A DNA stretch of 62,928 bases, counting the filler, from Stramenopiles sp. TOSAG23-6 (taxonomy: Eukaryota): the NCBI GenBank assembly GCA_900128565.1. It is 44 parts of 44 records of this genome, joined end to end, with 100 filler letters (N's around TTAATTAATTAA, not from the genome) between each part and the next. Parts side by side here need not be neighbours in the genome. Positions count along the whole stretch, not along the records: positions 1 to 1,349 come from LT639205.1; positions 1,450 to 2,796 come from LT639206.1; positions 2,897 to 4,243 come from LT639207.1; positions 4,344 to 5,689 come from LT639208.1; positions 5,790 to 7,134 come from LT639209.1; positions 7,235 to 8,578 come from LT639210.1; positions 8,679 to 10,021 come from LT639211.1; positions 10,122 to 11,464 come from LT639212.1; 36 more parts are not named here. One strand, given 5' to 3'. A program made the translations under genes and the position numbers. Within the stretch, counting starts at the first letter, position 1. Each line of letters begins with the position of its first letter. Below the pieces are notes generated by a model. That model was given only the letters and a program-made list of their open reading frames with translations. It made no database searches and was not told where the DNA came from. Shown piece by piece: positions 1 through 62,928 of the stretch.

Positions 1-100
1 TTTTTTTTAGAAATTTTTTTTTTTAGAAATTTTTTTTTTTAGAAATTTTTTTTTTAGAATTTTTTGTACCTAACAATTTTTTTTTCTGATATATTTGTAG

Positions 101-1349
101 CATTACATGTATACAATTTTACATAGTTCACGATGTTGGACTGCGTTAACTGGACATAAAAATGGTTTTGTTCATTTACGATATCCTTCTAGTTTAACGT
201 ATTTAAAAAAAGCTGAAGAAATGTCAAGATTAGATGCATTATTTGATACTTTTGCAACTGATACGAAACCGTCATTATTATCGATTGATAATCGTGGAGC
301 TTTACCTGAAGAAGCATGGCAACAATTACATGAAATGATGATTTGTTCTTCTAATAATAAATCAACAAATGTTTCTGTTGATACAAAGATTATTAATGAT
401 ATTACAAATAATGATACTAATAATGATGCTAATAATGATGATACAAATAATGGTACTAATAATGGTATAAATAATGATACAATACAGTCAACATTGAATT
501 GTCCAACTAAATATTGGTCATGGGATGATGATCGTTCTTTATTATTTGGTGTTTTAAAACATGGTCGAAATGAATGGACTTTAATATCAAATGATGCATC
601 ACTTGGATTTGAAAACAGAGCAAAACAAATTTGGTTTCAAGAAATGAAATCTACAACAAACGAAATAGTATCAAATGATCAAAATAATATGAAAAATATT
701 GAAGAAAATACGAAAATGATACAAAATTCTCAAACCAATACAAATGATACAAAAGATACAAATGATAAAACCAATACTAATGATATAAAAGATACAAAAG
801 ATACGAAAATTATACAAAATTCTCAAACCAATACTAATGATAAAACTAATACTAATGATACAAAAGATACAATGTGGAATAAAACATTTTGGTGGCCACA
901 TGAAACAAATAGTAAAGGTAAAATTGTTATATCATCAAAAATTTTATCACAAAGAGTTGCGAAATTACTTCGATGTGTTCAAAAACGTGATTCAATACTT
1001 GAAAAACAAAGTCGTTTATTGGAAAGAAATGCAAAAGCTGAATTAAAAAAACAAAAAATTGCAGAAAAGAAGGCGAAATATTTAGAAAATAAACGAATTC
1101 AAATTGAAAAAAAGAAACAAATTGAAGAATTGAAACAACAAAAAGCAGAAGAAAAAGCAAAAAAAGCAGAAGAAAAAGCCAAACAAATTGAATTGAAGAA
1201 ATTAAATGCTGCTGCAAAAAAAGAAAAAGAAGAAAAACGAAAGAAAAAATTGGAAGAAGAAAGAGAAAAAATTCGTTCTAATTTTTTCAAACCAAAATCT
1301 GTATCATCTGAAACAAATGGAAAGAAAAATATTAAAAAAAAATCAAAAG
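101..1349 (+). CDS. Exon fragment with a CHD-type SANT/SLIDE-like motif and a Lys/Glu coiled coil (possible chromatin remodeller)
   Basis: WSWDDDRSLLFGVLKHGRNEWTLISNDASLGF resembles the CHD motif W...D..LL.G..KHG...W..I..D..L.F; preceded by a family intron ending TAG at 100. Confidence 0.5.
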
Positions 1350-1449
1350 NNNNNNNNNNNNNNNNNNNNNNNNNNNNNNNNNNNNNNNNNNNNTTAATTA
1401 ATTAANNNNNNNNNNNNNNNNNNNNNNNNNNNNNNNNNNNNNNNNNNNN
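1350..1449. other. Artificial contig linker N44-TTAATTAATTAA-N44 (first of 43)
   Basis: Identical 100-nt spacer with stops in all six frames recurs every ~1.42-1.45 kb; flanking contigs decrease steadily in length. Confidence 0.98.
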
Positions 1450-1506
1450 ATTTTGTACCTAACAAATTTAAGTTTTTTTTTTTTGAAATATTTTTTCACA
1501 ATACTT

Positions 1507-2746
1507 GGCTTTTTCTCCGGATTCGAAGAATTTTCAGTCAATTTCAGAATATATTGACTATATGTACGCGCACTCTATTCATATTTTTGATAGTTTTTAT
1601 GATACGCTGGATGCGTCGTCGTAACCAAATCATTAATTTTGCAGCTTTAAGTGGAATTGTGCCTCTTCCTCAGTTTGTCCCGGGTTCAGCTGTACTAATG
1701 CACGTTTTCATCATGAATTTTAATTTTATTTTTTTTGGTACGAAATTTTGTACCTAACAAATTTAAGTTTTTTTTTTCGTAAAACTTTTTTTTTTTCACA
1801 ATACATGTTTGAGGACGATTCCGCGGGACATGACGTTATTAGTTTTATTACTGTCGTGGGATATTTCATAATTGCATGTATCTCATTGTTATTGTATAAA
1901 AAAAGTCTTTATTCGATATATCATTTTCATAGAGAAATACACGAAATATGTAAAGATTTTTATATCAGTGGTACTTCCATAATTTTTTATTCATTAGCGG
2001 TGATTAGCATGACGATTTCATGGATCTTGCGTATAGGTACAATTGACGCTGTGCCTATTTCGAGTACATATACACAAATTATCTTTGCAATTACTCTACT
2101 GCTGTTTCTTTGTTCTATGGTACAATGTACGATCCAATCATGAATTTAAGAATTTTTCTTTTTTTTTTTAAGATTTTTTTTCGTACGAAATTTTGTACCT
2201 AACGAGTTTTTTTTTCACAAAAAAAAAAAAATCACAAGAAAATTTGTACCTAACAAATTTCATATTTTTGAAATATTTTTTTATAATACATTGAGTATGA
2301 ATTTTGGTGCTGTAGAAAAAGATTGGAAAAACAGAAATGGATTTCTTTGGGATCATTCTGTTTCTTTTTTACTTTTATCTCTACTTTCAATTCTTTTTCT
2401 CATTCATCGCGCACGAAATACGGTTATTATTATCATCATTGTCATTATTTCATATTCCGTTGTCGGAATGTTACGACTTCAATCATGCAAAGAATTAATA
2501 GAAATACAAAATAAAGTATCAAAAAGAGGTCATGTACGTTTTTCATCATGAATTTTTTCCTACATTTTTTTTTCGTACGAAATTTTGTACCTAACAAATT
2601 TCGAATTTCGATTTTTTTATAATACATGGTGTTCTTGATGATGAGCACATATTTAAATATATGGGATTACGAACAGCAATTGTACTATACTGGCTTGGAC
2701 AAGCGTCGTATTTTAGCCTTGGAAACTCTCACTTAATTAGTACTAT
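1507..2746 (+). CDS. GPI ethanolamine phosphate transferase (PIGG/GPI7-like), C-terminal membrane part, 4 exons (1507-1699, 1807-2126, 2292-2533, 2628-2746)
   Basis: Many TM helices and YWLGQASYFSLGNSHLIST motif; frame is continuous only after removing 1700-1806 (GC-AT), 2127-2291 and 2534-2627 (GT-AT). Confidence 0.65.
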
Positions 2747-2896
2747 GTATGTTTTATTTTTTTTCAATTTCGATTTTTTTTTCGTACGAAATTTTGNNNN
2801 NNNNNNNNNNNNNNNNNNNNNNNNNNNNNNNNNNNNNNNNTTAATTAATTAANNNNNNNNNNNNNNNNNNNNNNNNNNNNNNNNNNNNNNNNNNNN

Positions 2897-3838
2897 CAAG
2901 TTATCATCATATTCGATAACAGGTGTTTTAATTCTGAAATGACGCGACCCTTTGCTCTTCGCTGCATTGCACGACTCATTAAGATTGCACAAGATTATTT
3001 CCCAGAATGTTTGAAAAAAGTATTTGTTATCAATGCTCCGACTGTATTTCAGATGGCGTGGCACTCAATTATTAAACCATGGGTTGATCCTAAAACTCTA
3101 GATAAGGTTAGTCTTCCATCTGGTGCATGTACTTTTTAATTATGAATTTTAATTTTTTTGTATGAAATTTCTTTTGTACCTAACGTTTTTTTTTCTCAAT
3201 ATCTTTACAATCCATGCCCTGGAGAAGGTTTAAAGATACTGGAAGAATATATAGATTTGAGTAGCATACCAGTATGGCTGGGAGGCACTGCCGATCTTCC
3301 GCTCGCAGTGAAATTCGAAAATTGCCGACCAGTAAAATTTAGTAATGAAGAATTAATAAAAAGAATGTATCATCCAGAAAACGACGTCAACATCAAATTG
3401 ATAAATGAAAACATTGAAAATTATTCTACCCAACTGGCTCTTTGTGGTCGTGATAAGATGTTTTGGTACAATGTTGGACGAGGTAGCACACATACAATGT
3501 ATATGGTAGTTCCCCCAGGGCATACTTTATCGTGGTATATGAAACTGAATAATTACAATATACTTTTTTCTATACAATATAAAAATACAGAAGAAAACAA
3601 AATAGACACAAATACTGTTTTACTAAAACCTACGGTATGCAATACTCATTTTAGTACTTTAATATGTCCTAGTGAGAATAAAGTTGGATTTCGTGTTGCG
3701 TTTTTGATGGATAATTCTGCGTCATATTTTCGAAGCAAAACTATTCGATTTGGCGCTGTTATACATTCTAGTACTAAAATTGAAAAGGTAGAAGGAATTG
3801 GTGCGAAAGAAGTTGAACTAGATTTGAATAGTCTCTAG
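2897..3838 (+). CDS. Sec14/CRAL-TRIO plus GOLD domain lipid-transfer protein, 3' part with one intron
   Basis: QDYFPECLKKVFVINAP..F..W..IKPWVDPKT; YID..IPVWLGG; GOLD-like DNSASYFRSKTI. Confidence 0.85.
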
Positions 3839-5839
3839 ACTTTTTGAATTGAACACAAAATTTAAAATCGTCAAAATCTCAATCTGGAATCCCGAATTTA
3901 AGACGTATAATTAATTATTCAGTTATTCAAATGGAGAATAAATTATATTGATTAATCATTTATGCATTTATAATTTTACCCAATAACAAATTTTGGTGGT
4001 TTTCTCCTAATGATGAAACGTCATTTGAAATTTCGAAATTTTAAATTCAAATGTTCATGCTGTCATATATTTTTGCTTCATTGACATTGTTTTGACCACT
4101 CCTATTTTGACATTTTTGTTTGATGAACATAATCTCTCATAAATTCTTGATTTCAAATTATTATAATAATGTTATTCTCAAAACCTCAAATGAGAACACT
4201 TCTTTTTACGTGCAATACTTTTGCAAGACGTACATTTGCAACTNNNNNNNNNNNNNNNNNNNNNNNNNNNNNNNNNNNNNNNNNNNNTTAATTAATTAAN
4301 NNNNNNNNNNNNNNNNNNNNNNNNNNNNNNNNNNNNNNNNNNNCATTTGGGACGGACAGTTACATAATTTCGTCTGTTATGCGTCTTCCTAATGTAAATT
4401 TTAAAAGCTATCAGACGTTTATACAGTAATTTAATCGCTAAACTATTTACAAAAAGGTACGTTGCACATTATTCACATTTTACGACTAACACACAACATA
4501 TAACGAAAACATACAATTCGAGTAACACTTGCTTCAACGGAGAGAACTATACTTATAGACGTAAACATGATTCATAAAAGTAACGGTCCACATTGGGTGA
4601 ACTTGACGCACACTCCATAAAAAATAAACACAAAAAGAAATGATACATCTGTACGGCAAGCATGTACATACATAGCTCATATCAACAACGGGCACAAACA
4701 ATATCTTTTCTTTTGATTGGTCAGTCACGGTACACTAAAGTCCAACTTACTGTGAAATTAGAAGAAACACTATTTGGAGAAACCCATGAAGAAAGCAAAG
4801 GAAATACGCTTACAAACTTGGATAACCAAACAACAAGACTCATTTTATATCACATGAATAATCCAAAAGATATGTTTAGACTTTCTTTCGAGATTCAATA
4901 ATACAATACAAATAAAAAGCGACGAAAATAATATGACATTAAGAGTAAAAGATCACAATATTGATGTAGACCAAACAAAGAGTATACAAATATGCTAAAT
5001 GGGTAATACAGATGGTATTTGAAGAAGGATTCTCCAGTTTATAGGCACGAAGTTTCATACACAGTGAACTAATTCAGGTGTGAAGTCATCAATCATTATA
5101 GTAGTTTGCCTAAAACTATTCAGAGAACACTTTTTGTTGAGTTTTATTTTTGCTTAGTTAGTACTTTAGCCATCAAGGAAGACATACTATTTGTTCTCAT
5201 CAATTTGAAATTGTGTTTCTGTGAACACACTGATGAATTTAAAAAAACACGAAATGAGAGTGTCTTAGGTTCTATGGATTTAAAAAACACGAAATGAGAG
5301 AGTGTTTTAGAATTCTAAATTTTCACCCGATTTTTTCACCTCCCTAGTACCCGGAGACCCGGTAATGTGAAATTGTGATTGAAAGTATTACATTATTGAG
5401 TGTATTTTATTTTAGTAAAGAGTACAATTAATGATTGTATTCAATTACAACGTAATTGAGATCACCTAGTTTGTTTCAAGTGAGAATGGAATACCAGACA
5501 ACCAAGAGAGAAAGTAAGCAAACTTAGGATACAAAAAGTAACATATGGAACATGTATCTGTACAAGCATGTTCTTGCATATTGTTCTACTTCACTGTTTT
5601 TTCAATACCAATGAGCTTCCTACAATGTGATGTAACAGCGGGGTATTATTTTATTTTCAAATTTGAACATCTAAAAGTAATTTGGAGTGNNNNNNNNNNN
5701 NNNNNNNNNNNNNNNNNNNNNNNNNNNNNNNNNTTAATTAATTAANNNNNNNNNNNNNNNNNNNNNNNNNNNNNNNNNNNNNNNNNNNNACAAAATTTCG
5801 TACGAAAAAAAATCGAAATTGAAAAAAAATAAAACATAC

Positions 5840-6448
5840 ATGGTTGGGCGAAGCTGTAAAACCACCACGAGGACTCATATATCTAGAGCTCATCAGTGGC
5901 GATTGATTGTCTGGAATACGAATACATTCCACAACTTGTCCATTAACTACCTTGACTTTGGCCCAGTAGGTACCGGTCGTCATAGCTGGAGATAACGGGA
6001 GAAAAGGTACACTTTCAACGGACATGTTAATTCGTCCATTTCCGTTATTATTTCCTTGGAGTCTTGGTGACATATTACTATTAGTGTTGACACATTGAGG
6101 AAATGGCGTCATTTTGTATTTACTACCACTTCTATCGCTGCTTCCACTAAATGTGCGTACAAGTGGGCGCACGTTGCCGTTTGGAGAAAACGTATCGCTA
6201 GTCTTTCGCTTCTTATTTGAAGAATTCATCGCGCCTTGGTTGCTAGAAGGAGAACCAGGAGAGACAGTTTCCATTTTTATATTGATATCACCAGTATCAG
6301 CAACATCTTTTGTAGCTAATTTACGACGGTAACCTGACAAGCATGCTGCTTTGGACTCAAATATGCCGTGGTCTCCAACTTGCTCGCCATTGAATTCTTT
6401 TAACGTAGTGGTCGTTGACTGACTTGGAACAGTCGTTTCAGCTATCAT
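5840..6448 (-). CDS. Hypothetical Ser/Pro/Asn-rich protein, first exon
   Basis: Open frame ending at a family donor CAT|GTATGTTTT; no recognisable domain. Confidence 0.5.
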
Positions 6449-6835
6449 AATTATGAGAGGTTTCTGAACCACGTAGACAGATGTTTTATCAATAGATGTC
6501 AATCAGCCCGATCAATACTGAAATTAAGTATAAACTCCTTCAAGTCAAACAAAATCTCAACAAAAAGAATCAAGCTTACCGGTTATTAGGAGAACGGTTA
6601 TCAGACACCTTCTCAGTTCTATGAAACGGACGATGTCGATGTATAACGGTCGTCGAAACGTTTACCCGGAAACAGTCAAAAATCATATTTCGTGGAAGGT
6701 ACCGGGTAACCACCAATTTAAAATTGTATGACAGATGACTATTCTAATAAAAAGTACAATGTTTCACTTGATACCGCAATTACTACGAAGAATCAATTAA
6801 AATCAATACAATTTTATAAAGTAAAATGAAAAGAC

Positions 6836-7134
6836 TTACTGTTGTTTACACTGTTGTTCTCCATTTTCATCGTCCTTTATTTCATTTTTTTCGCCTGATG
6901 TCATCATGTATTTTGGAAAAATATTTCAAAAAAAAAAATCGTTAGGTACAAAATTTTTATAAAAAAAAAAATAAATTCGATTTTTTTGTAAAAAAAAAAA
7001 ATAAAACGTACATGTCATGGTTGTAGACAATATCAAATTGAGAGTCTAATAACGGTTCTCCACGAATCTTGTCTATTAATTTCATCGACTTATCTGTTAT
7101 GATGTTAGTGTCTGAAGAAACATTTTCTTTTTCT
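6836..7134 (-). CDS. 3' end of a hypothetical gene with one GT-AT family intron
   Basis: Removing the ~6906-7011 intron gives ..YNHDMMTSGEKNEIKDDENGEQQCKQQ-stop. Confidence 0.4.
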
Positions 7135-7234
7135 NNNNNNNNNNNNNNNNNNNNNNNNNNNNNNNNNNNNNNNNNNNNTTAATTAATTAANNNNNNNNNN
7201 NNNNNNNNNNNNNNNNNNNNNNNNNNNNNNNNNN

Positions 7235-7563
7235 CTGTGAAACCACAAAGTGGTAAAAAACGAAAAAAACAGTATACTACACCTGTTGAAAAACAATGTG
7301 TTGCTGATTTATTATTTGACATTCGTAAATCAAATATTTTAACCTTTGCTACTAAAAAACAACGTTTTGCTTATAATTTGCCCCTACCAGGTTCAGTCCA
7401 TGGGGCAAGTTTCAATGCTGGAAGTTGTTTTGCTGGAAGTCATTTTGGAAATCAATCTTCTTATGAAACTCATTATTTTGCTGGAGGATATAAACCGCCA
7501 CGTCCACCTGAAAATTCTTGTGGTGGTGGAATGCCTTTTTCGACATGGAAAGTTTTTGTGTGA
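7235..7563 (+). CDS. C-terminal fragment of a hypothetical protein
   Basis: Open frame from the contig edge to TGA, followed by AT-rich 3' sequence. Confidence 0.35.
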
Positions 7564-8963
7564 ATTTTAATACTGGGATCCTATTTGAAGAATTATACAT
7601 CAACTATCGAATTTAGTTGGAGTAATTTTTTGGATACTTCCCACAATAAACCTCCCACAATAAACATTGTGTTGAATAATTTTTAAATATATATATAATT
7701 ATTGTGTTTTATATTTTTTGAAATATAATACAATAATGATAAAAAAAAAATATTTACCAAAAGATACTACTACACTATTAATAATAAAATCAATAGTTGC
7801 AAGAATGAGTATATACAAAACAATTTCAAGGTATATAAATACAAAAATTCAATATTGAATATTCTACAATAAAATCCTCAAAAATCCTCAAAAAAAAAAT
7901 CAAAAAAAATCAAACTCAAATCCGTCTGTTGTCAGTTAAAATAATAACGTACTTGGATCTCTATTACTAGCTAGAGTGTACATTTACTAGTTTGATTTTG
8001 GGCATTGACTCTAGTAATTAGTCATACATTCACATCAAGTGTTTAACTCATTCTAGTGTAGCTGCATAGTTACTGATTTCACTTGAGTTTGGTAGTAAAA
8101 CAGAAAGTATTATGGTCAGTACGTAGAAATGATGTTTCGTTTGTAATACTTCTCTCAAAGCATCTTGGATCGATATTACTTGGTTAACCTCGACTACATT
8201 TTTAATAGTACAAACTTAATATTCTTTATAAATAAATGATTATATATGTAATAACGTGTTGTTGTAGTCATTGTAGTGTATTCAATATTGTTACTCTTAC
8301 TTTTTTTTTTAGCAATTTGACAAGGTCCTCACGCAGATTTACTTTTAATTGCTTATTGAATAAATTTATTTTTCTAGTACTTACTTGATGGTACAATTAT
8401 TTGTTGTAATATAGAAAAACACTTTAAACAAATACTAAGAATACAAGTAATATTTGAATGAATAATTATTTTATTTCAAGCACATTTACGAGTATAACCA
8501 AATATAGCTAAACGAAAGTAACCATGTTCATCAACACCAGTAAAAGATATACAACCAGTAGCAGTTTGACCAACCTCTNNNNNNNNNNNNNNNNNNNNNN
8601 NNNNNNNNNNNNNNNNNNNNNNTTAATTAATTAANNNNNNNNNNNNNNNNNNNNNNNNNNNNNNNNNNNNNNNNNNNNCTCTTGCAAATTGAAGAAAAAA
8701 TCACTTAGGTACGGAATTTGGTACAAAAAAAAAGAAAGAAAATCGAATTTTTTGACCGTGAAGTCTAAAATTATCGAGCAAAATCCCGCAAAATCGATGT
8801 GGGGGGTTAACTTAAATTTCTCGAAAACGTATCTTTATTGATTTTGAGTTACTTACGTATCCACACACACACACACACTAAACCATTGTCCACAGTTGAT
8901 AATAAATTTCATTTTTCTTTTCTAGAAAAGCAAAGCTGTCGTATTATCTTCAAAAGAAAGAAA

Positions 8964-10021
8964 ATGAATACAATGGTTTCGGTAGGTAAAAGACTTCCTA
9001 GTAAGAAGAAAAAAGTGAAACCACTTTCTAATACAAATATATGTGGTTGGATAAAGTGCAACAGTGACATGAAAGCAAAAACTTTTTTTTCATGGTGTAA
9101 CTTTGCTGTTATAGCTATACTGGTATTTTCTCAACTAACCCTCTCTAGCAATCCCCAAGCTCTAGAGGATTTCGAAATCCCAATTTCTAAATATAAACCT
9201 CACCCAGATATTAATATAGCCATGGATGAAGCTCAAAACCTTCGCCATATAAAAGGCATCCCCAAAACTGAAATGAAAAAACATATGGAAAATAAAGAAG
9301 CATTTACTAGAGCCCTTGTAGTATACCAACCAAATACTCACTCCGACTTGGCTATAGACGAAGTACGTAAACAACGCAAATTGGCATTTTTAGCCTCTCA
9401 GAAAGCCAAAAAGGCTCAGGTAGAGTCAGAAAGAAATATAAATGATGAGGATTTGAAGTTTGCGGCAAAAATAGCTACAGATCATTCTGAAGCAATGAAA
9501 GAGCTACAGCGAATGAAAGAATATTACGCAACTGCATGTGTTTTGTATCATGCGGATCCCCATTCAGCTGCAGCAATAGCAAAATCATATTCTAGATCAG
9601 CTGTAATTAATACTGACACTCCACACCCACATGCCAAAACTGTATTGGAAGACGCACATAAACATCGAGTAGAAGCAAATGAAGCATTTGATAATGCTAC
9701 TAAACTGAAAGACGAACATGAAAAAGAACCTCATGATAAAAGGAAAAAAATAGCCGCTGAACTTGCCGCACATCATGCCTCTGCATTGGACGATATAGCA
9801 ACGACAAAAGAGGCGTATGCAACAGCACTCGTCTTATACAATCCAAAAAAACAATTTAAAGATCCTCATGCAGACTTGGCTATAAAAGATGCACACGAAC
9901 ACATTTTAAATGCCAAAGAAGCAGTTGTTGTAGCTACTCAATTAGAAAATGAATCAGAGAAGTATCCGCTCCATAAAGAAAAGAAGATGGTTGCGGAACA
10001 TGCAAGAAAACACGCTACATT
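8964..10021 (+). CDS. Hypothetical single-TM protein with His/Ala-rich helical repeats (3'-truncated)
   Basis: Long intronless ORF; one TM (FAVIAILVFSQLTL); recurring YATAxVLY..PH(S/A)DLAI units. Confidence 0.6.
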
Positions 10022-10121
10022 NNNNNNNNNNNNNNNNNNNNNNNNNNNNNNNNNNNNNNNNNNNNTTAATTAATTAANNNNNNNNNNNNNNNNNNNNNNN
10101 NNNNNNNNNNNNNNNNNNNNN

Positions 10122-10415
10122 TTTTTTATTTTTCCTAATTTTGCTTGCATTATTTTTTTATTTTTCCTAATTTTTTTATTGTTTTTTTATTTTTCCTAAT
10201 TTTTATATTTTTTTTTTATTTTTCCCAATTTTGCTTGCATTATTTTTTTACTTTTCCTAATTTTTTTATTGTTTTTTTATTTTTCCTAATTTTTTTATTT
10301 TTTTTTTATTTAACCCAATTTTGCTTGCATTATTTTTTCATTTTTCCTAATTTTTATATTGTTTTTTTATTTTTCCTAATTTTTGTAATTTTTTTTATTT
10401 TACCCAATTTGTTTT
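10122..10415. repeat. AT-rich tandem repeat, 90-bp period built from ~22-bp subunits
   Basis: TTGCTTGCAT at 10141, 10231 and 10321; subunit TTTTTATTTTTCCTAATTT. Confidence 0.85.
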
Positions 10416-11464
10416 CTAAGTTTTGATATGGCGGCTCTTGCAGCTCTACCTCTTGCAAGTGCTTGAAGTTTTTTTATTGCTGCTATTTTTCTTGTCGCTT
10501 CCCTCAAAATGTTTGATATTTCACTATGACTAGGTAGCATTTCTGCAAGCTTCAGAGGTGTGTTGCCGTTTTTATCTGGAATATTTGGATTTGCCCCATT
10601 TTTAAGGAAAAGTTTTGCCATTTTAATATTATTCTTAAATACAACAATGAACAGAGGTGCGAATCCGCTTTTATCTGGAATATATGGATTTGCACCATTT
10701 TCAAGCAAAAGCTTTGCCATTTTAAAATTATCATCGTGTACAGCCCTGTACAGAGGTGTATATCCTTTTTTATCTTTAATATCTGGATTTGCACCATTTT
10801 CAAGAAAACGTTTTGCCATTTCAGTTTTATTATCAGATACAGCACTGAACAGAGGTGTATATCCGTTTTCATCTTTAATATCTGGATTTGCACCATTTTC
10901 AAGGAAACGTTGCATCATTTCAGTATTATTATCATATATTGCTATACCCAAAAGTGACTGTTTACCAATTGAAGTATTTAGCATATCGTTTTTCTCATCT
11001 TTTTTCATATCCCTTAGTATATCATATCCAAAATTTTCTCTGTTGATTTGGGCAGCAAGACCAAGTAGATCTGTTCTTACTTCAACTGTAGGTCCACAGG
11101 TTTCATAAGAAGCTGTATAAAATACAGGCTCTGAATCTTTCGCCAATCGTTCATACTCAAAGTTTCGGAAACTAACTCTTTTAGCTGCTTGTTCATTTAC
11201 AGGGTCTCCCGTTGTCTCTTTATTATATTCTTGAATTTCAGCAAAAAGACCATTTACTGTCTTTGGTTTGGTATCTTGAGGATTTGAAAAAGCTGCCATT
11301 GCCAAGAGACCAGCCATGTATGTTAAACGTGATGGGTCGATGGACCCAATCATAGCTATATTTGTTCCTTTTCCATTTTTTTTCATTTCTTTTAGATAGT
11401 CAACAATTTTACTCCCATAACATGAACCAGATACAATAGCAATTGGAGTATCTTTGGAGAAACG
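10400..11464 (-). CDS. Ankyrin-repeat protein with C-terminal IQ motif
   Basis: About five GxTPL..A......MAK.LLENGANP repeats; IKKLQALARGRAAR is an IQ motif; intronless. Confidence 0.85.
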   Translation of the reverse strand, partial: RFSKDTPIAIVSGSCYGSKIVDYLKEMKKNGKGTNIAMIGSIDPSRLTYMAGLLAMAAFSNPQDTKPKTVNGLFAEIQEYNKETTGDPVNEQAAKRVSFRNFEYERLAKDSEPVFYTASYETCGPTVEVRTDLLGLAAQINRENFGYDILRDMKKDEKNDMLNTSIGKQSLLGIAIYDNNTEMMQRFLENGANPDIKDENGYTPLFSAVSDNKTEMAKRFLENGANPDIKDKKGYTPLYRAVHDDNFKMAKLLLENGANPYIPDKSGFAPLFIVVFKNNIKMAKLFLKNGANPNIPDKNGNTPLKLAEMLPSHSEISNILREATRKIAAIKKLQALARGRAARAAISKLRKQIG

Positions 11465-11678
11465 NNNNNNNNNNNNNNNNNNNNNNNNNNNNNNNNNNNN
11501 NNNNNNNNTTAATTAATTAANNNNNNNNNNNNNNNNNNNNNNNNNNNNNNNNNNNNNNNNNNNNTTTTTTTTTCAAATTTTTTTTTAAAAATTTTTTTTT
11601 TTTTTTTTTTTTTGTTAGGTACAAATTTTGGTACAAAAAAATTTTTTGAAAAAAAAAATTTTGAAAAAAAAAAACATA

Positions 11679-11867
11679 CATAATCTTCAAGAGCTTTATC
11701 ATATTTGCCAATGGCGCAGTACGCAGCTCCACGACGAGCCCAAAGTTTACACCGTTTGGTACCCGGTTCTCGACGTCCTTCTAATAACTGTAGAGCTAGA
11801 CTACAGTCAGCAATACATGCCACATATTGACGTTGTGCGAGATAACATTTATTTTTGGACAATATTT

Positions 11868-11898
<31 letters not shown>

Positions 11899-12110
11899 GG
11901 GTAAAAATTTTTTTAAAAAAAAAAATAAAAATTAAAAAAAAAAAAAAAAAANNNNNNNNNNNNNNNNNNNNNNNNNNNNNNNNNNNNNNNNNNNNNNNNN
12001 NNNNNNNNNNNNNNNNNNNNNNNNNNNNNNNNNNNNNNNNNNNNNNNNNNNNNNNNNNNNNNNNNNNNNNNNNNNNNNNNNNNNNAATTTTTTATTTAAA
12101 AAAAAAAAAA

Positions 12111-12141
<31 letters not shown>

Positions 12142-12320
12142 GTTAGGTATGAAAATTTGTATTAAAAAAAAATCGAAATGGATAAAAATTCAATTTTGAA
12201 AATGTACAATCTTTTGATCTATAAAAATCATCTCCTTTACCTTTAAGCCAATATGGGTCCTGTTCGGTTACATCCTTAGCATTTGGATTTTTATGAAGAA
12301 ATCTTCGATTTTTTGCCTTT
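11679..12320 (-). CDS. DNAAF4: TPR protein resembling dynein assembly factor DNAAF4/DYX1C1 (fragmentary exons)
   Basis: DVTEQDPYWLKGKGDDFY and KLWARRGAAYCAIGKYDKALEDY TPR motifs. Confidence 0.6.
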
Positions 12321-12419
12321 TCTGAAAAAAAAATATTTTCAAAAAAAAAAAACGTTAGGTACAGAATTACGTACAAAAAAAAAATTTCAAAAAAAAAAAA
12401 TATTTTTGCACAATAATGA

Positions 12420-12529
12420 CATGTTATACAAAAATCACCTACATATACAAATGATCCTAATGAAGCATGTCTGTTTGTCCCACCTATTGATACTTTATGC
12501 CTATATGTATGTTTTACTTTTTTTCAATT

Positions 12530-12571
<42 letters not shown>

Positions 12572-12808
12572 TTTTTTCCTAAAAAATTTTAATTTTTTTT
12601 TTTTTTTTAGGATTTTTTTTTTTTTTTTTTTTGGTAAAAAAAATTTGTACCTAACAAAAATCCAATTGAAAATTTTATATTTTTTTTACATATAGGGTTC
12701 AGAGTAGCATCACACAAAAAGTATTGAGATCCGGTTATGACATTGCTTTTCCTCTATCATTTTATCGATGTCGTTTTACACAACAAACAGCTGAAAATCA
12801 AGAGGAAC
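12420..12808 (+). CDS. Exostosin (GT47) glycosyltransferase fragments
   Basis: Manual translation SPTYTNDPNEACLFVPPIDTLC and LRSGYDIAFPL matches EXT-family motifs. Confidence 0.6.
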
Positions 12809-13166
12809 GTATGTTTTTTTTTTTTTTTTTTACCGAAAAAAAAAAATCGAATTTTTTTTTTTGTACGAAATTTTGTACCTAACGAATTTTTTTTAAAAGA
12901 AAAAAAANNNNNNNNNNNNNNNNNNNNNNNNNNNNNNNNNNNNNNNNNNNNTTAATTAATTAANNNNNNNNNNNNNNNNNNNNNNNNNNNNNNNNNNNNN
13001 NNNNNNNCAAAATAAATTCAAGTCATCCCATAAAAAAAAATCTAAAATTTTTTGTTAGGTACAAATTTTCGTATGAAAAAAAAAAAAAAAAAAAAAATTT
13101 TTTTAGGTACAAAATTTCATACCAAAAAAAAAAAAAAAATTAAAAAAAATTTAAAATAAAACATAC

Positions 13167-14348
13167 ATGCAATTGTTTTTTGTGTGTATCGTCCATTCTA
13201 GAACAATTTGGTTTGTCTTTTAAGTCCCTCCAGTGTTCAGATGATGTTAATGTATTTTAGAAAAATATTTGAAAAAAAATCTAAAAAAATTTGTTAGGTA
13301 CAAAATTTTTATAAAAAAAAAAATTCATACAAAAAAAAAAAAAAATAAAACATACATTTTTTTTTGGCATGAATTGATTACACGAAATCAAAGCCATTCG
13401 AAATAGATCTAATGTTGGTGCAACACTTTTAGTACATTTTGTTGCCTCTTCATATAATTTTAAAACATTTTTCCAATCTTTTGAATATAGTAATACTTTC
13501 ATTGCATCACAATGTATTGTGAAAAAAATGTGAAAAAATTTAAAATTAGTTAGGTACAAATTTTACTATGAAAAAAAAATCGGTACATTTTTTTGTAAGA
13601 AATTAGGGTTAGGGTTAGGGTACATAGCTTTTCGTGTTGGGTATTATATTATTTTGTTTCATCGTTTCAAGAATATATAGAACTTTAGTTGTAGACGAAT
13701 TTCCAATTTGATTTGTATTAAAACCTAAGACTGATCGAATAGTCTGAAAAATTGAAATTGAATCAATTGTACCATTTAAATTACTAGGGTTAGGGTTAAT
13801 GTTGGACAATTCCAATTCTGATTTTTGTGCAAGCAACGCATAAGAATACGATGTAAGAGTAGGATTGATACCATTCGAAGTCATTTTTTTCAAAATTAAA
13901 AGAGCTTCATTTCCTTCACTAGCTCGAGCACATGCTTTTAGTGAATGATTAAACGTTTTAATATCAGGTTTTACTTTTCGAAATGCAGAGTCATATTTTG
14001 TGAAAAAATATTTCAATTTTTTTTTTAAATTAAAGTTAGGTACAAAATTTTCAAAAAAAAAAAAAATTTAAAATAAAATAAAATAAAATCGGACAACGTA
14101 CTAACTCCATTTGCCCAAGAATATCACGAGTCATCATCCAATCACCACAATCTGCAGAGATATTTAGAGATTCATTATACATACTTAACGAAGGATAGAT
14201 GCCTCGAGTTGACATTTGACCAAATATCCATGTAATTTTGAGAAAATTATGAAAAAATTAAATTTGTTTGTTAGGTACAACATTTTTTTTTTTCCGTAAA
14301 AAAAAAAAAATTAAAAAAAAAAAAAAAAACGTACAAGGAATGCCAACG
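13167..14348 (-). CDS. Pentatricopeptide-repeat (PPR) protein fragment, several exons
   Basis: PDIKTFNHSLKACARAS..EALLILKKMTSNGINP; MSTRGIYPSLSMYN; interrupted by family introns. Confidence 0.8.
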
Positions 14349-14448
14349 NNNNNNNNNNNNNNNNNNNNNNNNNNNNNNNNNNNNNNNNNNNNTTAATTAA
14401 TTAANNNNNNNNNNNNNNNNNNNNNNNNNNNNNNNNNNNNNNNNNNNN

Positions 14449-14996
14449 TTCTAATGTTATTATCTGTGGTAGAGCCACATGTGCTGCCTCTTGCAAGGAT
14501 TGTTAGGAGATTAATCAAAAGAGCAAAGGAATTTAAAAAACAAAAATCTCAAAAACATTTAAATAACTTAATGCAAGGAGATCATTTTGATCTAATCAGT
14601 AGGTACGCCTGCATAATAAGCAACATGTACTTGTGCCTCTTTTTTAGTTCTGGTATACCTTTGATGATTCCTCTCTTCCTGATTACCTGCTTTATTGCTT
14701 ATTGGGTTGATAAATTCATGGTGTTACGGTACTGCCGTATTGCTGGTCTTATCGGGCTAAACAAATTCGTGTTGCCGTGTGGATACATCTTGTAATGGCA
14801 ATTGTAATGTATAGTAATGATGAAGCAAATTATGATGCACGAGCTGGTATAGGATTGTTGAGCAATAATACCAGAGATATGATGAAAAATATATTTGAAC
14901 CAACCTCCTTCAGTACTAATTATCCAAAGGATGTCCATTATAGCGATATTTTCCTGAAGCCGTTGTACCGACTCAACGTGTTGCCGTTGGACTGAA
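14449..14996 (+). pseudogene. TMC/OSCA-like membrane channel fragment with apparent frameshift
   Basis: FDLISRYA...FFSSGIPL..PL....AYWVDK..VLRY, then frame change to VWIHLVMAIVMYSN and an early stop. Confidence 0.4.
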
Positions 14997-15199
14997 TAAG
15001 ATATTGACCGATTGGCTCAAACGAAAAAATGTAGCTAAACAAATGTGTAGTTTATGTGTTATAATAACTATTACTACTTCGAAAGGAATTTCGAGGGTGT
15101 ATTTGTTATGTCGTAATGCACTTTTTATCGTAATTACCAAAATTTTATTTTGCGTTTCAAAAAAACGTTTCGCCAATTATTTTCAAAAGAAAAAACTTA

Positions 15200-15735
15200 A
15201 AAAGAAAATAATACATAAAACGCCAACATTAGAAGAACTTGGGTATGACTTATCAGGTGAAATGCCATATTTCTTGAAACATAGAGGTGTCCAGTGGAAT
15301 GATGATGAAGATAGTAGTAGCGATGATGAATTGTTGAATCCTACTTCGGATGATAGTTCAGATGAAAATGTTGGGAAAAATGAGATCAATAAACCAGATG
15401 TAAAGTCTGAGATAGATAATAAACAAGATAATATAGATGAAACTAAGCAAGAAATACCTTCTAATCCTCAGCAGTATCCGGAAAGACGGAAAAGATCGAA
15501 GGATCCATTGGATGATCTTCCTCTCATCTATGTCAGCGATTCTCGTCTTGAACTGCCTCTAAGTCGCCCATTAATTATTGAGGTGAAGCGAAAATATGTC
15601 AAAAACTTTGTAAAAAGACAATTAAGAATGTTGCGTTCGAATCAAACATGGCAAGCATTGGGCCGTAGTCACAGACAAACAATTTACTTCCAATCGATTT
15701 GGCCATTTGAAGGCGATTGCTGTGGTATTCAGCAT
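15200..15735 (+). CDS. Hypothetical protein exon with acidic tract
   Basis: Open frame ending at family donor CAT|GTATGTTTT; start uncertain. Confidence 0.4.
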
Positions 15736-15887
15736 GTATGTTTTATTTTTTTTCAAATTCGATTTTTTTTCGTACGAAATTTTGTACNNNNNNNNNNNNN
15801 NNNNNNNNNNNNNNNNNNNNNNNNNNNNNNNTTAATTAATTAANNNNNNNNNNNNNNNNNNNNNNNNNNNNNNNNNNNNNNNNNNNN

Positions 15888-18800
15888 TCACTTTTATTAG
15901 CAAGGAAAAAACTACGAATTGCTCCGCTATTTGGAGTTTCATCTATAACGATTGCTCGGTCTGGTGTTGTCATTCTACAAGTATATATCCCCACAGTATG
16001 ACTGTTAGACTTCGTTGTGCCAGCAACGCTAACAGTATGTAATACGTCCTTTTGCTTCACAGTATTATTAGTACTAGTAAGTCGATTATTTATATCTCGA
16101 AATCGAAATCCCGTTACAAAAAGATTCGAAAGAAGGAAAAACGTTTTGGCCAAAGAGGCAGCCTGGCAGGTTTGTTTGATTTTCGCGAAGATGATTGATC
16201 GGCCAGAATACTAATATATTTCACTACGAAGCGCACATATAGGTATTACTTAAATATACTGAGGAGGCGCTCATAAGATAACCAAAATGAAGAAAGCTAC
16301 AGGAAATACTGCGTTGCCTCTATCCAATGTGCGCGTGTCATGCAAAGATTGCTTTGAAAAATGCAATTCTGTTTCTCTTTGTATACCAGCTATTAAAGAC
16401 CTTGCCACTCGCTGGTTAAATACAGAACAAATATCAACATTCTCGGCTAACATGTACGACGTAAACCTACCTCTAAAATTTGAAAATATCAATGATGAAA
16501 TTAATTTTATTGCTTTAGTAAACCTTACTCGTTTTGGATCAGGCTATGCTACAGAATTTCGAAAGTTGACTGGAGATTGGCGTGGAGCATTAGCTGCGGC
16601 TCAATTTGGAGTGATTGGTCTACATTTAAGCGGTTCACTTGATGCTCGACGTATGCGGGGTTTATCTGTATCTGATGTGGGATCACTATTCGAAATCCCA
16701 CTTTTTGAAGATGTGCCAACCTCTGTCAGTGGGTGCTATCGACAGGAGAAATCTTCTCTCTATACACTTGCAGAGAATTTAACAGCAGTTCTAAACACTT
16801 CTGGAAAAGAGCTTAACGACAGAGGTTATACAGATTTTGCAAGCTTCATTTGCAAGACTTTGGCAGAATGTCACCAATCATCTAAAATTCATGAAAATCC
16901 TACTTCAGTGTTAGTACAGAGCCTTGCTTCCATGTTCTATGGATTTTGTGACGAAATAGTTGTAGCTCGAAGCGAAGGAGAATTTGGAAAACTCGTGAAC
17001 AAAATTTCCTACGAAAAACAAATTGAATCCTGTACAGTTGAAGACATCGAAAGTGATGGAAGAGATGAACTTTATATAACAACTTTCTATTCTAAAGCAC
17101 AATCACTTGTACTAGACTTACATAGAAGATTTTCATCAGGATTCCACAAAATCCACAAAAACTACAAAGACTCTGATAATGATGTGAAAATATTGAATCA
17201 AAACTCTGATAATGATGTGAAAATNNNNNNNNNNNNNNNNNNNNNNNNNNNNNNNNNNNNNNNNNNNNTTAATTAATTAANNNNNNNNNNNNNNNNNNNN
17301 NNNNNNNNNNNNNNNNNNNNNNNNTCACTTTTATTAGCAAGGAAAAAACTACGAATTGCTCCGCTATTTGGAGTTTCATCTATAACGATTGCTCGGTCTG
17401 GTGTTGTCATTCTACAAGTATATATCCCCACAGTATGACTGTTAGACTTCGTTGTGCCAGCAACGCTAACAGTATGTAATACGTCCTTTTGCTTCACAGT
17501 ATTATTAGTACTAGTAAGTCGATTATTTATATCTCGAAATCGAAATCCCGTTACAAAAAGATTCGAAAGAAGGAAAAACGTTTTGGCCAAAGAGGCAGCC
17601 TGGCAGGTTTGTTTGATTTTCGCGAAGATGATTGATCGGCCAGAATACTAATATATTTCACTACGAAGCGCACATATAGGTATTACTTAAATATACTGAG
17701 GAGGCGCTCATAAGATAACCAAAATGAAGAAAGCTACAGGAAATACTGCGTTGCCTCTATCCAATGTGCGCGTGTCATGCAAAGATTGCTTTGAAAAATG
17801 CAATTCTGTTTCTCTTTGTATACCAGCTATTAAAGACCTTGCCACTCGCTGGTTAAATACAGAACAAATATCAACATTCTCGGCTAACATGTACGACGTA
17901 AACCTACCTCTAAAATTTGAAAATATCAATGATGAAATTAATTTTATTGCTTTAGTAAACCTTACTCGTTTTGGATCAGGCTATGCTACAGAATTTCGAA
18001 AGTTGACTGGAGATTGGCGTGGAGCATTAGCTGCGGCTCAATTTGGAGTGATTGGTCTACATTTAAGCGGTTCACTTGATGCTCGACGTATGCGGGGTTT
18101 ATCTGTATCTGATGTGGGATCACTATTCGAAATCCCACTTTTTGAAGATGTGCCAACCTCTGTCAGTGGGTGCTATCGACAGGAGAAATCTTCTCTCTAT
18201 ACACTTGCAGAGAATTTAACAGCAGTTCTAAACACTTCTGGAAAAGAGCTTAACGACAGAGGTTATACAGATTTTGCAAGCTTCATTTGCAAGACTTTGG
18301 CAGAATGTCACCAATCATCTAAAATTCATGAAAATCCTACTTCAGTGTTAGTACAGAGCCTTGCTTCCATGTTCTATGGATTTTGTGACGAAATAGTTGT
18401 AGCTCGAAGCGAAGGAGAATTTGGAAAACTCGTGAACAAAATTTCCTACGAAAAACAAATTGAATCCTGTACAGTTGAAGACATCGAAAGTGATGGAAGA
18501 GATGAACTTTATATAACAACTTTCTATTCTAAAGCACAATCACTTGTACTAGACTTACATAGAAGATTTTCATCAGGATTCCACAAAATCCACAAAAACT
18601 ACAAAGACTCTGATAATGATGTGAAAATATTGAATCAAAACTCTGATAATGATGTGAAAATNNNNNNNNNNNNNNNNNNNNNNNNNNNNNNNNNNNNNNN
18701 NNNNNTTAATTAATTAANNNNNNNNNNNNNNNNNNNNNNNNNNNNNNNNNNNNNNNNNNNNTCACTTTTATTAGCAAGGAAAAAACTACGAATTGCTCCG

Positions 18801-21535
18801 CTATTTGGAGTTTCATCTATAACGATTGCTCGGTCTGGTGTTGTCATTCTACAAGTATATATCCCCACAGTATGACTGTTAGACTTCGTTGTGCCAGCAA
18901 CGCTAACAGTATGTAATACGTCCTTTTGCTTCACAGTATTATTAGTACTAGTAAGTCGATTATTTATATCTCGAAATCGAAATCCCGTTACAAAAAGATT
19001 CGAAAGAAGGAAAAACGTTTTGGCCAAAGAGGCAGCCTGGCAGGTTTGTTTGATTTTCGCGAAGATGATTGATCGGCCAGAATACTAATATATTTCACTA
19101 CGAAGCGCACATATAGGTATTACTTAAATATACTGAGGAGGCGCTCATAAGATAACCAAAATGAAGAAAGCTACAGGAAATACTGCGTTGCCTCTATCCA
19201 ATGTGCGCGTGTCATGCAAAGATTGCTTTGAAAAATGCAATTCTGTTTCTCTTTGTATACCAGCTATTAAAGACCTTGCCACTCGCTGGTTAAATACAGA
19301 ACAAATATCAACATTCTCGGCTAACATGTACGACGTAAACCTACCTCTAAAATTTGAAAATATCAATGATGAAATTAATTTTATTGCTTTAGTAAACCTT
19401 ACTCGTTTTGGATCAGGCTATGCTACAGAATTTCGAAAGTTGACTGGAGATTGGCGTGGAGCATTAGCTGCGGCTCAATTTGGAGTGATTGGTCTACATT
19501 TAAGCGGTTCACTTGATGCTCGACGTATGCGGGGTTTATCTGTATCTGATGTGGGATCACTATTCGAAATCCCACTTTTTGAAGATGTGCCAACCTCTGT
19601 CAGTGGGTGCTATCGACAGGAGAAATCTTCTCTCTATACACTTGCAGAGAATTTAACAGCAGTTCTAAACACTTCTGGAAAAGAGCTTAACGACAGAGGT
19701 TATACAGATTTTGCAAGCTTCATTTGCAAGACTTTGGCAGAATGTCACCAATCATCTAAAATTCATGAAAATCCTACTTCAGTGTTAGTACAGAGCCTTG
19801 CTTCCATGTTCTATGGATTTTGTGACGAAATAGTTGTAGCTCGAAGCGAAGGAGAATTTGGAAAACTCGTGAACAAAATTTCCTACGAAAAACAAATTGA
19901 ATCCTGTACAGTTGAAGACATCGAAAGTGATGGAAGAGATGAACTTTATATAACAACTTTCTATTCTAAAGCACAATCACTTGTACTAGACTTACATAGA
20001 AGATTTTCATCAGGATTCCACAAAATCCACAAAAACTACAAAGACTCTGATAATGATGTGAAAATATTGAATCAAAACTCTGATAATGATGTGAAAATNN
20101 NNNNNNNNNNNNNNNNNNNNNNNNNNNNNNNNNNNNNNNNNNTTAATTAATTAANNNNNNNNNNNNNNNNNNNNNNNNNNNNNNNNNNNNNNNNNNNNTC
20201 ACTTTTATTAGCAAGGAAAAAACTACGAATTGCTCCGCTATTTGGAGTTTCATCTATAACGATTGCTCGGTCTGGTGTTGTCATTCTACAAGTATATATC
20301 CCCACAGTATGACTGTTAGACTTCGTTGTGCCAGCAACGCTAACAGTATGTAATACGTCCTTTTGCTTCACAGTATTATTAGTACTAGTAAGTCGATTAT
20401 TTATATCTCGAAATCGAAATCCCGTTACAAAAAGATTCGAAAGAAGGAAAAACGTTTTGGCCAAAGAGGCAGCCTGGCAGGTTTGTTTGATTTTCGCGAA
20501 GATGATTGATCGGCCAGAATACTAATATATTTCACTACGAAGCGCACATATAGGTATTACTTAAATATACTGAGGAGGCGCTCATAAGATAACCAAAATG
20601 AAGAAAGCTACAGGAAATACTGCGTTGCCTCTATCCAATGTGCGCGTGTCATGCAAAGATTGCTTTGAAAAATGCAATTCTGTTTCTCTTTGTATACCAG
20701 CTATTAAAGACCTTGCCACTCGCTGGTTAAATACAGAACAAATATCAACATTCTCGGCTAACATGTACGACGTAAACCTACCTCTAAAATTTGAAAATAT
20801 CAATGATGAAATTAATTTTATTGCTTTAGTAAACCTTACTCGTTTTGGATCAGGCTATGCTACAGAATTTCGAAAGTTGACTGGAGATTGGCGTGGAGCA
20901 TTAGCTGCGGCTCAATTTGGAGTGATTGGTCTACATTTAAGCGGTTCACTTGATGCTCGACGTATGCGGGGTTTATCTGTATCTGATGTGGGATCACTAT
21001 TCGAAATCCCACTTTTTGAAGATGTGCCAACCTCTGTCAGTGGGTGCTATCGACAGGAGAAATCTTCTCTCTATACACTTGCAGAGAATTTAACAGCAGT
21101 TCTAAACACTTCTGGAAAAGAGCTTAACGACAGAGGTTATACAGATTTTGCAAGCTTCATTTGCAAGACTTTGGCAGAATGTCACCAATCATCTAAAATT
21201 CATGAAAATCCTACTTCAGTGTTAGTACAGAGCCTTGCTTCCATGTTCTATGGATTTTGTGACGAAATAGTTGTAGCTCGAAGCGAAGGAGAATTTGGAA
21301 AACTCGTGAACAAAATTTCCTACGAAAAACAAATTGAATCCTGTACAGTTGAAGACATCGAAAGTGATGGAAGAGATGAACTTTATATAACAACTTTCTA
21401 TTCTAAAGCACAATCACTTGTACTAGACTTACATAGAAGATTTTCATCAGGATTCCACAAAATCCACAAAAACTACAAAGACTCTGATAATGATGTGAAA
21501 ATATTGAATCAAAACTCTGATAATGATGTGAAAAT
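15888..21535. repeat. Four identical copies of one 1337-bp contig (redundant assembly)
   Basis: 15888-17224, 17325-18661, 18762-20098 and 20199-21535 have the same sequence and ends, separated by linkers. Confidence 0.95.
16287..17224 (+). CDS. Queuosine-salvage (DUF2419/QNG1-related) family protein, 3'-truncated; identical copies start at 17724, 19161 and 20598
   Basis: INFIALVNLTRFGSGY..., DARRMRGLS..VGSLFEIP and FYSKAQSLVLDLHRRF resemble the Q-salvage family. Confidence 0.5.
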
Positions 21536-21709
21536 NNNNNNNNNNNNNNNNNNNNNNNNNNNNNNNNNNNNNNNNNNNNTTAATTAATTAANNNNNNNNN
21601 NNNNNNNNNNNNNNNNNNNNNNNNNNNNNNNNNNNTTTCNAATTTNTTTTTTTTTCGTACGAAATTTTGTACCTAACAAATTTCGAATTCAATGTTTTTT
21701 ACAATATAT

Positions 21710-22969
21710 GTTTTACGACCAACAACAACAGATGTTGACGGTAAGCAATCAAAATCACAAAATAATTTACCAACAAAACAAGAAGTTGTTGTATGGTTGA
21801 CTCTAACTTCACACCAACAAGCATTATATCATGCAATGCTTGAAAAGACACAAGAAGAACAAGATAGGAGAGACGATATCGCTGCAGAAAATGGAGATAT
21901 TGCCGAAGGAAGATGTATCTTAAAAGAATTATGTGAGCTAGTACAGATATGTAATCATCCTCTTCTTGTTGCTGAAAAAGAATTTGGTAAGAAAGATTTG
22001 TCAAGTTCGAAAGATGTCCATAGACGTGATAATACGAATCGTAAGTATCGCGATTTTGACATGTATTATGAAAATGATGAAAGTATTTCATCCAATAGTG
22101 ATAATGATATAAGAAATATTGAAATGAATAGAAATGTTGAATCGGATGTAGAGTCTGATATTGAAAACAAGAGACTTGAGGATGATGTGAAATCAAAAAA
22201 TGTACGTAAATTGTTATTATCGGCCTCGAGAAAAACACCTGCAAAGATTGAATTTGTTAGTGCTTTGTTACGGAATTTACATACTGAAGGGCACAGAGTA
22301 TTAATATTTAGTAGATCTTGTAGAATGCTTGATCTCATAGAGAATTTCGTACTTAAAACTGCCAAATATAAACATTATAGACTTGATGGAAGTATTCAAG
22401 ATGCATCAGAAAGAGCTCAGTTGATTGAAAAGTTTAATCGAAAAAAGGATATTTTTTGTTTTTTAATTACTACACAATGTGGAGGTGTAGGTATTAATCT
22501 AACAGGTGCCGATCGAGTCATTATGCTTGATCCTGGTTGGAATCCAGCAGCTGATGAGCAAGCTGTTGATAGAGTATATCGAATTGGTCAAACTCGGCCA
22601 GTATTGGTATATAGGTTAGTTACATGTACGTTTTCACATCATAAATTTATTAATTGTTTTTTTCATAGGAAATTTCGTACCTAATGATTTTTTTCATGAT
22701 TTCNTTTTTTTTTTCACAATACATGTGGTGGCGCAGAGGAACATATTTATAGACGTCAGATTTTTAAAGGATCTTTGAGTCGTTCAGCAATTGAGCAAGA
22801 TTTTAAAGCAACGAGACATGTATGTTTTACTTTTTTTGAATTTCAATTTTTTTTTCGTACAAAATTTTGTACGTAACAAAAAAAACAAAAAAAACATATT
22901 TTTCACAATACATTTCAAAGCAAAGTGTGGCAGTTCCAGTGGAGTCAAAGCAAAGTGTGGCAGTTCCAG
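21710..22969 (+). CDS. SNF2-family helicase C-terminal half (ERCC6/ERCC6L-like); copies in the next three contigs
   Basis: ICNHP, HRVLIFS, RLDGS, GGVGINLTGADRV, DPGWNPAADEQAVDRVYRIGQ; VYRLVTC|GGAEEHIYRRQIFKG restored across GT-AT intron 22626-22724. Confidence 0.9.
22626..22724 (+). mobile_element. Representative introner-like GT-AT intron (more than 50 core-motif copies in the window by eye count)
   Basis: GTACGTTTT...GAAATTTCGTACCTAAT...TTTTCACAATACAT; removal restores SNF2 VTCGGAEE. Confidence 0.75.
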
Positions 22970-25900
22970 NNNNNNNNNNNNNNNNNNNNNNNNNNNNNNN
23001 NNNNNNNNNNNNNTTAATTAATTAANNNNNNNNNNNNNNNNNNNNNNNNNNNNNNNNNNNNNNNNNNNNTTTCNAATTTNTTTTTTTTTCGTACGAAATT
23101 TTGTACCTAACAAATTTCGAATTCAATGTTTTTTACAATATATGTTTTACGACCAACAACAACAGATGTTGACGGTAAGCAATCAAAATCACAAAATAAT
23201 TTACCAACAAAACAAGAAGTTGTTGTATGGTTGACTCTAACTTCACACCAACAAGCATTATATCATGCAATGCTTGAAAAGACACAAGAAGAACAAGATA
23301 GGAGAGACGATATCGCTGCAGAAAATGGAGATATTGCCGAAGGAAGATGTATCTTAAAAGAATTATGTGAGCTAGTACAGATATGTAATCATCCTCTTCT
23401 TGTTGCTGAAAAAGAATTTGGTAAGAAAGATTTGTCAAGTTCGAAAGATGTCCATAGACGTGATAATACGAATCGTAAGTATCGCGATTTTGACATGTAT
23501 TATGAAAATGATGAAAGTATTTCATCCAATAGTGATAATGATATAAGAAATATTGAAATGAATAGAAATGTTGAATCGGATGTAGAGTCTGATATTGAAA
23601 ACAAGAGACTTGAGGATGATGTGAAATCAAAAAATGTACGTAAATTGTTATTATCGGCCTCGAGAAAAACACCTGCAAAGATTGAATTTGTTAGTGCTTT
23701 GTTACGGAATTTACATACTGAAGGGCACAGAGTATTAATATTTAGTAGATCTTGTAGAATGCTTGATCTCATAGAGAATTTCGTACTTAAAACTGCCAAA
23801 TATAAACATTATAGACTTGATGGAAGTATTCAAGATGCATCAGAAAGAGCTCAGTTGATTGAAAAGTTTAATCGAAAAAAGGATATTTTTTGTTTTTTAA
23901 TTACTACACAATGTGGAGGTGTAGGTATTAATCTAACAGGTGCCGATCGAGTCATTATGCTTGATCCTGGTTGGAATCCAGCAGCTGATGAGCAAGCTGT
24001 TGATAGAGTATATCGAATTGGTCAAACTCGGCCAGTATTGGTATATAGGTTAGTTACATGTACGTTTTCACATCATAAATTTATTAATTGTTTTTTTCAT
24101 AGGAAATTTCGTACCTAATGATTTTTTTCATGATTTCNTTTTTTTTTTCACAATACATGTGGTGGCGCAGAGGAACATATTTATAGACGTCAGATTTTTA
24201 AAGGATCTTTGAGTCGTTCAGCAATTGAGCAAGATTTTAAAGCAACGAGACATGTATGTTTTACTTTTTTTGAATTTCAATTTTTTTTTCGTACAAAATT
24301 TTGTACGTAACAAAAAAAACAAAAAAAACATATTTTTCACAATACATTTCAAAGCAAAGTGTGGCAGTTCCAGTGGAGTCAAAGCAAAGTGTGGCAGTTC
24401 CAGNNNNNNNNNNNNNNNNNNNNNNNNNNNNNNNNNNNNNNNNNNNNTTAATTAATTAANNNNNNNNNNNNNNNNNNNNNNNNNNNNNNNNNNNNNNNNN
24501 NNNTTTCGAATTTATTTTTTTTTCGTACGAAATTTTGTACCTAACAAATTTCGAATTCAATGTTTTTTACAATATATGTTTTACGACCAACAACAACAGA
24601 TGTTGACGGTAAGCAATCAAAATCACAAAATAATTTACCAACAAAACAAGAAGTTGTTGTATGGTTGACTCTAACTTCACACCAACAAGCATTATATCAT
24701 GCAATGCTTGAAAAGACACAAGAAGAACAAGATAGGAGAGACGATATCGCTGCAGAAAATGGAGATATTGCCGAAGGAAGATGTATCTTAAAAGAATTAT
24801 GTGAGCTAGTACAGATATGTAATCATCCTCTTCTTGTTGCTGAAAAAGAATTTGGTAAGAAAGATTTGTCAAGTTCGAAAGATGTCCATAGACGTGATAA
24901 TACGAATCGTAAGTATCGCGATTTTGACATGTATTATGAAAATGATGAAAGTATTTCATCCAATAGTGATAATGATATAAGAAATATTGAAATGAATAGA
25001 AATGTTGAATCGGATGTAGAGTCTGATATTGAAAACAAGAGACTTGAGGATGATGTGAAATCAAAAAATGTACGTAAATTGTTATTATCGGCCTCGAGAA
25101 AAACACCTGCAAAGATTGAATTTGTTAGTGCTTTGTTACGGAATTTACATACTGAAGGGCACAGAGTATTAATATTTAGTAGATCTTGTAGAATGCTTGA
25201 TCTCATAGAGAATTTCGTACTTAAAACTGCCAAATATAAACATTATAGACTTGATGGAAGTATTCAAGATGCATCAGAAAGAGCTCAGTTGATTGAAAAG
25301 TTTAATCGAAAAAAGGATATTTTTTGTTTTTTAATTACTACACAATGTGGAGGTGTAGGTATTAATCTAACAGGTGCCGATCGAGTCATTATGCTTGATC
25401 CTGGTTGGAATCCAGCAGCTGATGAGCAAGCTGTTGATAGAGTATATCGAATTGGTCAAACTCGGCCAGTATTGGTATATAGGTTAGTTACATGTACGTT
25501 TTCACATCATAAATTTATTAATTGTTTTTTTCATAGGAAATTTCGTACCTAATGATTTTTTTCATGATTTCNTTTTTTTTTTCACAATACATGTGGTGGC
25601 GCAGAGGAACATATTTATAGACGTCAGATTTTTAAAGGATCTTTGAGTCGTTCAGCAATTGAGCAAGATTTTAAAGCAACGAGACATGTATGTTTTACTT
25701 TTTTTGAATTTCAATTTTTTTTTCGTACAAAATTTTGTACGTAACAAAAAAAACAAAAAAAACATATTTTTCACAATACATTTCAAAGCAAAGTGTGGCA
25801 GTTCCAGTGGAGTCAAAGCAAAGTGTGGCAGTTCCAGNNNNNNNNNNNNNNNNNNNNNNNNNNNNNNNNNNNNNNNNNNNNTTAATTAATTAANNNNNNN

Positions 25901-27468
25901 NNNNNNNNNNNNNNNNNNNNNNNNNNNNNNNNNNNNNTTTCGAATTTNTTTTTTTTTCGTACGAAATTTTGTACCTAACAAATTTCGAATTCAATGTTTT
26001 TTACAATATATGTTTTACGACCAACAACAACAGATGTTGACGGTAAGCAATCAAAATCACAAAATAATTTACCAACAAAACAAGAAGTTGTTGTATGGTT
26101 GACTCTAACTTCACACCAACAAGCATTATATCATGCAATGCTTGAAAAGACACAAGAAGAACAAGATAGGAGAGACGATATCGCTGCAGAAAATGGAGAT
26201 ATTGCCGAAGGAAGATGTATCTTAAAAGAATTATGTGAGCTAGTACAGATATGTAATCATCCTCTTCTTGTTGCTGAAAAAGAATTTGGTAAGAAAGATT
26301 TGTCAAGTTCGAAAGATGTCCATAGACGTGATAATACGAATCGTAAGTATCGCGATTTTGACATGTATTATGAAAATGATGAAAGTATTTCATCCAATAG
26401 TGATAATGATATAAGAAATATTGAAATGAATAGAAATGTTGAATCGGATGTAGAGTCTGATATTGAAAACAAGAGACTTGAGGATGATGTGAAATCAAAA
26501 AATGTACGTAAATTGTTATTATCGGCCTCGAGAAAAACACCTGCAAAGATTGAATTTGTTAGTGCTTTGTTACGGAATTTACATACTGAAGGGCACAGAG
26601 TATTAATATTTAGTAGATCTTGTAGAATGCTTGATCTCATAGAGAATTTCGTACTTAAAACTGCCAAATATAAACATTATAGACTTGATGGAAGTATTCA
26701 AGATGCATCAGAAAGAGCTCAGTTGATTGAAAAGTTTAATCGAAAAAAGGATATTTTTTGTTTTTTAATTACTACACAATGTGGAGGTGTAGGTATTAAT
26801 CTAACAGGTGCCGATCGAGTCATTATGCTTGATCCTGGTTGGAATCCAGCAGCTGATGAGCAAGCTGTTGATAGAGTATATCGAATTGGTCAAACTCGGC
26901 CAGTATTGGTATATAGGTTAGTTACATGTACGTTTTCACATCATAAATTTATTAATTGTTTTTTTCATAGGAAATTTCGTACCTAATGATTTTTTTCATG
27001 ATTTCNTTTTTTTTTTCACAATACATGTGGTGGCGCAGAGGAACATATTTATAGACGTCAGATTTTTAAAGGATCTTTGAGTCGTTCAGCAATTGAGCAA
27101 GATTTTAAAGCAACGAGACATGTATGTTTTACTTTTTTTGAATTTCAATTTTTTTTTCGTACAAAATTTTGTACGTAACAAAAAAAACAAAAAAAACATA
27201 TTTTTCACAATACATTTCAAAGCAAAGTGTGGCAGTTCCAGTGGAGTCAAAGCAAAGTGTGGCAGTTCCAGNNNNNNNNNNNNNNNNNNNNNNNNNNNNN
27301 NNNNNNNNNNNNNNNTTAATTAATTAANNNNNNNNNNNNNNNNNNNNNNNNNNNNNNNNNNNNNNNNNNNNTTTTTTTTTTTTTTTTTTTTTTTTTAAAT
27401 CGTTAGGTACAAAATTTCGTATGAAAAAAAAATTACTAAAAAAAAAAAATTAATAATGAAAAACCTAT

Positions 27469-28335
27469 ATAGGATAGAGTTGCACACAATACCCATTGCG
27501 CGTGCCCACGAAATACTGCTATTTCTTCACCAGTAGTAACATCCCACAACCGAGCGGTATTATCATTTGATGCTGAACAAATTAGAGTCCCATCAAATTG
27601 TATAAAAAAATATTTAAAAAAAAAATTGAAATTTGTTAGGTACAAAATTACCTACGAAATATTTTTTTTAAGCTAGGGTTAGGGCTTGTACTGTTTGAAT
27701 TTTAAAAGTGATTGTTGAAAAAATACTTGACTGAAACAGCAAGAATTGATTGGTTTTGAATGTCCTCTTAAAACACGAGTTGACATCCCTCCAGATGATT
27801 GCATTTTCCCTGTTTTAGGTCTCTTTGATTTTCTTGAATGTTTTAGTCTTGCCAAATATGACATTTTGGAATCTCGATTAGATGGGGGGGTTTTCATGTC
27901 AGTTGTTTGAGAAGATATTCTTTTCATTTCTGTTGATGTTGTAATACACGATTTCTCTTTTTTTGTTTCCTTTTCATCCTCTTTATCTTTATCGTTTACT
28001 TTATGTAATTTACATATACGTTCTCGGGACGGAAGCTTCCATAAACGAAGTGTCGCGTCTGCACTAGCAGAGACACAGAGTCCATTGATCGAAATGTCAC
28101 AATCAAGAACTTTTCCTTCGTGCCCTTGTAGTTCAAGTTTAGGAATTCCAAGTTTTTGTAAAGTTTCTAGTTGTGCTTTGGCTACAGCTACAGCTTTCTT
28201 CCGGATTGCGATTTCTCGTTTTGCTTGGATGACTGCGGCGGATTGCTTTTTAGGGGGTGGAGTATAGTTAATATCTCCAAAATATTTTGCTTGTTCCGCT
28301 TTACTAAGAAAACGCTGTGCGTTTCTATGTGACAT
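27469..28335 (-). CDS. WD40-repeat protein, 5' part
   Basis: [45 protein letters not shown]; intron 27598-27726. Confidence 0.9.
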
Positions 28336-28849
28336 TGTACTATTGTCTTGGTGTACTTTTACTTTTAGTTGTTCATATTATACAGTAGTGTGTAATTGTG
28401 TATGACGACAATAGTGATTTGAGATTCTTTTTCAATAATTCAATGAATAATATTATTCAAGTACAAATTTTAAGATTGGCGATTTCTTTTATAAATTGAA
28501 AGAGATTGAAAGGATTGAAAGTTGAAACAAATCGAAATCAAATCACAAATAAATTGGAAATCGCCGACATCAAAAAAAATACTTAATATTTTTTATTTCT
28601 TTTTTGTACACAATATTCTTTCATAAAAAGCTTTTTATTTGATTTTTCTATTTTTTATTATGTATCGACAACCTCCATAGCGTACATTCATTTATTTTGT
28701 CCCTANNNNNNNNNNNNNNNNNNNNNNNNNNNNNNNNNNNNNNNNNNNNTTAATTAATTAANNNNNNNNNNNNNNNNNNNNNNNNNNNNNNNNNNNNNNN
28801 NNNNNTTTTTTAGATTTTTTTTTGAAATATTTTTCCAAAATATATAAAA

Positions 28850-29005
28850 AATGAATATCTCTATGACATTCAATTTGCAGTGAGTCTAGTAACGCAGTTT
28901 CATTCATGGGCTGATGTGTTGCACAATAAAACACGAAAAAAAGATTCTTTACAAAAAAATGAATTAGACAAAATATGTATATTTTCATCATGAATTTTAA
29001 ATGTA

Positions 29006-29036
<31 letters not shown>

Positions 29037-30031
29037 TTTTTAAATATTTTTTAGAATTGTTTTGAAATATTTATTCACAATTCATGTGTTGTATGTTTAC
29101 GTACAATTTTGTTTATAAAAGATCCTACAGGAGTAGATGGATCATCCGCAGCAACATTAGAAACTGAAACAATAGCTAATGAAAGTCCAATGCAAAACAT
29201 TTTAACTTGTGGTGAAATTATTTCTAATATTGATGTAAGTTTATTTTAAAATTTTTTTTTTTTTTTGTTTTAAATTTTTTAAATTTTTTAAATTTAAAAT
29301 TTTTTTTTTTGAAATTTTTTTTTTGAATTTTTTTTGAAATTTTTTTTGAAATTTTTTTGAAACTTTTGGTATAGTCGTATAAAAAAATATAAAAAGCTAA
29401 AGTATATATAAATGATTGAACTGATTGTACTAAAAAAATAAAAAAAAATGACATTTTTTTACATCATACATGCAACGCATCTGTCAATTGATCGTCAAAA
29501 TTGTTTGGTTGATTTGAGAGTATTAGAATTTTGTTTTGAAATTCTCGAATATTTACTAAAATTATGCCCATTATCATCAAATGATGAAAAAAATGGAAAA
29601 AATGGAAAAAATGAAAAAAATAATCATTTAATAAAATACGTACAAATTTTGTGTAGGAGTTTGTATCATGTTATTCATCACTCGTTTGAAGATAATACAC
29701 GAAATCAAAAATATTGTGCGCAATGGATGGAAGTTATGATTCGACAAATGCAATATAATATCGGTTCTGATAAATGCTTGACTGAATGTATGTTTTTTTT
29801 TTTTTTTTTTTTTTTTTTTTTGTTCGTAATTTTTTTCCCAACAAATTTTTGCTGATTTTTTTTTTTTTTTTTTTCGTACGTAATTTTGTACCTAACAAAT
29901 TGTACAAAAAAAAAAAATTTCACAATAAAGTAGTCGAAGAAAATCAAATTTTATTGGAACAAAAAATTAATGAAGACCATGTGAATTTATTTATTAATTT
30001 AATTAGAAAATATGGATTACGTCCTCATTAT
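28850..30031 (+). CDS. Inositol-1,4,5-trisphosphate/ryanodine receptor-type Ca2+ channel fragment (RIH domain)
   Basis: DRQNCLVDLRVLE, SFEDNTRNQKY, CLTELVEENQILLEQKI (cf. IP3R TALLHNNRKLLEKHI) after GT-AG intron 29788-29930. Confidence 0.75.
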
Positions 30032-30395
30032 GTACGTTTTTTACTTGTTTTTCAAATTCTTTTTTTTTTTTTCGTACGAAATTTTGTACCTAACAATTTT
30101 TTTTTTTTTTTGTTAAAAAAATTTTGAAATATTTTTTTANNNNNNNNNNNNNNNNNNNNNNNNNNNNNNNNNNNNNNNNNNNNTTAATTAATTAANNNNN
30201 NNNNNNNNNNNNNNNNNNNNNNNNNNNNNNNNNNNNNNNTTATATATATTTTTTTTTTTTTTTTTGCAATGATTTTTTTTTTTTTTTTTTTAAAATTTTT
30301 TCAATTTTTTTTTTTTTTTTTTGCAATGATTTTTTTTTTTTTCTATGAAAATGTTTTCAATTTTTTTTTTTTTCAAATATTTTCTCACACTATAT

Positions 30396-31369
30396 GAAAC
30401 TATTCCTGCACCAAAAGTTGTATCCGATGCAACAATTGCAGAACTTAAAATGGTTCAAAATTTGGTCCAATCCGGAAAAGTTCCAAAATCAGCTTTCGTT
30501 GCATTATTAGAAACGCATGGCGTTGATGAAGATACAGTCAATGCGGCAATTGCTGCAAACTTGAAAAGTGAAAACCCTAACGCTAATGAATTGTCTTCAC
30601 AACAAAACAGAACAAATGAGGCAGTACACAATCAATCAAATTCAAGTGATGTGAAAACACTACTATCAACAAATTCATTGAGAGATTTACAAGGCCAAGA
30701 TGTTGAAATTCTTCGTCAACATTTAAAAAATGGTAGAATAAATCAAGCTCAATTTTCCCGCTTGGTTGATGGTGAATCAATGGGTCTTTCACGACGCAAA
30801 TCATTACGCAAATCACTACCTAAGAACAAATCAAAACGAAAAATTGCTAAAGAAATTGTCATATTTAAAGTCGGGGATGTACATTTTATTTTTTTCAAAA
30901 AAAAAAAAAAAAAAAAAAAAATTTCATAGTAAATTTTGTACCTAAAAAAAAAAAAATTTTCAAAAAAAAAATATATTTTTCACAATAAATGTTTTTTTTT
31001 TTTGGTAAAAAAATTTTTTACCTAACAATTTTTTTTTTTTTTTTTGGTAAAAAAATTTTGAAATATTTTTACAAAATTCATGGAGGCTGTTTACAAGTTG
31101 TTCCAGATTCTGAAACAATTGCAAGCTTACACCAAAGATATGAAGGCCAAGGTGGTTATAATTTTCTTTGGAAAAATTCAACTTTTTTGACTAAATTTTT
31201 AGAAGAGCATAACCCAAATGCAGAAGAATGGCCGAAAGTTGCAGATACTTTTAAACGATCCTTAGCCGGTTGTTGTGTAGCAACACATGTATTAGGCATT
31301 GGAGATCGTCATAATGATAATATTATGGTCTCTAAGAGAGGTCGATGTTTTCATATTGATTTTGGTCAT
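30396..31369 (+). CDS. Phosphoinositide 3/4-kinase catalytic domain fragment (PI3K-like)
   Basis: IFKVGD; FKRSLAGCCVATHVLGIGDRHNDNIMV..G..FHIDFGH. Confidence 0.9.
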
Positions 31370-31390
31370 GTAGGTTTTTTTCAATTTTTT

Positions 31391-31438
<48 letters not shown>

Positions 31439-31447
31439 AATTTTTAC

Positions 31448-31481
<34 letters not shown>

Positions 31482-31790
31482 CTTCAATTTTTTTTTCATA
31501 GTAAAATTTGTACCTAACAAAAAAAAAAAAAAATTTCTTCAATTTTTTCACAGTACATAAATTAATCAAACAANNNNNNNNNNNNNNNNNNNNNNNNNNN
31601 NNNNNNNNNNNNNNNNNTTAATTAATTAANNNNNNNNNNNNNNNNNNNNNNNNNNNNNNNNNNNNNNNNNNNNACAAAAAAAAAAAAAAAAATCGTTTCA
31701 ATTTTTTCGAGAATCAAACTATACGGATACACTCTCTTATTAAGGTAAAGAAGATACATTGTTTGATCACAATTTTGAAACAAGTAAACA

Positions 31791-32915
31791 ATGAGGGGCT
31801 TCGAAGGTTCGTATGTAGATGAGTCACTCTTTGGACCTTCCAAAAAGACTAAACTACGAAATGGAGGACGAAAACTCACGGGTCAAACGTCCGAGACAAC
31901 AGCAATATATTTGCCAAGAAATGAATTGAAACGCATGGAAAAACTTTCCATTGTCATCACACCGCAGTTAGCAATTAAAATGCGTAAGGAGAAGAAACGT
32001 CAACTAGAGGCTAAAATGAAGGAATCTTTTGATCGAAAACAGGAAATAATGCGAAAAGAAGAAGTGAGAAAAGCAAATTTACCACCAGATGTCACGCAGG
32101 TTGAAAAATTCAACGCTGACAAAATAATTTTGGACAAAGCAAAGCATCTTATCAATGAAGACAAAGATGATATTAAAGGTATGAAAGGGAAAATGGCATA
32201 TGCTATGACTGTTGGTGTCCGTGATGCTCAAGTTAAAGAGAAAATTATTCGTATACAAAGAGAAAAATTGGTGGAAAAGCGGACTCAAATCAAAATTGAG
32301 CTGGAACGGCTTCGCACTGTGAAGTTCTATAAAGACAGAGACCATCAAAGAAAAATTGATGATCGCAAAGCAAGTAAAGGGATTAATGTTCAGATAGAAG
32401 AAGCCCAACAGAGACGTAAAAAGCAATTGGAAATTAAAAGAAAAGAACAAATAGTTTTAAAGGCTAGAGGTATGTTTTATTTTTATTTTTTTTTAAACAA
32501 AAAAATTGGATTTTTTTTTTTTTTTTTTCGTACGAAATTTTGTACCTAANNNNNNNNNNNNNNNNNNNNNNNNNNNNNNNNNNNNNNNNNNNNNNNNNNN
32601 NNNNNNNNNNNNNNNNNNNNNNNNNNNNNNNNNNNNNNNNNNNNNNNNNNNNNNNNNNNNNNNNNNNNNNNNNNNNNNNNNNNNNAACTTTTTTTTTTTC
32701 ATAGTAAATTTTGTACCTAACACATTTTTTTTTTTTTTGGTAAAAAAAAATTTCAAATATTTTTCCAAAATATATAAAATAAAACGTGCACAAAAAAGTA
32801 TCGAAGAAGATAAAAGAATTGAAGAATGGATTAAACAAAAAGCACTTCGTGATCAGGCCGAAGAAGAACGAAAAGCCAAAATTGCAGCTGAAAAAGAACG
32901 CCAATGCGAAAGAAT
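31791..32915 (+). CDS. CFAP45: Cilia- and flagella-associated protein 45 (CCDC19)-like
   Basis: VDESLFG N-terminal motif; EDKDDIKGM..MAYAMTVGVRDAQVKEK trichohyalin-plectin-homology coiled coil. Confidence 0.7.
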
Positions 32916-33165
32916 GTATGTTTTTTTTTTTTTTTTTTCGTAAAATTGTCTTAATTTTTTTTTTCGTACGAAATTTTGTACCTAACAAATTTTCAAAATT
33001 TTTTTTTNNNNNNNNNNNNNNNNNNNNNNNNNNNNNNNNNNNNNNNNNNNNTTAATTAATTAANNNNNNNNNNNNNNNNNNNNNNNNNNNNNNNNNNNNN
33101 NNNNNNNGTTAGGTACAAAATTTCGTACGAAAAAAAACTCGAATTTGAAAAAAAATAAAACATAC

Positions 33166-33874
33166 AATATTCCTCATGCTTTGGTTCATATCGGCAACAT
33201 TGAAAACTACTACCTGGTTCATTTTCTAATGTTGCGTTTTCTAACGAAGTATTTACAGATGCTATGACTTTTGCACGATATGCAACTTTTTCATCATTAT
33301 CGTTAAAGAGTTTCAATGCCTCAGGGTTAGCTGGAAAAGGAAAATCTTTAGTCGGAAAAGAGTTCAGATAAAAAATTCTTTTGATATAGACGAGGATAAA
33401 TACAAGATAATCGTGCCCTTGTTTCCAGCAAGGAAACCGATGATCTAAGTTTAGGACACCACTTCCATAGTCAACCAAAGGATGAAAAACCTTGGAAAAA
33501 AATGTGACTTTTGGTCTTGCATTGTCCGCAGGGTATTGGTCGGGTATATCTATCCTGAACTTAAAAATACCATCTTTAAACATCCCTTGGCGAATGAAAA
33601 TTGCACCATACCAGGTTCTTAAATTATCGTGAGATGGTAGAACATAAATCCCACCTGGGGCGCGTAACTGGAGGTGTTTGTACTCTATAGTTAAGGCATA
33701 ATCTTTCATCAACTGCGTTTTATATTTTGATAGAGTAACAGTAGAGCGAGGGGTACGTTCAGCATTGATATTAGAGCTTATTGCTTTCTGATTTTTATCT
33801 GGAGTTTGCAGCCTTCTCAGAGGTAAAGGACTCTTTTCAGGGCCATTTCTGGCAATCCGATCGACTGTCTCCAT
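33166..33874 (-). CDS. AKTIP: AKTIP/FTS/crossbronx-type inactive ubiquitin-conjugating (UEV) protein, first exon
   Basis: EYKHLQ..PGGIYVLPS..LRTWYGAIFIRQG.FKDGIFKF.I.IP.YP..P.V.F..VFHPLVD; no catalytic Cys. Confidence 0.75.
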
Positions 33875-34162
33875 TGTAATAAAAAGAGAATTTCCGAAGT
33901 TTTCTCTTGAATGAATCACACACGACGAAGATTATTTTTTGGGGGTCAAACGTCAAACTCAACAACATTTGATTTTTTTGATTGATGTCTTAACCCTAAC
34001 CCTACTAGTGTACACCCGGGGAATCGACAAAATAAACTTTCAATAAAGAAGGAAAATTCAATAAATACTACAATGAACTCTTATCATATCATTCTTTAAT
34101 AAATCATTATTCAATGTACAAACATTTATCCTCAAAATACTACCATTATATAAAGCTTTTTA

Positions 34163-34384
34163 TCACAATTCACTTTCAAATTTACGACTTTTTAAATGGA
34201 AAGCAAAAATAAATGGGGATATCAGAGTTGATAATAAGATACCCCAAACAACAATAGCAAAAACTTCATCATCAATTAAATTATCATCTTTCGCCATCAA
34301 TGCAATAACAAGGCCTAATTCACCCCTACCTACCATTGCCCATCCTATAGTATTCCAATCACGCCATCTACCTTTCAAACAACC
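34163..34384 (-). CDS. CPA2-type cation/H+ antiporter, last exon
   Basis: IGWAMVGRGELGLVIA...VVWGILLSTLISP. Confidence 0.75.
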   Translation of the reverse strand, partial: GCLKGRWRDWNTIGWAMVGRGELGLVIALMAKDDNLIDDEVFAIVVWGILLSTLISPFIFAFHLKSRKFESEL

Positions 34385-34540
34385 ATGTATTTTGGAAAAA
34401 TATTTCAAAAAAAATCTAAAAAAAATTGTTAGGTACAAAANNNNNNNNNNNNNNNNNNNNNNNNNNNNNNNNNNNNNNNNNNNNTTAATTAATTAANNNN
34501 NNNNNNNNNNNNNNNNNNNNNNNNNNNNNNNNNNNNNNNN

Positions 34541-35869
34541 TTGTATTTTTTGTATTTTTTGTATTTTTTGTATTTTTTGTATTTTTTGTATTTTTAGACT
34601 CTTCAAACAATATTTTATTATTGAAAAATAATTCAAAATCAAAAGTTTTTTGGTTTTCTTCGTGAAATGACGAGACAAAATCATTGCAAATTTTAACTGC
34701 AGAACAATGTAAAAGAGAAATTCTCTGCAATGGATTCATACTATTATTCATAATATCATTATTACTATTTGTATTATTCTTACTATTTGTATTATTATTA
34801 TTATTATGATTTGTATTATTATTATTATTTGAAGTATTATTATTATTATTATTATTATGATTTGTATTATTATTACTATTTGTAGTATTATTATTATTAT
34901 GATTTGTATTATCATTACTATTTGTATTATTATTATCATTTGTAACATATTTACTATTTGTAGTATTATTATTATTATTTATAATATCTTGTTTTTTTAC
35001 TAAAGAAATTTCCATTATTCCATTCTTCACTGTTATAAAACGACAATCCCAACGCATAAAATAACAGGGATATTTTTTCAACAAAATTCCTTTTTTATAT
35101 AGTGTTGATAAAGACAAATCAGCTTTATTTGATACTGAAACAGCGTTGTGGTTTTCGTGTTTTTCGTGTTTTTCGTGTTTTTCGTGTTTTTCAGCGTCCA
35201 TTGATTTTGAAACAGAGGATTGTTTTTGTGCTACGACTCGATGCAAAGTGAAATCGGATATTCGTACTTCTTCCTCTTCGTTCTGTAGTATGAAAAAATA
35301 TTTCAAAAAAAATTTTTTTAGTTTCAAAAAAAAAATTGTTAGGTACAAAATTTCCTACAAAAAAAATATTTCCAAATTTTTTAGTTTTTTTTCAAAAAAA
35401 AAATTGTTAGGTACAAAATTTCCTATGAAAAAAAAAAATAAAACATACATTTTCATAGCGCACAGCGACATCTCCATCACTACAAAATTCAATAATTTCA
35501 GCGACTCGTTGTGAATCCAATTGAACATTTTCTTCATTTACATCAAATACAAAGACAAATTGACCAAGTTTTAAGTTGTTTTTTTTTTCATTTACATTTT
35601 GATCATTATTATTTTTAGTATTATTATTACAACGAATAGTATCAATATCATCAATTTCATCATCAATAGTATTATCAATATCATCAATATCATCAATGCT
35701 ATCATCAACATCATCAATATCATCATTAATATCATCAATATCATCAATATCAACATCATCAATATCATCAATATCATCAATACTATCATCAACATCATCA
35801 ATATCATCATCAATATCATCAATATCATCAATATCATCAATACTATCATCAACATCATCAATATCATCA
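34541..35869 (-). CDS. Low-complexity (Asp/Ile- and Asn-rich) protein fragment with possible PH-like segment
   Basis: KKGILLKK...WDCRFITVKNG; long Asn and DID microsatellites; exon structure uncertain. Confidence 0.35.
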
Positions 35870-36116
35870 NNNNNNNNNNNNNNNNNNNNNNNNNNNNNNN
35901 NNNNNNNNNNNNNTTAATTAATTAANNNNNNNNNNNNNNNNNNNNNNNNNNNNNNNNNNNNNNNNNNNNAAAATTTTATAAATTTCAAAAATTTTTTTTT
36001 TTTTTTTTTTTGTTGTTAGGGGTACAAATTTTTATAATAATTTTTTTTTTTTTTTTTTTTTTTTGTTGTTGTTAGGTATAAAATTTCATACATTTTTTTT
36101 TAATAATAAATACGTA

Positions 36117-37167
36117 CATGAAGAGGTTATAGCAGCTACTCCAATTCCAATGTCTGTCAAAATTTTACACAAATCACCATATAATGTACATTTATTTTTA
36201 GAAAATATTTCAAAAAAATCTAAAAAATTTTGTTAGGTACAAAATTTCGTACGAAAAAAAAATTCTATTTTTTTGTAAAAAAAAAAAAAAAAATTGTTAG
36301 GTACAAAATTTCGTACGAAAAAAAAATTCAAATTTAAAAAAAAAAAAAATAAAACGTACAATGTGTGATTAACTGATCGTTATCAAAATTCAAAAACATA
36401 TCAACCATATTATGAGGCACTTCGCACCAAATACGAATTTCTTGCAAAATTTGAAATTTTATTTTTGGTAAACTTTCAGATGAATGTAGTATTGGATAAA
36501 TTGCTTTTTCCCAAAGAACAGCCAATTCAATTTTAATAAGAGCACGAAATCGGTTCCATAACACACTAAGCAGTTTTGTTCCTTCAGAAAATATGGGTAA
36601 TAATGTTTTTGTTACACATGTACTTTGTAACTATATATTATTATTCTTTTTGTTATTGGTTAGTTGGTTGGTTAGGTACAAAAAAATTAAATTTCAAAAA
36701 AAAAAAAATTTTAATAAATTTCAAAAAAAAAAAAAATTGAAAAAAAATTGAAAAAAAAAAAAAAATTGAAAAAAAAAAAATTTTAACTTTAAATTTCAAA
36801 AAAATATTCAAAAAGACTACATACATGACAAAGATTTCCCAACAACAAGAATAGCCATTCGACGTACACACAAACAAAAACGCCTTGAAGAACAAAAAAC
36901 ATCACCACTATCATTTAATGTATTTTGGAAAAATATTTCAAAAAAAAAATTTTAGAAAAAATTGTTAGGTACAAAATTTTTTTACCAAAAAAAAAAAAAA
37001 TTTCGATTTTTTTTTTACCGGAAAAAAAAAAAAATAAAACATACATAGCTTTGCTATACCACGAATTACGCAGGTTTTCAATTCAATATCTTCAGATAAA
37101 TGTGTTGTTTGACTTGCTAATTTCCAAATTGAATTTTGATCAACTGGATGAGGATGAGGCCAATGTC
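36117..37167 (-). CDS. Sec7 Arf-GEF (BIG/GBF/MON2 family) N-terminal region fragment; duplicate contig at 37398-38725
   Basis: LWNRFRALIKIELAVL...P..MVDMFLNFDND (HUS-box-like); five or more family introns. Confidence 0.65.
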
Positions 37168-38825
37168 CATGTACATGAAAAAATATTAAAAAAAAAAAAA
37201 AATGTTAGGTTTATATATATTTTTTTTTTGGAAGAATTTTTTTTTTTTTTGGAAAATTTNTTAGGTACAAAATTTACTATGAAAAAAACAAAAAAAANNN
37301 NNNNNNNNNNNNNNNNNNNNNNNNNNNNNNNNNNNNNNNNNTTAATTAATTAANNNNNNNNNNNNNNNNNNNNNNNNNNNNNNNNNNNNNNNNNNNNAAA
37401 ATTTTATAAATTTCAAAAATTTTTTTTTTTTTTTTTTTTGTTGTTAGGGGTACAAATTTTTATAATAATTTTTTTTTTTTTTTTTTTTTTTTGTTGTTGT
37501 TAGGTATAAAATTTCATACATTTTTTTTTAATAATAAATACGTACATGAAGAGGTTATAGCAGCTACTCCAATTCCAATGTCTGTCAAAATTTTACACAA
37601 ATCACCATATAATGTACATTTATTTTTAGAAAATATTTCAAAAAAATCTAAAAAATTTTGTTAGGTACAAAATTTCGTACGAAAAAAAAATTCTATTTTT
37701 TTGTAAAAAAAAAAAAAAAAATTGTTAGGTACAAAATTTCGTACGAAAAAAAAATTCAAATTTAAAAAAAAAAAAAATAAAACGTACAATGTGTGATTAA
37801 CTGATCGTTATCAAAATTCAAAAACATATCAACCATATTATGAGGCACTTCGCACCAAATACGAATTTCTTGCAAAATTTGAAATTTTATTTTTGGTAAA
37901 CTTTCAGATGAATGTAGTATTGGATAAATTGCTTTTTCCCAAAGAACAGCCAATTCAATTTTAATAAGAGCACGAAATCGGTTCCATAACACACTAAGCA
38001 GTTTTGTTCCTTCAGAAAATATGGGTAATAATGTTTTTGTTACACATGTACTTTGTAACTATATATTATTATTCTTTTTGTTATTGGTTAGTTGGTTGGT
38101 TAGGTACAAAAAAATTAAATTTCAAAAAAAAAAAAATTTTAATAAATTTCAAAAAAAAAAAAAATTGAAAAAAAATTGAAAAAAAAAAAAAAATTGAAAA
38201 AAAAAAAATTTTAACTTTAAATTTCAAAAAAATATTCAAAAAGACTACATACATGACAAAGATTTCCCAACAACAAGAATAGCCATTCGACGTACACACA
38301 AACAAAAACGCCTTGAAGAACAAAAAACATCACCACTATCATTTAATGTATTTTGGAAAAATATTTCAAAAAAAAAATTTTAGAAAAAATTGTTAGGTAC
38401 AAAATTTTTTTACCAAAAAAAAAAAAAATTTCGATTTTTTTTTTACCGGAAAAAAAAAAAAATAAAACATACATAGCTTTGCTATACCACGAATTACGCA
38501 GGTTTTCAATTCAATATCTTCAGATAAATGTGTTGTTTGACTTGCTAATTTCCAAATTGAATTTTGATCAACTGGATGAGGATGAGGCCAATGTCCATGT
38601 ACATGAAAAAATATTAAAAAAAAAAAAAAATGTTAGGTTTATATATATTTTTTTTTTGGAAGAATTTTTTTTTTTTTTGGAAAATTTGTTAGGTACAAAA
38701 TTTACTATGAAAAAAACAAAAAAAANNNNNNNNNNNNNNNNNNNNNNNNNNNNNNNNNNNNNNNNNNNNTTAATTAATTAANNNNNNNNNNNNNNNNNNN
38801 NNNNNNNNNNNNNNNNNNNNNNNNN

Positions 38826-40152
38826 GTGCAACTACTTCCGCATGACCTTTTTCAGCAGCATCGAACAGTGCATTATTTTTCCACTCATTTGACAAGACAT
38901 CAATAAGTTTTGATACTACTGTTTGATGACCATTTCGTGTAGCAACATACAACGGTGTGAATCCATTTTTGTTAGCCTTATTTACATCAGCACCATTAGC
39001 GATAAGTAATTCAACTACTTCTGTATGACCCTTTTGAGAAGCAATAAGCAATGGCGTAACTCCGTTTTGTTTAGGCTGATTGACAACAGCATCAGCAGCA
39101 ATGAGTTCTTCAACTATTCCTACATGACCAAAATTTGAAGCAATAAACAATGGGGTGGAACCGTTCTTAGTAGGCTGGTTGACATCAGCATCTCCTTCAA
39201 TAAGCAATTCAACAATTCCTTCGTTACCCTTATGTGAAGCAACATACAATGGGGTATATTCGCCTTCTGCAGCCTGATTGACATAAGCACCAGTATCAAT
39301 AAGTAGTTCAACTACATCAACATGATCATTCTGTGAAGCAGCATACAATGGAGTATATCCGTCATTTGTTGCCTTATTGAGATCAGCACCTTTTTCAAGA
39401 AGTAATTCAACTATATCAACATGACCATGTTGTGAAGCAATCAACAATGGTGTACCTCCGATTTTTTCAGCCTGATTGACATCAGCACCAGCAGTGATAA
39501 GTTGTGTAACTACTTTACGATGGCCATTCTCCGAAGCAACAAGCAATGGCGTAACTCCGCTTTTAGTAGCCTGATTGACAAAAGCATCAGCAGCAATGAG
39601 TTCTTCAACTATTCCTACATAACTCTTCTGTGAAGCGACAAACAATGGGGTATATCCGTCTTTTTCAGCCTTGTTAATATCAATATCATCTGCATCGATA
39701 AGTAGTTCAACTACTCCAACATGACCAAAATTTGAAGCAATAAACAATGGGGTGGAACCGATCTTAGTAGGCTGGTTGACATCAGCATCTTCTTCAATAA
39801 GCAATGCAACAATTCCTTCATTACCCTTATGTGAAGCAATATACAATGGGGTAGCTCCGCTTTTTTCAGCCTGGTTGACATCAGCACTAGCATCGATAAG
39901 TTGTTTAACTACTTTTACATGACCAAAATTTGAAGCAATAAACAATGGGGTGGCACCCATCTCAGTAGGCTGGTTGACATCAGCATCTTCTTCAATAAGC
40001 AATTCAACTACTCTTTCATGACCATTTTGTGAAGCAACATACAATGGGGTAACACTGATTTCAGTCTGATTGACATCAGCACCTGCTCTAAGAAGTCGTG
40101 CAACTACTTCCGCATGACCTTTTTCAGCAGCATCGAACAGTGCATTATTTTT
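38826..40152 (-). CDS. Ankyrin-repeat protein, internal fragment (~13 repeats)
   Basis: Repeated GxTPLxxASxxGHxxVVxLLIxxxADVN; intronless. Confidence 0.95.
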
Positions 40153-40252
40153 NNNNNNNNNNNNNNNNNNNNNNNNNNNNNNNNNNNNNNNNNNNNTTAA
40201 TTAATTAANNNNNNNNNNNNNNNNNNNNNNNNNNNNNNNNNNNNNNNNNNNN

Positions 40253-40858
40253 AAACAAATGTAGCATCTTTCATCAAAGAGCTTACATCTGAAGAATTTC
40301 GAGAGGCGGTTCCTTCACGAGCCGCTTCATTCATATTTACACGAAAAGGTGGACCATTATATTGTGATACAATGCAAATGTATTCTTTTTTTTCGTACAA
40401 AATTTTGTACCTACCGAATTTTTTTTTGAAATATTTTTTCACAGCACATAGTAGCTATTTTTACCCCTATTTGTAAATTTCTATCCGCTGTTGGTAGCGC
40501 TATACAAAAAGGTTTTATAGCATGTTGCAAGGCAATCAATTCCTGCTATAAAGCAGTGTATGATAACATACTTAAACCGATTGGAAATGGGATTTATTGT
40601 GTTTACTTAGCAATTTGGACTTCAATATTTAAACCTCTTTTTGGCGCTATTGCGACATGTGGACGGGCAATCCGTGACAATATTCTTGTGCCTATTCGAG
40701 ACAATGTGCTTATACCTTTGCGTGAAATGATAAAAAAAGTTTTAAGTGCAATAGCCAACGCAATTAAAGCAGTGCTAAATGCAATAGCCAACGCAATTAA
40801 AGCAGTGCTAAATGCAATCAGCTCAGTATTTTCGGCAATTGGAAAAGCACTAGGCTAA
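40253..40858 (+). CDS. Hypothetical protein C-terminus with amphipathic repeats, one AT-ending intron
   Basis: Frame joins across ~40380-40449; IKAVLNAIANA tandem repeat. Confidence 0.5.
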
Positions 40859-40885
40859 TTTTTTTTCAATGTTTTAATAAATACT

Positions 40886-41347
40886 TTATTCTTCTAAAAG
40901 TTGAATTCGTAATATTAAATGACTTCCAGCCGAAGTGTCCACTATACCGCTTAAGTCCCCAATATCTAAAACATCATAAACCTCATCTTCAAAAGGTTTC
41001 TCCATTTGTGTAATTCCAAAGTTTCCCAAGTCACCACCTTTACTATATGTTCCACAATCAGAACGCTGTGTAGCAATGACTTTGAAAAGGTCTTCAACAT
41101 CTTCTAAAGGAACTTCATCTAGTCTAGTCAATATTTTCTCAAGTTCTACGTGCGCCTCAGCTTTTGTTATTGTTATAGGCATCAAAGTACGACGAGATAA
41201 AGGTGTTCGACTTTTGTTGTGCTTTATTAAAATATGACGGGCCCTAACCTGTGGTTTTGACGCTATAAACTGTTTTCGAGCTTTCTCCTTTGCTCTCTGT
41301 ATACGCAATTGTGCTCTAGCTTCTTTCTTCTCTGCTTTTGATGACAT
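40886..41347 (-). CDS. Parvulin/Pin1-type peptidyl-prolyl isomerase
   Basis: VRARHILIKH..SR, SDCGTYSKGGDLG.F....MEKPFED, SGIVDTSAGSHLILR. Confidence 0.92.
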   Translation of the reverse strand: MSSKAEKKEARAQLRIQRAKEKARKQFIASKPQVRARHILIKHNKSRTPLSRRTLMPITITKAEAHVELEKILTRLDEVPLEDVEDLFKVIATQRSDCGTYSKGGDLGNFGITQMEKPFEDEVYDVLDIGDLSGIVDTSAGSHLILRIQLLEE

Positions 41348-42549
41348 AATCAATGTTGAAAATAACTATTAATATGACCTACTACTTACTACTTGGTGAT
41401 GAGACCGATTTTAAGGTGTCACAACAGAAACGTTGACCGCTGACTTATTTATATATGACGATGATGGCCGAGGATGTTATATATTATTTTGATATCCATC
41501 CACATAGCTTAAATGATTAAATCATTCATGGAGGAATACAGAAATACACTGGAAAACTAGCAACTGTATTGGAGCGGCNNNNNNNNNNNNNNNNNNNNNN
41601 NNNNNNNNNNNNNNNNNNNNNNTTAATTAATTAANNNNNNNNNNNNNNNNNNNNNNNNNNNNNNNNNNNNNNNNNNNNCGGAGTCACTGATTCCCCACTA
41701 TTAGCTGTTAAAGCACAAACAAACATCACACAACATACCAATATACCAATCTCTTCCTGCTCTCCTCCTCCTTCCTCTGTGAGCCTTTTACTGGTATTCT
41801 ATCATCATCAGAGCGTACAGGTATATATCATCATCAGTGTGTGTGCTAACATCCATCAACCAACAATCAATCAAATAAACCAATACCTTTGCGACCGACG
41901 AATAAACTATTTGTTTCATTTTTGTAAATGTGAAAACATGAGTTGACAGATTTAACTGTCAAAGATGAAAATAAAAACGATAAACCAACAACCAGTTACG
42001 AGAACAGAAGCGTTACTTGCGTGATATTGTTAGATTTAACAGCATCGCAAGATTTAAAATGAAACCTAAAAAGTTGACTTTGGAGGGAAAGGATGGGGCA
42101 CGACGCATCGTTTTTAGAAACTACTCGCCGTTTGACACGAAATTCTTTGGCAAACGTGAGACTATCGGAAACTATTTTAACAAACCACAGGGAGGTAATG
42201 TGATAAAGCGTGGGTTCGATCAAAACGTTGGTAAGAAGAGGAATCGTGGTACGTTGAAAAGAATGCTCTCAAATAAACTGGAGCCTTTAGAGAAGCAAAC
42301 CAAACTTGCTATTTACGAATTGTTGAAAGCAGAGATGCAAAACAAAAGTTGAGAACGAATATTTTGGAGAGTGGTGTACATAATATGAAAATAAAATAAA
42401 CACGAGTATGAAATTCCGTGATAATTTCTGTTTTTGAATATTTCATTTAAATGAAAGAATTTTACCATACACGGTATTTCTTTCTTGCTTAGTACTTTGT
42501 ACTTCGTATTTCTTACGTTAAGTCGTTACCTTTACTCGCGTGTCTCTGG

Positions 42550-43004
42550 CTACCGTAGATTGGTTTCATTCGTCAGTTGCCTGTCGAAAGAGTGTCTGCC
42601 CCNNNNNNNNNNNNNNNNNNNNNNNNNGACGATAACAGGTCCATGCTCCAATCTAGACAAGGCCCGTTTGTCCAGCGACGCTTTCAACGCTTCCGCTTCG
42701 TCAGGCGCGTGCAGAGATAAGAGCTTGTATGCCTCCCTAGCAGTTTTTCTGGTCTCCCCCACGGTGTCCTCTATCCCTAACTTCACACAGTGTCTAAGTC
42801 CTCCTCCCAACTCTATCCACTTTTGTGGTTCCCAATTCTCTAATAATGCCAACACACAATACAATGCGTTGCAACGTACAGCTTTAGAACGCGATTTTGC
42901 AAACTTGAGCAAAACCTTTATGGTACGGGGAGATTGAGTGAATTGAACGACGGAGAGCATGCATTTGGCTCATTTCTCGGCTATGACTTTATTTCCGCCG
43001 CCCG
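42550..43004 (-). CDS. CLASP/TOG-like HEAT-repeat fragment
   Basis: KSRSKAVRCNALYCV..LE.W...CVKLGIED..GETRKTAREAY. Confidence 0.65.
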
Positions 43005-43104
43005 NNNNNNNNNNNNNNNNNNNNNNNNNNNNNNNNNNNNNNNNNNNNTTAATTAATTAANNNNNNNNNNNNNNNNNNNNNNNNNNNNNNNNNNNNNNNN
43101 NNNN

Positions 43105-44429
43105 AGTACAGTTAATGATTTGTTAATTTGTTTTGCTTCCATAAATCGTTCCCCTTTCACACCCTTTTTTTATTGAAATATACCAAATAAAATGTTTTTG
43201 TTGATATTAGGTACAAAATTTCGTATGAAAAAAAAATGAAAAAAAAAATTAAAAAAAATTGTTAGGTACAAAATTTCGTATGAAAAAAAAATGAAAAAAA
43301 AAAAATTTAAAAAAAAAATTAAAAAAACTTACACTTTTTCGTGTTCTCTCAGATCCAGCTAAATCAACAAAAAGAAACTGTTGCCTAATTAAAATCCGTG
43401 GATTTCGTGTACTTTCGTTTTTTTCTGAGTATTTGTTTTTGGTAGAAAAACTTGTAAGATGAAGTTTAACAAGGCAGTGTGATCGAGACGAATGATCATT
43501 CAGTTTATGACCAGCAGAACGTCTTGATACAATATTTAAAAAAAAAAAAAAAAAAAATCGTTAGGTACAAAATTTCGTACGAAAAAATATTCNAAAAANA
43601 TTCAAAAAAAAAAATCGAAAAAAAATCGNAAAAGATGTTGAAGAACATANATGCTTCCACATGCATTACAAATTGAGCAACATCAGTCTCATTTTTTATC
43701 GGCCANAGTTTTTCACCGACAGTCGCAAANTNTCTATTTTTCGTGTCTTTCTGATTTTGAGTCAAAGTATTTAAATTTTTTGAATTTTTTGAATTTTTTG
43801 AATTTTTTGAATTTTTTGAATTTTTTAAATTTTTTGAATTTTTATTCTTACATTCTAAAGTTAACCGACTTTTTGCTTGAAAACAACGAAAACATTGACA
43901 TGTAGAAGGATGTGCAAAATCACCNCCACCTGTTGTTCTGTGATCTCTTGCTCCGAATTCGCATGTTTAGTAAAAAAAAAAAAAATCAAATATTTTTTGT
44001 TAGGTACAAAATTACCTACAAAAAAATTTCGAACAAAAAAAAATTGAAATTTGAAAAAAAAATGAAAAAACGTACAACCACCTCCTCGTACCACAACTGT
44101 ATTTCTAGGTTTCGTTCTGGATATTTGTAATGGAGATGAATCATTCAGCAAATCATATGCCACATTATTGTATACTTCAATCGCAGTGGCCTGTAATGTT
44201 GCACCATTTGCTACGTTGGATCGTAGCAAAGAAAGAGCTATGCGAGGTAAAATTCCCCATGCATTTGGCACATTTTTAACATTTGGAACATTTTTAACAT
44301 TTTGCACATTTTTAACATTTGGCATACAAACACTATCTTTAGCACTACTCTTAAGCGCCGATTCAGTAAGACAACCTTTTGGTCCAAACATTGTGTACGT
44401 CTTGCCAGAACCTGTCTGTCCGTATGCTA
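43105..44429 (-). CDS. Kinesin motor domain fragment; duplicate contig at 44530-45854
   Basis: AYGQTGSGKTYTMFG, EVYNN.AYDLL, NDHSSRSH, FVDLAGSER, INKSLTVL across three introns. Confidence 0.92.
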
Positions 44430-45954
44430 NNNNNNNNNNNNNNNNNNNNNNNNNNNNNNNNNNNNNNNNNNNNTTAATTAATTAANNNNNNNNNNNNNNN
44501 NNNNNNNNNNNNNNNNNNNNNNNNNNNNNAGTACAGTTAATGATTTGTTAATTTGTTTTGCTTCCATAAATCGTTCCCCTTTCACACCCTTTTTTTATTG
44601 AAATATACCAAATAAAATGTTTTTGTTGATATTAGGTACAAAATTTCGTATGAAAAAAAAATGAAAAAAAAAATTAAAAAAAATTGTTAGGTACAAAATT
44701 TCGTATGAAAAAAAAATGAAAAAAAAAAAATTTAAAAAAAAAATTAAAAAAACTTACACTTTTTCGTGTTCTCTCAGATCCAGCTAAATCAACAAAAAGA
44801 AACTGTTGCCTAATTAAAATCCGTGGATTTCGTGTACTTTCGTTTTTTTCTGAGTATTTGTTTTTGGTAGAAAAACTTGTAAGATGAAGTTTAACAAGGC
44901 AGTGTGATCGAGACGAATGATCATTCAGTTTATGACCAGCAGAACGTCTTGATACAATATTTAAAAAAAAAAAAAAAAAAAATCGTTAGGTACAAAATTT
45001 CGTACGAAAAAATATTCNAAAAANATTCAAAAAAAAAAANCGAAAAAAAATCGNAAAAGATGTTGAAGAACATANATGCTTCCACATGCATTACAAATTG
45101 AGCAACATCAGTCTCATTTTTTATCGGCCANAGTTTTTCACCGACAGTCGCAAANTNTCTATTTTTCGTGTCTTTCTGATTTTGAGTCAAAGTATTTAAA
45201 TTTTTTGAATTTTTTGAATTTTTTGAATTTTTTGAATTTTTTGAATTTTTTAAATTTTTTGAATTTTTATTCTTACATTCTAAAGTTAACCGACTTTTTG
45301 CTTGAAAACAACGAAAACATTGACATGTAGAAGGATGTGCAAAATCACCNCCACCTGTTGTTCTGTGATCTCTTGCTCCGAATTCGCATGTTTAGTAAAA
45401 AAAAAAAAAATCAAATATTTTTTGTTAGGTACAAAATTACCTACAAAAAAATTTCGAACAAAAAAAAATTGAAATTTGAAAAAAAAATGAAAAAACGTAC
45501 AACCACCTCCTCGTACCACAACTGTATTTCTAGGTTTCGTTCTGGATATTTGTAATGGAGATGAATCATTCAGCAAATCATATGCCACATTATTGTATAC
45601 TTCAATCGCAGTGGCCTGTAATGTTGCACCATTTGCTACGTTGGATCGTAGCAAAGAAAGAGCTATGCGAGGTAAAATTCCCCATGCATTTGGCACATTT
45701 TTAACATTTGGAACATTTTTAACATTTTGCACATTTTTAACATTTGGCATACAAACACTATCTTTAGCACTACTCTTAAGCGCCGATTCAGTAAGACAAC
45801 CTTTTGGTCCAAACATTGTGTACGTCTTGCCAGAACCTGTCTGTCCGTATGCTANNNNNNNNNNNNNNNNNNNNNNNNNNNNNNNNNNNNNNNNNNNNTT
45901 AATTAATTAANNNNNNNNNNNNNNNNNNNNNNNNNNNNNNNNNNNNNNNNNNNN

Positions 45955-46831
45955 TCTCGAGAAAACCTTTTTATAAGACTTTAGTCTCAAATCAAATGAA
46001 AAATCAAGGAAATTGTCAGGAGAATTCCACAACTTTTATTCTAGCACCCATTGAACGATACTCGTATGTATGTTTTCAATTTCGAATTTCAACTTTTTTT
46101 TTTTTTTTTCATACGACATTTTGTACCTAACATTTGTTTTTTGATTTTTTTGTTTTTCACAACACATTGGATGCCAAAGTGGGCTGTGGACAGACCTGTA
46201 TATGTTGAAAGTGACGGAAAACATAGTCCGTTTTTAAGTTCATGGTTTATTCATATACCCGATTTATCTTTAGATACAAATAGTACAATTTCAATATATG
46301 ATTCTTTAGATGCCATTTCACAAGGTAAACAAATTAATGGAGTCAAAAGTGAAGAAAATAGTACTCAACAAATTCAAAATTCGTTAGGTACAAAATTAAC
46401 TACAGAATCTCAAGATTCAATTTCGAATTTGCAAATTTCTGATCCTCTCATCAAAAGAATGAAATATTTATTGAACAATAATAAAAGACAATCTTGGGTC
46501 GTTGCTCGAACATGTAAAGGAACAAAATGGAAAATTCAAAAACAGGACAAAATGATTCAACGTGCTCCTAACTCTAAAAATCATAAAAATCATAAAAATC
46601 ATAAAAAAATAGTAAAGATAAATCAAATGAAACATCGCAAAAATCGATTACGATTACCTAAACATTTGCGTGATGTTCGAACAAGACAAAATGTAAGAAA
46701 TCATAAAAATAATAAAAATGAATTTCTTGCTGTTTTACATAAAAAACGAAAGCACAATAGTAACCCTGACAAGAACAAGAACAAAACAAAAAAAACAAAA
46801 AAAACAAAAAAAACAAGAAAAAAAAAAAAAA
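45955..46831 (+). CDS. Hypothetical Lys-rich protein fragment, one family intron
   Basis: Open frame after acceptor CACAACACAT at ~46167; no domain recognised. Confidence 0.35.
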
Positions 46832-47633
46832 NNNNNNNNNNNNNNNNNNNNNNNNNNNNNNNNNNNNNNNNNNNNNNNNNNNNNNNNNNNNNNNNNNNNN
46901 NNNNNNNNNNNNNNNNNNNNNNNNNNNNNNNNNNNNNNNNCCTTGATTTTAATTGTAAACATCACTTACACAACACTTTTTTTTTTCATACGAAATTCTG
47001 TACCTAACAATTTTTTTTTTTTGACTTTTTCCTCTCCGAAGAATCAATTTGAATAATTACACATTTTTCTCGCGCGTGAAAATAAATGCCACATAGATAT
47101 AAAAAAGAGACACATACACTTAAAATCAAGGATACTCCCATACCAGTGTTTTTACCAAAGATAAAGATATTAGAATATCGAAAGCCAATACAAAATATTC
47201 CATTCCCAATGTTTTGTAGTAAAAATGCAACAATCGTAAAATTATAGTGTTTTCCGTCGCGATTCTTCAGAGGTAAAAANNNNNNNNNNNNNNNNNNNNN
47301 NNNNNNNNNNNNNNNNNNNNNNNTTAATTAATTAANNNNNNNNNNNNNNNNNNNNNNNNNNNNNNNNNNNNNNNNNNNNGATTAGCTTTTGAAATGTGTT
47401 TTGTTTCGTCTCATTTCAGTTGACTTCAACTGGAAGGGTTTGTCTGTCAGTCAACCAGACTCTCTTTCCGATTCTCTTCGTTTTATTAATCTTTTATTTG
47501 TTTTACATATCACATACTCTTCATGATATTTATTTTTATACATTCCCCCCTAGGTTGTTTCCATTTTGTTACTTTCGTTTTGGTTGCAAGAGTTTTAACA
47601 TTTCTCTACATTCGACTATATACTCCATAACAG

Positions 47634-47993
47634 CTCGCTCTTTCGCAAGCCGCCCCGATCACATGGGAACATACGATCNNNNNNNNNNNNNNNNNNNNNN
47701 NNNNNNNNNNNNCTGGCGATCCGAATAAGCGTAATTTTGCATATTTTATGCTCGGTGGGTCTCGATTTATTTACGCCTCAGCTGGACGTCTGGCTGTACT
47801 GAAACTTCTTGATACGATGAACGCTAGTGCTGATGTACTTGCTTTAGCAAGTTTGGAGGTTGATATTGGAGCTGTTGAAACTGGTACTGCCATTACTGTC
47901 AAATGGCGTGGTAAACCCGTTTTCGTAAGACGCAGAACTCCAGACGAAATCGCGCAAGCTGAAAATGTAGACATTGGATCTTTGAGAGATCAG
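47634..47993 (+). CDS. UQCRFS1: Mitochondrial cytochrome bc1 Rieske Fe-S protein fragment
   Basis: [46 protein letters not shown]...LRD. Confidence 0.95.
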
Positions 47994-48856
47994 NNNNNNN
48001 NNNNNNNNNNNNNNNNNNNNNNNNNNNNNNNNNNNNNNNNNNNNNNNNNNNNNNNNNNNNNNNNNNNNNNNNNNNNNNNNNNNNNNNNNNNNNNNNNNNN
48101 NNNNNNNNNNNNNNNNNNNNNNNNNNNNNNNNNNNNNNNNNNNNNNNNNNNNNNNNNNNNNNNNNNNNNNNNNNNNNNNNNNNNNNNNNNNNNNNNNNNN
48201 NNNNNNNNNNNNNAAACTTCTCATCGGATAAACATTTTAGTTCCATAAGAAAAATACAGTTGGTTTGATTTATAATATTAGTGAAGAAAGTTACTGTTTT
48301 TTTTTAATAAATTATTGGTGAAAGCAAACTCTACATTTTGTTCTTCCTCATTTGATTTTCTGAAACAATTTTATTTTTAAATATTTTTTTACAATTATTT
48401 AGACACTGGTGATACCAACATAAAGTCAANNNNNNNNNNNNNNNNNNNNNNNNNNNNNNNNNNNNNNNNNNNNNNNNNNNNNNNNNNNAAACTTCTCATC
48501 GGATAAACATTTTAGTTCCATAAGAAAAATACAGTTGGTTTGATTTATAATATTAGTGAAGAAAGTTACTGTTTTTTTTTAATAAATTATTGGTGAAAGC
48601 AAACTCTACATTTTGTTCTTCCTCATTTGATTTTCTGAAACAATTTTATTTTTAAATATTTTTTTACAATTATTTAGACACTGGTGATACCAACATAAAG
48701 TCAANNNNNNNNNNNNNNNNNNNNNNNNNNNNNNNNNNNNNNNNNNNNTTAATTAATTAANNNNNNNNNNNNNNNNNNNNNNNNNNNNNNNNNNNNNNNN
48801 NNNNACGAAATTTCGTATGAAAAAAAAATTAAATTAGAAATTCATATAAAACATAC

Positions 48857-50036
48857 ACTCTCTTTCGAGATTCGCACACCAAGGGGATCAATATCAAAAA
48901 CAAAGCGCATTGAAGGTAAAACTTCACTTTTATCTTCATCGTTTTTATCATTATTTGTAACGTAATATGTATGCGAATCTACAGTATATTGAAAAGTGTT
49001 GTAAAACCTTTCCCATAATGATTTATTATACACCAATGAAAATTTCTTCAAAAATTCACTATTTTTGACTAATTTCATCAGTTGAAATGGAATTGTGTAT
49101 CCTTGAATTTCTGTTTGTACTAGTTTCAAGTAATGTTCGTAGGATTCATTTTTCTTACTGACAAAATTTTGCCCACCCAAAGCATTCATATTTGGTCTAT
49201 TTGGCAAGGTATCTCGAAAGTGAAGACTTGATTCAGAACTTTCATGTACTGTGAAAAAATAGAAATACTTTTTAAATGTTAGGTACAAAATTTACTATGA
49301 AAAAGTTTTTCGAAAGTCAATTTTGAAAACGCACATGAAGCATTTGAGCGTGATCGCCAAATGTTAAATATTCAATTGTGTGACTCATATCAACCTCCTC
49401 ATCGTTAAAGTCATGCCATGGTGAATAAACAGTAAACAAAAGGGATCCCGGTACTAATGATGCATCAAAATGACCAGTAACTTTACATCCAGGCTCCAAC
49501 TTTTCAATTTCAGGTTCTAATCGCCTCTGCTTACCTAAGTGTTTTTTGGAAAATCTTTTCTTCTTTGTTGCTCTGTTGAGAGCTTTCTCAAGAGATGCCA
49601 TGCCAATCAACGCCTCGTCACGCAATTTTGCTTTTTCTGAATCATTTTCATTCAATTTTTGAAGCGTTTTTTCTGAGCTTTCATTTTTATCATTTTTTAA
49701 ATACGTCCTATATTGAATTTCTTTTTTACATTCTGATAAACAAGTAAAGGGATCATGAGGGCACAAAGATTCCTTGGCTCGAATAGTTTTCCCATCAAAA
49801 ACACATTCACAATATCCTGAATTGCCGGTTGGGACTGTCGATGTACAAATACGATCGTTGTCTGGTTCTGGGTGCCCAGAGGGATCACAACCTGCAGTTT
49901 GTCGCCAAGCAATGCATTCTTCTGTTTGTGTTTTTTTAATATTGTCTTCACCAAATTCTTTCGATTCGATAAACTTTGGATCATCTTTCAATTTGGGCAG
50001 ACTATCTATTTTCCTTATAAATGCTGAGACAGTGCG
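48857..50036 (-). CDS. ERGIC/Erv41-Erv46-type ER vesicle protein (COPII-coated ERV C-terminal domain) fragment
   Basis: PGCKVTGHF..VPG, DMSHTIEYLTFG, YEHYLKLVQT, FQYT, LPSMRFVFDIDPL; GT-AT intron 49244-49334. Confidence 0.85.
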
Positions 50037-50267
50037 ATGTATTTTGGAAAAATATTTCAAAAAAAAAAAACTTAAAATCGTTAGGTACAAAATTTCGTAC
50101 GAAAAAAAAATCGAATTTGAAAAAAAATNNNNNNNNNNNNNNNNNNNNNNNNNNNNNNNNNNNNNNNNNNNNTTAATTAATTAANNNNNNNNNNNNNNNN
50201 NNNNNNNNNNNNNNNNNNNNNNNNNNNNAAAATATGTCAAATATTTGATATGTTTTGTTAGGGTTAA

Positions 50268-50308
<41 letters not shown>

Positions 50309-50311
50309 AAA

Positions 50312-50359
<48 letters not shown>

Positions 50360-50407
50360 CTAACCCTAACAAAACATATCAAATATTTGACATATTTTTT
50401 TTTCAAG

Positions 50408-51447
50408 TGTAGAGTTGAAACAAAAAATTTGATTACAGAAATTTTACATTTATTATTTAAAAACAAATTAAATAAAACAAACCTGTCCCATCTACGGACG
50501 GCCTGGGGAAGAATTGCAATTGAAAGCCTTACGACAATGCAAAATACAAAAAATACAAAAAATACAAAAAATACAAAAAATGAATATGAAGATCAGTACA
50601 GACGAAATTCGTATAGTATGCTTATCTACCGGATTATACAACCTACATTTCAGTGCCAGGTTTGTTCCACACTGATTCAAGAATTACATAGTGCTGTATT
50701 GAATGGATTTTCAACATCATCTCAAGTATCCTCGAATAAGTATGTTATTTTTTGTAGGGTTATTCCTACTAACCCAAAATTATGTCAAATATTAAAAAAA
50801 AAAAAAAAAAAAAACTTTTTTTTTTTTTTTTTTCGTAGTAAATTTTGTACCTAACCAATTTTTTTTTTTTTTTTTCACAATATAGATTGTCATTCACAAA
50901 AAATACAAAACGTGATCTGAATAACCCTAACCCTACGCTAAATATAGACTGTAATAATATCGAATATAAAAATACTAGAATTATTATTGATATTCTTAAA
51001 ACAATGACAGTATTAGCTGATGAAGCAACAGGTACGATACTATTATTTATTTTTTTTGAAAAAAAACTTTTTTCATAGTAAATTTTGTACCTAACAAAAT
51101 GTTTTTTTTTTTTTTTTGAATTTTTTGAATTTTTTTTTTGTCATACGTGCAGTAATATAAAATACTCAAAATACAATTTTAAACTCTGTACAATATTTTC
51201 TTGCACATTACATCAACAGATTTGATTACTTACCCACAATTGCTATGGACTTCTTGTGCACTATTGTTAGCGTGTAACCCTAACCCTAACACGAAATCGT
51301 CTTTTATGCCTTCAAAATCACAAAAGGACATTATCTATCCTACTCTTTCTCTTCTTTCAACTATTATAAGAAAATCTGATTTAAAATCACCATTAGCTCG
51401 ACAAGTTGCATTAGCTACTTTACCTAAACATTGGAGAAATTCACAAT
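50408..51447 (+). CDS. Furry/Tao3/MOR2-PAG1-like fragment (exon structure unresolved)
   Basis: LRTAWGRIAI and YPQLLWTSCALL resemble the MOR2-PAG1 C-terminal region. Confidence 0.45.
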
Positions 51448-51652
51448 GTAAATTATTATGTCTCAATTTTTTTTTTTTTGAAATATTTTTTTGAAATATT
51501 TTTTTTTTTTTTTGGTTTTTTTTTCGTAGGGAATTTTGTACCTAACATTTTTNNNNNNNNNNNNNNNNNNNNNNNNNNNNNNNNNNNNNNNNNNNNTTAA
51601 TTAATTAANNNNNNNNNNNNNNNNNNNNNNNNNNNNNNNNNNNNNNNNNNNN

Positions 51653-52975
51653 TTGTTGTACTATTTGCCATACAATTTCTAACCATTGTATGAAAATTGG
51701 AGATACTTCAGTTTCATCTGCATCAGCACCACTATGACCACATCTATGATGAAACATATGACCAAAACTGCACCATTCTTTTTCAATAAGCACAGCAAAA
51801 CCATCGAGAGTTCTATAAAATGGATCTAAAATAAGTTGTGCAGTGGCACACAACTGAGTTGTTCTATCCCATCCATCACTACAATGGACAACACAAGCTG
51901 CACCTCGTTCTAATCTACGAGCAATTCGTACAGCACCATTTAATAGCATTGAAGTATAATAAGGCCATTTTGTATTGGATAATGCGACTAACCAATTCAC
52001 ACCAGAATTGTTTGTTGAAGTCGTCACAGTGTCTTCTAAAGATCGTCGGCGATTCACCAAAAATCCACCACTCGCTGAAATTGGTTCATTCATTGTTTGT
52101 ACTCTTGTTCGAGCCTGTGCTTGTACACCAGCGCTTTCAGCCAGGCGAACAACTGCTTTATGACTCGTTCGTATTGCATGTATTCTAAAACAATATTTCA
52201 AAAAACAATGAAATTCGTTAGGTACGAAATTTTCTTTGTACAACAAATGGTACAGTAATAATGAAATGTACATGAATATTATCAATATCAAGAAAATGAA
52301 CCTGTGCTACTTGTTTTCCACCGAGAAGATTAATCGCTTCATATCCTCGGCCAGCGACGGCATTCGCTTGTGCTGCCAATCGTGATCTAGCATCAAATAT
52401 ATGTAGTGTTTCACATGGCTCAAGAGAAGTAGATACATTCCTATTACCACCTACACCAGACCCCGCATGAAGAGAAATTTCTGCAACTTGCTCAGGAGTT
52501 TTTTTGGCAACTGTTGATCGAATTGCTTGTAATAAAAGTGTATCATAAATCAATTTTCTTCCAATGACACCTGCAAGTGGCTGAGAGCAACGACAAAGTG
52601 GTGCTCCATTGGTAGGATGCAACCAAGTGAGCGCTGGTAATCTACGTTTAGCTCTCTCAACAGCCGCTGCTCTTAAATTACTTTTGACAAATGACCGTGG
52701 AAAAGCGAGTTGAGATGGATACGTTGGACAAATACTATAATCATTGTTAATATCCGTAACAACCCATTTTGGATTACCATGAAGACCAATTCGTCTATAA
52801 TCTCGAGATAATCTTTGTCCAAGTTTGCCAGTGTTTGATTGTTTGTTTGCTTGTTCTTTTTGTATAAAACGATTCGTACTTGATGATATTGAATTTTCTA
52901 AACGATTACTTTCAGGTGATATAAAAGACACACCTTCTGATACTATTGATATATTTTTGTTTTTTTAATTATTTT
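51653..52975 (-). CDS. Myotubularin-family phosphoinositide phosphatase fragment
   Basis: CPTYP, RCSQPLAG, IDNIH|AIR across GT-AT intron 52178-52271, VHCSDGWDRT, LIEKEWCSFGH.F. Confidence 0.95.
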
Positions 52976-53075
52976 NNNNNNNNNNNNNNNNNNNNNNNNN
53001 NNNNNNNNNNNNNNNNNNNTTAATTAATTAANNNNNNNNNNNNNNNNNNNNNNNNNNNNNNNNNNNNNNNNNNNN

Positions 53076-54294
53076 CCTGCTGTGATACATGTAGATGAGG
53101 ATATATCAACATTTTCATCATGGGCGGAAAATATTTGTGATTTATTATTATCAACAGAAAAGAAACACAATGAAAATATTGTCCATTCTACTAAAAAAAT
53201 TGACGAATTAAAATCTGAGTTTGCATTCACAGCATTAGCAGAGTACAGTGCATCGCAATTTCAATATAAAGAAAATGTTGAACATCAATTATTACATGAA
53301 AAATATGAAATAGAAAAGAAAAAAAATCAAAGGACAATTAAAAATCAACAAACAAAACATATGAAAAAAATGGAATATTTAGAATTTGAAGTTAAAAATG
53401 CCAAATTTGAACTAGAACAAGCAAAGACAAAATTAAAAGAAACCAATATTGTACATGATGAATTTGAAGCTTTTAAACAAATGTCTGAAAATTCTTTTGA
53501 AACATTGAATTCAGTCATGATTAAAGAAGAAAAAGCATGTACGATTTTATCATACATTTTTATATTTATTTATTTTTCGTACGAAATTTTGTACCTAACG
53601 ATTTTATTCTTCAAATATTGTTTTTAATTGTACATGTAATGATGCTATGAATTGTCTTGAAAATGAATATAAAAATGTAATTTATTCTGAAAATGAAATA
53701 CAAGAAAAGAATAAAAGATATGAAAATGAAATAAAAAATGTAATTTATTCTGAAAATGAATTACAAGAAAAGAATAAAAGATATGAAAATGAATTACAAG
53801 AAAAGAATAAAAGATATGAAAATGAAATAAAAAATGTCACTTTACTTTTGAGTAAAGAACGTGCAATTGTCGATACAACATTCAATGAAAATATACAACA
53901 AAAACAACAGTTACAAAACAATAAACAAAAGATTACAACACTACAAGAAAAAATACACGAAATGGAGATGTCTATGGATACTAAAACACACGAAATCAAT
54001 GAAATACATACGGAAACAATCCGAAAACATGCAAATCAATTAAAACATATCAGTAAACAATCCATCGAGTCATTAAACAAATTCAAAATTCATCATAAAG
54101 ATGAAAAAATGAAATTAATTCATCAAAATACAATTTTACATGAAAAAAATACACGAAATCAAAATAAATTGTATGAATTGAAAAATATTTGGATTACGAA
54201 TAAAAAAAATACACGAAATAGTGAGACAAAGTTAAATTATAATTTTAATGCTTGTGAAAAAACTCTTGAAGATTTAGAAAATATTTTTCATTAA
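53076..54294 (+). CDS. Coiled-coil protein, 3' part, one GT-AT intron (~53539-53635)
   Basis: Heptad-rich E/K/Q/N frames join as EKAC|NDAM; tandem ENELQEKNKRY repeats. Confidence 0.6.
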
Positions 54295-54567
54295 TCACAT
54301 GATATCAATGAAATATATATCAATTTATATAAAAAAAAAATTTTTAATTAGTAGGAGTAAAAGAGTCAATTTATTTTTTGAAAAATAAAAACAAGGAANN
54401 NNNNNNNNNNNNNNNNNNNNNNNNNNNNNNNNNNNNNNNNNNTTAATTAATTAANNNNNNNNNNNNNNNNNNNNNNNNNNNNNNNNNNNNNNNNNNNNTT
54501 TTTCATACGAAATTTTGTACCTAACAAATTTTTTTTTTTTTTTTTTAAATATTGTCTACAATTTGTT

Positions 54568-55401
54568 GTCCAATTAGAAACTACAAATTTTGTAGAACCG
54601 TTAAAAGATTATATTGGTATTACCAGGTCTGTCAAGGACATGCTCAATTGTCGAAAAACAAAACAACTTGCATATCAGTCTGCCGTTGCTGATTTGATGC
54701 GGTCTGAAAAATCCTTACAGGAGTTGAAGAGTAAAGGCGGTTAGTTTTCATTTTTTTTTTTTAAATTTTTTTTTAAATTTTTTTTAAATTTTTTTTAAAT
54801 TTTTTTTTTTAATTTTTTTTTAAATTTTTTTTTCAATTTTTTTTTCAATTTTTTTTAAATTTTTTTTAAATTTTTTTTTATAGATACAATTTCATATCTA
54901 ACAAAACAAGTTTTACAAAACAAATGTAATATTTTTCTACATTTCATGTGGTGGAGCCAGTCACCAAAATAAAATTCAACAAGCTAATCTAATTGTTGAA
55001 AGTTCAAAATCAAAACAAAACGAGACAAAAATTGAACTTGAAAAAGTTGACTCGAGGGTTCAAATTGAAATGAAACGATTTCGTGCAGAGAAATTGGTTG
55101 CATTTCGTGATATGATTACAACATATGTAAAGAAGCAAATTGCATATCAGACCAAGGTTGTTGATACATGTAAGTTATGTTGTTTATTTTTAGAATTTTC
55201 ATTTTTAGAATTTTCATTTTTAGAATTTTAATTTTTAGAATTTTTTTTTTTTTTTTTTTTTTTTAAAAACGAAATTTCATACTTTTCAATTTTATACTAA
55301 AAAACAATATTTAAAAAAAAACATGGAATGGTTTACTACCTGAATTAGGTGATGAAAAGAAACATGATGATATTCAATGCCATGAAGAGACTGATGTCTA
55401 A
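54568..55401 (+). CDS. Sorting nexin (Vps5/SNX1-2 BAR domain), last exons
   Basis: FVEPLKDYI..SVK, EMKRFRAEK, and VDT|WNGLLPEL restored by GT-AT introns 54740-54947 and 55170-55324. Confidence 0.8.
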
Positions 55402-55549
55402 ATTTTATAAAAAAAATATTTTTGTAGTAAATACAAAATTTTTTATAAAAAAAAAAATTAAAAAAAAATTCAAATGTTCAATTTTTTTTTTTTTTTTTTA
55501 TAAAAAATTATTGTTTTATTTTTCAATACTATTTTTTAAAATCTTGTTT

Positions 55550-55708
55550 TCAATAGTGTGTAACTGCATCAAAGGATTCACGAATTTTTTCATATGTAAC
55601 AAAGAACAAAACTGTCCAAAATACTTTGCGTTGGAATAGAGGGATAAATCCTTTATATAAAGCCATTGGCCCTTCACGTCTTGGTATGTTTATAGCAGCA
55701 TCAAGAAC
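55550..55708 (-). CDS. Mitochondrial carrier (SLC25), last exon
   Basis: REGPMALYKGFIP...FFVTYEKIR. Confidence 0.8.
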   Translation of the reverse strand, partial: VLDAAINIPRREGPMALYKGFIPLFQRKVFWTVLFFVTYEKIRESFDAVTHY

Positions 55709-56685
55709 ATATATTGTGAAAAAATATTTTTTTTTGTACAATTTCGTATTTGTTAGGTATCAAATTAAAAAAAAAAAATGTTGAAAAAAAAAATTTAAAA
55801 AAAAATTTTAATTTTTTTTTTNNNNNNNNNNNNNNNNNNNNNNNNNNNNNNNNNNNNNNNNNNNNTTAATTAATTAANNNNNNNNNNNNNNNNNNNNNNN
55901 NNNNNNNNNNNNNNNNNNNNNGGGGCGGGGAATGGGGTTACTTTTTCGAGCCGGTTTTTTTTTTTTCTTTTTGGAGAACCCCCCCGGGAATCCCCGGGAA
56001 TCCCGGGAATCCGGTAGTGATACAATTCGGCTAAATATAAAAAAGGGGTTCATGAAAGTGCCCGATCTTTTGAAATGACGCATGCACGAGCCTACCCTTT
56101 GCGGTAGTTGACTGCTCTGGGTTCATTTATCGNNNNNNNNNNNNNNNNNNNNNNNNNNNNNNNNNNNNNNNNNNNNNNNNNNNNNNNNNNNNNNNNNNNN
56201 NNNNNNNNNNNNNNNNNNNNNNNNNNNNNNNNNNNNNNNNNNNNNNNNNNNNNNNNNNNNNNNNNNNNNNGGGGCGGGGAATGGGGTTACTTTTTCGAGC
56301 CGGTTTTTTTTTTTTCTTTTTGGAGAACCCCCCCGGGAATCCCCGGGAATCCCGGGAATCCGGTAGTGATACAATTCGGCTAAATATAAAAAAGGGGTTC
56401 ATGAAAGTGCCCGATCTTTTGAAATGACGCATGCACGAGCCTACCCTTTGCGGTAGTTGACTGCTCTGGGTTCATTTATCGTGTTTCGTCTCAAACAGCG
56501 AAGCTGTGGCGAGCCATGGATGAGCGGATTGTTGTCGAAATGCAGTGTCTAGCTGCAAAACTCAAGGACCTTGGACAAATTGATTCTCGCGTCACAAATG
56601 TTGCGCAGGACCTAAAAACCCTGTCACGCTTGGTTTCAAGTGGTGGGCACGTAAGGCATCAATCAATTGAGCCTATCGCTTCCAA

Positions 56686-57244
56686 TCAGCAGACGAGTGC
56701 GCTGATGCAAGCCCCAACAAAGACAGCAAATATCCCAAAAATTACGCCCGCGAGAATCTCCATCGGGAGTGATGCTGCGGCAGGTGGTGGCACGGGCGTC
56801 GTGGGCGCGGACGTTGGCGAACCTGTCACAGGAGACGCAGTGGGACTGTCGGTCGTTGGGCTCAGCGTCGGAGACTGGGTGGGTGAGTATGTGGGAGAGA
56901 CTGTCGAGGGCGACAAGGTCGTCGGGCCCTGCGTCGAAGGTGACGCTGTCGGGGTCACAGTTGTGATATCTTCGATCCGGCGGATGGCCGGAATCGGCTT
57001 GACCTGCGTCACGTACAGCACTGGCGTAGGCGTCAAAGGGTCGTAGGTCATACTCTGGACATATTTAAAACTTGCGTTGAGTCCGATGCCGTCGCGAATA
57101 TTCTCCTGACCTTCGCGTACAATTGATGTGACCATCCCAGAATCAAAATCGACGGCCCTGACGCCCCGATTTGTGGCAACGTACGAAACATTACGCGACG
57201 GTATAGATATGATACCCTTCGGTAAGCCAAATAAGGCACTCGAA
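56686..57244 (-). CDS. Mucin-like PTxSP-repeat membrane protein, C-terminal part
   Basis: TASPSTQGPTTLSPSTVSPTYSPTQSPT followed by a TM helix; GC-richer contig. Confidence 0.6.
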
Positions 57245-57672
57245 NNNNNNNNNNNNNNNNNNNNNNNNNNNNNNNNNNNNNNNNNNNNTTAATTAATTAA
57301 NNNNNNNNNNNNNNNNNNNNNNNNNNNNNNNNNNNNNNNNNNNNATTTTTTTTAGATTTTTTTTTGAAATATTTTTTCACAATACTTGCTCTTTCAGGTA
57401 AGAAAAATCGTACGAAATGTCGTACACAAACAACTGACATGTTTGGTGGGCTCTTCATTCGGTAAAATGAAAAAATGAAAAGAAGAAAATATAGAATTTG
57501 TTGTACGATTTTTTATTGATATTTTCATACTTTGTATCCAGTGTAATGATACTATAATAACCAGCGAAAAGGTAAAAATAGTAATAAAAGTTTGCCTTGA
57601 TTATATAAATACCTTCTACCTTACAATGCGTTCATTTGGGTATTATATGAAAGGTACTGTTTTGTCTACTAC

Positions 57673-58666
57673 TTACGAAAGCATCCTCTTTATGTCCTCT
57701 GTGGAGTACCTAAGGTTGCTTGAGTGTATAGCCTCTGCAGTAAACGAATTATTAGATGCACGGAGATATTTGGTATGATTATTTTCACTTCTCCTTCCTG
57801 CGCATAATTCCATAGCTTCATCGTAATACATTTCTAATTCGCTCATAACATCAATCCAACTTGGGATTAATTTTGAATACTCAGAAGTGTCTTTTTTCAT
57901 TTTTTCTAATTCCTCCGGATGATCCCTGACATAGGCTACTTTTTTCTTGAATTCGTACGGCGTGGGTTCCACAAGATATCCGTCAAACTTATCCAATACG
58001 GTATCTACGATTCCTCCGGCATTAACAAGTATTGCTGGTAAACCAGCACTCATGGCTTCGCGTACGACGTTACCAGCCGTTTCTGCAGTACCTGGAAACA
58101 CAAATACATCTGCACTCGCATACACTTTACTCAACTCTTTTCCAATAACCATGTATTTTGGAAAAATATTTCAAAAAAAAAATAGTTAGCCTTAGGTATT
58201 CAAAAAAAATCTAAAAAAATATGTTTGGTATAAAATTTTTTACCGGAAAAAATAAATAAAACATACATTCCTAAAAATAAAGTTCCTGTGCCTTCAAATA
58301 GCTTCTCTAGAGCAGGCCTCTCGGGACCGTCACCAGCAACGACAAGCTGTACTCCATCCAATTTGGCAACATCAATCAAATATTCTATGTGCTTCTCAGG
58401 AGCAACGCGACCAACGTATAACGCAATAAGTGTATTTTCTGGGTCACTTCCGTTCAGCATCTTTGCGCGTTCATTCTTATCGAAATGTTTCGGATTAAAT
58501 TTGTCATGATCCACGCCTCTCACCCAAAGTCGTTGATCCTGAAAGCCATGACGTCGAAGCTTACGCATCATGAAGTGGCCAGGTGTCAGAGTGATCGTAG
58601 CCATTGAGTGCAGCGTGCGAAGATATCTCCAAAGAGTGCTAGTAATGAGAGCAAAATTATACTCAN
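57673..58666 (-). CDS. GT4 glycosyltransferase (SQD2/PimA-like), 3' part
   Basis: RGVD..F.P, LYVGRVAPEK, GDGPER..LE, FLGM|VIGKELSKVYASADVFVFP..ET.G.VV.EAMSAGLP; GT-AT intron 58151-58266. Confidence 0.9.
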
Positions 58667-58765
58667 NNNNNNNNNNNNNNNNNNNNNNNNNNNNNNNNNN
58701 NNNNNNNNNTTAATTAATTAANNNNNNNNNNNNNNNNNNNNNNNNNNNNNNNNNNNNNNNNNNNN

Positions 58766-60023
58766 AGGAAGAATCCGATTCGTCGATAGAAACAGAGCGG
58801 CGGTGACAGTTTCACGGGAGCAATGATACATCAGGGTGTGAAAGAAGTTTGTCAGTACATTTTTCTTCAAAGTGCGCTTTGTACTACCACTAATCAACTC
58901 AAAAGCTTCAGCCAAAAATAGATATGGACATTCAATTGATTTCCAACCACTACACCATGGTGCAAGATAAATATATTGGGGTTCAAATTTGAACGTATCC
59001 ATTGTAAGGCAATTACTAGTAAGGTAGGTGTTCGGTATTGTTGATGATGCACCAGATGCTCGTGTATTTTTTGTTATTGACGTCCTTACTCCATTTTGAC
59101 TATTTTGACTAGATGTCATATTATTAGTTATTGTTGACTTACTAGTTGCTTTAATTTTACTAGACGGTGTATTATTATTATTATTATTATTATTACTTGT
59201 TGATGTAGTAAATACTGATAAATTCATATCAGATAATGTACTATTTGTTTTTTTTCTAGTAGAAATAGATTCAGATTTCTTTTCACAGGACATCGTCTTT
59301 GCTTTACGCTCAGCTCCACAAATACGACATTTCCTAAGAGTGGCGATATTGAGTAAAGTGCACTTTTCACAAGCCCATTGCGGCTTAAAAAACGACAAGA
59401 TGCCGCCATTCACTTTAACTTTGGGTTTCAAGTTTGACTCCTTTAATGCTATTGTTTTTACTTTTTCTATTTCAGTTGATCGTTCTACTAATGGTGCTTT
59501 TATGTAATTTGATGTTTTTGTTTCTAAAACTTTCACCTTTTTTGTCTGTGGTTGTTGTGTGAACTGTGCAAAGAACTTCCGTTTTGAGGCAGTTCGATCG
59601 ATCAAATTCCTAAAACATTGCATAATTTTCTTTCGTTCAGCTTCATCAGAAAATACATGTGGGACAACTTCGTGTGGTTTAATAAATTTAACAAATTCGC
59701 ATAATTCTTCATTGTTGGAATGTTCAGAGTATGGAATTATTGTTACGGCATGTGTCTTTGATTTATTCTCAATGTGATTATTTGTTCGATTCCATTTAGA
59801 TGACGCAGCCCATCCCGTTGGAATGATTCCCTGTTTGCGAAAAAAATATGTGAAACAAAAATCTTGTTAGGTACGGGATTTCGAACAAAAAAAAAACTAC
59901 ATTTGAAATTCATCATGAAAACATTCCAGTACATTTCGATCTCGAAGATTATGCTTTTCAAGATATTTGTTCAATGTATAAAAATTTGCTTGAAAAAAGG
60001 GGTACATTTTACCACAAGTTCCC
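58766..60023 (-). CDS. SNM1-type beta-CASP/DRMBL domain, RanBP2 zinc finger and DNA ligase N-terminal domain (LIG6-like)
   Basis: GIIPTGW, IPYSEHS..EL.EFV..IKP..VVPT; W.C..CT..N......C..C; PYLFLAEAFELISGSTKR..K..LTNFF. Confidence 0.7.
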
Positions 60024-60186
60024 ATGTATGATGAAAAAATATTTCAAAAAAAAAACTAAAATTTGTTAGGTACAAAATTTCGTACGNNNNNNNNNNNNNN
60101 NNNNNNNNNNNNNNNNNNNNNNNNNNNNNNTTAATTAATTAANNNNNNNNNNNNNNNNNNNNNNNNNNNNNNNNNNNNNNNNNNNN

Positions 60187-61448
60187 GGGCTATAGGTGAA
60201 GTTGATCAAATCGAATTCAATCGTGTAGTCGATGTTGATAGAATCGATAATCATGCATTATCAACAAAAATCATTGATCAAGTGCAAGAGTATTTTACGG
60301 ATCTGCAACAAACAACAGAGTATTACCAAAAGTTACGTAATAGAGATTTCATATCGAAAACGGATATTGTTCTTTCTGGAGACGGAATCCGCGAACTTGC
60401 TCTTTTGTCAGGTCTTGTTCATGTAAAAGAAGTGTACGTTTTCGAATTTCAGTTATTGCGACTATTTTGAAAATGTTTTATATTTGATATTTCTCAATGA
60501 CTCAATATTTCAATGTTTTTATATCACTTCAAATATAGGTGGGTCGAAGAAAATCAAATTACAAGCCTTGTTGGATTACCAGCACTTCCTCAACTAAAAT
60601 TCTTGTACGCGATACTACTACCATTCGTCAATATAATCAACAATGTTTTATTGTTTTATATTCTATATTTTTCAATGACTCAATATTAGAATGTTTTTTA
60701 TATCACTACAAATATAGGTATCTCAGACATAATAAAATCAGAAGCATTCGCGGATTACCTGTACTTCCTCAACTGAAAGATTTGTACGTGATAATTGTAC
60801 CATTCTCTACTATAATCAACAATGTTTTATATTTAATATTTTTGAATGACTCAATATTATAATGTTTTTTATATCACTACAAATATAGGTGGCTAGATCA
60901 TAATCACATTACAAGCTTTCCTCAACTGACACAATTGTACGTGATAGTTGTACCATTCCTTAATATAATTAACAATGTTTTATATTCTATATTTTTCAAT
61001 GACTCAATATTATAATGTTTTTTATATCACTACAAATATAGGAGTCTCAGACATAATAAAATCAGAAGCATTCACGGATTACCAGTACTTCCTCAACTGA
61101 CAATATTGTACGTGATACTACTACCATTCTCTACTATAATTAACTATGTTTTATATTCTATATTTTCAATGACTCAATATTACAGTGTTATTTATATCAC
61201 TACAAATATAGGAGTCTCAGCAATAATCAAATTACAAGCTTTCACGGATTACCATTACTTCCTCAACTAGAATCGTTGTACGTGATACTACTACCATTCT
61301 CTACTATAATTAATTATGTTTTATATTCTATATTTTCTAATGACTCAATATTACAGTGTTATTTATATCACTTCAAATATAGGTTTCTCATGCATAATGA
61401 AATTACAAGCTTGGATGGCATACCAGTACTTCCTCAACTAAAATGGTT
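60187..61448 (+). CDS. Leucine-rich-repeat protein, one 22-aa LRR per exon (exons to 60433, 60539-60604, 60718-60783, 60889-60936, 61042-61107, 61212-61277, 61383-61448)
   Basis: Each phase-2 exon encodes LxLxxNxIxSxxGLPxLPQLxx; introns are GT-AG and near-identical. Confidence 0.85.
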
Positions 61449-61722
61449 GTACGTGATACTACTACCATTCTCTACTATAATTAACTATGTTTTATATTCT
61501 ATATTTTNNNNNNNNNNNNNNNNNNNNNNNNNNNNNNNNNNNNNNNNNNNNTTAATTAATTAANNNNNNNNNNNNNNNNNNNNNNNNNNNNNNNNNNNNN
61601 NNNNNNNAGGTCCATGAAATGTCAAAATATATTTCAAAATTTGAAATTTGTTAGGTACAAAACTATCTATGAAAACAAAATAGGTAAAAACTTCATAATG
61701 AATACAACGTACATGTTAGTGC

Positions 61723-62727
61723 AACCCCTACGAGTAAAACTATTTGATAGAAAGTATCCAAAAATGCAGTGATCAGCAAGGATTGCAAATGTTTTCCAAT
61801 AGGCATGTGAAACGTTTCAACACAAGTGTAATGAAAAAGTACAAGAAGAGGCCATAAAAAAAAAGTATTACAAATTCCCATCCAACCGACAAATATAAGA
61901 GTATCCAAAGTTATACTCATATAACATGATTTTTCCTTATTTTTATCTACATCAAACTCGGAATCTTCAATGAAATCAGTATCGTTGCAATGTGACCTAA
62001 CATTGGAAGACTCTGTTTGTAACAAAGACTCTGCACGGTCCCGACTTGCTTGATCATCGCATGACAGTTCAACATTTGCACTTGAAGTCCTCCCACTCCA
62101 CAATTTAAATATAATCTGATAAATTACGTACAACAATATCCCAAGAAACAACCACACATAGCCAATAAACTTGATTACATGGCCATGATTATCACCTGTT
62201 TTGTCAGACTTTCCACAATCCACACGTAAAATAGCACAACGATCAGAATTGGAAAGCTGCGTCCATAAAATGAATGAGACGCCCGTCATTACTAATAATA
62301 TAGCTATAGCTGAACTCTTCTCTATCTTTTTTGATAGAAAACAAATTTCTGCCAAGTAGACAAACACCGCACACGTCTGAAATAAAGCGTTATTCAGTGA
62401 CAGGAGGGTCATGTCAAGTGACAAATACCACAAAGCCATACCGAAAAGCTGAACGATTGAGACAATGAGACATACGTAAAACAATTGTTTTGTGTTAAAT
62501 GTGCTTGTGTGATTTCGTGCTATAGATGAATCTGGATAGCAGTATTTTACGAGGTAATAAAGTGGTATACAAAGTATGTAAAAAACGTGTACGACCCAAG
62601 AATTTAAAAATTGTCCGGAACTAAGTTTCCCCATGAGGACCCCCATTGCTTGCCACATTGTAACAAGTAGAAATACACATATTGTACCCCCAGCTAAACG
62701 TTTATTACATATTTGGGGTTGAATCAT
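61723..62727 (-). CDS. SLC35F/EamA drug-metabolite transporter family protein, first exon
   Basis: Multiple TM helices; LWYLSLDMT..NNALFQT..FVYL, NTFFLWP..LFHYT.VETF.MP. Confidence 0.75.
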
Positions 62728-62928
62728 GTAAAAGAAGAGGATTGGCAAAAGAGATTATGTTTTTCTCTTAACTAGTTTGTTTGTACTCGACATGGACGTA
62801 GTAGCACGCTGAACACCAAACTGAACTCCGAAACTGGCCCGAAACTGAAGTTAGCAGGTAAATTACCGGGTACCGACTAGCATCTGAGTGACACAAAAAA
62901 ATTCGAGAATGTATTGATAATGCAAAAA

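Follow-up and report, generated by a model that had tools for sequence, protein, structure and literature searches.

A family of repeated introns that begin with GT and mostly end in AT in contigs of an uncultured marine protist

The short, AT-rich contigs examined here come from an uncultured marine protist, and nearly all introns that can be seen in them are copies of a single mobile-element-like sequence of about 100 bases. The copies begin with GT and lie on the coding strand of unrelated genes, their removal restores reading frames, most have no AG at the 3′ end, and one RNA contig is consistent with splicing at such an end. We consider it probable that they constitute an introner-like family of short, noncoding, T-rich elements that lie in sense orientation within unrelated genes and leave the transcript as introns. 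A family of introns that start with GT and mostly end in AT could reveal how the splicing machinery picks the end of an intron.

Results

The window (the whole stretch of DNA that was analyzed, 62,928 nucleotides) represents several loci rather than one, being made of 44 contigs of 1321 to 1349 bp each joined with N/TTAATTAATTAA/N linkers. Exact duplicates among the contigs (12=13=14=15, 16=17=18=19, 26=27, and 31=32) leave 8 surplus and a nonredundant set of 36 distinct contigs (47,962 bases); raw motif counts are inflated because of these duplicates. Besides being fragmentary, the assembly contains duplications and has collapsed in some places, and the long open reading frames (ORFs) of the window use the standard code.

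The 36 distinct contigs contain about 54 copies of a single T-rich element of ca. 90 to 130 nt (about 1.1 per kb). The original figure of over 50 copies, counted by eye, holds once it is considered that duplicated contigs contribute about 8 to the raw count. The consensus is (C)AT followed by the intron, GTAYGTTTT...TTTC[G/A]TA[C/G][G/T]AAATTTTGTACCTAAC...GAAATATTTTTCACAATACAT, and then G, in agreement with the predicted succession of GTAYGTTTT..., T runs, a palindrome, TTTTGTACCTAAC, a T run, and GAAATATTTTTCACAATACAT. That the repeated family is real is clear from motif counts far above shuffle expectation: with at most one mismatch, TTTCGTACGAAA matched 42 times against 0.34 expected (whole window, duplicates included; none of 100 shuffles reached 42) and TTGTACCTAAC matched 74 times in the window against 0.96 expected. 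At the same threshold, GTACCTAAC occurred 66 times in 59 clusters in the 36 distinct contigs, and five matches judged to be chance or nonfamily were left out. Across 56 aligned copies of the 25-nt core, columns 18 to 20, 22, and 23 are invariant and ten further columns show 90% or greater conservation.

Linked variants of the 12-mer recur across unrelated genes (TTTCGTACGAAA, 12 copies; TTTCATAGTAAA, 7; TTTCATACGAAA, 6; TTGGTAAAAAAA, 3), three linked substitutions are common to 7 copies in unrelated genes, and recurrent variants such as TTTCATAGTAAA look like subfamilies. Segments without a known signal role recur as well, namely CAA[A/T]TT[C/T][G/A]A plus a T run (9 places) and GAAATATTTTT (19 places, 13 of them 21 to 75 nt past a core). 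These nonsignal segments and multisite variants support the view, already put forward from inspection, that the copies are one sequence family in unrelated genes and share more than splice signals. The introns are 70 to 207 nt long (most of them 87 to 130), and nearly all introns seen carry the core, including those ending in AG. At least 18 of the 72 ends of the distinct contigs stop within a copy, as would be expected if the assembler broke at a high-copy repeat; one contig holds the 5′ part of a copy cut within the core by the contig end (33108..33165, −) and, at its opposite end, a 3′ part (34385..34440, −).

Of the 42 copies whose 3′ ends were placed, 31 end in AT, 9 in AG, and 2 in another dinucleotide, with A at −2 in 41 of 42 and T (32), G (9), or A (1) at −1. 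At the 5′ end, +1 is G in 41 of 41 and +2 is T in 42 of 42, followed by G at +5 in 31 of 42 and T at +6 in 35 of 42; the end logos are partly circular because boundaries were picked from candidate lists with the consensus already known, the independent checks being the frame test and the RNA contig only. Between the branch A and the 3′ end lie 27 to 92 nt (median, 40 nt). Past the core, 21 of the 33 non-AG copies have no AG whatsoever and 12 would have to skip one, so the predicted lack of a 3′ AG holds for most copies.

When the stretch from GT to just past the terminal A[T/G] is cut out, the reading frame is restored for 25 of the 31 complete copies, against 1/3 expected by chance (P = 8.6e-8); these 25 join two open frames on their own strand and so confirm the sense orientation that had been proposed. 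Compatibility was seen in 17 of 21 copies with well-determined frames, in 18 of 23 AT-ended copies, and in 7 of 8 AG-ended ones; six of the 31 fail as placed, one of which (c20) needs GT-AA. A cruder comparison of flanking ORFs, applied to the 44 clusters retained by a crude family filter and having a usable flank, gave 25 sense-longer, 4 antisense-longer, and 15 ties, and no antisense or intergenic copy was found within the window's contigs.

The complete intron at 2534..2627 (+; GTACGT...ATACAT) illustrates the pattern: it is GT-AT, has the direct repeat CAT/G at both junctions (the slash marks the junction), and joins ...KVSKRGH to GVLDDEH... in frame. Other frame-compatible copies include the complete GT-AT introns at 2127..2291 (+; two cores) and 6906..7011 (−; its fold pairs CAUGUA with UACAUG), a GT-AT copy at 46068..46167 (+), a complete copy in a CRAL/TRIO gene (3129..3215, +; GTACTT...ATCCAT) whose upstream exon matches positions 59 to 129 of the CRAL_TRIO profile, and copies at 43527..43650 (−; NTATGT...TTGTAT), 49244..49334 (−; a TTTCATAGTAAA variant, GTGCGT...GTACAT, with fold z = −2.9 and paired junctions), 13512..13623 (−; a 5′ part with GTAC and then telomere-like CCCTAA repeats), and 13993..14101 (−; GTACGT...AAATAT). 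For the last of these an AT-AC register was excluded, there being no left direct repeat (/G only).

In an ARF-GEF-like gene, four exons joined over three GT-AT introns (36918..37044, repeated in duplicate contig 27; 36618..36824; and the two-core 36190..36359, GTACGT...ATAAAT; all −) give one open 180-amino-acid frame containing FLNFDND; here too an AT-AC register for 36190..36359 was excluded, its left direct repeat being just 1 nt. The exon upstream of the GT-AT intron in a myotubularin gene (52178..52271, −) matches MTMR2 and Pfam Myotub-related to its last residue, ending ...FLDIDNIH at residue 288 of the MTMR2 chain and position 176 of the profile. A GT-AT copy in an SNF2-type helicase gene (22626..22724, +), with a 7-nt direct repeat TACAT/GT, joins ...VYRLVT-C-GGAEEHIYRRQIFK, and another GT-AT copy lies at 22820..22913 (+). 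In a WD40 gene, the copy at 27598..27726 (−; GTATTT...ATACAA, direct repeat CAA) is GT-AA, this being the sole acceptor that gives an in-frame 25-residue stretch. A GT-AT copy at 53539..53635 (+) has the direct repeat CAT/GTA and a 12-bp junction stem (fold z = −2.8), and the shortest complete copy (40380..40449, +; GTATTC...GCACAT) measures 70 nt. For two GT-AT copies the frame is less informative: N bases blur it downstream of 43963..44075 (−; kinesin-like gene), and the exon upstream of 14230..14334 (−) is too short for the test.

AG-ended, frame-compatible copies were found at 12507..12695 and 50740..50885 (both +, ATATAG) and, with two cores, at 35283..35448 (−; CATACTACAG) and 43164..43332 (−; GTAAGT...AAAAAG). 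Other AG-ended introns lie in a DNA-repair metallo-beta-lactamase gene (59831..59932, −; AAACAG), at 12322..12438 (−; core-bearing, donor GTGATT uncertain), and in an IP3/ryanodine-receptor-like gene (29788..29930, +; CACAATAAAG), where the RIH profile matches at 33 to 120 in the preceding exon and 131 to 159 in the following one. The CACAATAAAG end of this intron stands where other copies have ACAT. Copies that are not frame-compatible include 1704..1806 (+; candidate boundaries GTTTTC...ATACAT), which has a stop as placed and needs a 1-nt shift, 13250..13355 (−; GT-AT as placed), which is off by 1 nt and follows an A9 run, and 51032..51152 (+; GTACGA...GTGCAG), a core-bearing intron candidate with tentative boundaries. 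A two-core "intron" at 30879..31081 (+) is probably an assembly collapse over a lost exon; its downstream exon starts at position 52 of the PI3_PI4_kinase profile, and its upstream exon has no match.

A single 588-nt polyA-metatranscriptome contig (depth, ca. 3.9; derived from a related strain within a metagenome; 95 to 99% alike) covers 32201..32468 and 32774..32905 with 106 letters between, a middle that was compared by length only; at the masked repeat the comparison dropped one joint and four loose ends. In the genome, the 5′ part of a family intron (32470..32550, +) is cut by an N gap (32551..32686) that hides one 36-codon exon and the remainder of two introns, and the 3′ part of the next family intron (32687..32773, +) ends in ...CCAAAATAT. 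In a homologue, P0002 (69% identical), the stretch between the same two exons is exactly 36 residues long; since 106 + 2 nt make 36 codons, the RNA contig bridges the exons with exactly the homologues' codon number. Identity between RNA and genome picks up at 32774, although the repeat mask stopped at 32757; the bases immediately before 32774 are AT, and no AG lies between the core and this point. The RNA contig supports splicing at a non-AG end, because genomic identity resumes right past ...AAAATAT; it is less likely that the 106 middle letters are a retained 106-nt intron. A DNA-run contig from another sample (P0001) runs from the exon straight into the first of these introns at the same junction and ends inside it (...KARGMFYFYFLI).

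The 12-nt palindrome noted earlier is only the commonest variant of its segment, its exact form being present in 12 of 63 cores with 16 nt upstream. The idea that it acts as a selected hairpin fared worse: its stem is paired in 73% of cells against 70% after shuffling, with 55 of 500 shuffles as high. An alternative stem, GTACGA/TTGTAC, found no support either (68% against 67%; a slid control did better, at 75%), and the G-C pairs are broken in 19 to 23 of 40 distinct rows. Covariation, then, gives no support for a hairpin in the core.

In 20 of 31 copies, exon and intron agree in their last two or more bases, where permuted partners give 15.5 (P of about 0.007), and in 11 they agree in the last three or more, where permutation gives 6.8 (P of about 0.013); this signal depends on a few copies whose donors are uncertain. 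The copies have no clear terminal inverted repeat longer than about 6 nt, and a copy's own two ends are no more complementary than the ends of different copies (5.19 versus 5.29 of 8). None of the 10 ORFs scanned in the window encodes a transposase; no presence/absence polymorphism was seen, a second strain also carrying the intron at the single locus covered, and the family was not found in the other sequence collections searched.

Discussion

We suggest that each copy brings with it a 5′ splice site resembling that of yeast (GTAYGT), a branch-site block that hardly varies (AAATTTTGTACCTAAC) followed by a T tract, and a conserved 3′ block (GAAATATTTTT[C/T][C/A]A[C/A]AATACAT). The cut would run from GT to just past the final A-N (AT in about three-quarters of copies, AG in about one-fifth, and rarely another dinucleotide), with the last 2 to 3 bases of the intron, usually (C)AT, repeating the last 2 to 3 of the exon; such a pattern would be expected of a short target-site duplication from which the 3′ splice site is drawn. 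Presumably, a U2-type spliceosome that accepts A-U as a 3′ terminus carries out the removal and chooses that terminus by its distance from the branch, the T tract, and the −2 A. The family may have spread by transposition of a nonautonomous element.

Alternatively, these could be ordinary old, nonmobile introns with very long, strict splice signals, perhaps homogenized by gene conversion, their likeness reflecting selection and not copying (such signals occur in hemiascomycete yeasts, Giardia, and Trichomonas). The best-conserved parts are the expected signals (GTAYGT, TTTTGTACCTAAC, and the 3′ end), the length range is narrow, the core is present in nearly all introns seen, AG-ended ones included, and neither a transposase in the ORFs scanned nor polymorphism at the locus covered was found. 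We nevertheless think this unlikely, given that nonsignal segments recur, that seven copies in unrelated genes have the same three linked substitutions, that the boundary direct repeat is copy specific, and that contigs break within the element, something that requires many places to share identical stretches of about k-mer length.

Quite unlikely, too, is removal without normal recognition of the 3′ site, whereby CAUGUA and UACAUG at the junctions pair and bring the ends together, as has been proposed for the nonconventional or "intermediate" introns of euglenids and diplonemids and for Amoebophrya introners. Most copies lack an AG, short direct repeats overlap the borders as described for Amoebophrya (PMC7789003), and the two junctions pair with each other in 6 of 8 folded copies (minimum-energy or centroid structure). 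The fold z scores are weak, however (five copies score −0.35 to −1.4, one scores +0.97, and two score −2.8 and −2.9), and the complementarity of the ends exists at the consensus level only. Moreover, GT and the CTAAC branch motif are essentially invariant, which points to recognition by U1/U6 and U2.

Splicing by the minor (U12) spliceosome, whose machinery is known to accept GT-AT and AT-AN ends, appears very improbable. U12 introns need roughly 10 to 20 nt from branch to 3′ end, against the median of 40 nt observed here; the 5′ site lacks CC at +5/+6, where G and T prevail; and no snRNA, of the U12 class or otherwise, was found in the window, though its distinct contigs span only 48 kb. In favor of this reading, CCTAAC is loosely similar to the U12 branch motif, and GTATGTTTT is similar to GTATCCTTT. 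GT-AT introns can be spliced by the U12 machinery, with 7 such introns listed (Sheth et al. 2006, PMC1557818). Chimeras of amplification or assembly, or sequences confined to the germline and excised from DNA as in ciliates, would suit a fragmentary, duplicated, partly collapsed assembly and short direct repeats at boundaries but are scarcely credible, as the same exon-intron junction occurs in an independent DNA run of another sample, an RNA contig lacks what the DNA holds, long ORFs follow the standard code, and the copies sit in the sense strand with splice signals that DNA excision would not require.

The introner-like reading, which we prefer, has precedents in Micromonas, Aureococcus, and many aquatic protists (Gozashti et al. 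2022, PMC9860276; 2025, PMC12130899), and in one mode described in the earlier of these papers, the element provides one splice site and the duplicated target all or part of the other (PMC9860276). Our family is like the introners of Micromonas and Aureococcus in its many near-identical short noncoding introns in unrelated genes, its short border repeats, and its marine host, and like those of PMC9860276 in that one splice site appears element-borne and the other drawn from a duplicated target. Unlike them, most copies end in AT rather than AG, any terminal inverted repeat is at most about 6 nt, and the family seems to make up nearly all introns seen and not a subset; here, transposition and a source element are hypothetical.

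The introner elements of Amoebophrya, which are among its noncanonical introns (Farhat et al. 2021, PMC7789003), are similar in being repeated, with noncanonical and complementary ends, no transposase inside, a marine protist host, and direct repeats (3 to 5 nt there) that overlap the borders. Their terminal dinucleotides are without a clear signature and their inverted repeats are 8 to 20 nt (PMC7789003). Our family differs in its invariant GT, strong CTAAC branch block, and fixed A-N 3′ end (mostly AT). For the noncanonical introns of Fritillaria, a transposon origin has reportedly been proposed. Those of Fritillaria borealis follow an "AG-A(N)" pattern. Genome-wide, their 3′ ends keep the −2 A and vary at −1, as here, whereas their 5′ end is also noncanonical and ours is canonical; duplicated U2AF subunits are implicated in Fritillaria (PMC13326754). 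Animal GT-AT introns have the same terminal dinucleotides and are spliced by known machinery but number only a handful per genome and are mostly U12-type (Sheth et al. 2006, PMC1557818); here, such introns account for about three-quarters of those seen and carry U2-type signals.

Results

The repeated intron family observed in the window, whose T-rich copies of ca. 90 to 130 nt start with GTAYGT, carry a CCTAAC branch block, and mostly end in AT, is real. Two of its motifs were observed 42 and 74 times, against chance expectations of 0.34 and 0.96, respectively. The 9-mer used to count the conserved ca. 25-nt core (palindrome plus branch motif) occurred 66 times with at most one mismatch, in 59 clusters on the 36 distinct contigs; exclusion of five occurrences as chance or non-family matches left about 54 copies, a density of 1.1 per kb. 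The original prediction of more than 50 core copies thus holds for the distinct contigs, and the core listings from these contigs also bear out its layout of the element. The host genes are unrelated and include those for CRAL/TRIO, myotubularin, SNF2 helicase, RIH-domain receptor, PI-kinase, and TPH-domain (PF13868) proteins and a DNA-repair nuclease. An alignment of 56 cores showed 15 of the 16 columns of the block AAATTTTGTACCTAAC to be without variation or conserved to 90% or more. The perfect 12-nt palindrome described earlier is indeed the commonest variant, but it is exact in only 12 of 63 cores; TTTCATAGTAAA (7 cores), TTTCATACGAAA (6 cores), and TTGGTAAAAAAA (3 cores) also recur. No metagenome contig contained an exact 25-mer of the element, and 17-mer scans returned 64 metagenome and 6 viral loci, which we attribute to chance because none had family-like flanks.

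The 44 contigs of the window (1321-1349 bp, length-sorted) are joined by N/TTAATTAATTAA/N linkers with stops in six frames (e.g., 1350-1449) and form no single contiguous locus. Exact duplicates occur within contigs 12-15, 16-19, 26-27, and 31-32; eight contigs are redundant, leaving 36 distinct contigs of 47,962 bases, and counts over the whole window are inflated because of this duplication. Identical DNA is also present in small DNA runs of a coded organism, as well as in metagenomes and metatranscriptomes from seawater, which points to an uncultured-type marine protist as the source. At 31702-32468, seawater contigs from other samples are ca. 2 to 3% divergent from the window (18 of 767 letters differ), and one of them retains the same intron at the intron site of this region; several strains are therefore represented in the public data. 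Genes are closely packed, with intergenic spacers of ca. 270 to 390 bp. Contig GC content is 21 to 41%, with a single exception of 52%; this contig (55922-57244), which has a Ser/Pro/Thr-rich open reading frame (ORF) without a family match, may come from a different organism in the sample. Rfam gave no matches to the window. An ORF at 41984-42352 (+) has a weak, sub-cutoff match to the pre-mRNA splicing factor cwf18 (E = 5e-5; 24.3 bits versus 26.1).

Donors and acceptors were fixed for 31 complete copies from candidate GT and A(T/G) positions listed with short motifs. Since these borders were selected with the consensus known, the end logos are partly circular, and the reading frame serves as the independent check. 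The longest open frames on either side were compatible in 25 of the 31 copies (P = 8.6e-8, chance being one third) and, where frames were well determined, in 17 of 21 (P = 1e-5, with the same chance level); compatibility held for 18 of 23 AT-ended and 7 of 8 AG-ended copies. The failures comprise 14230-14334 (flank frame ambiguous, with an upstream exon of just 14 nt), 43963-44075 (flank frame ambiguous, with the downstream frame interrupted by N bases), one copy directly after an A9 run, two with unclear borders, and the copy in a WD40 gene (27598-27726, minus strand), which is rescued by GT...AA only. In one gene, removal of three GT-AT copies turns four exons into one 180-residue open frame. 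A myotubularin exon aligns to MTMR2 and to the Pfam model through its final residue (...FLDIDNIH), the alignment of the following exon starting only past an insertion of ca. 44 residues, and in the RIH-domain gene the AG of an AG-ended copy stands at the exact place of the AT in other copies.

As placed, the 5′ ends read G in 41 of 41 copies, T in 42 of 42, and A at +3 in 38 of 42, and they show the GT and extended U1/U6-type consensus of U2-type introns. The branch is likewise of the U2 type: across 56 copies, every CTAAC column is either free of variation or conserved to 90% or more, and a pyrimidine (T) tract lies downstream. The 3′ ends depart from this type, with AG in only 9 of 42 copies, AT in 31, and AA and CT in one each; A occupies position -2 in 41 of 42, and position -1 is T in 32, G in 9, and A in 1. 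The stretch from core to end is free of AG in 21 of the 33 non-AG copies, and the other 12 would skip one. U12-type introns have the 5′ consensus (A/G)TATCCTT and a branch site ca. 10 to 20 nt from the 3′ end. Both signals argue against this type here: at +5, 31 of 42 copies have G and one has C; at +6, 35 of 42 have T; and the distance from the branch A to the intron end has a median of 40 nt (range, 27 to 92). For 33 of the 42 copies, the last two bases of the upstream exon are AT, compared with a frequency of 10.8% for this dinucleotide in exons, and many borders are therefore slidable by 2 to 4 nt. The GT register is nonetheless the sole one that fits all copies; an AT-AC register needs AT before the GT, as in those 33 copies, together with AC at -4/-3, and is impossible at 13993-14101 and 36190-36359.

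RNA could be compared at one contig of the window, contig 23, and is uninformative for the parts that it does not cover. A 588-nt polyA metatranscriptome contig, 95 to 99% alike, matches 32201-32468 and 32774-32905, with 106 letters between the matches; the repeat was masked in this comparison, and one joint and four loose ends were dropped there, so that no joint was listed. Alignment of two homologues of the contig 23 gene argues against reading this RNA as a retained intron: P0002 (69% identical, 496 amino acids [aa]) has exactly 36 residues between the two contig 23 exons, and P0003 likewise has sequence between them. With 32776 as the following codon boundary, the RNA holds 106 + 2 = 108 nt, or 36 codons. 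Furthermore, the core variant on one side of the N gap at 32551-32686 differs from that on the other, and the flanks of the gap therefore belong to two introns. Given the agreement of the 36 residues of P0002 with the 108 nt of RNA and the presence of two core variants, the gap is predicted to hide a 36-codon exon of the TPH-domain protein (PF13868), along with the inner end of each intron. The RNA contig, from a related strain and for this one locus, is consistent with the spliced form without either intron and supports splicing well, though indirectly. RNA-genome identity restarts at 32774, past the mask end at 32757 and after the bases ...CCAAAATAT, and there is no AG from the core to 32774. 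A DNA-run contig from another sample runs from the first exon directly into the intron (its ORF, P0001, ends ...KARGMFYFYFLI). In a protein search with the first exon, the only near-length match was this read-through ORF, alongside the two longer homologues. A search with the exon between two copies found no match among proteins of 128 to 410 aa, nor did a PDB search with a 31-aa exon.

The proposal that the palindrome is a selected hairpin found no support in the folding analysis, in which 73% of cells were paired versus 70% in shuffles (55 of 500 shuffles were as high), and common core variants disrupt G-C pairs with no compensating change. A GTACGA/TTGTAC stem also was rejected (68% paired versus 67% in shuffles and 75% in a slid control). 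When 6 nt of exon were included on each side, the two junctions were paired in 6 of 8 folded copies; the z-scores were mostly weak, lying between -0.35 and -1.4 for five of the eight, with one at +0.97 and the remaining two at -2.8 and -2.9. Complementarity between the junctions (ca. 6 nt) came to 5.19 of 8 pairs for a copy's own ends and 5.29 for permuted partners, and it belongs to the consensus sequence and not to particular copies.

Discussion

Among sources of new introns, introners have the best support, and central to that idea is how a newly inserted element acquires working splice sites. The family described here consists of many similar introns in unrelated genes (ca. 54 copies in 36 distinct contigs), and the frame restored in 25 of 31 copies, together with one RNA contig at a single locus, is consistent with their removal as introns. 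We consider it fairly likely that this is an introner-like intron family with a 3′ end that is mostly AT. Mobility is favored by four features: non-signal segments recur across copies; linked core variants mark subfamilies across unrelated genes; contigs break inside the element (at least 18 of 72 contig ends, with three more seen by eye); and the direct repeat is copy specific, the last 2 to 3 intron bases matching the copy's own exon end in 20 of 31 copies versus 15.5 when permuted (P of ca. 0.007), including CAA/CAA, AG/AG, and CAG/CAG cases. No antisense or intergenic copies that would support mobility were found in the 36 distinct contigs, and there was no presence/absence polymorphism at the single locus covered, where a second strain also has the intron. 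The 10 ORFs scanned in 48 kb contained no transposase, integrase, or reverse-transcriptase domain. There was no real terminal inverted repeat beyond the ca. 6 nt of end complementarity.

It seems that the element brings textbook 5′ and branch sites and leaves the 3′ site, mostly AT, to a target duplication. One possibility, which we advance tentatively and rate as somewhat less than even, is that the major spliceosome of this organism routinely ends introns at A-U and that most of its introns are GT-AT (about three quarters of those seen here). The introner would insert at (C)AT|G, a 2- to 3-nt target duplication would provide the 3′ splice site, and only the adenosine at -2, the spacing from branch to end, and the T tract would define that site. 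If true, this would be a natural, genome-wide loosening of the AG rule in which the 5′ and branch signals are still fully canonical. If confirmed, the organism would separate the essential parts of a 3′ site (the -2 A, distance, and T tract) from habit (the -1 G), with thousands of natural substrates to show the difference; gene finders that expect GT-AG, like introner screens based on annotated introns, would overlook a whole class of introns. The family merits confirmation at the RNA level.

Several known systems invite comparison. Nonconventional introns of euglenids and diplonemids have neither conserved borders nor a U1-complementary 5′ end, whereas GTAYGT is conserved here. Introners are known in which one splice site comes from a target duplication (PMC9860276, PMC12130899). 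Amoebophrya has repeated noncanonical introns with 3- to 5-nt direct repeats, complementary ends, and terminal dinucleotides that are not fixed (PMC7789003). Fritillaria has noncanonical ends genome-wide, with an A-N pattern on the 3′ side (quoted in PMC7789003), and divergent U2AF paralogues (PMC13326754), and GT-AT introns in animals are rare and mostly of the U12 type (PMC1557818). The present family differs from all of them: its 5′ site is canonical, its branch block is strong, and only the last base is changed. Seeleuthner et al. (2018; PMC5778133) mention introns only twice, in methods sections. We found no published GT-AT or introner family of the same kind, although the supplementary tables of introner surveys, which lay outside the search, may list one; a literature search with the 9-mer core returned nothing relevant.

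The family also carries a practical warning, in that every intron in genomes of this kind is a point of breakage or collapse for the assembler, and exons become hidden. A two-core "intron" at 30879-31081 lies in a PI3/PI4-kinase gene whose downstream exon begins at profile position 52, and it probably is an assembly collapse across two adjacent copies, with loss of the intervening exon. Further two-core introns (2127-2291, 35283-35448, 36190-36359, and 43164-43332) may be the same artifact or genuine tandem copies.

At 46383-46411 (-), a 20-nt stretch resembling core plus flank (AATTTTGTACCTAACGAATTTTGAATTT) lies antisense within a long plus-strand open frame; it could be due to chance, or it could be a fragment of an antisense copy incorporated into an exon. 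GTAC stands at four places in the element, namely, in the 5′ site as GTACGT, in the palindrome as CGTACG, in the core as TGTACC, and at some 3′ ends as GTACAT, with recurrences at, for example, 2534-2539, 2575-2580, and 2587-2590. The palindrome also includes a possible second donor, GTACGA, a sequence that serves as the donor in three copies. Finally, short telomere-like (CCCTAA)n runs occur within introns and one spacer (13600-13623 [-], ca. 27680-27695 [-], ca. 50925-50945 [+], and ca. 33990-34005 [-]), and the telomere-like CCCTAACCCTA has 4 + 3 occurrences in the distinct contigs. The CCCTAA unit, when permuted, gives the branch motif CCTAAC, and in one copy the telomere-like repeats start directly after the 5′ GTAC.

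What the first reader, a model, noticed from the sequence alone, without database searches (positions are those of the whole stretch)
52178..58266. Junction symmetry: AT|GTAT...ATACAT inverted ends plus short direct repeats
Seen: upstream exons usually end in (C)AT, so the 5' junction reads ATGTA(T/C), the reverse complement of the 3' end (A)TACAT. Junctions also carry 2-7 nt direct repeats: TACATGT at 22621/22720, CATG in myotubularin and ERGIC, ACATG in SNX, ATG in GT4. Inference: this fits a non-autonomous DNA transposon with short TIRs and an AT-containing target-site duplication co-opted as acceptor. Alternatively, pairing of the two ends or U5 exon pairing may define the 3' site.
Basis: partly seen in the sequence, partly recalled or inferred. 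Interest (0 to 1): 0.7.

Follow-up and report, generated by a model that had tools for sequence, protein, structure and literature searches.

The report
Repeated GT–AT introns with mirrored junctions
The genes of this AT-rich marine eukaryote are broken up by one repeated family of short introns that mostly end in AT instead of the near-universal AG, and the mirror-like junctions seem to be partly a three-base duplication left by insertion, so a mobile element may have reset the acceptor signal.

Summary
Observation confirmed. The window is 44 short contigs (36 unique) of an AT-rich marine eukaryote. I curated 57 introns of one family: (C)AT|GTAYGTTTT … TACCTAAC … CACAATACAT|G.

- **Ends:** upstream exons end in AT in 33 of 48 (background 0.10-0.13). 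Introns start GT in 47 of 48. They end AT in 36 of 43, AG in 5, TT in 2.
- **Junction support:** a reading-frame test fits GT–A(T/G) junctions. A myotubularin alignment fixes one junction exactly. No RNA junction was seen.
- **Symmetry:** it is mostly a consensus effect. CAT|G stands at both junctions and is palindromic. Same-intron repeats (2.76 nt) are no longer than cross-paired ones (2.72; p=0.40). End complementarity is not intron-specific (p=0.15).
- **Covariation at -3:** exon -3 equals intron -3 in 21 of 34 (12.9 expected; p=1e-4). It rests on 7 informative introns.

Reading: an introner-like family that carries its own donor and branch site and takes its acceptor (nAT) from a 3-nt target duplication. 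TIRs, a transposase and empty sites are not shown. I class it as a new variant of a known kind.

The parts
52178..52271 (-). myotubularin intron, CAT|GTACAT...AATACAT|G
   Evidence: In frame 175 against 28 and 11 codons. The junction is fixed by alignment to MTMR2.
53539..53635 (+). intron in a coiled-coil gene, GCAT|GTACGA...TGTACAT|GTA, 6-nt junction repeat
   Evidence: In frame 154 against 4 and 6; repeat length.
54499..54562 (+). 3' part of an intron cut by the contig start, ends CTACAAT
54740..54947 (+). SNX/Vps5 intron, GCG|GTTAGT...TTTCAT|G. GT-AT with no boundary ambiguity on the left.
   Evidence: In frame 80 against 13 and 6. The nearer CTACAT end is out of frame.
55170..55324 (+). 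SNX/Vps5 intron, ACAT|GTAAGT...AAACAT|G
   Evidence: In frame 24 against 5 and 13, up to the stop codon.
55709..55821 (-). 3' part of an intron cut by the contig end, ends CACAATATAT|G
   Evidence: Contigs from seawater runs diverge at 55707-55712.
57345..57387 (+). 3' box of a cut intron, ending CACAATACTT
   Evidence: One of the 2 of 43 TT endings.
58151..58266 (-). GT4 glycosyltransferase intron, AAT|GTATGT...AATACAT|G
   Evidence: In frame 132 against 9 and 6.
1700..1806 (+). intron GC...AT
   Evidence: In frame 82 against 21 and 20.
2127..2291 (+). intron GT...AT with a doubled branch module
   Evidence: In frame 85 against 30 and 30.
2534..2627 (+). intron GT...AT
   Evidence: In frame 56 against 35 and 10.
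3129..3215 (+). CRAL/TRIO gene intron GT...CCAT
   Evidence: In frame 77 against 9 and 14.
6906..7011 (-). intron GT...AT
   Evidence: In frame 22 against 6 and 11.
12507..12695 (+). intron GT...ATATAG (AG end); exon ends TAT
   Evidence: In frame 61 against 29 and 9.
14230..14334 (-). intron CTT|GT...ACAT
   Evidence: Placed by motif only; the flank is too short for the frame test.
13993..14101 (-). PPR gene intron TTA|GT...ATAT; cannot be read as AT-AC
   Evidence: In frame 52 against 7 and 9.
13512..13623 (-). intron GT...AT with (CCCTAA)3 right after the donor
   Evidence: In frame 76 against 8 and 6.
13250..13355 (-). intron GT...AT, out of frame, next to an A9 run
   Evidence: 7 against 10 and 35. 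A homopolymer length error is suspected.
22626..22724 (+). SNF2 gene intron with the 7-nt repeat TACATGT
   Evidence: In frame 49 against 16 and 7.
22820..22913 (+). intron GT...AT
   Evidence: Placed by motif only; the frame test is not decisive.
27597..27691 (-). intron-like copy with unresolved ends
   Evidence: Out of frame, 4 against 52 and 41.
28977..29085 (+). intron GT...TCAT
   Evidence: In frame 50 against 9 and 25.
29788..29930 (+). intron GT...AAAG (AG end); exon ends AAT
   Evidence: In frame 64 against 2 and 11.
30879..31081 (+). PI3/PI4-kinase gene intron GT...TCAT
   Evidence: In frame 139 against 35 and 45.
31370..31558 (+). intron GT...AT
   Evidence: Placed by motif only.
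35283..35448 (-). intron GT...ACAG (AG end) with a doubled branch module
   Evidence: In frame 140 against 29 and 29.
36918..37044 (-). intron GT...AT
   Evidence: In frame 32 against 12 and 12.
36618..36824 (-). intron GT...AT
   Evidence: In frame 42 against 25 and 30.
36190..36359 (-). intron ATT|GT...AAAT with a doubled branch module
   Evidence: In frame 33 against 9 and 6.
40380..40449 (+). shortest intron (70 nt), GT...AT
   Evidence: 41 against 7 and 38, a weak result.
43963..44075 (-). kinesin gene intron GTT|GT...ACAT
   Evidence: Placed by motif only; Ns block the frame test.
43164..43332 (-). kinesin gene intron AGT|GTAAGT...AAAG (AG end)
   Evidence: In frame 19 against 8 and 12. 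I matched the next exon to the kinesin motif by eye.
46068..46167 (+). intron GT...AT
   Evidence: In frame 37 against 22 and 12.
49244..49334 (-). ERGIC/ERV gene intron CAT|GTGCGT...ACAT|G
   Evidence: In frame 133 against 18 and 9.
50740..50885 (+). intron TAA|GT...ATATAG (AG end)
   Evidence: In frame 63 against 10 and 12.
51032..51213 (+). intron CAG|GTACGA...TTACAT|CAACAG; cannot be read as AT-AC
   Evidence: In frame 63 against 5 and 19.
61614..61712 (-). intron CAT|GTACGT...TTTCAT|G at a contig end
   Evidence: Placed by motif only.

Best explanation
These are spliceosome-type introns of one homogeneous, high-copy, introner-like family, 70-208 nt long, at about 1.2 per kb.

What each copy carries:
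- its own donor, GTAYGTTTT;
- a strong branch box, TACCTAAC, 31-56 nt from the 3' end;
- a T-rich tract;
- a conserved terminal box, CACAATAC.

The last three bases of the intron (nAT) and the last three bases of the upstream exon (NAT) are most likely the two copies of a 3-nt target-site duplication made at insertion. Splicing from GT to the second copy removes the element plus one copy and restores the gene. The acceptor dinucleotide is therefore whatever the target supplies, mostly AT. The target consensus (C)AT|G is palindromic, so the two junctions look like both direct and inverted repeats.

Shown: the family, the junction statistics, the frame-restoring GT-A(T/G) boundaries, and the covariation at -3.

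Inferred: insertion by a DNA element, splicing by the major spliceosome with tolerance of U at -1 as long as -2 is A, and later drift of intron -3 towards C and of -1 towards G in some copies.
For: Family.
- The 20-mer has 65 matches at up to 3 mismatches, with 0.05 expected.
- 409 of 561 intron pairs align, against 13 for shuffled copies.
- 42 of 50 exact GTACCTAAC sites lie in curated sense introns.
- Depth is about 1580 on one intron piece in a seawater run.

Boundaries.
- With ends picked by motif alone, 13 of the 14 rows I judged evaluable were in frame (the count is my reading of the table).
- In the curated set, 27 of 29 evaluable introns are in frame.
- The myotubularin junction aligns to MTMR2 without a gap.
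- Four frame-validated introns (14101, 36359, 51032, 54740) cannot be read as AT-AC.

Duplication.
- Exon -3 equals intron -3 in 21 of 34, with 12.9 expected, p 1e-4.
- All 7 introns whose -3 is not C match their exon: 4 are A/A and 3 are T/T.
- Several off-consensus pairs differ by one base only: TAT/TAG, AAT/AAG, CAG/CAT, ATT/AAT, CTT/CAT.

Precedent. Introner families that carry the 5' site and recruit the 3' site from the duplication are described (passages).
Against: - No RNA junction was seen. Only one contig could be laid, and the RNA runs held intron pieces but no joints.
- The -3 signal rests on 7 informative introns, one of which (27691) has unresolved ends. I found it after the run-length tests had come out negative.
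- In 13 of 34 introns the exon -3 differs from the intron -3, and in all 13 the intron base is C. This needs later change, or a subfamily that carries its own CAT.
- Of the 9 introns whose exon does not end in AT, 7 still end in AT. So -1 and -2 behave as a fixed signal, not as a copy of the exon end.
- Positions -4 to -6 show no significant match (37 against 32.4, p 0.11).
- No TIR beyond the consensus, no transposase, no empty site and no copy shown outside a gene.
- At the one locus where a seawater contig crosses an exon-intron border (55531-55733), the intron is present.
Confidence: 0.5

Rival explanations
1. There is no duplication. The introns spread or persist at CAT|G 'proto-splice sites', and both junctions simply show this lineage's strict splice signals, the local version of CAG|G. 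The exon-end AT is selected for donor recognition, for example by a changed U1 or by U5 contacts.
For: - Positions -1, -2 and +1 match equally well within and between introns (ratio 1.0).
- The run-length test is negative (p 0.40) and Fisher p is 0.59.
- 7 of the 9 introns whose exon does not end in AT keep the AT acceptor.
- Gozashti et al. call consensus-only matches ambiguous.
- Strict signals without introners are on record in this scan for Ostreococcus (unchecked notes).
Against: - It does not predict the locus-specific match at -3 (p 1e-4).
- Conserved spacer sequence beyond the signal positions, doubled modules and assembly breaks point to repeated copies.
Confidence: 0.27
2. A classical MITE, as the first reader put it in the strict sense: a non-autonomous DNA transposon with true terminal inverted repeats and a variable 2-7 nt duplication.
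For: The junctions are palindromic over 6-7 nt, and repeats of 2-7 nt are seen.
Against: - Repeat length within an intron equals that between introns (2.76 against 2.72).
- Complementarity is not intron-specific (p 0.15), and +4 does not covary with -6.
- The 'TIR' includes exon bases and shrinks to 3-4 nt once a 3-nt duplication is taken out.
- The copies seen are in sense orientation inside genes.
Confidence: 0.07
3. RNA-mediated spread. Excised introns reverse-splice into transcripts at CAT|G and are copied back into DNA, with no duplication.
For: The copies seen are sense-oriented and genic. The preferred site equals the ligated-exon consensus. Such a route has been proposed for fungal introners (passages).
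Against: It predicts no match between exon -3 and intron -3. There is no direct evidence for it.
Confidence: 0.08
4. The true boundaries are AT-AC (the register two bases upstream), which would make these minor-type or AT-AC major-type introns.
For: 22 of 34 introns allow this register because AT stands at both ends. The branch box loosely resembles the minor-type box quoted.
Against: - Four frame-validated introns cannot use that register.
- 0 of 48 donors resemble RTATCCTT.
- The branch A lies 31-56 nt from the 3' end.
- The AG-ending members share the same build.
Confidence: 0.04
5. Pairing of the two intron ends in RNA defines the cut sites, as in euglenid, diplonemid or Amoebophrya introns. 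Alternatively the elements are cut out of the DNA.
For: The junction words CAUGUA and UACAUG can pair. About 2.9 end-to-end pairs are expected per intron, against 2.4 when the interior is shuffled.
Against: - No compensatory change is seen.
- The borders are conserved, unlike nonconventional introns.
- The donor, branch box and T tract are those of ordinary spliceosomal introns.
- The same intron sequence stands in DNA runs.
Confidence: 0.04

Closest known systems
[quoted passage not shown] 2022; preprint passages read)
   Same: A high-copy intron family in unrelated genes of a marine protist. The donor sits inside the element. The acceptor lies in a short duplicated target. The match is locus-specific at a variable position next to fixed splice bases.
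   Different: Here the duplicated bases give AT, not AG, as the acceptor in 36 of 43. The duplication signal covers one variable position only, and no RNA support is at hand.
Non-canonical introns of Fritillaria borealis and F. pellucida (Soo et al. 2025 preprint, sections read)
   Same: 3' AT is the commonest acceptor there (34% and 44%). The penultimate A is kept. The introns are ascribed to non-autonomous transposons. The organisms are marine.
   Different: In Fritillaria the 5' ends are mostly not GT (AG/AC and AG/AT classes) and the splice sites are said to be TIRs. Here 47 of 48 start GT, a strong branch box is present, and no TIR is shown. The nearest SNF2 relatives are only 31-37% identical where alignment covers at least 85% of the query, so no close relative was found.
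Amoebophrya introner elements (Farhat et al. 2021, passages read)
   Same: Direct repeats of 3-5 nt overlap the exon-intron borders, so the borders are ambiguous. The introns are repeated and transposon-like.
   Different: Amoebophrya has 8-20 nt inverted repeats that form hairpins and no fixed end dinucleotides. Here the ends are fixed and there are no long inverted repeats.
Physarum U12-type intron expansion with a proposed TA duplication (Larue et al. preprint, passages read)
   Same: An idea of the same form: inverted ends plus a dinucleotide duplication that makes introns. GT-AT boundaries occur there, as 17% of non-canonical introns.
   Different: In Physarum the donors are minor-type, the branch point lies 10-12 nt from the 3' end, and GT-AT is rare. 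None of this holds here.
Classical proto-splice site (C/A)AG|G (recalled, from no call)
   Same: The exon end resembles the intron end, and G follows both junctions.
   Different: Here the G at -1 is replaced by T at both places.

Membership tests
Introners (repeated, transposon-like introns) | Many introns in unrelated genes share sequence along their length | tested here: met
   409 of 561 pairs hit, against 13 for shuffled copies. The host genes include myotubularin, kinesin, SNF2, PPR, GT4, SNX and ERGIC.
Introners (repeated, transposon-like introns) | Locus-specific match between the 5' and 3' flanks (target-site duplication) | tested here: inconclusive
   Position -3 gives 21 of 34 against 12.9, p 1e-4, but it rests on 7 informative introns. 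Positions -1 and -2 match only as consensus, and -4 to -6 are not significant.
Introners (repeated, transposon-like introns) | Removed from RNA at the stated borders | not testable with these tools
   One contig was laid and showed no joints. The frame test (27 of 29) and one protein alignment are indirect.
Introners (repeated, transposon-like introns) | Recent gain: presence/absence between strains, or positions absent from relatives | not tested
   No genome is held. The collection scans found no relatives.
MITE / non-autonomous DNA transposon | Terminal inverted repeats specific to the element (6-10 nt or more) | tested here: not met
   3.82 against 3.68 matches of 10, p 0.15, and no covariation of +4 with -6.
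MITE / non-autonomous DNA transposon | Copies outside genes and in both orientations; an autonomous partner | tested here: inconclusive
   42 of 50 core motifs lie in sense introns, and most of the remaining 8 are uncurated introns. Among the 43 ORFs scanned, of 141 listed, none was a transposase.
U12-type (minor) introns | Donor RTATCCTT, and a branch box close to the 3' end | tested here: not met
   0 of 48 donors fit. The branch A lies 31-56 nt from the end. The defining motifs are as quoted.
Canonical U2-type introns | GT donor, CTAAC-like branch site, T tract, AG acceptor | tested here: not met
   The first three features are met. The acceptor is AG in only 5 of 43.
Euglenid/diplonemid nonconventional introns | No conserved borders; extended pairing of the ends | tested here: not met
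   The borders are conserved and pairing is weak. The definition comes from abstracts.
Fritillaria-type non-canonical introns | Penultimate A at the 3' end with a non-GT 5' end | tested here: not met
   Penultimate A is met in 41 of 43, but the 5' end is GT in 47 of 48.

The most novel reading that the evidence does not exclude
A free-living marine eukaryote in which GU-AU, not GU-AG, is the default intron type. The cause would be a burst of one introner family whose transposition duplicates an NAT target, so that the duplicated AT became the acceptor. In that case a mobile element, not a change of the spliceosome, reset the identity of the 3' splice site genome-wide.
Probability: 0.35. Interest if true: 0.85.

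Novelty: new variant of a known kind. Interest (0 to 1): 0.65.

Why it matters
The AG at the 3' end of introns is among the most constant signals in eukaryotic genes. Only a few lineages are known to leave it on a large scale.

- **What this sample shows.** About five in six introns end in AT while keeping a textbook donor and branch site. Only the last base (G to U) differs, and it differs together with the last base of the upstream exon.
- **A testable origin.** If the acceptor is a copy of the insertion target, the origin of a non-canonical splice code becomes directly testable. It would also show how much freedom the second catalytic step has, with the penultimate A kept in 41 of 43.
- **A gap in surveys.** Introner surveys start from annotated introns and drop families with unfamiliar ends unless RNA supports them. 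A family like this in an unannotated, fragmented assembly would escape them, and standard gene finders would mis-annotate nearly every gene.

Tried and rejected
- **Whole genome:** none is held.
- **Laying reads:** One contig was then laid. It gave no joints, patchy cover and no empty site. One RNA run gave nothing and the other gave only intron pieces.
- **Collection scans with the 20-mer:** Metagenome contigs 0 and viral contigs 0. Genome contigs gave one match in a Bacteroidales MAG, which I take as chance.
- **Rfam on the window:** nothing, so no snRNA to compare.
- **Lineage:** the protein atlas and the homologue search gave no close lineage; the best full-length identities are 31-37%.
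- **PDB search for the GT4 junction:** one exon had no hit, so it did not help.
- **Earlier notes of this scan:** nothing on this genome.
- **Paper search with sequence words:** only primer noise. 'GT-AT' turned up no genome with this as the main intron class among the 30 listed of 36 papers.
- **Automatic intron finders of my own:** too noisy, and replaced by curation by coordinates.
- **Rows left out of the statistics:**
  - the 8 duplicate contigs;
  - the foreign contig 55922-57244;
  - five repeat-unit introns of the LRR gene in 60187-61507, which have unresolved ends and are not independent;
  - copies at 12420, 59900 and 43650 (first base N);
  - cut copies at 66, 27402, 47000 and 51538;
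  - 29235-29471 (GAT|GTAAGT...CATACAT|G), which was found late.

Full report
**What the window is.** The 62,928 bases are 44 contigs of 1,321-1,349 bases, sorted by length and joined by N44-TTAATTAATTAA-N44 linkers.
- Eight contigs are copies of others (two sets of four and two pairs), which leaves 36 unique contigs.
- One contig, 55922-57244, has 52% G+C and is foreign to the rest, which have 21-41%.
- No whole genome is held.
- The run search found the sequence in two small runs of a coded organism and in seawater DNA runs that hold 17-35% of the sampled words. The source is therefore a marine eukaryote.
- Pfam finds ordinary eukaryotic genes: myotubularin, kinesin, an SNF2 helicase, PPR, PI3/PI4 kinase, CRAL/TRIO, a Vps5-type sorting nexin, an ERV/ERGIC protein and a GT4 glycosyltransferase.
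- The nearest SNF2 relatives are only 31-37% identical where alignment covers at least 85% of the query, so no close sequenced relative turned up.
- The finding's span 52178-58266 crosses four joints and the foreign contig. Its two ends are the outer ends of the myotubularin and GT4 introns.

**The intron family.**
- A 20-base word from the middle of the introns occurs 65 times at up to 3 mismatches, with 0.05 expected.
- Lined up on that word, the copies share one build: exon (C)AT | GTAYGTTTT, a T-rich stretch, a box ending TACCTAAC, about 40 T-rich bases that often hold GAAATATTTTT, then CACAATACAT | G exon.
- I curated 34 complete introns of 70-208 nt, 14 with only the 5' end and 9 with only the 3' end. 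That is 57 in 46,639 unique bases.
- The 23 cut copies sit at contig ends or N runs, as expected if the assembly breaks at a high-copy repeat.
- In all-against-all blastn, 409 of 561 intron pairs align, against 13 pairs for shuffled introns, though T runs may inflate this count.
- 42 of 50 exact GTACCTAAC sites lie in curated sense-strand introns. Most of the other 8 are uncurated introns.
- When contig 54499-55821 was laid against seawater runs, the piece 55707-55744 was met by hundreds of different contigs. Depth was about 1580 in one run, and the contigs diverge at 55707-55712, which is the 3' junction.
- Several introns hold the branch module twice.

**Are the borders right?**
- Picking the ends by motif alone and then asking whether the flanking reading frames join, 13 of the 14 rows I judged evaluable were in frame at GT...A(T/G) and not at +1 or +2. 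That count is my own reading of the table.
- In the curated set, 27 of 29 evaluable introns are in frame. Two are not: 13355, next to an A9 run, and 27691. Five have flanks too short to test. For some introns the frame helped me choose the end, so this second count is not independent.
- For myotubularin, the exon before the intron aligns to MTMR2 up to ...NIH, and the exon after it continues without a gap. This fixes CAT|GTACAT...AATACAT|GCA.
- For one kinesin intron the next exon starts with the expected motor motif. I judged that by eye.
- No RNA junction was obtained. Only one contig could be laid, and the two RNA runs gave no joints.

**The observation.** It holds.
- Exons end in AT in 33 of 48. 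AT makes up 0.104 of flanking exon sequence and precedes exonic GT at 0.127 (p 9e-22 and 4e-19).
- Introns start GT in 47 of 48.
- Introns end AT in 36 of 43, AG in 5 and TT in 2. Position -2 is A in 41 of 43.
- The next exon starts with G in 27 of 43 (p 1e-10).
That was possible only because both ends are palindromic.

**What the symmetry is.**
- The same word, CAT|G, stands at both junctions. Because CATG and ACATGT are palindromes, it reads as a direct and as an inverted repeat at once.
- I paired each 5' junction with the 3' junctions of other introns. The contiguous repeat is 2.76 nt in real introns and 2.72 nt in cross pairs (p 0.40).
- Exon-AT against intron-AT gives 22/3/7/2 (Fisher p 0.59).
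- Complementarity of the ends is 3.82 against 3.68 of 10 (p 0.15), and +4 does not covary with -6.
- So the repeats and 'inverted ends' of 2-7 nt are what the two consensus sequences give by themselves. True TIRs are not shown.
- Four frame-validated introns (14101, 36359, 51032, 54740) cannot be read as AT-AC, so GT-AT is the one register that fits all.

**The covariation at -3.**
- A position-by-position comparison, the method of Gozashti et al., gave ratios of 1.0 at -2, -1 and +1 but 1.66 at -3.
- Exon -3 equals intron -3 in 21 of 34, with 12.9 expected (permutation p 1e-4). In the 27 validated introns it is 16 against 9.45 (p 5e-4). Positions -4 to -6 are not significant (p 0.11).
- The signal comes from the 7 introns whose -3 is not C. 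All 7 carry the same base as their exon (4 A/A, 3 T/T, no cross case).
- In the 13 mismatches the intron base is always C.
- Several off-consensus pairs differ by one base only: TAT/TAG, AAT/AAG, CAG/CAT, ATT/AAT, CTT/CAT.
- I found this after the run-length tests had failed. Allowing for about 15 tests it still stands near 1e-3, but it rests on few introns.

**Most likely mechanism.** An introner-like element carries its donor, branch box and T tract. It inserts at (C)AT|G-like sites and duplicates three bases. Splicing from the element's GT to the end of the second copy restores the message. The acceptor is therefore supplied by the target and is mostly AT.
- The near-constant A at -2, with U or G at -1, fits a spliceosome that needs the penultimate A but tolerates U at the last position. 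The same rule was used to annotate Fritillaria introns.
- AG-ending members look like the same elements with the last base changed.
- I give this reading 0.5.
- The main rival, at 0.27, is that the junction words are only strict signals or a preferred insertion site without duplication. That explains everything except the -3 match.
- Reverse splicing, a classical MITE, AT-AC or minor-type splicing, and end pairing or DNA excision each fit less well (see the rivals).

**Comparison with what is known.**
- Introners that carry one splice site and take the other from a short duplication are described, mostly in marine protists.
- AT acceptors are common in Fritillaria.
- Ambiguous borders with short direct repeats are known in Amoebophrya.
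- A dinucleotide duplication with inverted ends was proposed for Physarum minor introns.
- None of these combines a near-universal GT donor, a strong branch box and an AT acceptor as the main class.
- My searches found no paper describing that. They cover open-access text only, and the organism's name is hidden from me, so a description under its name may exist.
- The survey methods read would drop such a family without RNA support.

**Verdict.**
- Observation: confirmed.
- Interpretation: partly supported. The family and an AT-containing duplication are supported. TIRs and a DNA transposon are not shown.
- Novelty: a new variant of a known kind.
- Interest: 0.65.

Noticed in passing
window 1-62928: The window is a chain of 44 contigs sorted by length. 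Contigs 15888-21535 (4 copies), 21636-27271 (4 copies), 35970-38725 (2 copies) and 43105-45854 (2 copies) are the same sequence repeated, differing only in scattered Ns.
   Followed up: yes
55922-57244: A contig with 52% G+C and a stretch of about 210 nt present twice around an N run. It is unlike the rest and probably comes from another organism. Two of its ORFs were scanned: 56689-57243 against Pfam gave no family. It may account for the small word shares of many marine runs.
   Followed up: partly
13512-13623; 27597-27691; 50600-50950: Telomere-like CCCTAA/TTAGGG repeats lie inside introns, in one case right after the donor (GTA + CCCTAA x3), and in nearby non-coding DNA. The repeat unit overlaps the branch-box word CCTAAC.
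   Followed up: no
51026-51031 and 51214-51219: The six bases CAACAG stand both just before the donor and just after the acceptor of intron 51032-51213. This is a flanking repeat that would stay in the mRNA. It is a single case, and across all introns this geometry is not enriched.
   Followed up: partly
1493-1506 and 57374-57387: Two cut intron copies end CACAATACTT, not ...ACAT. Both have a T-rich ...CAG a few to 30 bases downstream that could serve as the acceptor instead.
   Followed up: no
2127-2291; 35283-35448; 36190-36359; 43164-43332; 29788-29930: Introns that hold the branch module twice in tandem, 50-70 nt apart. This may be an internal duplication or one copy inserted into another.
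   Followed up: no
60187-61507: A leucine-rich-repeat-like gene built of about 170-nt units. Each unit holds an intron-like segment that starts GTACGTGATA and ends near ATATAG and lacks the family's branch box. I could not resolve the ends by the frame test.
   Followed up: partly
41984-42349: An ORF with a weak match to the splicing factor cwf18 (E 5e-5, below the Pfam cut-off).
   Followed up: no
13250-13355: A family intron that is out of frame by one base. It sits directly after a run of nine A in the exon, so a homopolymer length error in the assembly is likely.
   Followed up: partly
L001 401-420: The only exact match to the intron 20-mer in 596 billion bases of prokaryote genomes is a single site in a Bacteroidales MAG contig. 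About one such match is expected by chance.
   Followed up: no
53680-53830: Tandem repeats of about 60 nt inside the coding sequence of the coiled-coil gene.
   Followed up: no

Follow-up and report, generated by a model that had tools for sequence, protein, structure and literature searches.

How a gene comes to carry one leucine-rich repeat (LRR) per exon, with similar introns and variable exons, and what protein it encodes, is the question raised by a tandem array in the genome of Stramenopiles sp. TOSAG23-6 (GCA_900128565.1). An earlier note on this DNA had described units of about 170 bp, each made of an intron and a phase-2 LRR exon, and had proposed that they belong to a diversifying, immune-like receptor. 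The window, that is, the whole stretch of 62,928 nucleotides analyzed here, is a chain of contigs of about 1.3 kb with N/TTAATTAATTAA/N spacers between them, and because these are merely concatenated, the neighbors of the array are unrelated to it. The array occupies the entire contig G000:C614 (window 60187-61507) and is therefore cut at the contig end. Elsewhere in the window, groups of 2-4 equal-length contigs with the same ends (15888-21535, 21636-27271, 35970-38725 and 43105-45854) are redundant variants listed by the assembly, and one contig (55922-57244) has 49-53% GC against about 30% across the window and possibly comes from another organism. Tandem repeats of period 99 on the minus strand (10553-10938 and 38926-40119) are presumably ankyrin-repeat coding sequence.

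The array is real: C614 contains six phase-2 LRR exons between GT-AG introns (Table 1), and the unit length given before agrees with the TRF result (period 171, 6.1 copies, 79% matches). Every LRR exon has the form N|21 codons|TT, five of them at 66 nt and one shortened by the in-frame 18-nt deletion that had been reported; the peptides quoted earlier are all encoded in these exons, and the spliced frame is free of stops. This layout would make in-frame skipping of LRR exons possible, and intron retention breaks the frame in five of the six complete introns.

Table 1. Layout of the C614 array along the window, with the members of the second Skp1-LRR family
Feature	Position or contig	Strand	Evidence
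Large first coding exon, 3′ end (last part of helical region, first LRR half)	60187-60433	+	Overlap, Pfam
Intron 1, 105 nt, GT-AG, most divergent copy	60434-60538	+	
LRR exon 1, 66 nt	60539-60604	+	
Intron 2, 113 nt, with 8-nt insertion	60605-60717	+	
LRR exon 2, 66 nt	60718-60783	+	
Intron 3, 105 nt	60784-60888	+	
LRR exon 3, 48 nt, in-frame 18-nt deletion on convex side	60889-60936	+	
Intron 4, 105 nt	60937-61041	+	
LRR exon 4, 66 nt	61042-61107	+	
Intron 5, 104 nt	61108-61211	+	
LRR exon 5, 66 nt	61212-61277	+	
Intron 6, 105 nt, the only one without in-frame stop or frameshift on retention	61278-61382	+	
LRR exon 6, 66 nt	61383-61448	+	
Intron 7, cut by contig end	61449-61507	+	
Family B members	C4959 (L062), C4597 (L063), C4771 (L057), C31; C3936		Skp1_POZ; C3936 by DNA match

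All introns of the array have the form GTACG...AAATATAG. The five that lie between LRR exons are 87-96% identical to each other, and the first is 79-82% identical to these, so that the earlier description of the introns as homogenized is fair, while "near-identical" was too strong. They are also, as had been noted, unrelated to the dominant intron family of the window, whose core motif (with up to 4 mismatches) has 58 matches in the window and none in C614; conversely, with a cut-off of E<1, the window yielded no matches to an HMM built from 32 introns other than the 7 array introns. Matches to the introns of this gene family (family A) numbered at least 43, all of them on the 7 array contigs, which led us to reject a dispersed mobile element; at no fewer than 6 other motif sites the match was confined to the final 17-23 bases of the intron. 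An origin of the introns from decayed LRR coding sequence was likewise rejected, both for family A (alignment score 22.3 against 21.5±1.2 for shuffles) and for the second family described below, family B (16.2 against 17.2±1.1).

The x positions of the concave strand are an established part of LRR structure, and with the repeat joined as LxxL|xLxxNxI by splicing, the variable codons on either side of the intron correspond to these positions. Among 30 distinct 66-nt exons (the 48-nt exon, three 69-nt exons and two exact duplicates being set aside), the five x codons ranked first of 20,349 five-codon sets for amino-acid entropy. In C614, pN at the x codons was 0.56 compared to a pS of 0.22 elsewhere, and across groupings the x-codon pN was 0.50-0.62, against 0.09-0.37 for pS in the remaining 16 codons and 0.09-0.16 for intron distance; the resulting ratio was 1.6-5.4, with bootstrap intervals above 1 in all five groupings. 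Maximum-likelihood omega at the x codons was 5.5-5.9 for 27 units with their following intron and 9.6 for 11 units (p<1e-12), compared to 0.94-1.19 outside them, in a codon test that assumes one tree although the units recombine, which can inflate omega. The clustering of variation on the concave face claimed earlier thus stands on entropy, pN/pS and the codon model alike, and the proposed check of dN/dS per LRR position gives an omega of about 6-10 at the x codons against about 1 elsewhere. The latter value means that purifying selection looks weak outside the x codons. A local mutational hotspot at the x codons is unlikely, since the interleaved L and N codons and the adjacent intron ends stay conserved. 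The x positions are also the most variable ones in family B. The pattern of substitution makes it likely that diversification has been driven by selection.

Unit number varies as well, as the note had anticipated: the sister contig C5693 shares its terminal 55 bases at either end with C614 but has eight units rather than six, only the last of which closely resembles a C614 unit while seven are unlike any. C5693 also contains a 326-bp exact internal repeat, which may be a short-read assembly artefact. Recombination among units, which had been supposed, was evident from the four-gamete test on 12 units, where 79 of 171 site pairs were incompatible (9 of 30 near pairs and 43 of 81 far pairs). Such frequent recombination supports shuffling but weakens the one-tree codon test.

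The remainder of the gene probably lies on other contigs. C614 overlaps C3997 and C3615 by 55 bp (2 N positions), and on these contigs one exon encodes a hydrophobic N-terminus, a Skp1_POZ domain, a helical region and a Pro/Glu-rich hinge, the Skp1_POZ match upstream of the C614 array having an E-value of 1.8e-10 in Pfam. This domain is above the Pfam cut-off in C3997 and C1915 and slightly below it in C340 and C3739. The paralogues C1915 and C340 have the same first exon together with LRR units on a single contig, so the architecture does not depend on the C614 overlap alone. C3997 and C3615 share 1328 bp and then diverge, and since the upstream contigs differ in this way, the evidence favors two loci rather than alleles for C614 and C5693. 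At the other end, C1684 has 12 LRR exons and a short last exon, beyond which the next long frame, by inspection, starts about 0.3 kb on. Two further LRR exons and a short end like that of C1684 are found on C2104/C775, where the C614 gene probably continues, a link that we infer because the exact overlap is only 19 bp long and lies inside the repeated intron. None of the 35 internal exons listed contains a stop, and the length of each is divisible by 3. In C457/C2515, a distant paralogue without introns, the parts follow in the same order within a single frame of 623 aa, with LRR matches present and a POZ match absent in Pfam. Taken together, we are highly confident of an architecture composed of a probable signal peptide, a Skp1-like BTB domain, a helical linker, an array of 22-residue LRRs and a short tail.

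Some irregular copies were also observed. The family A paralogue C3739 (L027/L064) has a frameshifting deletion in its first exon and a weak donor, and is a probable pseudogene. One donor in C1915 is GTTC, and in C1684 (L012), whose array is otherwise intact, two acceptors, those of LRR exons 1 and 11 counted along the array, have AT in place of AG. Behind window position 60539, contigs of runs X1 and X2 leave a loose end with a last-exon type (peptide GLSYNHITSD) that is absent from the assembled contigs examined, indicating at least one more family member.

The receptor of ROCO, TIR or kinase type that the earlier note had envisaged was not borne out. Pfam found no ROC-COR, TIR, kinase or NB-ARC domain in four N-terminal exons and two full-length intronless paralogues, the tail is short, and there was no membrane helix beyond the N-terminus, no later 19-residue hydropathy window exceeding 1.6. 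At the N-terminus itself, the 11-residue hydropathy peak reached 3.0 in three of five family-A-type proteins and 1.7 and 2.5 in the others, compared to 0.58 in the ordinary Skp1 of this genome, and on hydropathy, the sole basis used here, this stretch is a probable signal peptide. In family A it is followed by a loose xLR motif, missing from C1915, which recalls the oomycete RxLR.

Matching of the first-exon protein against PDB sequences placed 28 of 31 matches on Skp1 chains, covering query residues 9-102. A structure model had a pLDDT of 66 overall and mostly 80-92 across the POZ part, and its best fold matches were Skp1-containing entries, with a best E-value of only 0.002. The Skp1-type segments S-x-T-I-x-x-M, P-I-P and AANYL-like are retained in families A and B. 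As far as the available part of the source goes, PxPN is the Cul1-contacting motif of Skp1, and F-box binding is placed in its C-terminal helices (PMC1257465). The motif is partly kept in family A, as PLPV in the C614 gene and PLPK, PLSL and PVTN in paralogues, with erosion in C340 and C3739, and reads PLPN or PFPN in all four family B domains. The Skp1 C-terminal family with the F-box-binding helices (PF01466) was not detected by Pfam in these proteins. Relative to the Skp1 of SCF ligases as far as it is described there, they therefore share the core BTB fold and Skp1-type sequence but are without a detectable F-box-binding region and are fused to a binding module of their own.

A search of the assembly for Skp1_POZ returned 10 matches: four in family A, four in family B, an ordinary separate Skp1 (C1991) and a gene that we take to be Elongin-C-like (C45). 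Family B encodes a 21-residue LRR on 63-nt exons, and its introns of 131-132 nt interrupt the repeat at the same TT|G position as in family A with unrelated sequence, a relationship between the two sets of introns being rejected (26.6 against 26.3 for shuffles). Two members, C4959 and C4597, have both contig ends in common, and the hydrophobic N-terminus is more weakly kept than in family A. One further member, C31 (L061:1384-3603, minus strand), is intronless, 73-89% identical in the matched pieces, and encodes two tandem Skp1-LRR modules; all 10 of its repeat junctions listed read TT|G or TT|A, the very junctions that splicing would produce. The single-sequence model of this protein was poor (pLDDT 49.6), with the LRR part at about 70-84. 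One family B intron type also occurs, about 90% identical and in phase 2, in an unrelated FAD-dependent oxidoreductase gene (C1210, L072:1502-1611), which suggests that this intron may have transposed between genes. The simplest reading is that families A and B result from two separate intron gains followed by unit amplification; alternatively, C31 lost its introns by retroposition.

These genes do not come from bacterial contamination, which was rejected because their introns are spliceosomal and a eukaryotic CCT-beta gene is present on C340 as well. The named matches of the latter are mostly stramenopile, at about 70% identity, and in a tree of 26 rows it falls together with five sequences, apart from the named ochrophytes and oomycetes. 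Runs X1 and X2, which represent one sample, gave Logan contigs that agree with stretches of C614 at 0 differences, among them 60860-61000, which spans the shortened exon, and that contain both the C614 and the C5693 arms; this sample may be the source of the assembly itself and is therefore not independent support. Another study's seawater metagenome (X3, 70 contigs) also contained related units, among them some with indels of the C5693 type.

These observations suggest the following model. An intron would have entered one LRR at phase 2, and the exon-plus-intron unit would then have been amplified in tandem. As all units have equal phase, they could be gained, lost or mixed without frameshift, and the similar introns would provide homology for unequal crossing-over or gene conversion, which would add, remove and mix units while selection keeps the binding residues diverse. 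The encoded protein would replace Skp1 and an F-box protein within one chain, its Skp1-like domain docking on a Cullin-1 ligase and its LRRs recruiting a target for ubiquitination. Cullins act in the cytosol and nucleus, and a signal peptide would for this reason make most sense if the protein were passed into the cell of a host or prey, to act there as an effector engaged in an arms race with its targets in the host. Such a secreted cullin-hijacking effector falls at or just short of an even chance; the hydrophobic N-terminus could instead anchor the protein in a membrane and keep it in the protist's own cytosol. The best explanation overall, that the array is the shuffled, variable binding part of a Skp1-LRR gene for a secreted effector, we hold to be evenly balanced between right and wrong. 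More tentatively, and with rather less confidence, two families of secreted one-chain Skp1-LRR hijackers may have separately acquired an exon-per-repeat layout that reshuffles the target-binding face.

The closest rival to the receptor idea of the earlier note is cell-autonomous defense, in which the protein would be the protist's own one-chain ligase receptor, degrading fast-changing viral or bacterial proteins, with its N-terminus serving as an anchor or being bypassed. The diversification pattern is the same as in the brown-algal candidate immune genes, and the Skp1-like domain would meet cullins with no membrane to cross; cullin genes are present in the assembly, including a cullin N-terminus that is presumably Cul3-like. 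However, the short hydrophobic N-terminus has been kept across the family, more weakly in family B, and intracellular parasites or their secretomes are the source of the named analogues with such a layout, so that we regard own-cell defense as somewhat unlikely. It is less probable still that the protein is an extracellular adhesin or prey- or host-recognition protein whose Skp1-like domain persists as a structural relic, perhaps serving oligomerization, with no ubiquitination. The probable signal peptide and the variable LRRs would suit such a role, as would the erosion of PxPN in family A and the undetected POZ domain of C457; against this, there is no membrane helix to hold the protein at the surface (GPI signals lie outside the hydropathy test), and the Skp1-type segments named above persist in both families.

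A further alternative is that most of the turnover is neutral or that the genes are decaying, the selection signal arising from recombination and after-the-fact choice of sites. This would be in keeping with the omega near 1 outside the x codons, the frameshift in C3739 and the frequent recombination, and the x sites were named after the variation had been seen. Their position is nevertheless set by the LxxLxLxxN motif, in which they alternate with conserved L and N one codon apart; the adjoining intron ends are conserved, the internal exons listed remain open and in frame, and the same positions vary most in family B. We consider this alternative quite improbable, and take the secreted effector with a shuffled binding part as the preferred explanation.

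Both the exon layout and the domain fusion have counterparts in known systems. The likeness to brown-algal exon-per-LRR genes held up: from the parts of the two sources available, the ROCO genes of these stramenopiles share a phase-2 exon per LRR, a variable unit number and positive selection on the concave face, but have 72-nt exons and a ROC-COR GTPase where the present genes have 66-nt exons, a Skp1-like domain and a probable signal peptide; alternative splicing of the LRR exons has been shown there (PMC3341825, PMC11378527). Tetrahymena, in the available text, likewise has tandem exon-intron units with phase-2 introns and a variable unit number, attributed to ectopic recombination, but in thousands of genes, with a different unit length and no Skp1 fusion described, compared to about ten contigs here (PMC6564038). 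LRR receptor kinases, TLRs and NLRs differ in having a membrane helix with a kinase or TIR domain, or NB-ARC, none of which was found here.

With respect to the fusion, the accessible part of one report lists 17 ankyrin proteins with SKP1/BTB/POZ in the secretome of Plasmodiophora brassicae (PMC12503489), and a preprint, also available in part, describes PbAnk2 as highly polymorphic and terms part of it both SKP1-containing and SKP1-binding (bioRxiv 10.64898/2026.10.14.759018). These, too, are proteins of a protist secretome that combine a SKP1/BTB-type domain with a module of repeats for binding, but with ankyrin repeats instead of LRRs, in a rhizarian plant parasite, and with no exon-per-repeat layout in the material available. 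Chlamydial BTB-box/F-box repeat proteins, which the portion seen proposes as effectors, also have a cullin-adaptor domain and a repeat module in one chain (PMC4209131). So do database proteins combining Skp1_POZ with LRR, WD40 or ankyrin repeats, many of which start with a hydrophobic stretch, as in P0209 of Candidatus Dependentiae (hydrophobic N-terminus, Skp1_POZ and LRR); both these groups are bacterial and intronless, unlike the C614 gene. The Babela paper, in its available part, reports secreted ankyrin and ubiquitin-related proteins with no mention of a Skp1 fusion (PMC4378268). In profile comparison, the bacterial-type fusions resemble these proteins over 141 columns, all of them in the N-terminus and Skp1 domain, and the Skp1-domain tree does not fix the origin, so that common origin or transfer is possible at most.

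Wider searches gave few relatives. Word-based searches over 8000 and 1309 candidates turned up no relative, and a metagenome scan confirmed 0 of 594 stretches. An HMM scan gave 326 matches, and among the 150 listed only P0122 spans the entire first exon, the rest covering mainly the Skp1 domain; P0122, from a public assembly, is a near-copy of the C340 first-exon protein with few substitutions and an annotated end at the first intron. A GTDB scan with P0204 gave one LRR-only match, and the ESM Atlas gave only BTB/Skp1-type leads, at ≤0.90. In the literature searched, that of non-subscription journals, no description of intron homogenization in LRR arrays was found, and none of a Skp1 domain combined with one exon per LRR, although the Plasmodiophora supplement lists might contain Skp1-LRR proteins. 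Going by the available parts of the sources, both halves are known separately, as exon arrays in Ectocarpus and Tetrahymena and as secreted SKP1/BTB-ankyrin proteins in Plasmodiophora, and it is their joining that appears to be new.

Exon-per-LRR arrays have so far been read as immune-like receptor repertoires. In the present case the layout belongs to a protein whose build resembles that of the ubiquitin-ligase hijackers found in intracellular parasites. With intron-split and intronless paralogues, and with two families whose differing introns interrupt the same codon position, these genes offer a compact natural case for the origin of phase-2 LRR arrays. According to the part of one study that was available, several MAST-3 lineages are possibly epiphytic or parasitic (PMC5778133), which is relevant here only if the organism is a MAST-3. 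If secretion and Cul1 binding hold, these genes would be testable markers of parasitic or epibiotic life in poorly known plankton, and the targets of the LRRs would point to the host. If the effector reading is true, the diversity generator of candidate immune genes would be in use on the attacker's side, and the genes would be molecular evidence that an uncultured marine stramenopile lineage manipulates host cells.
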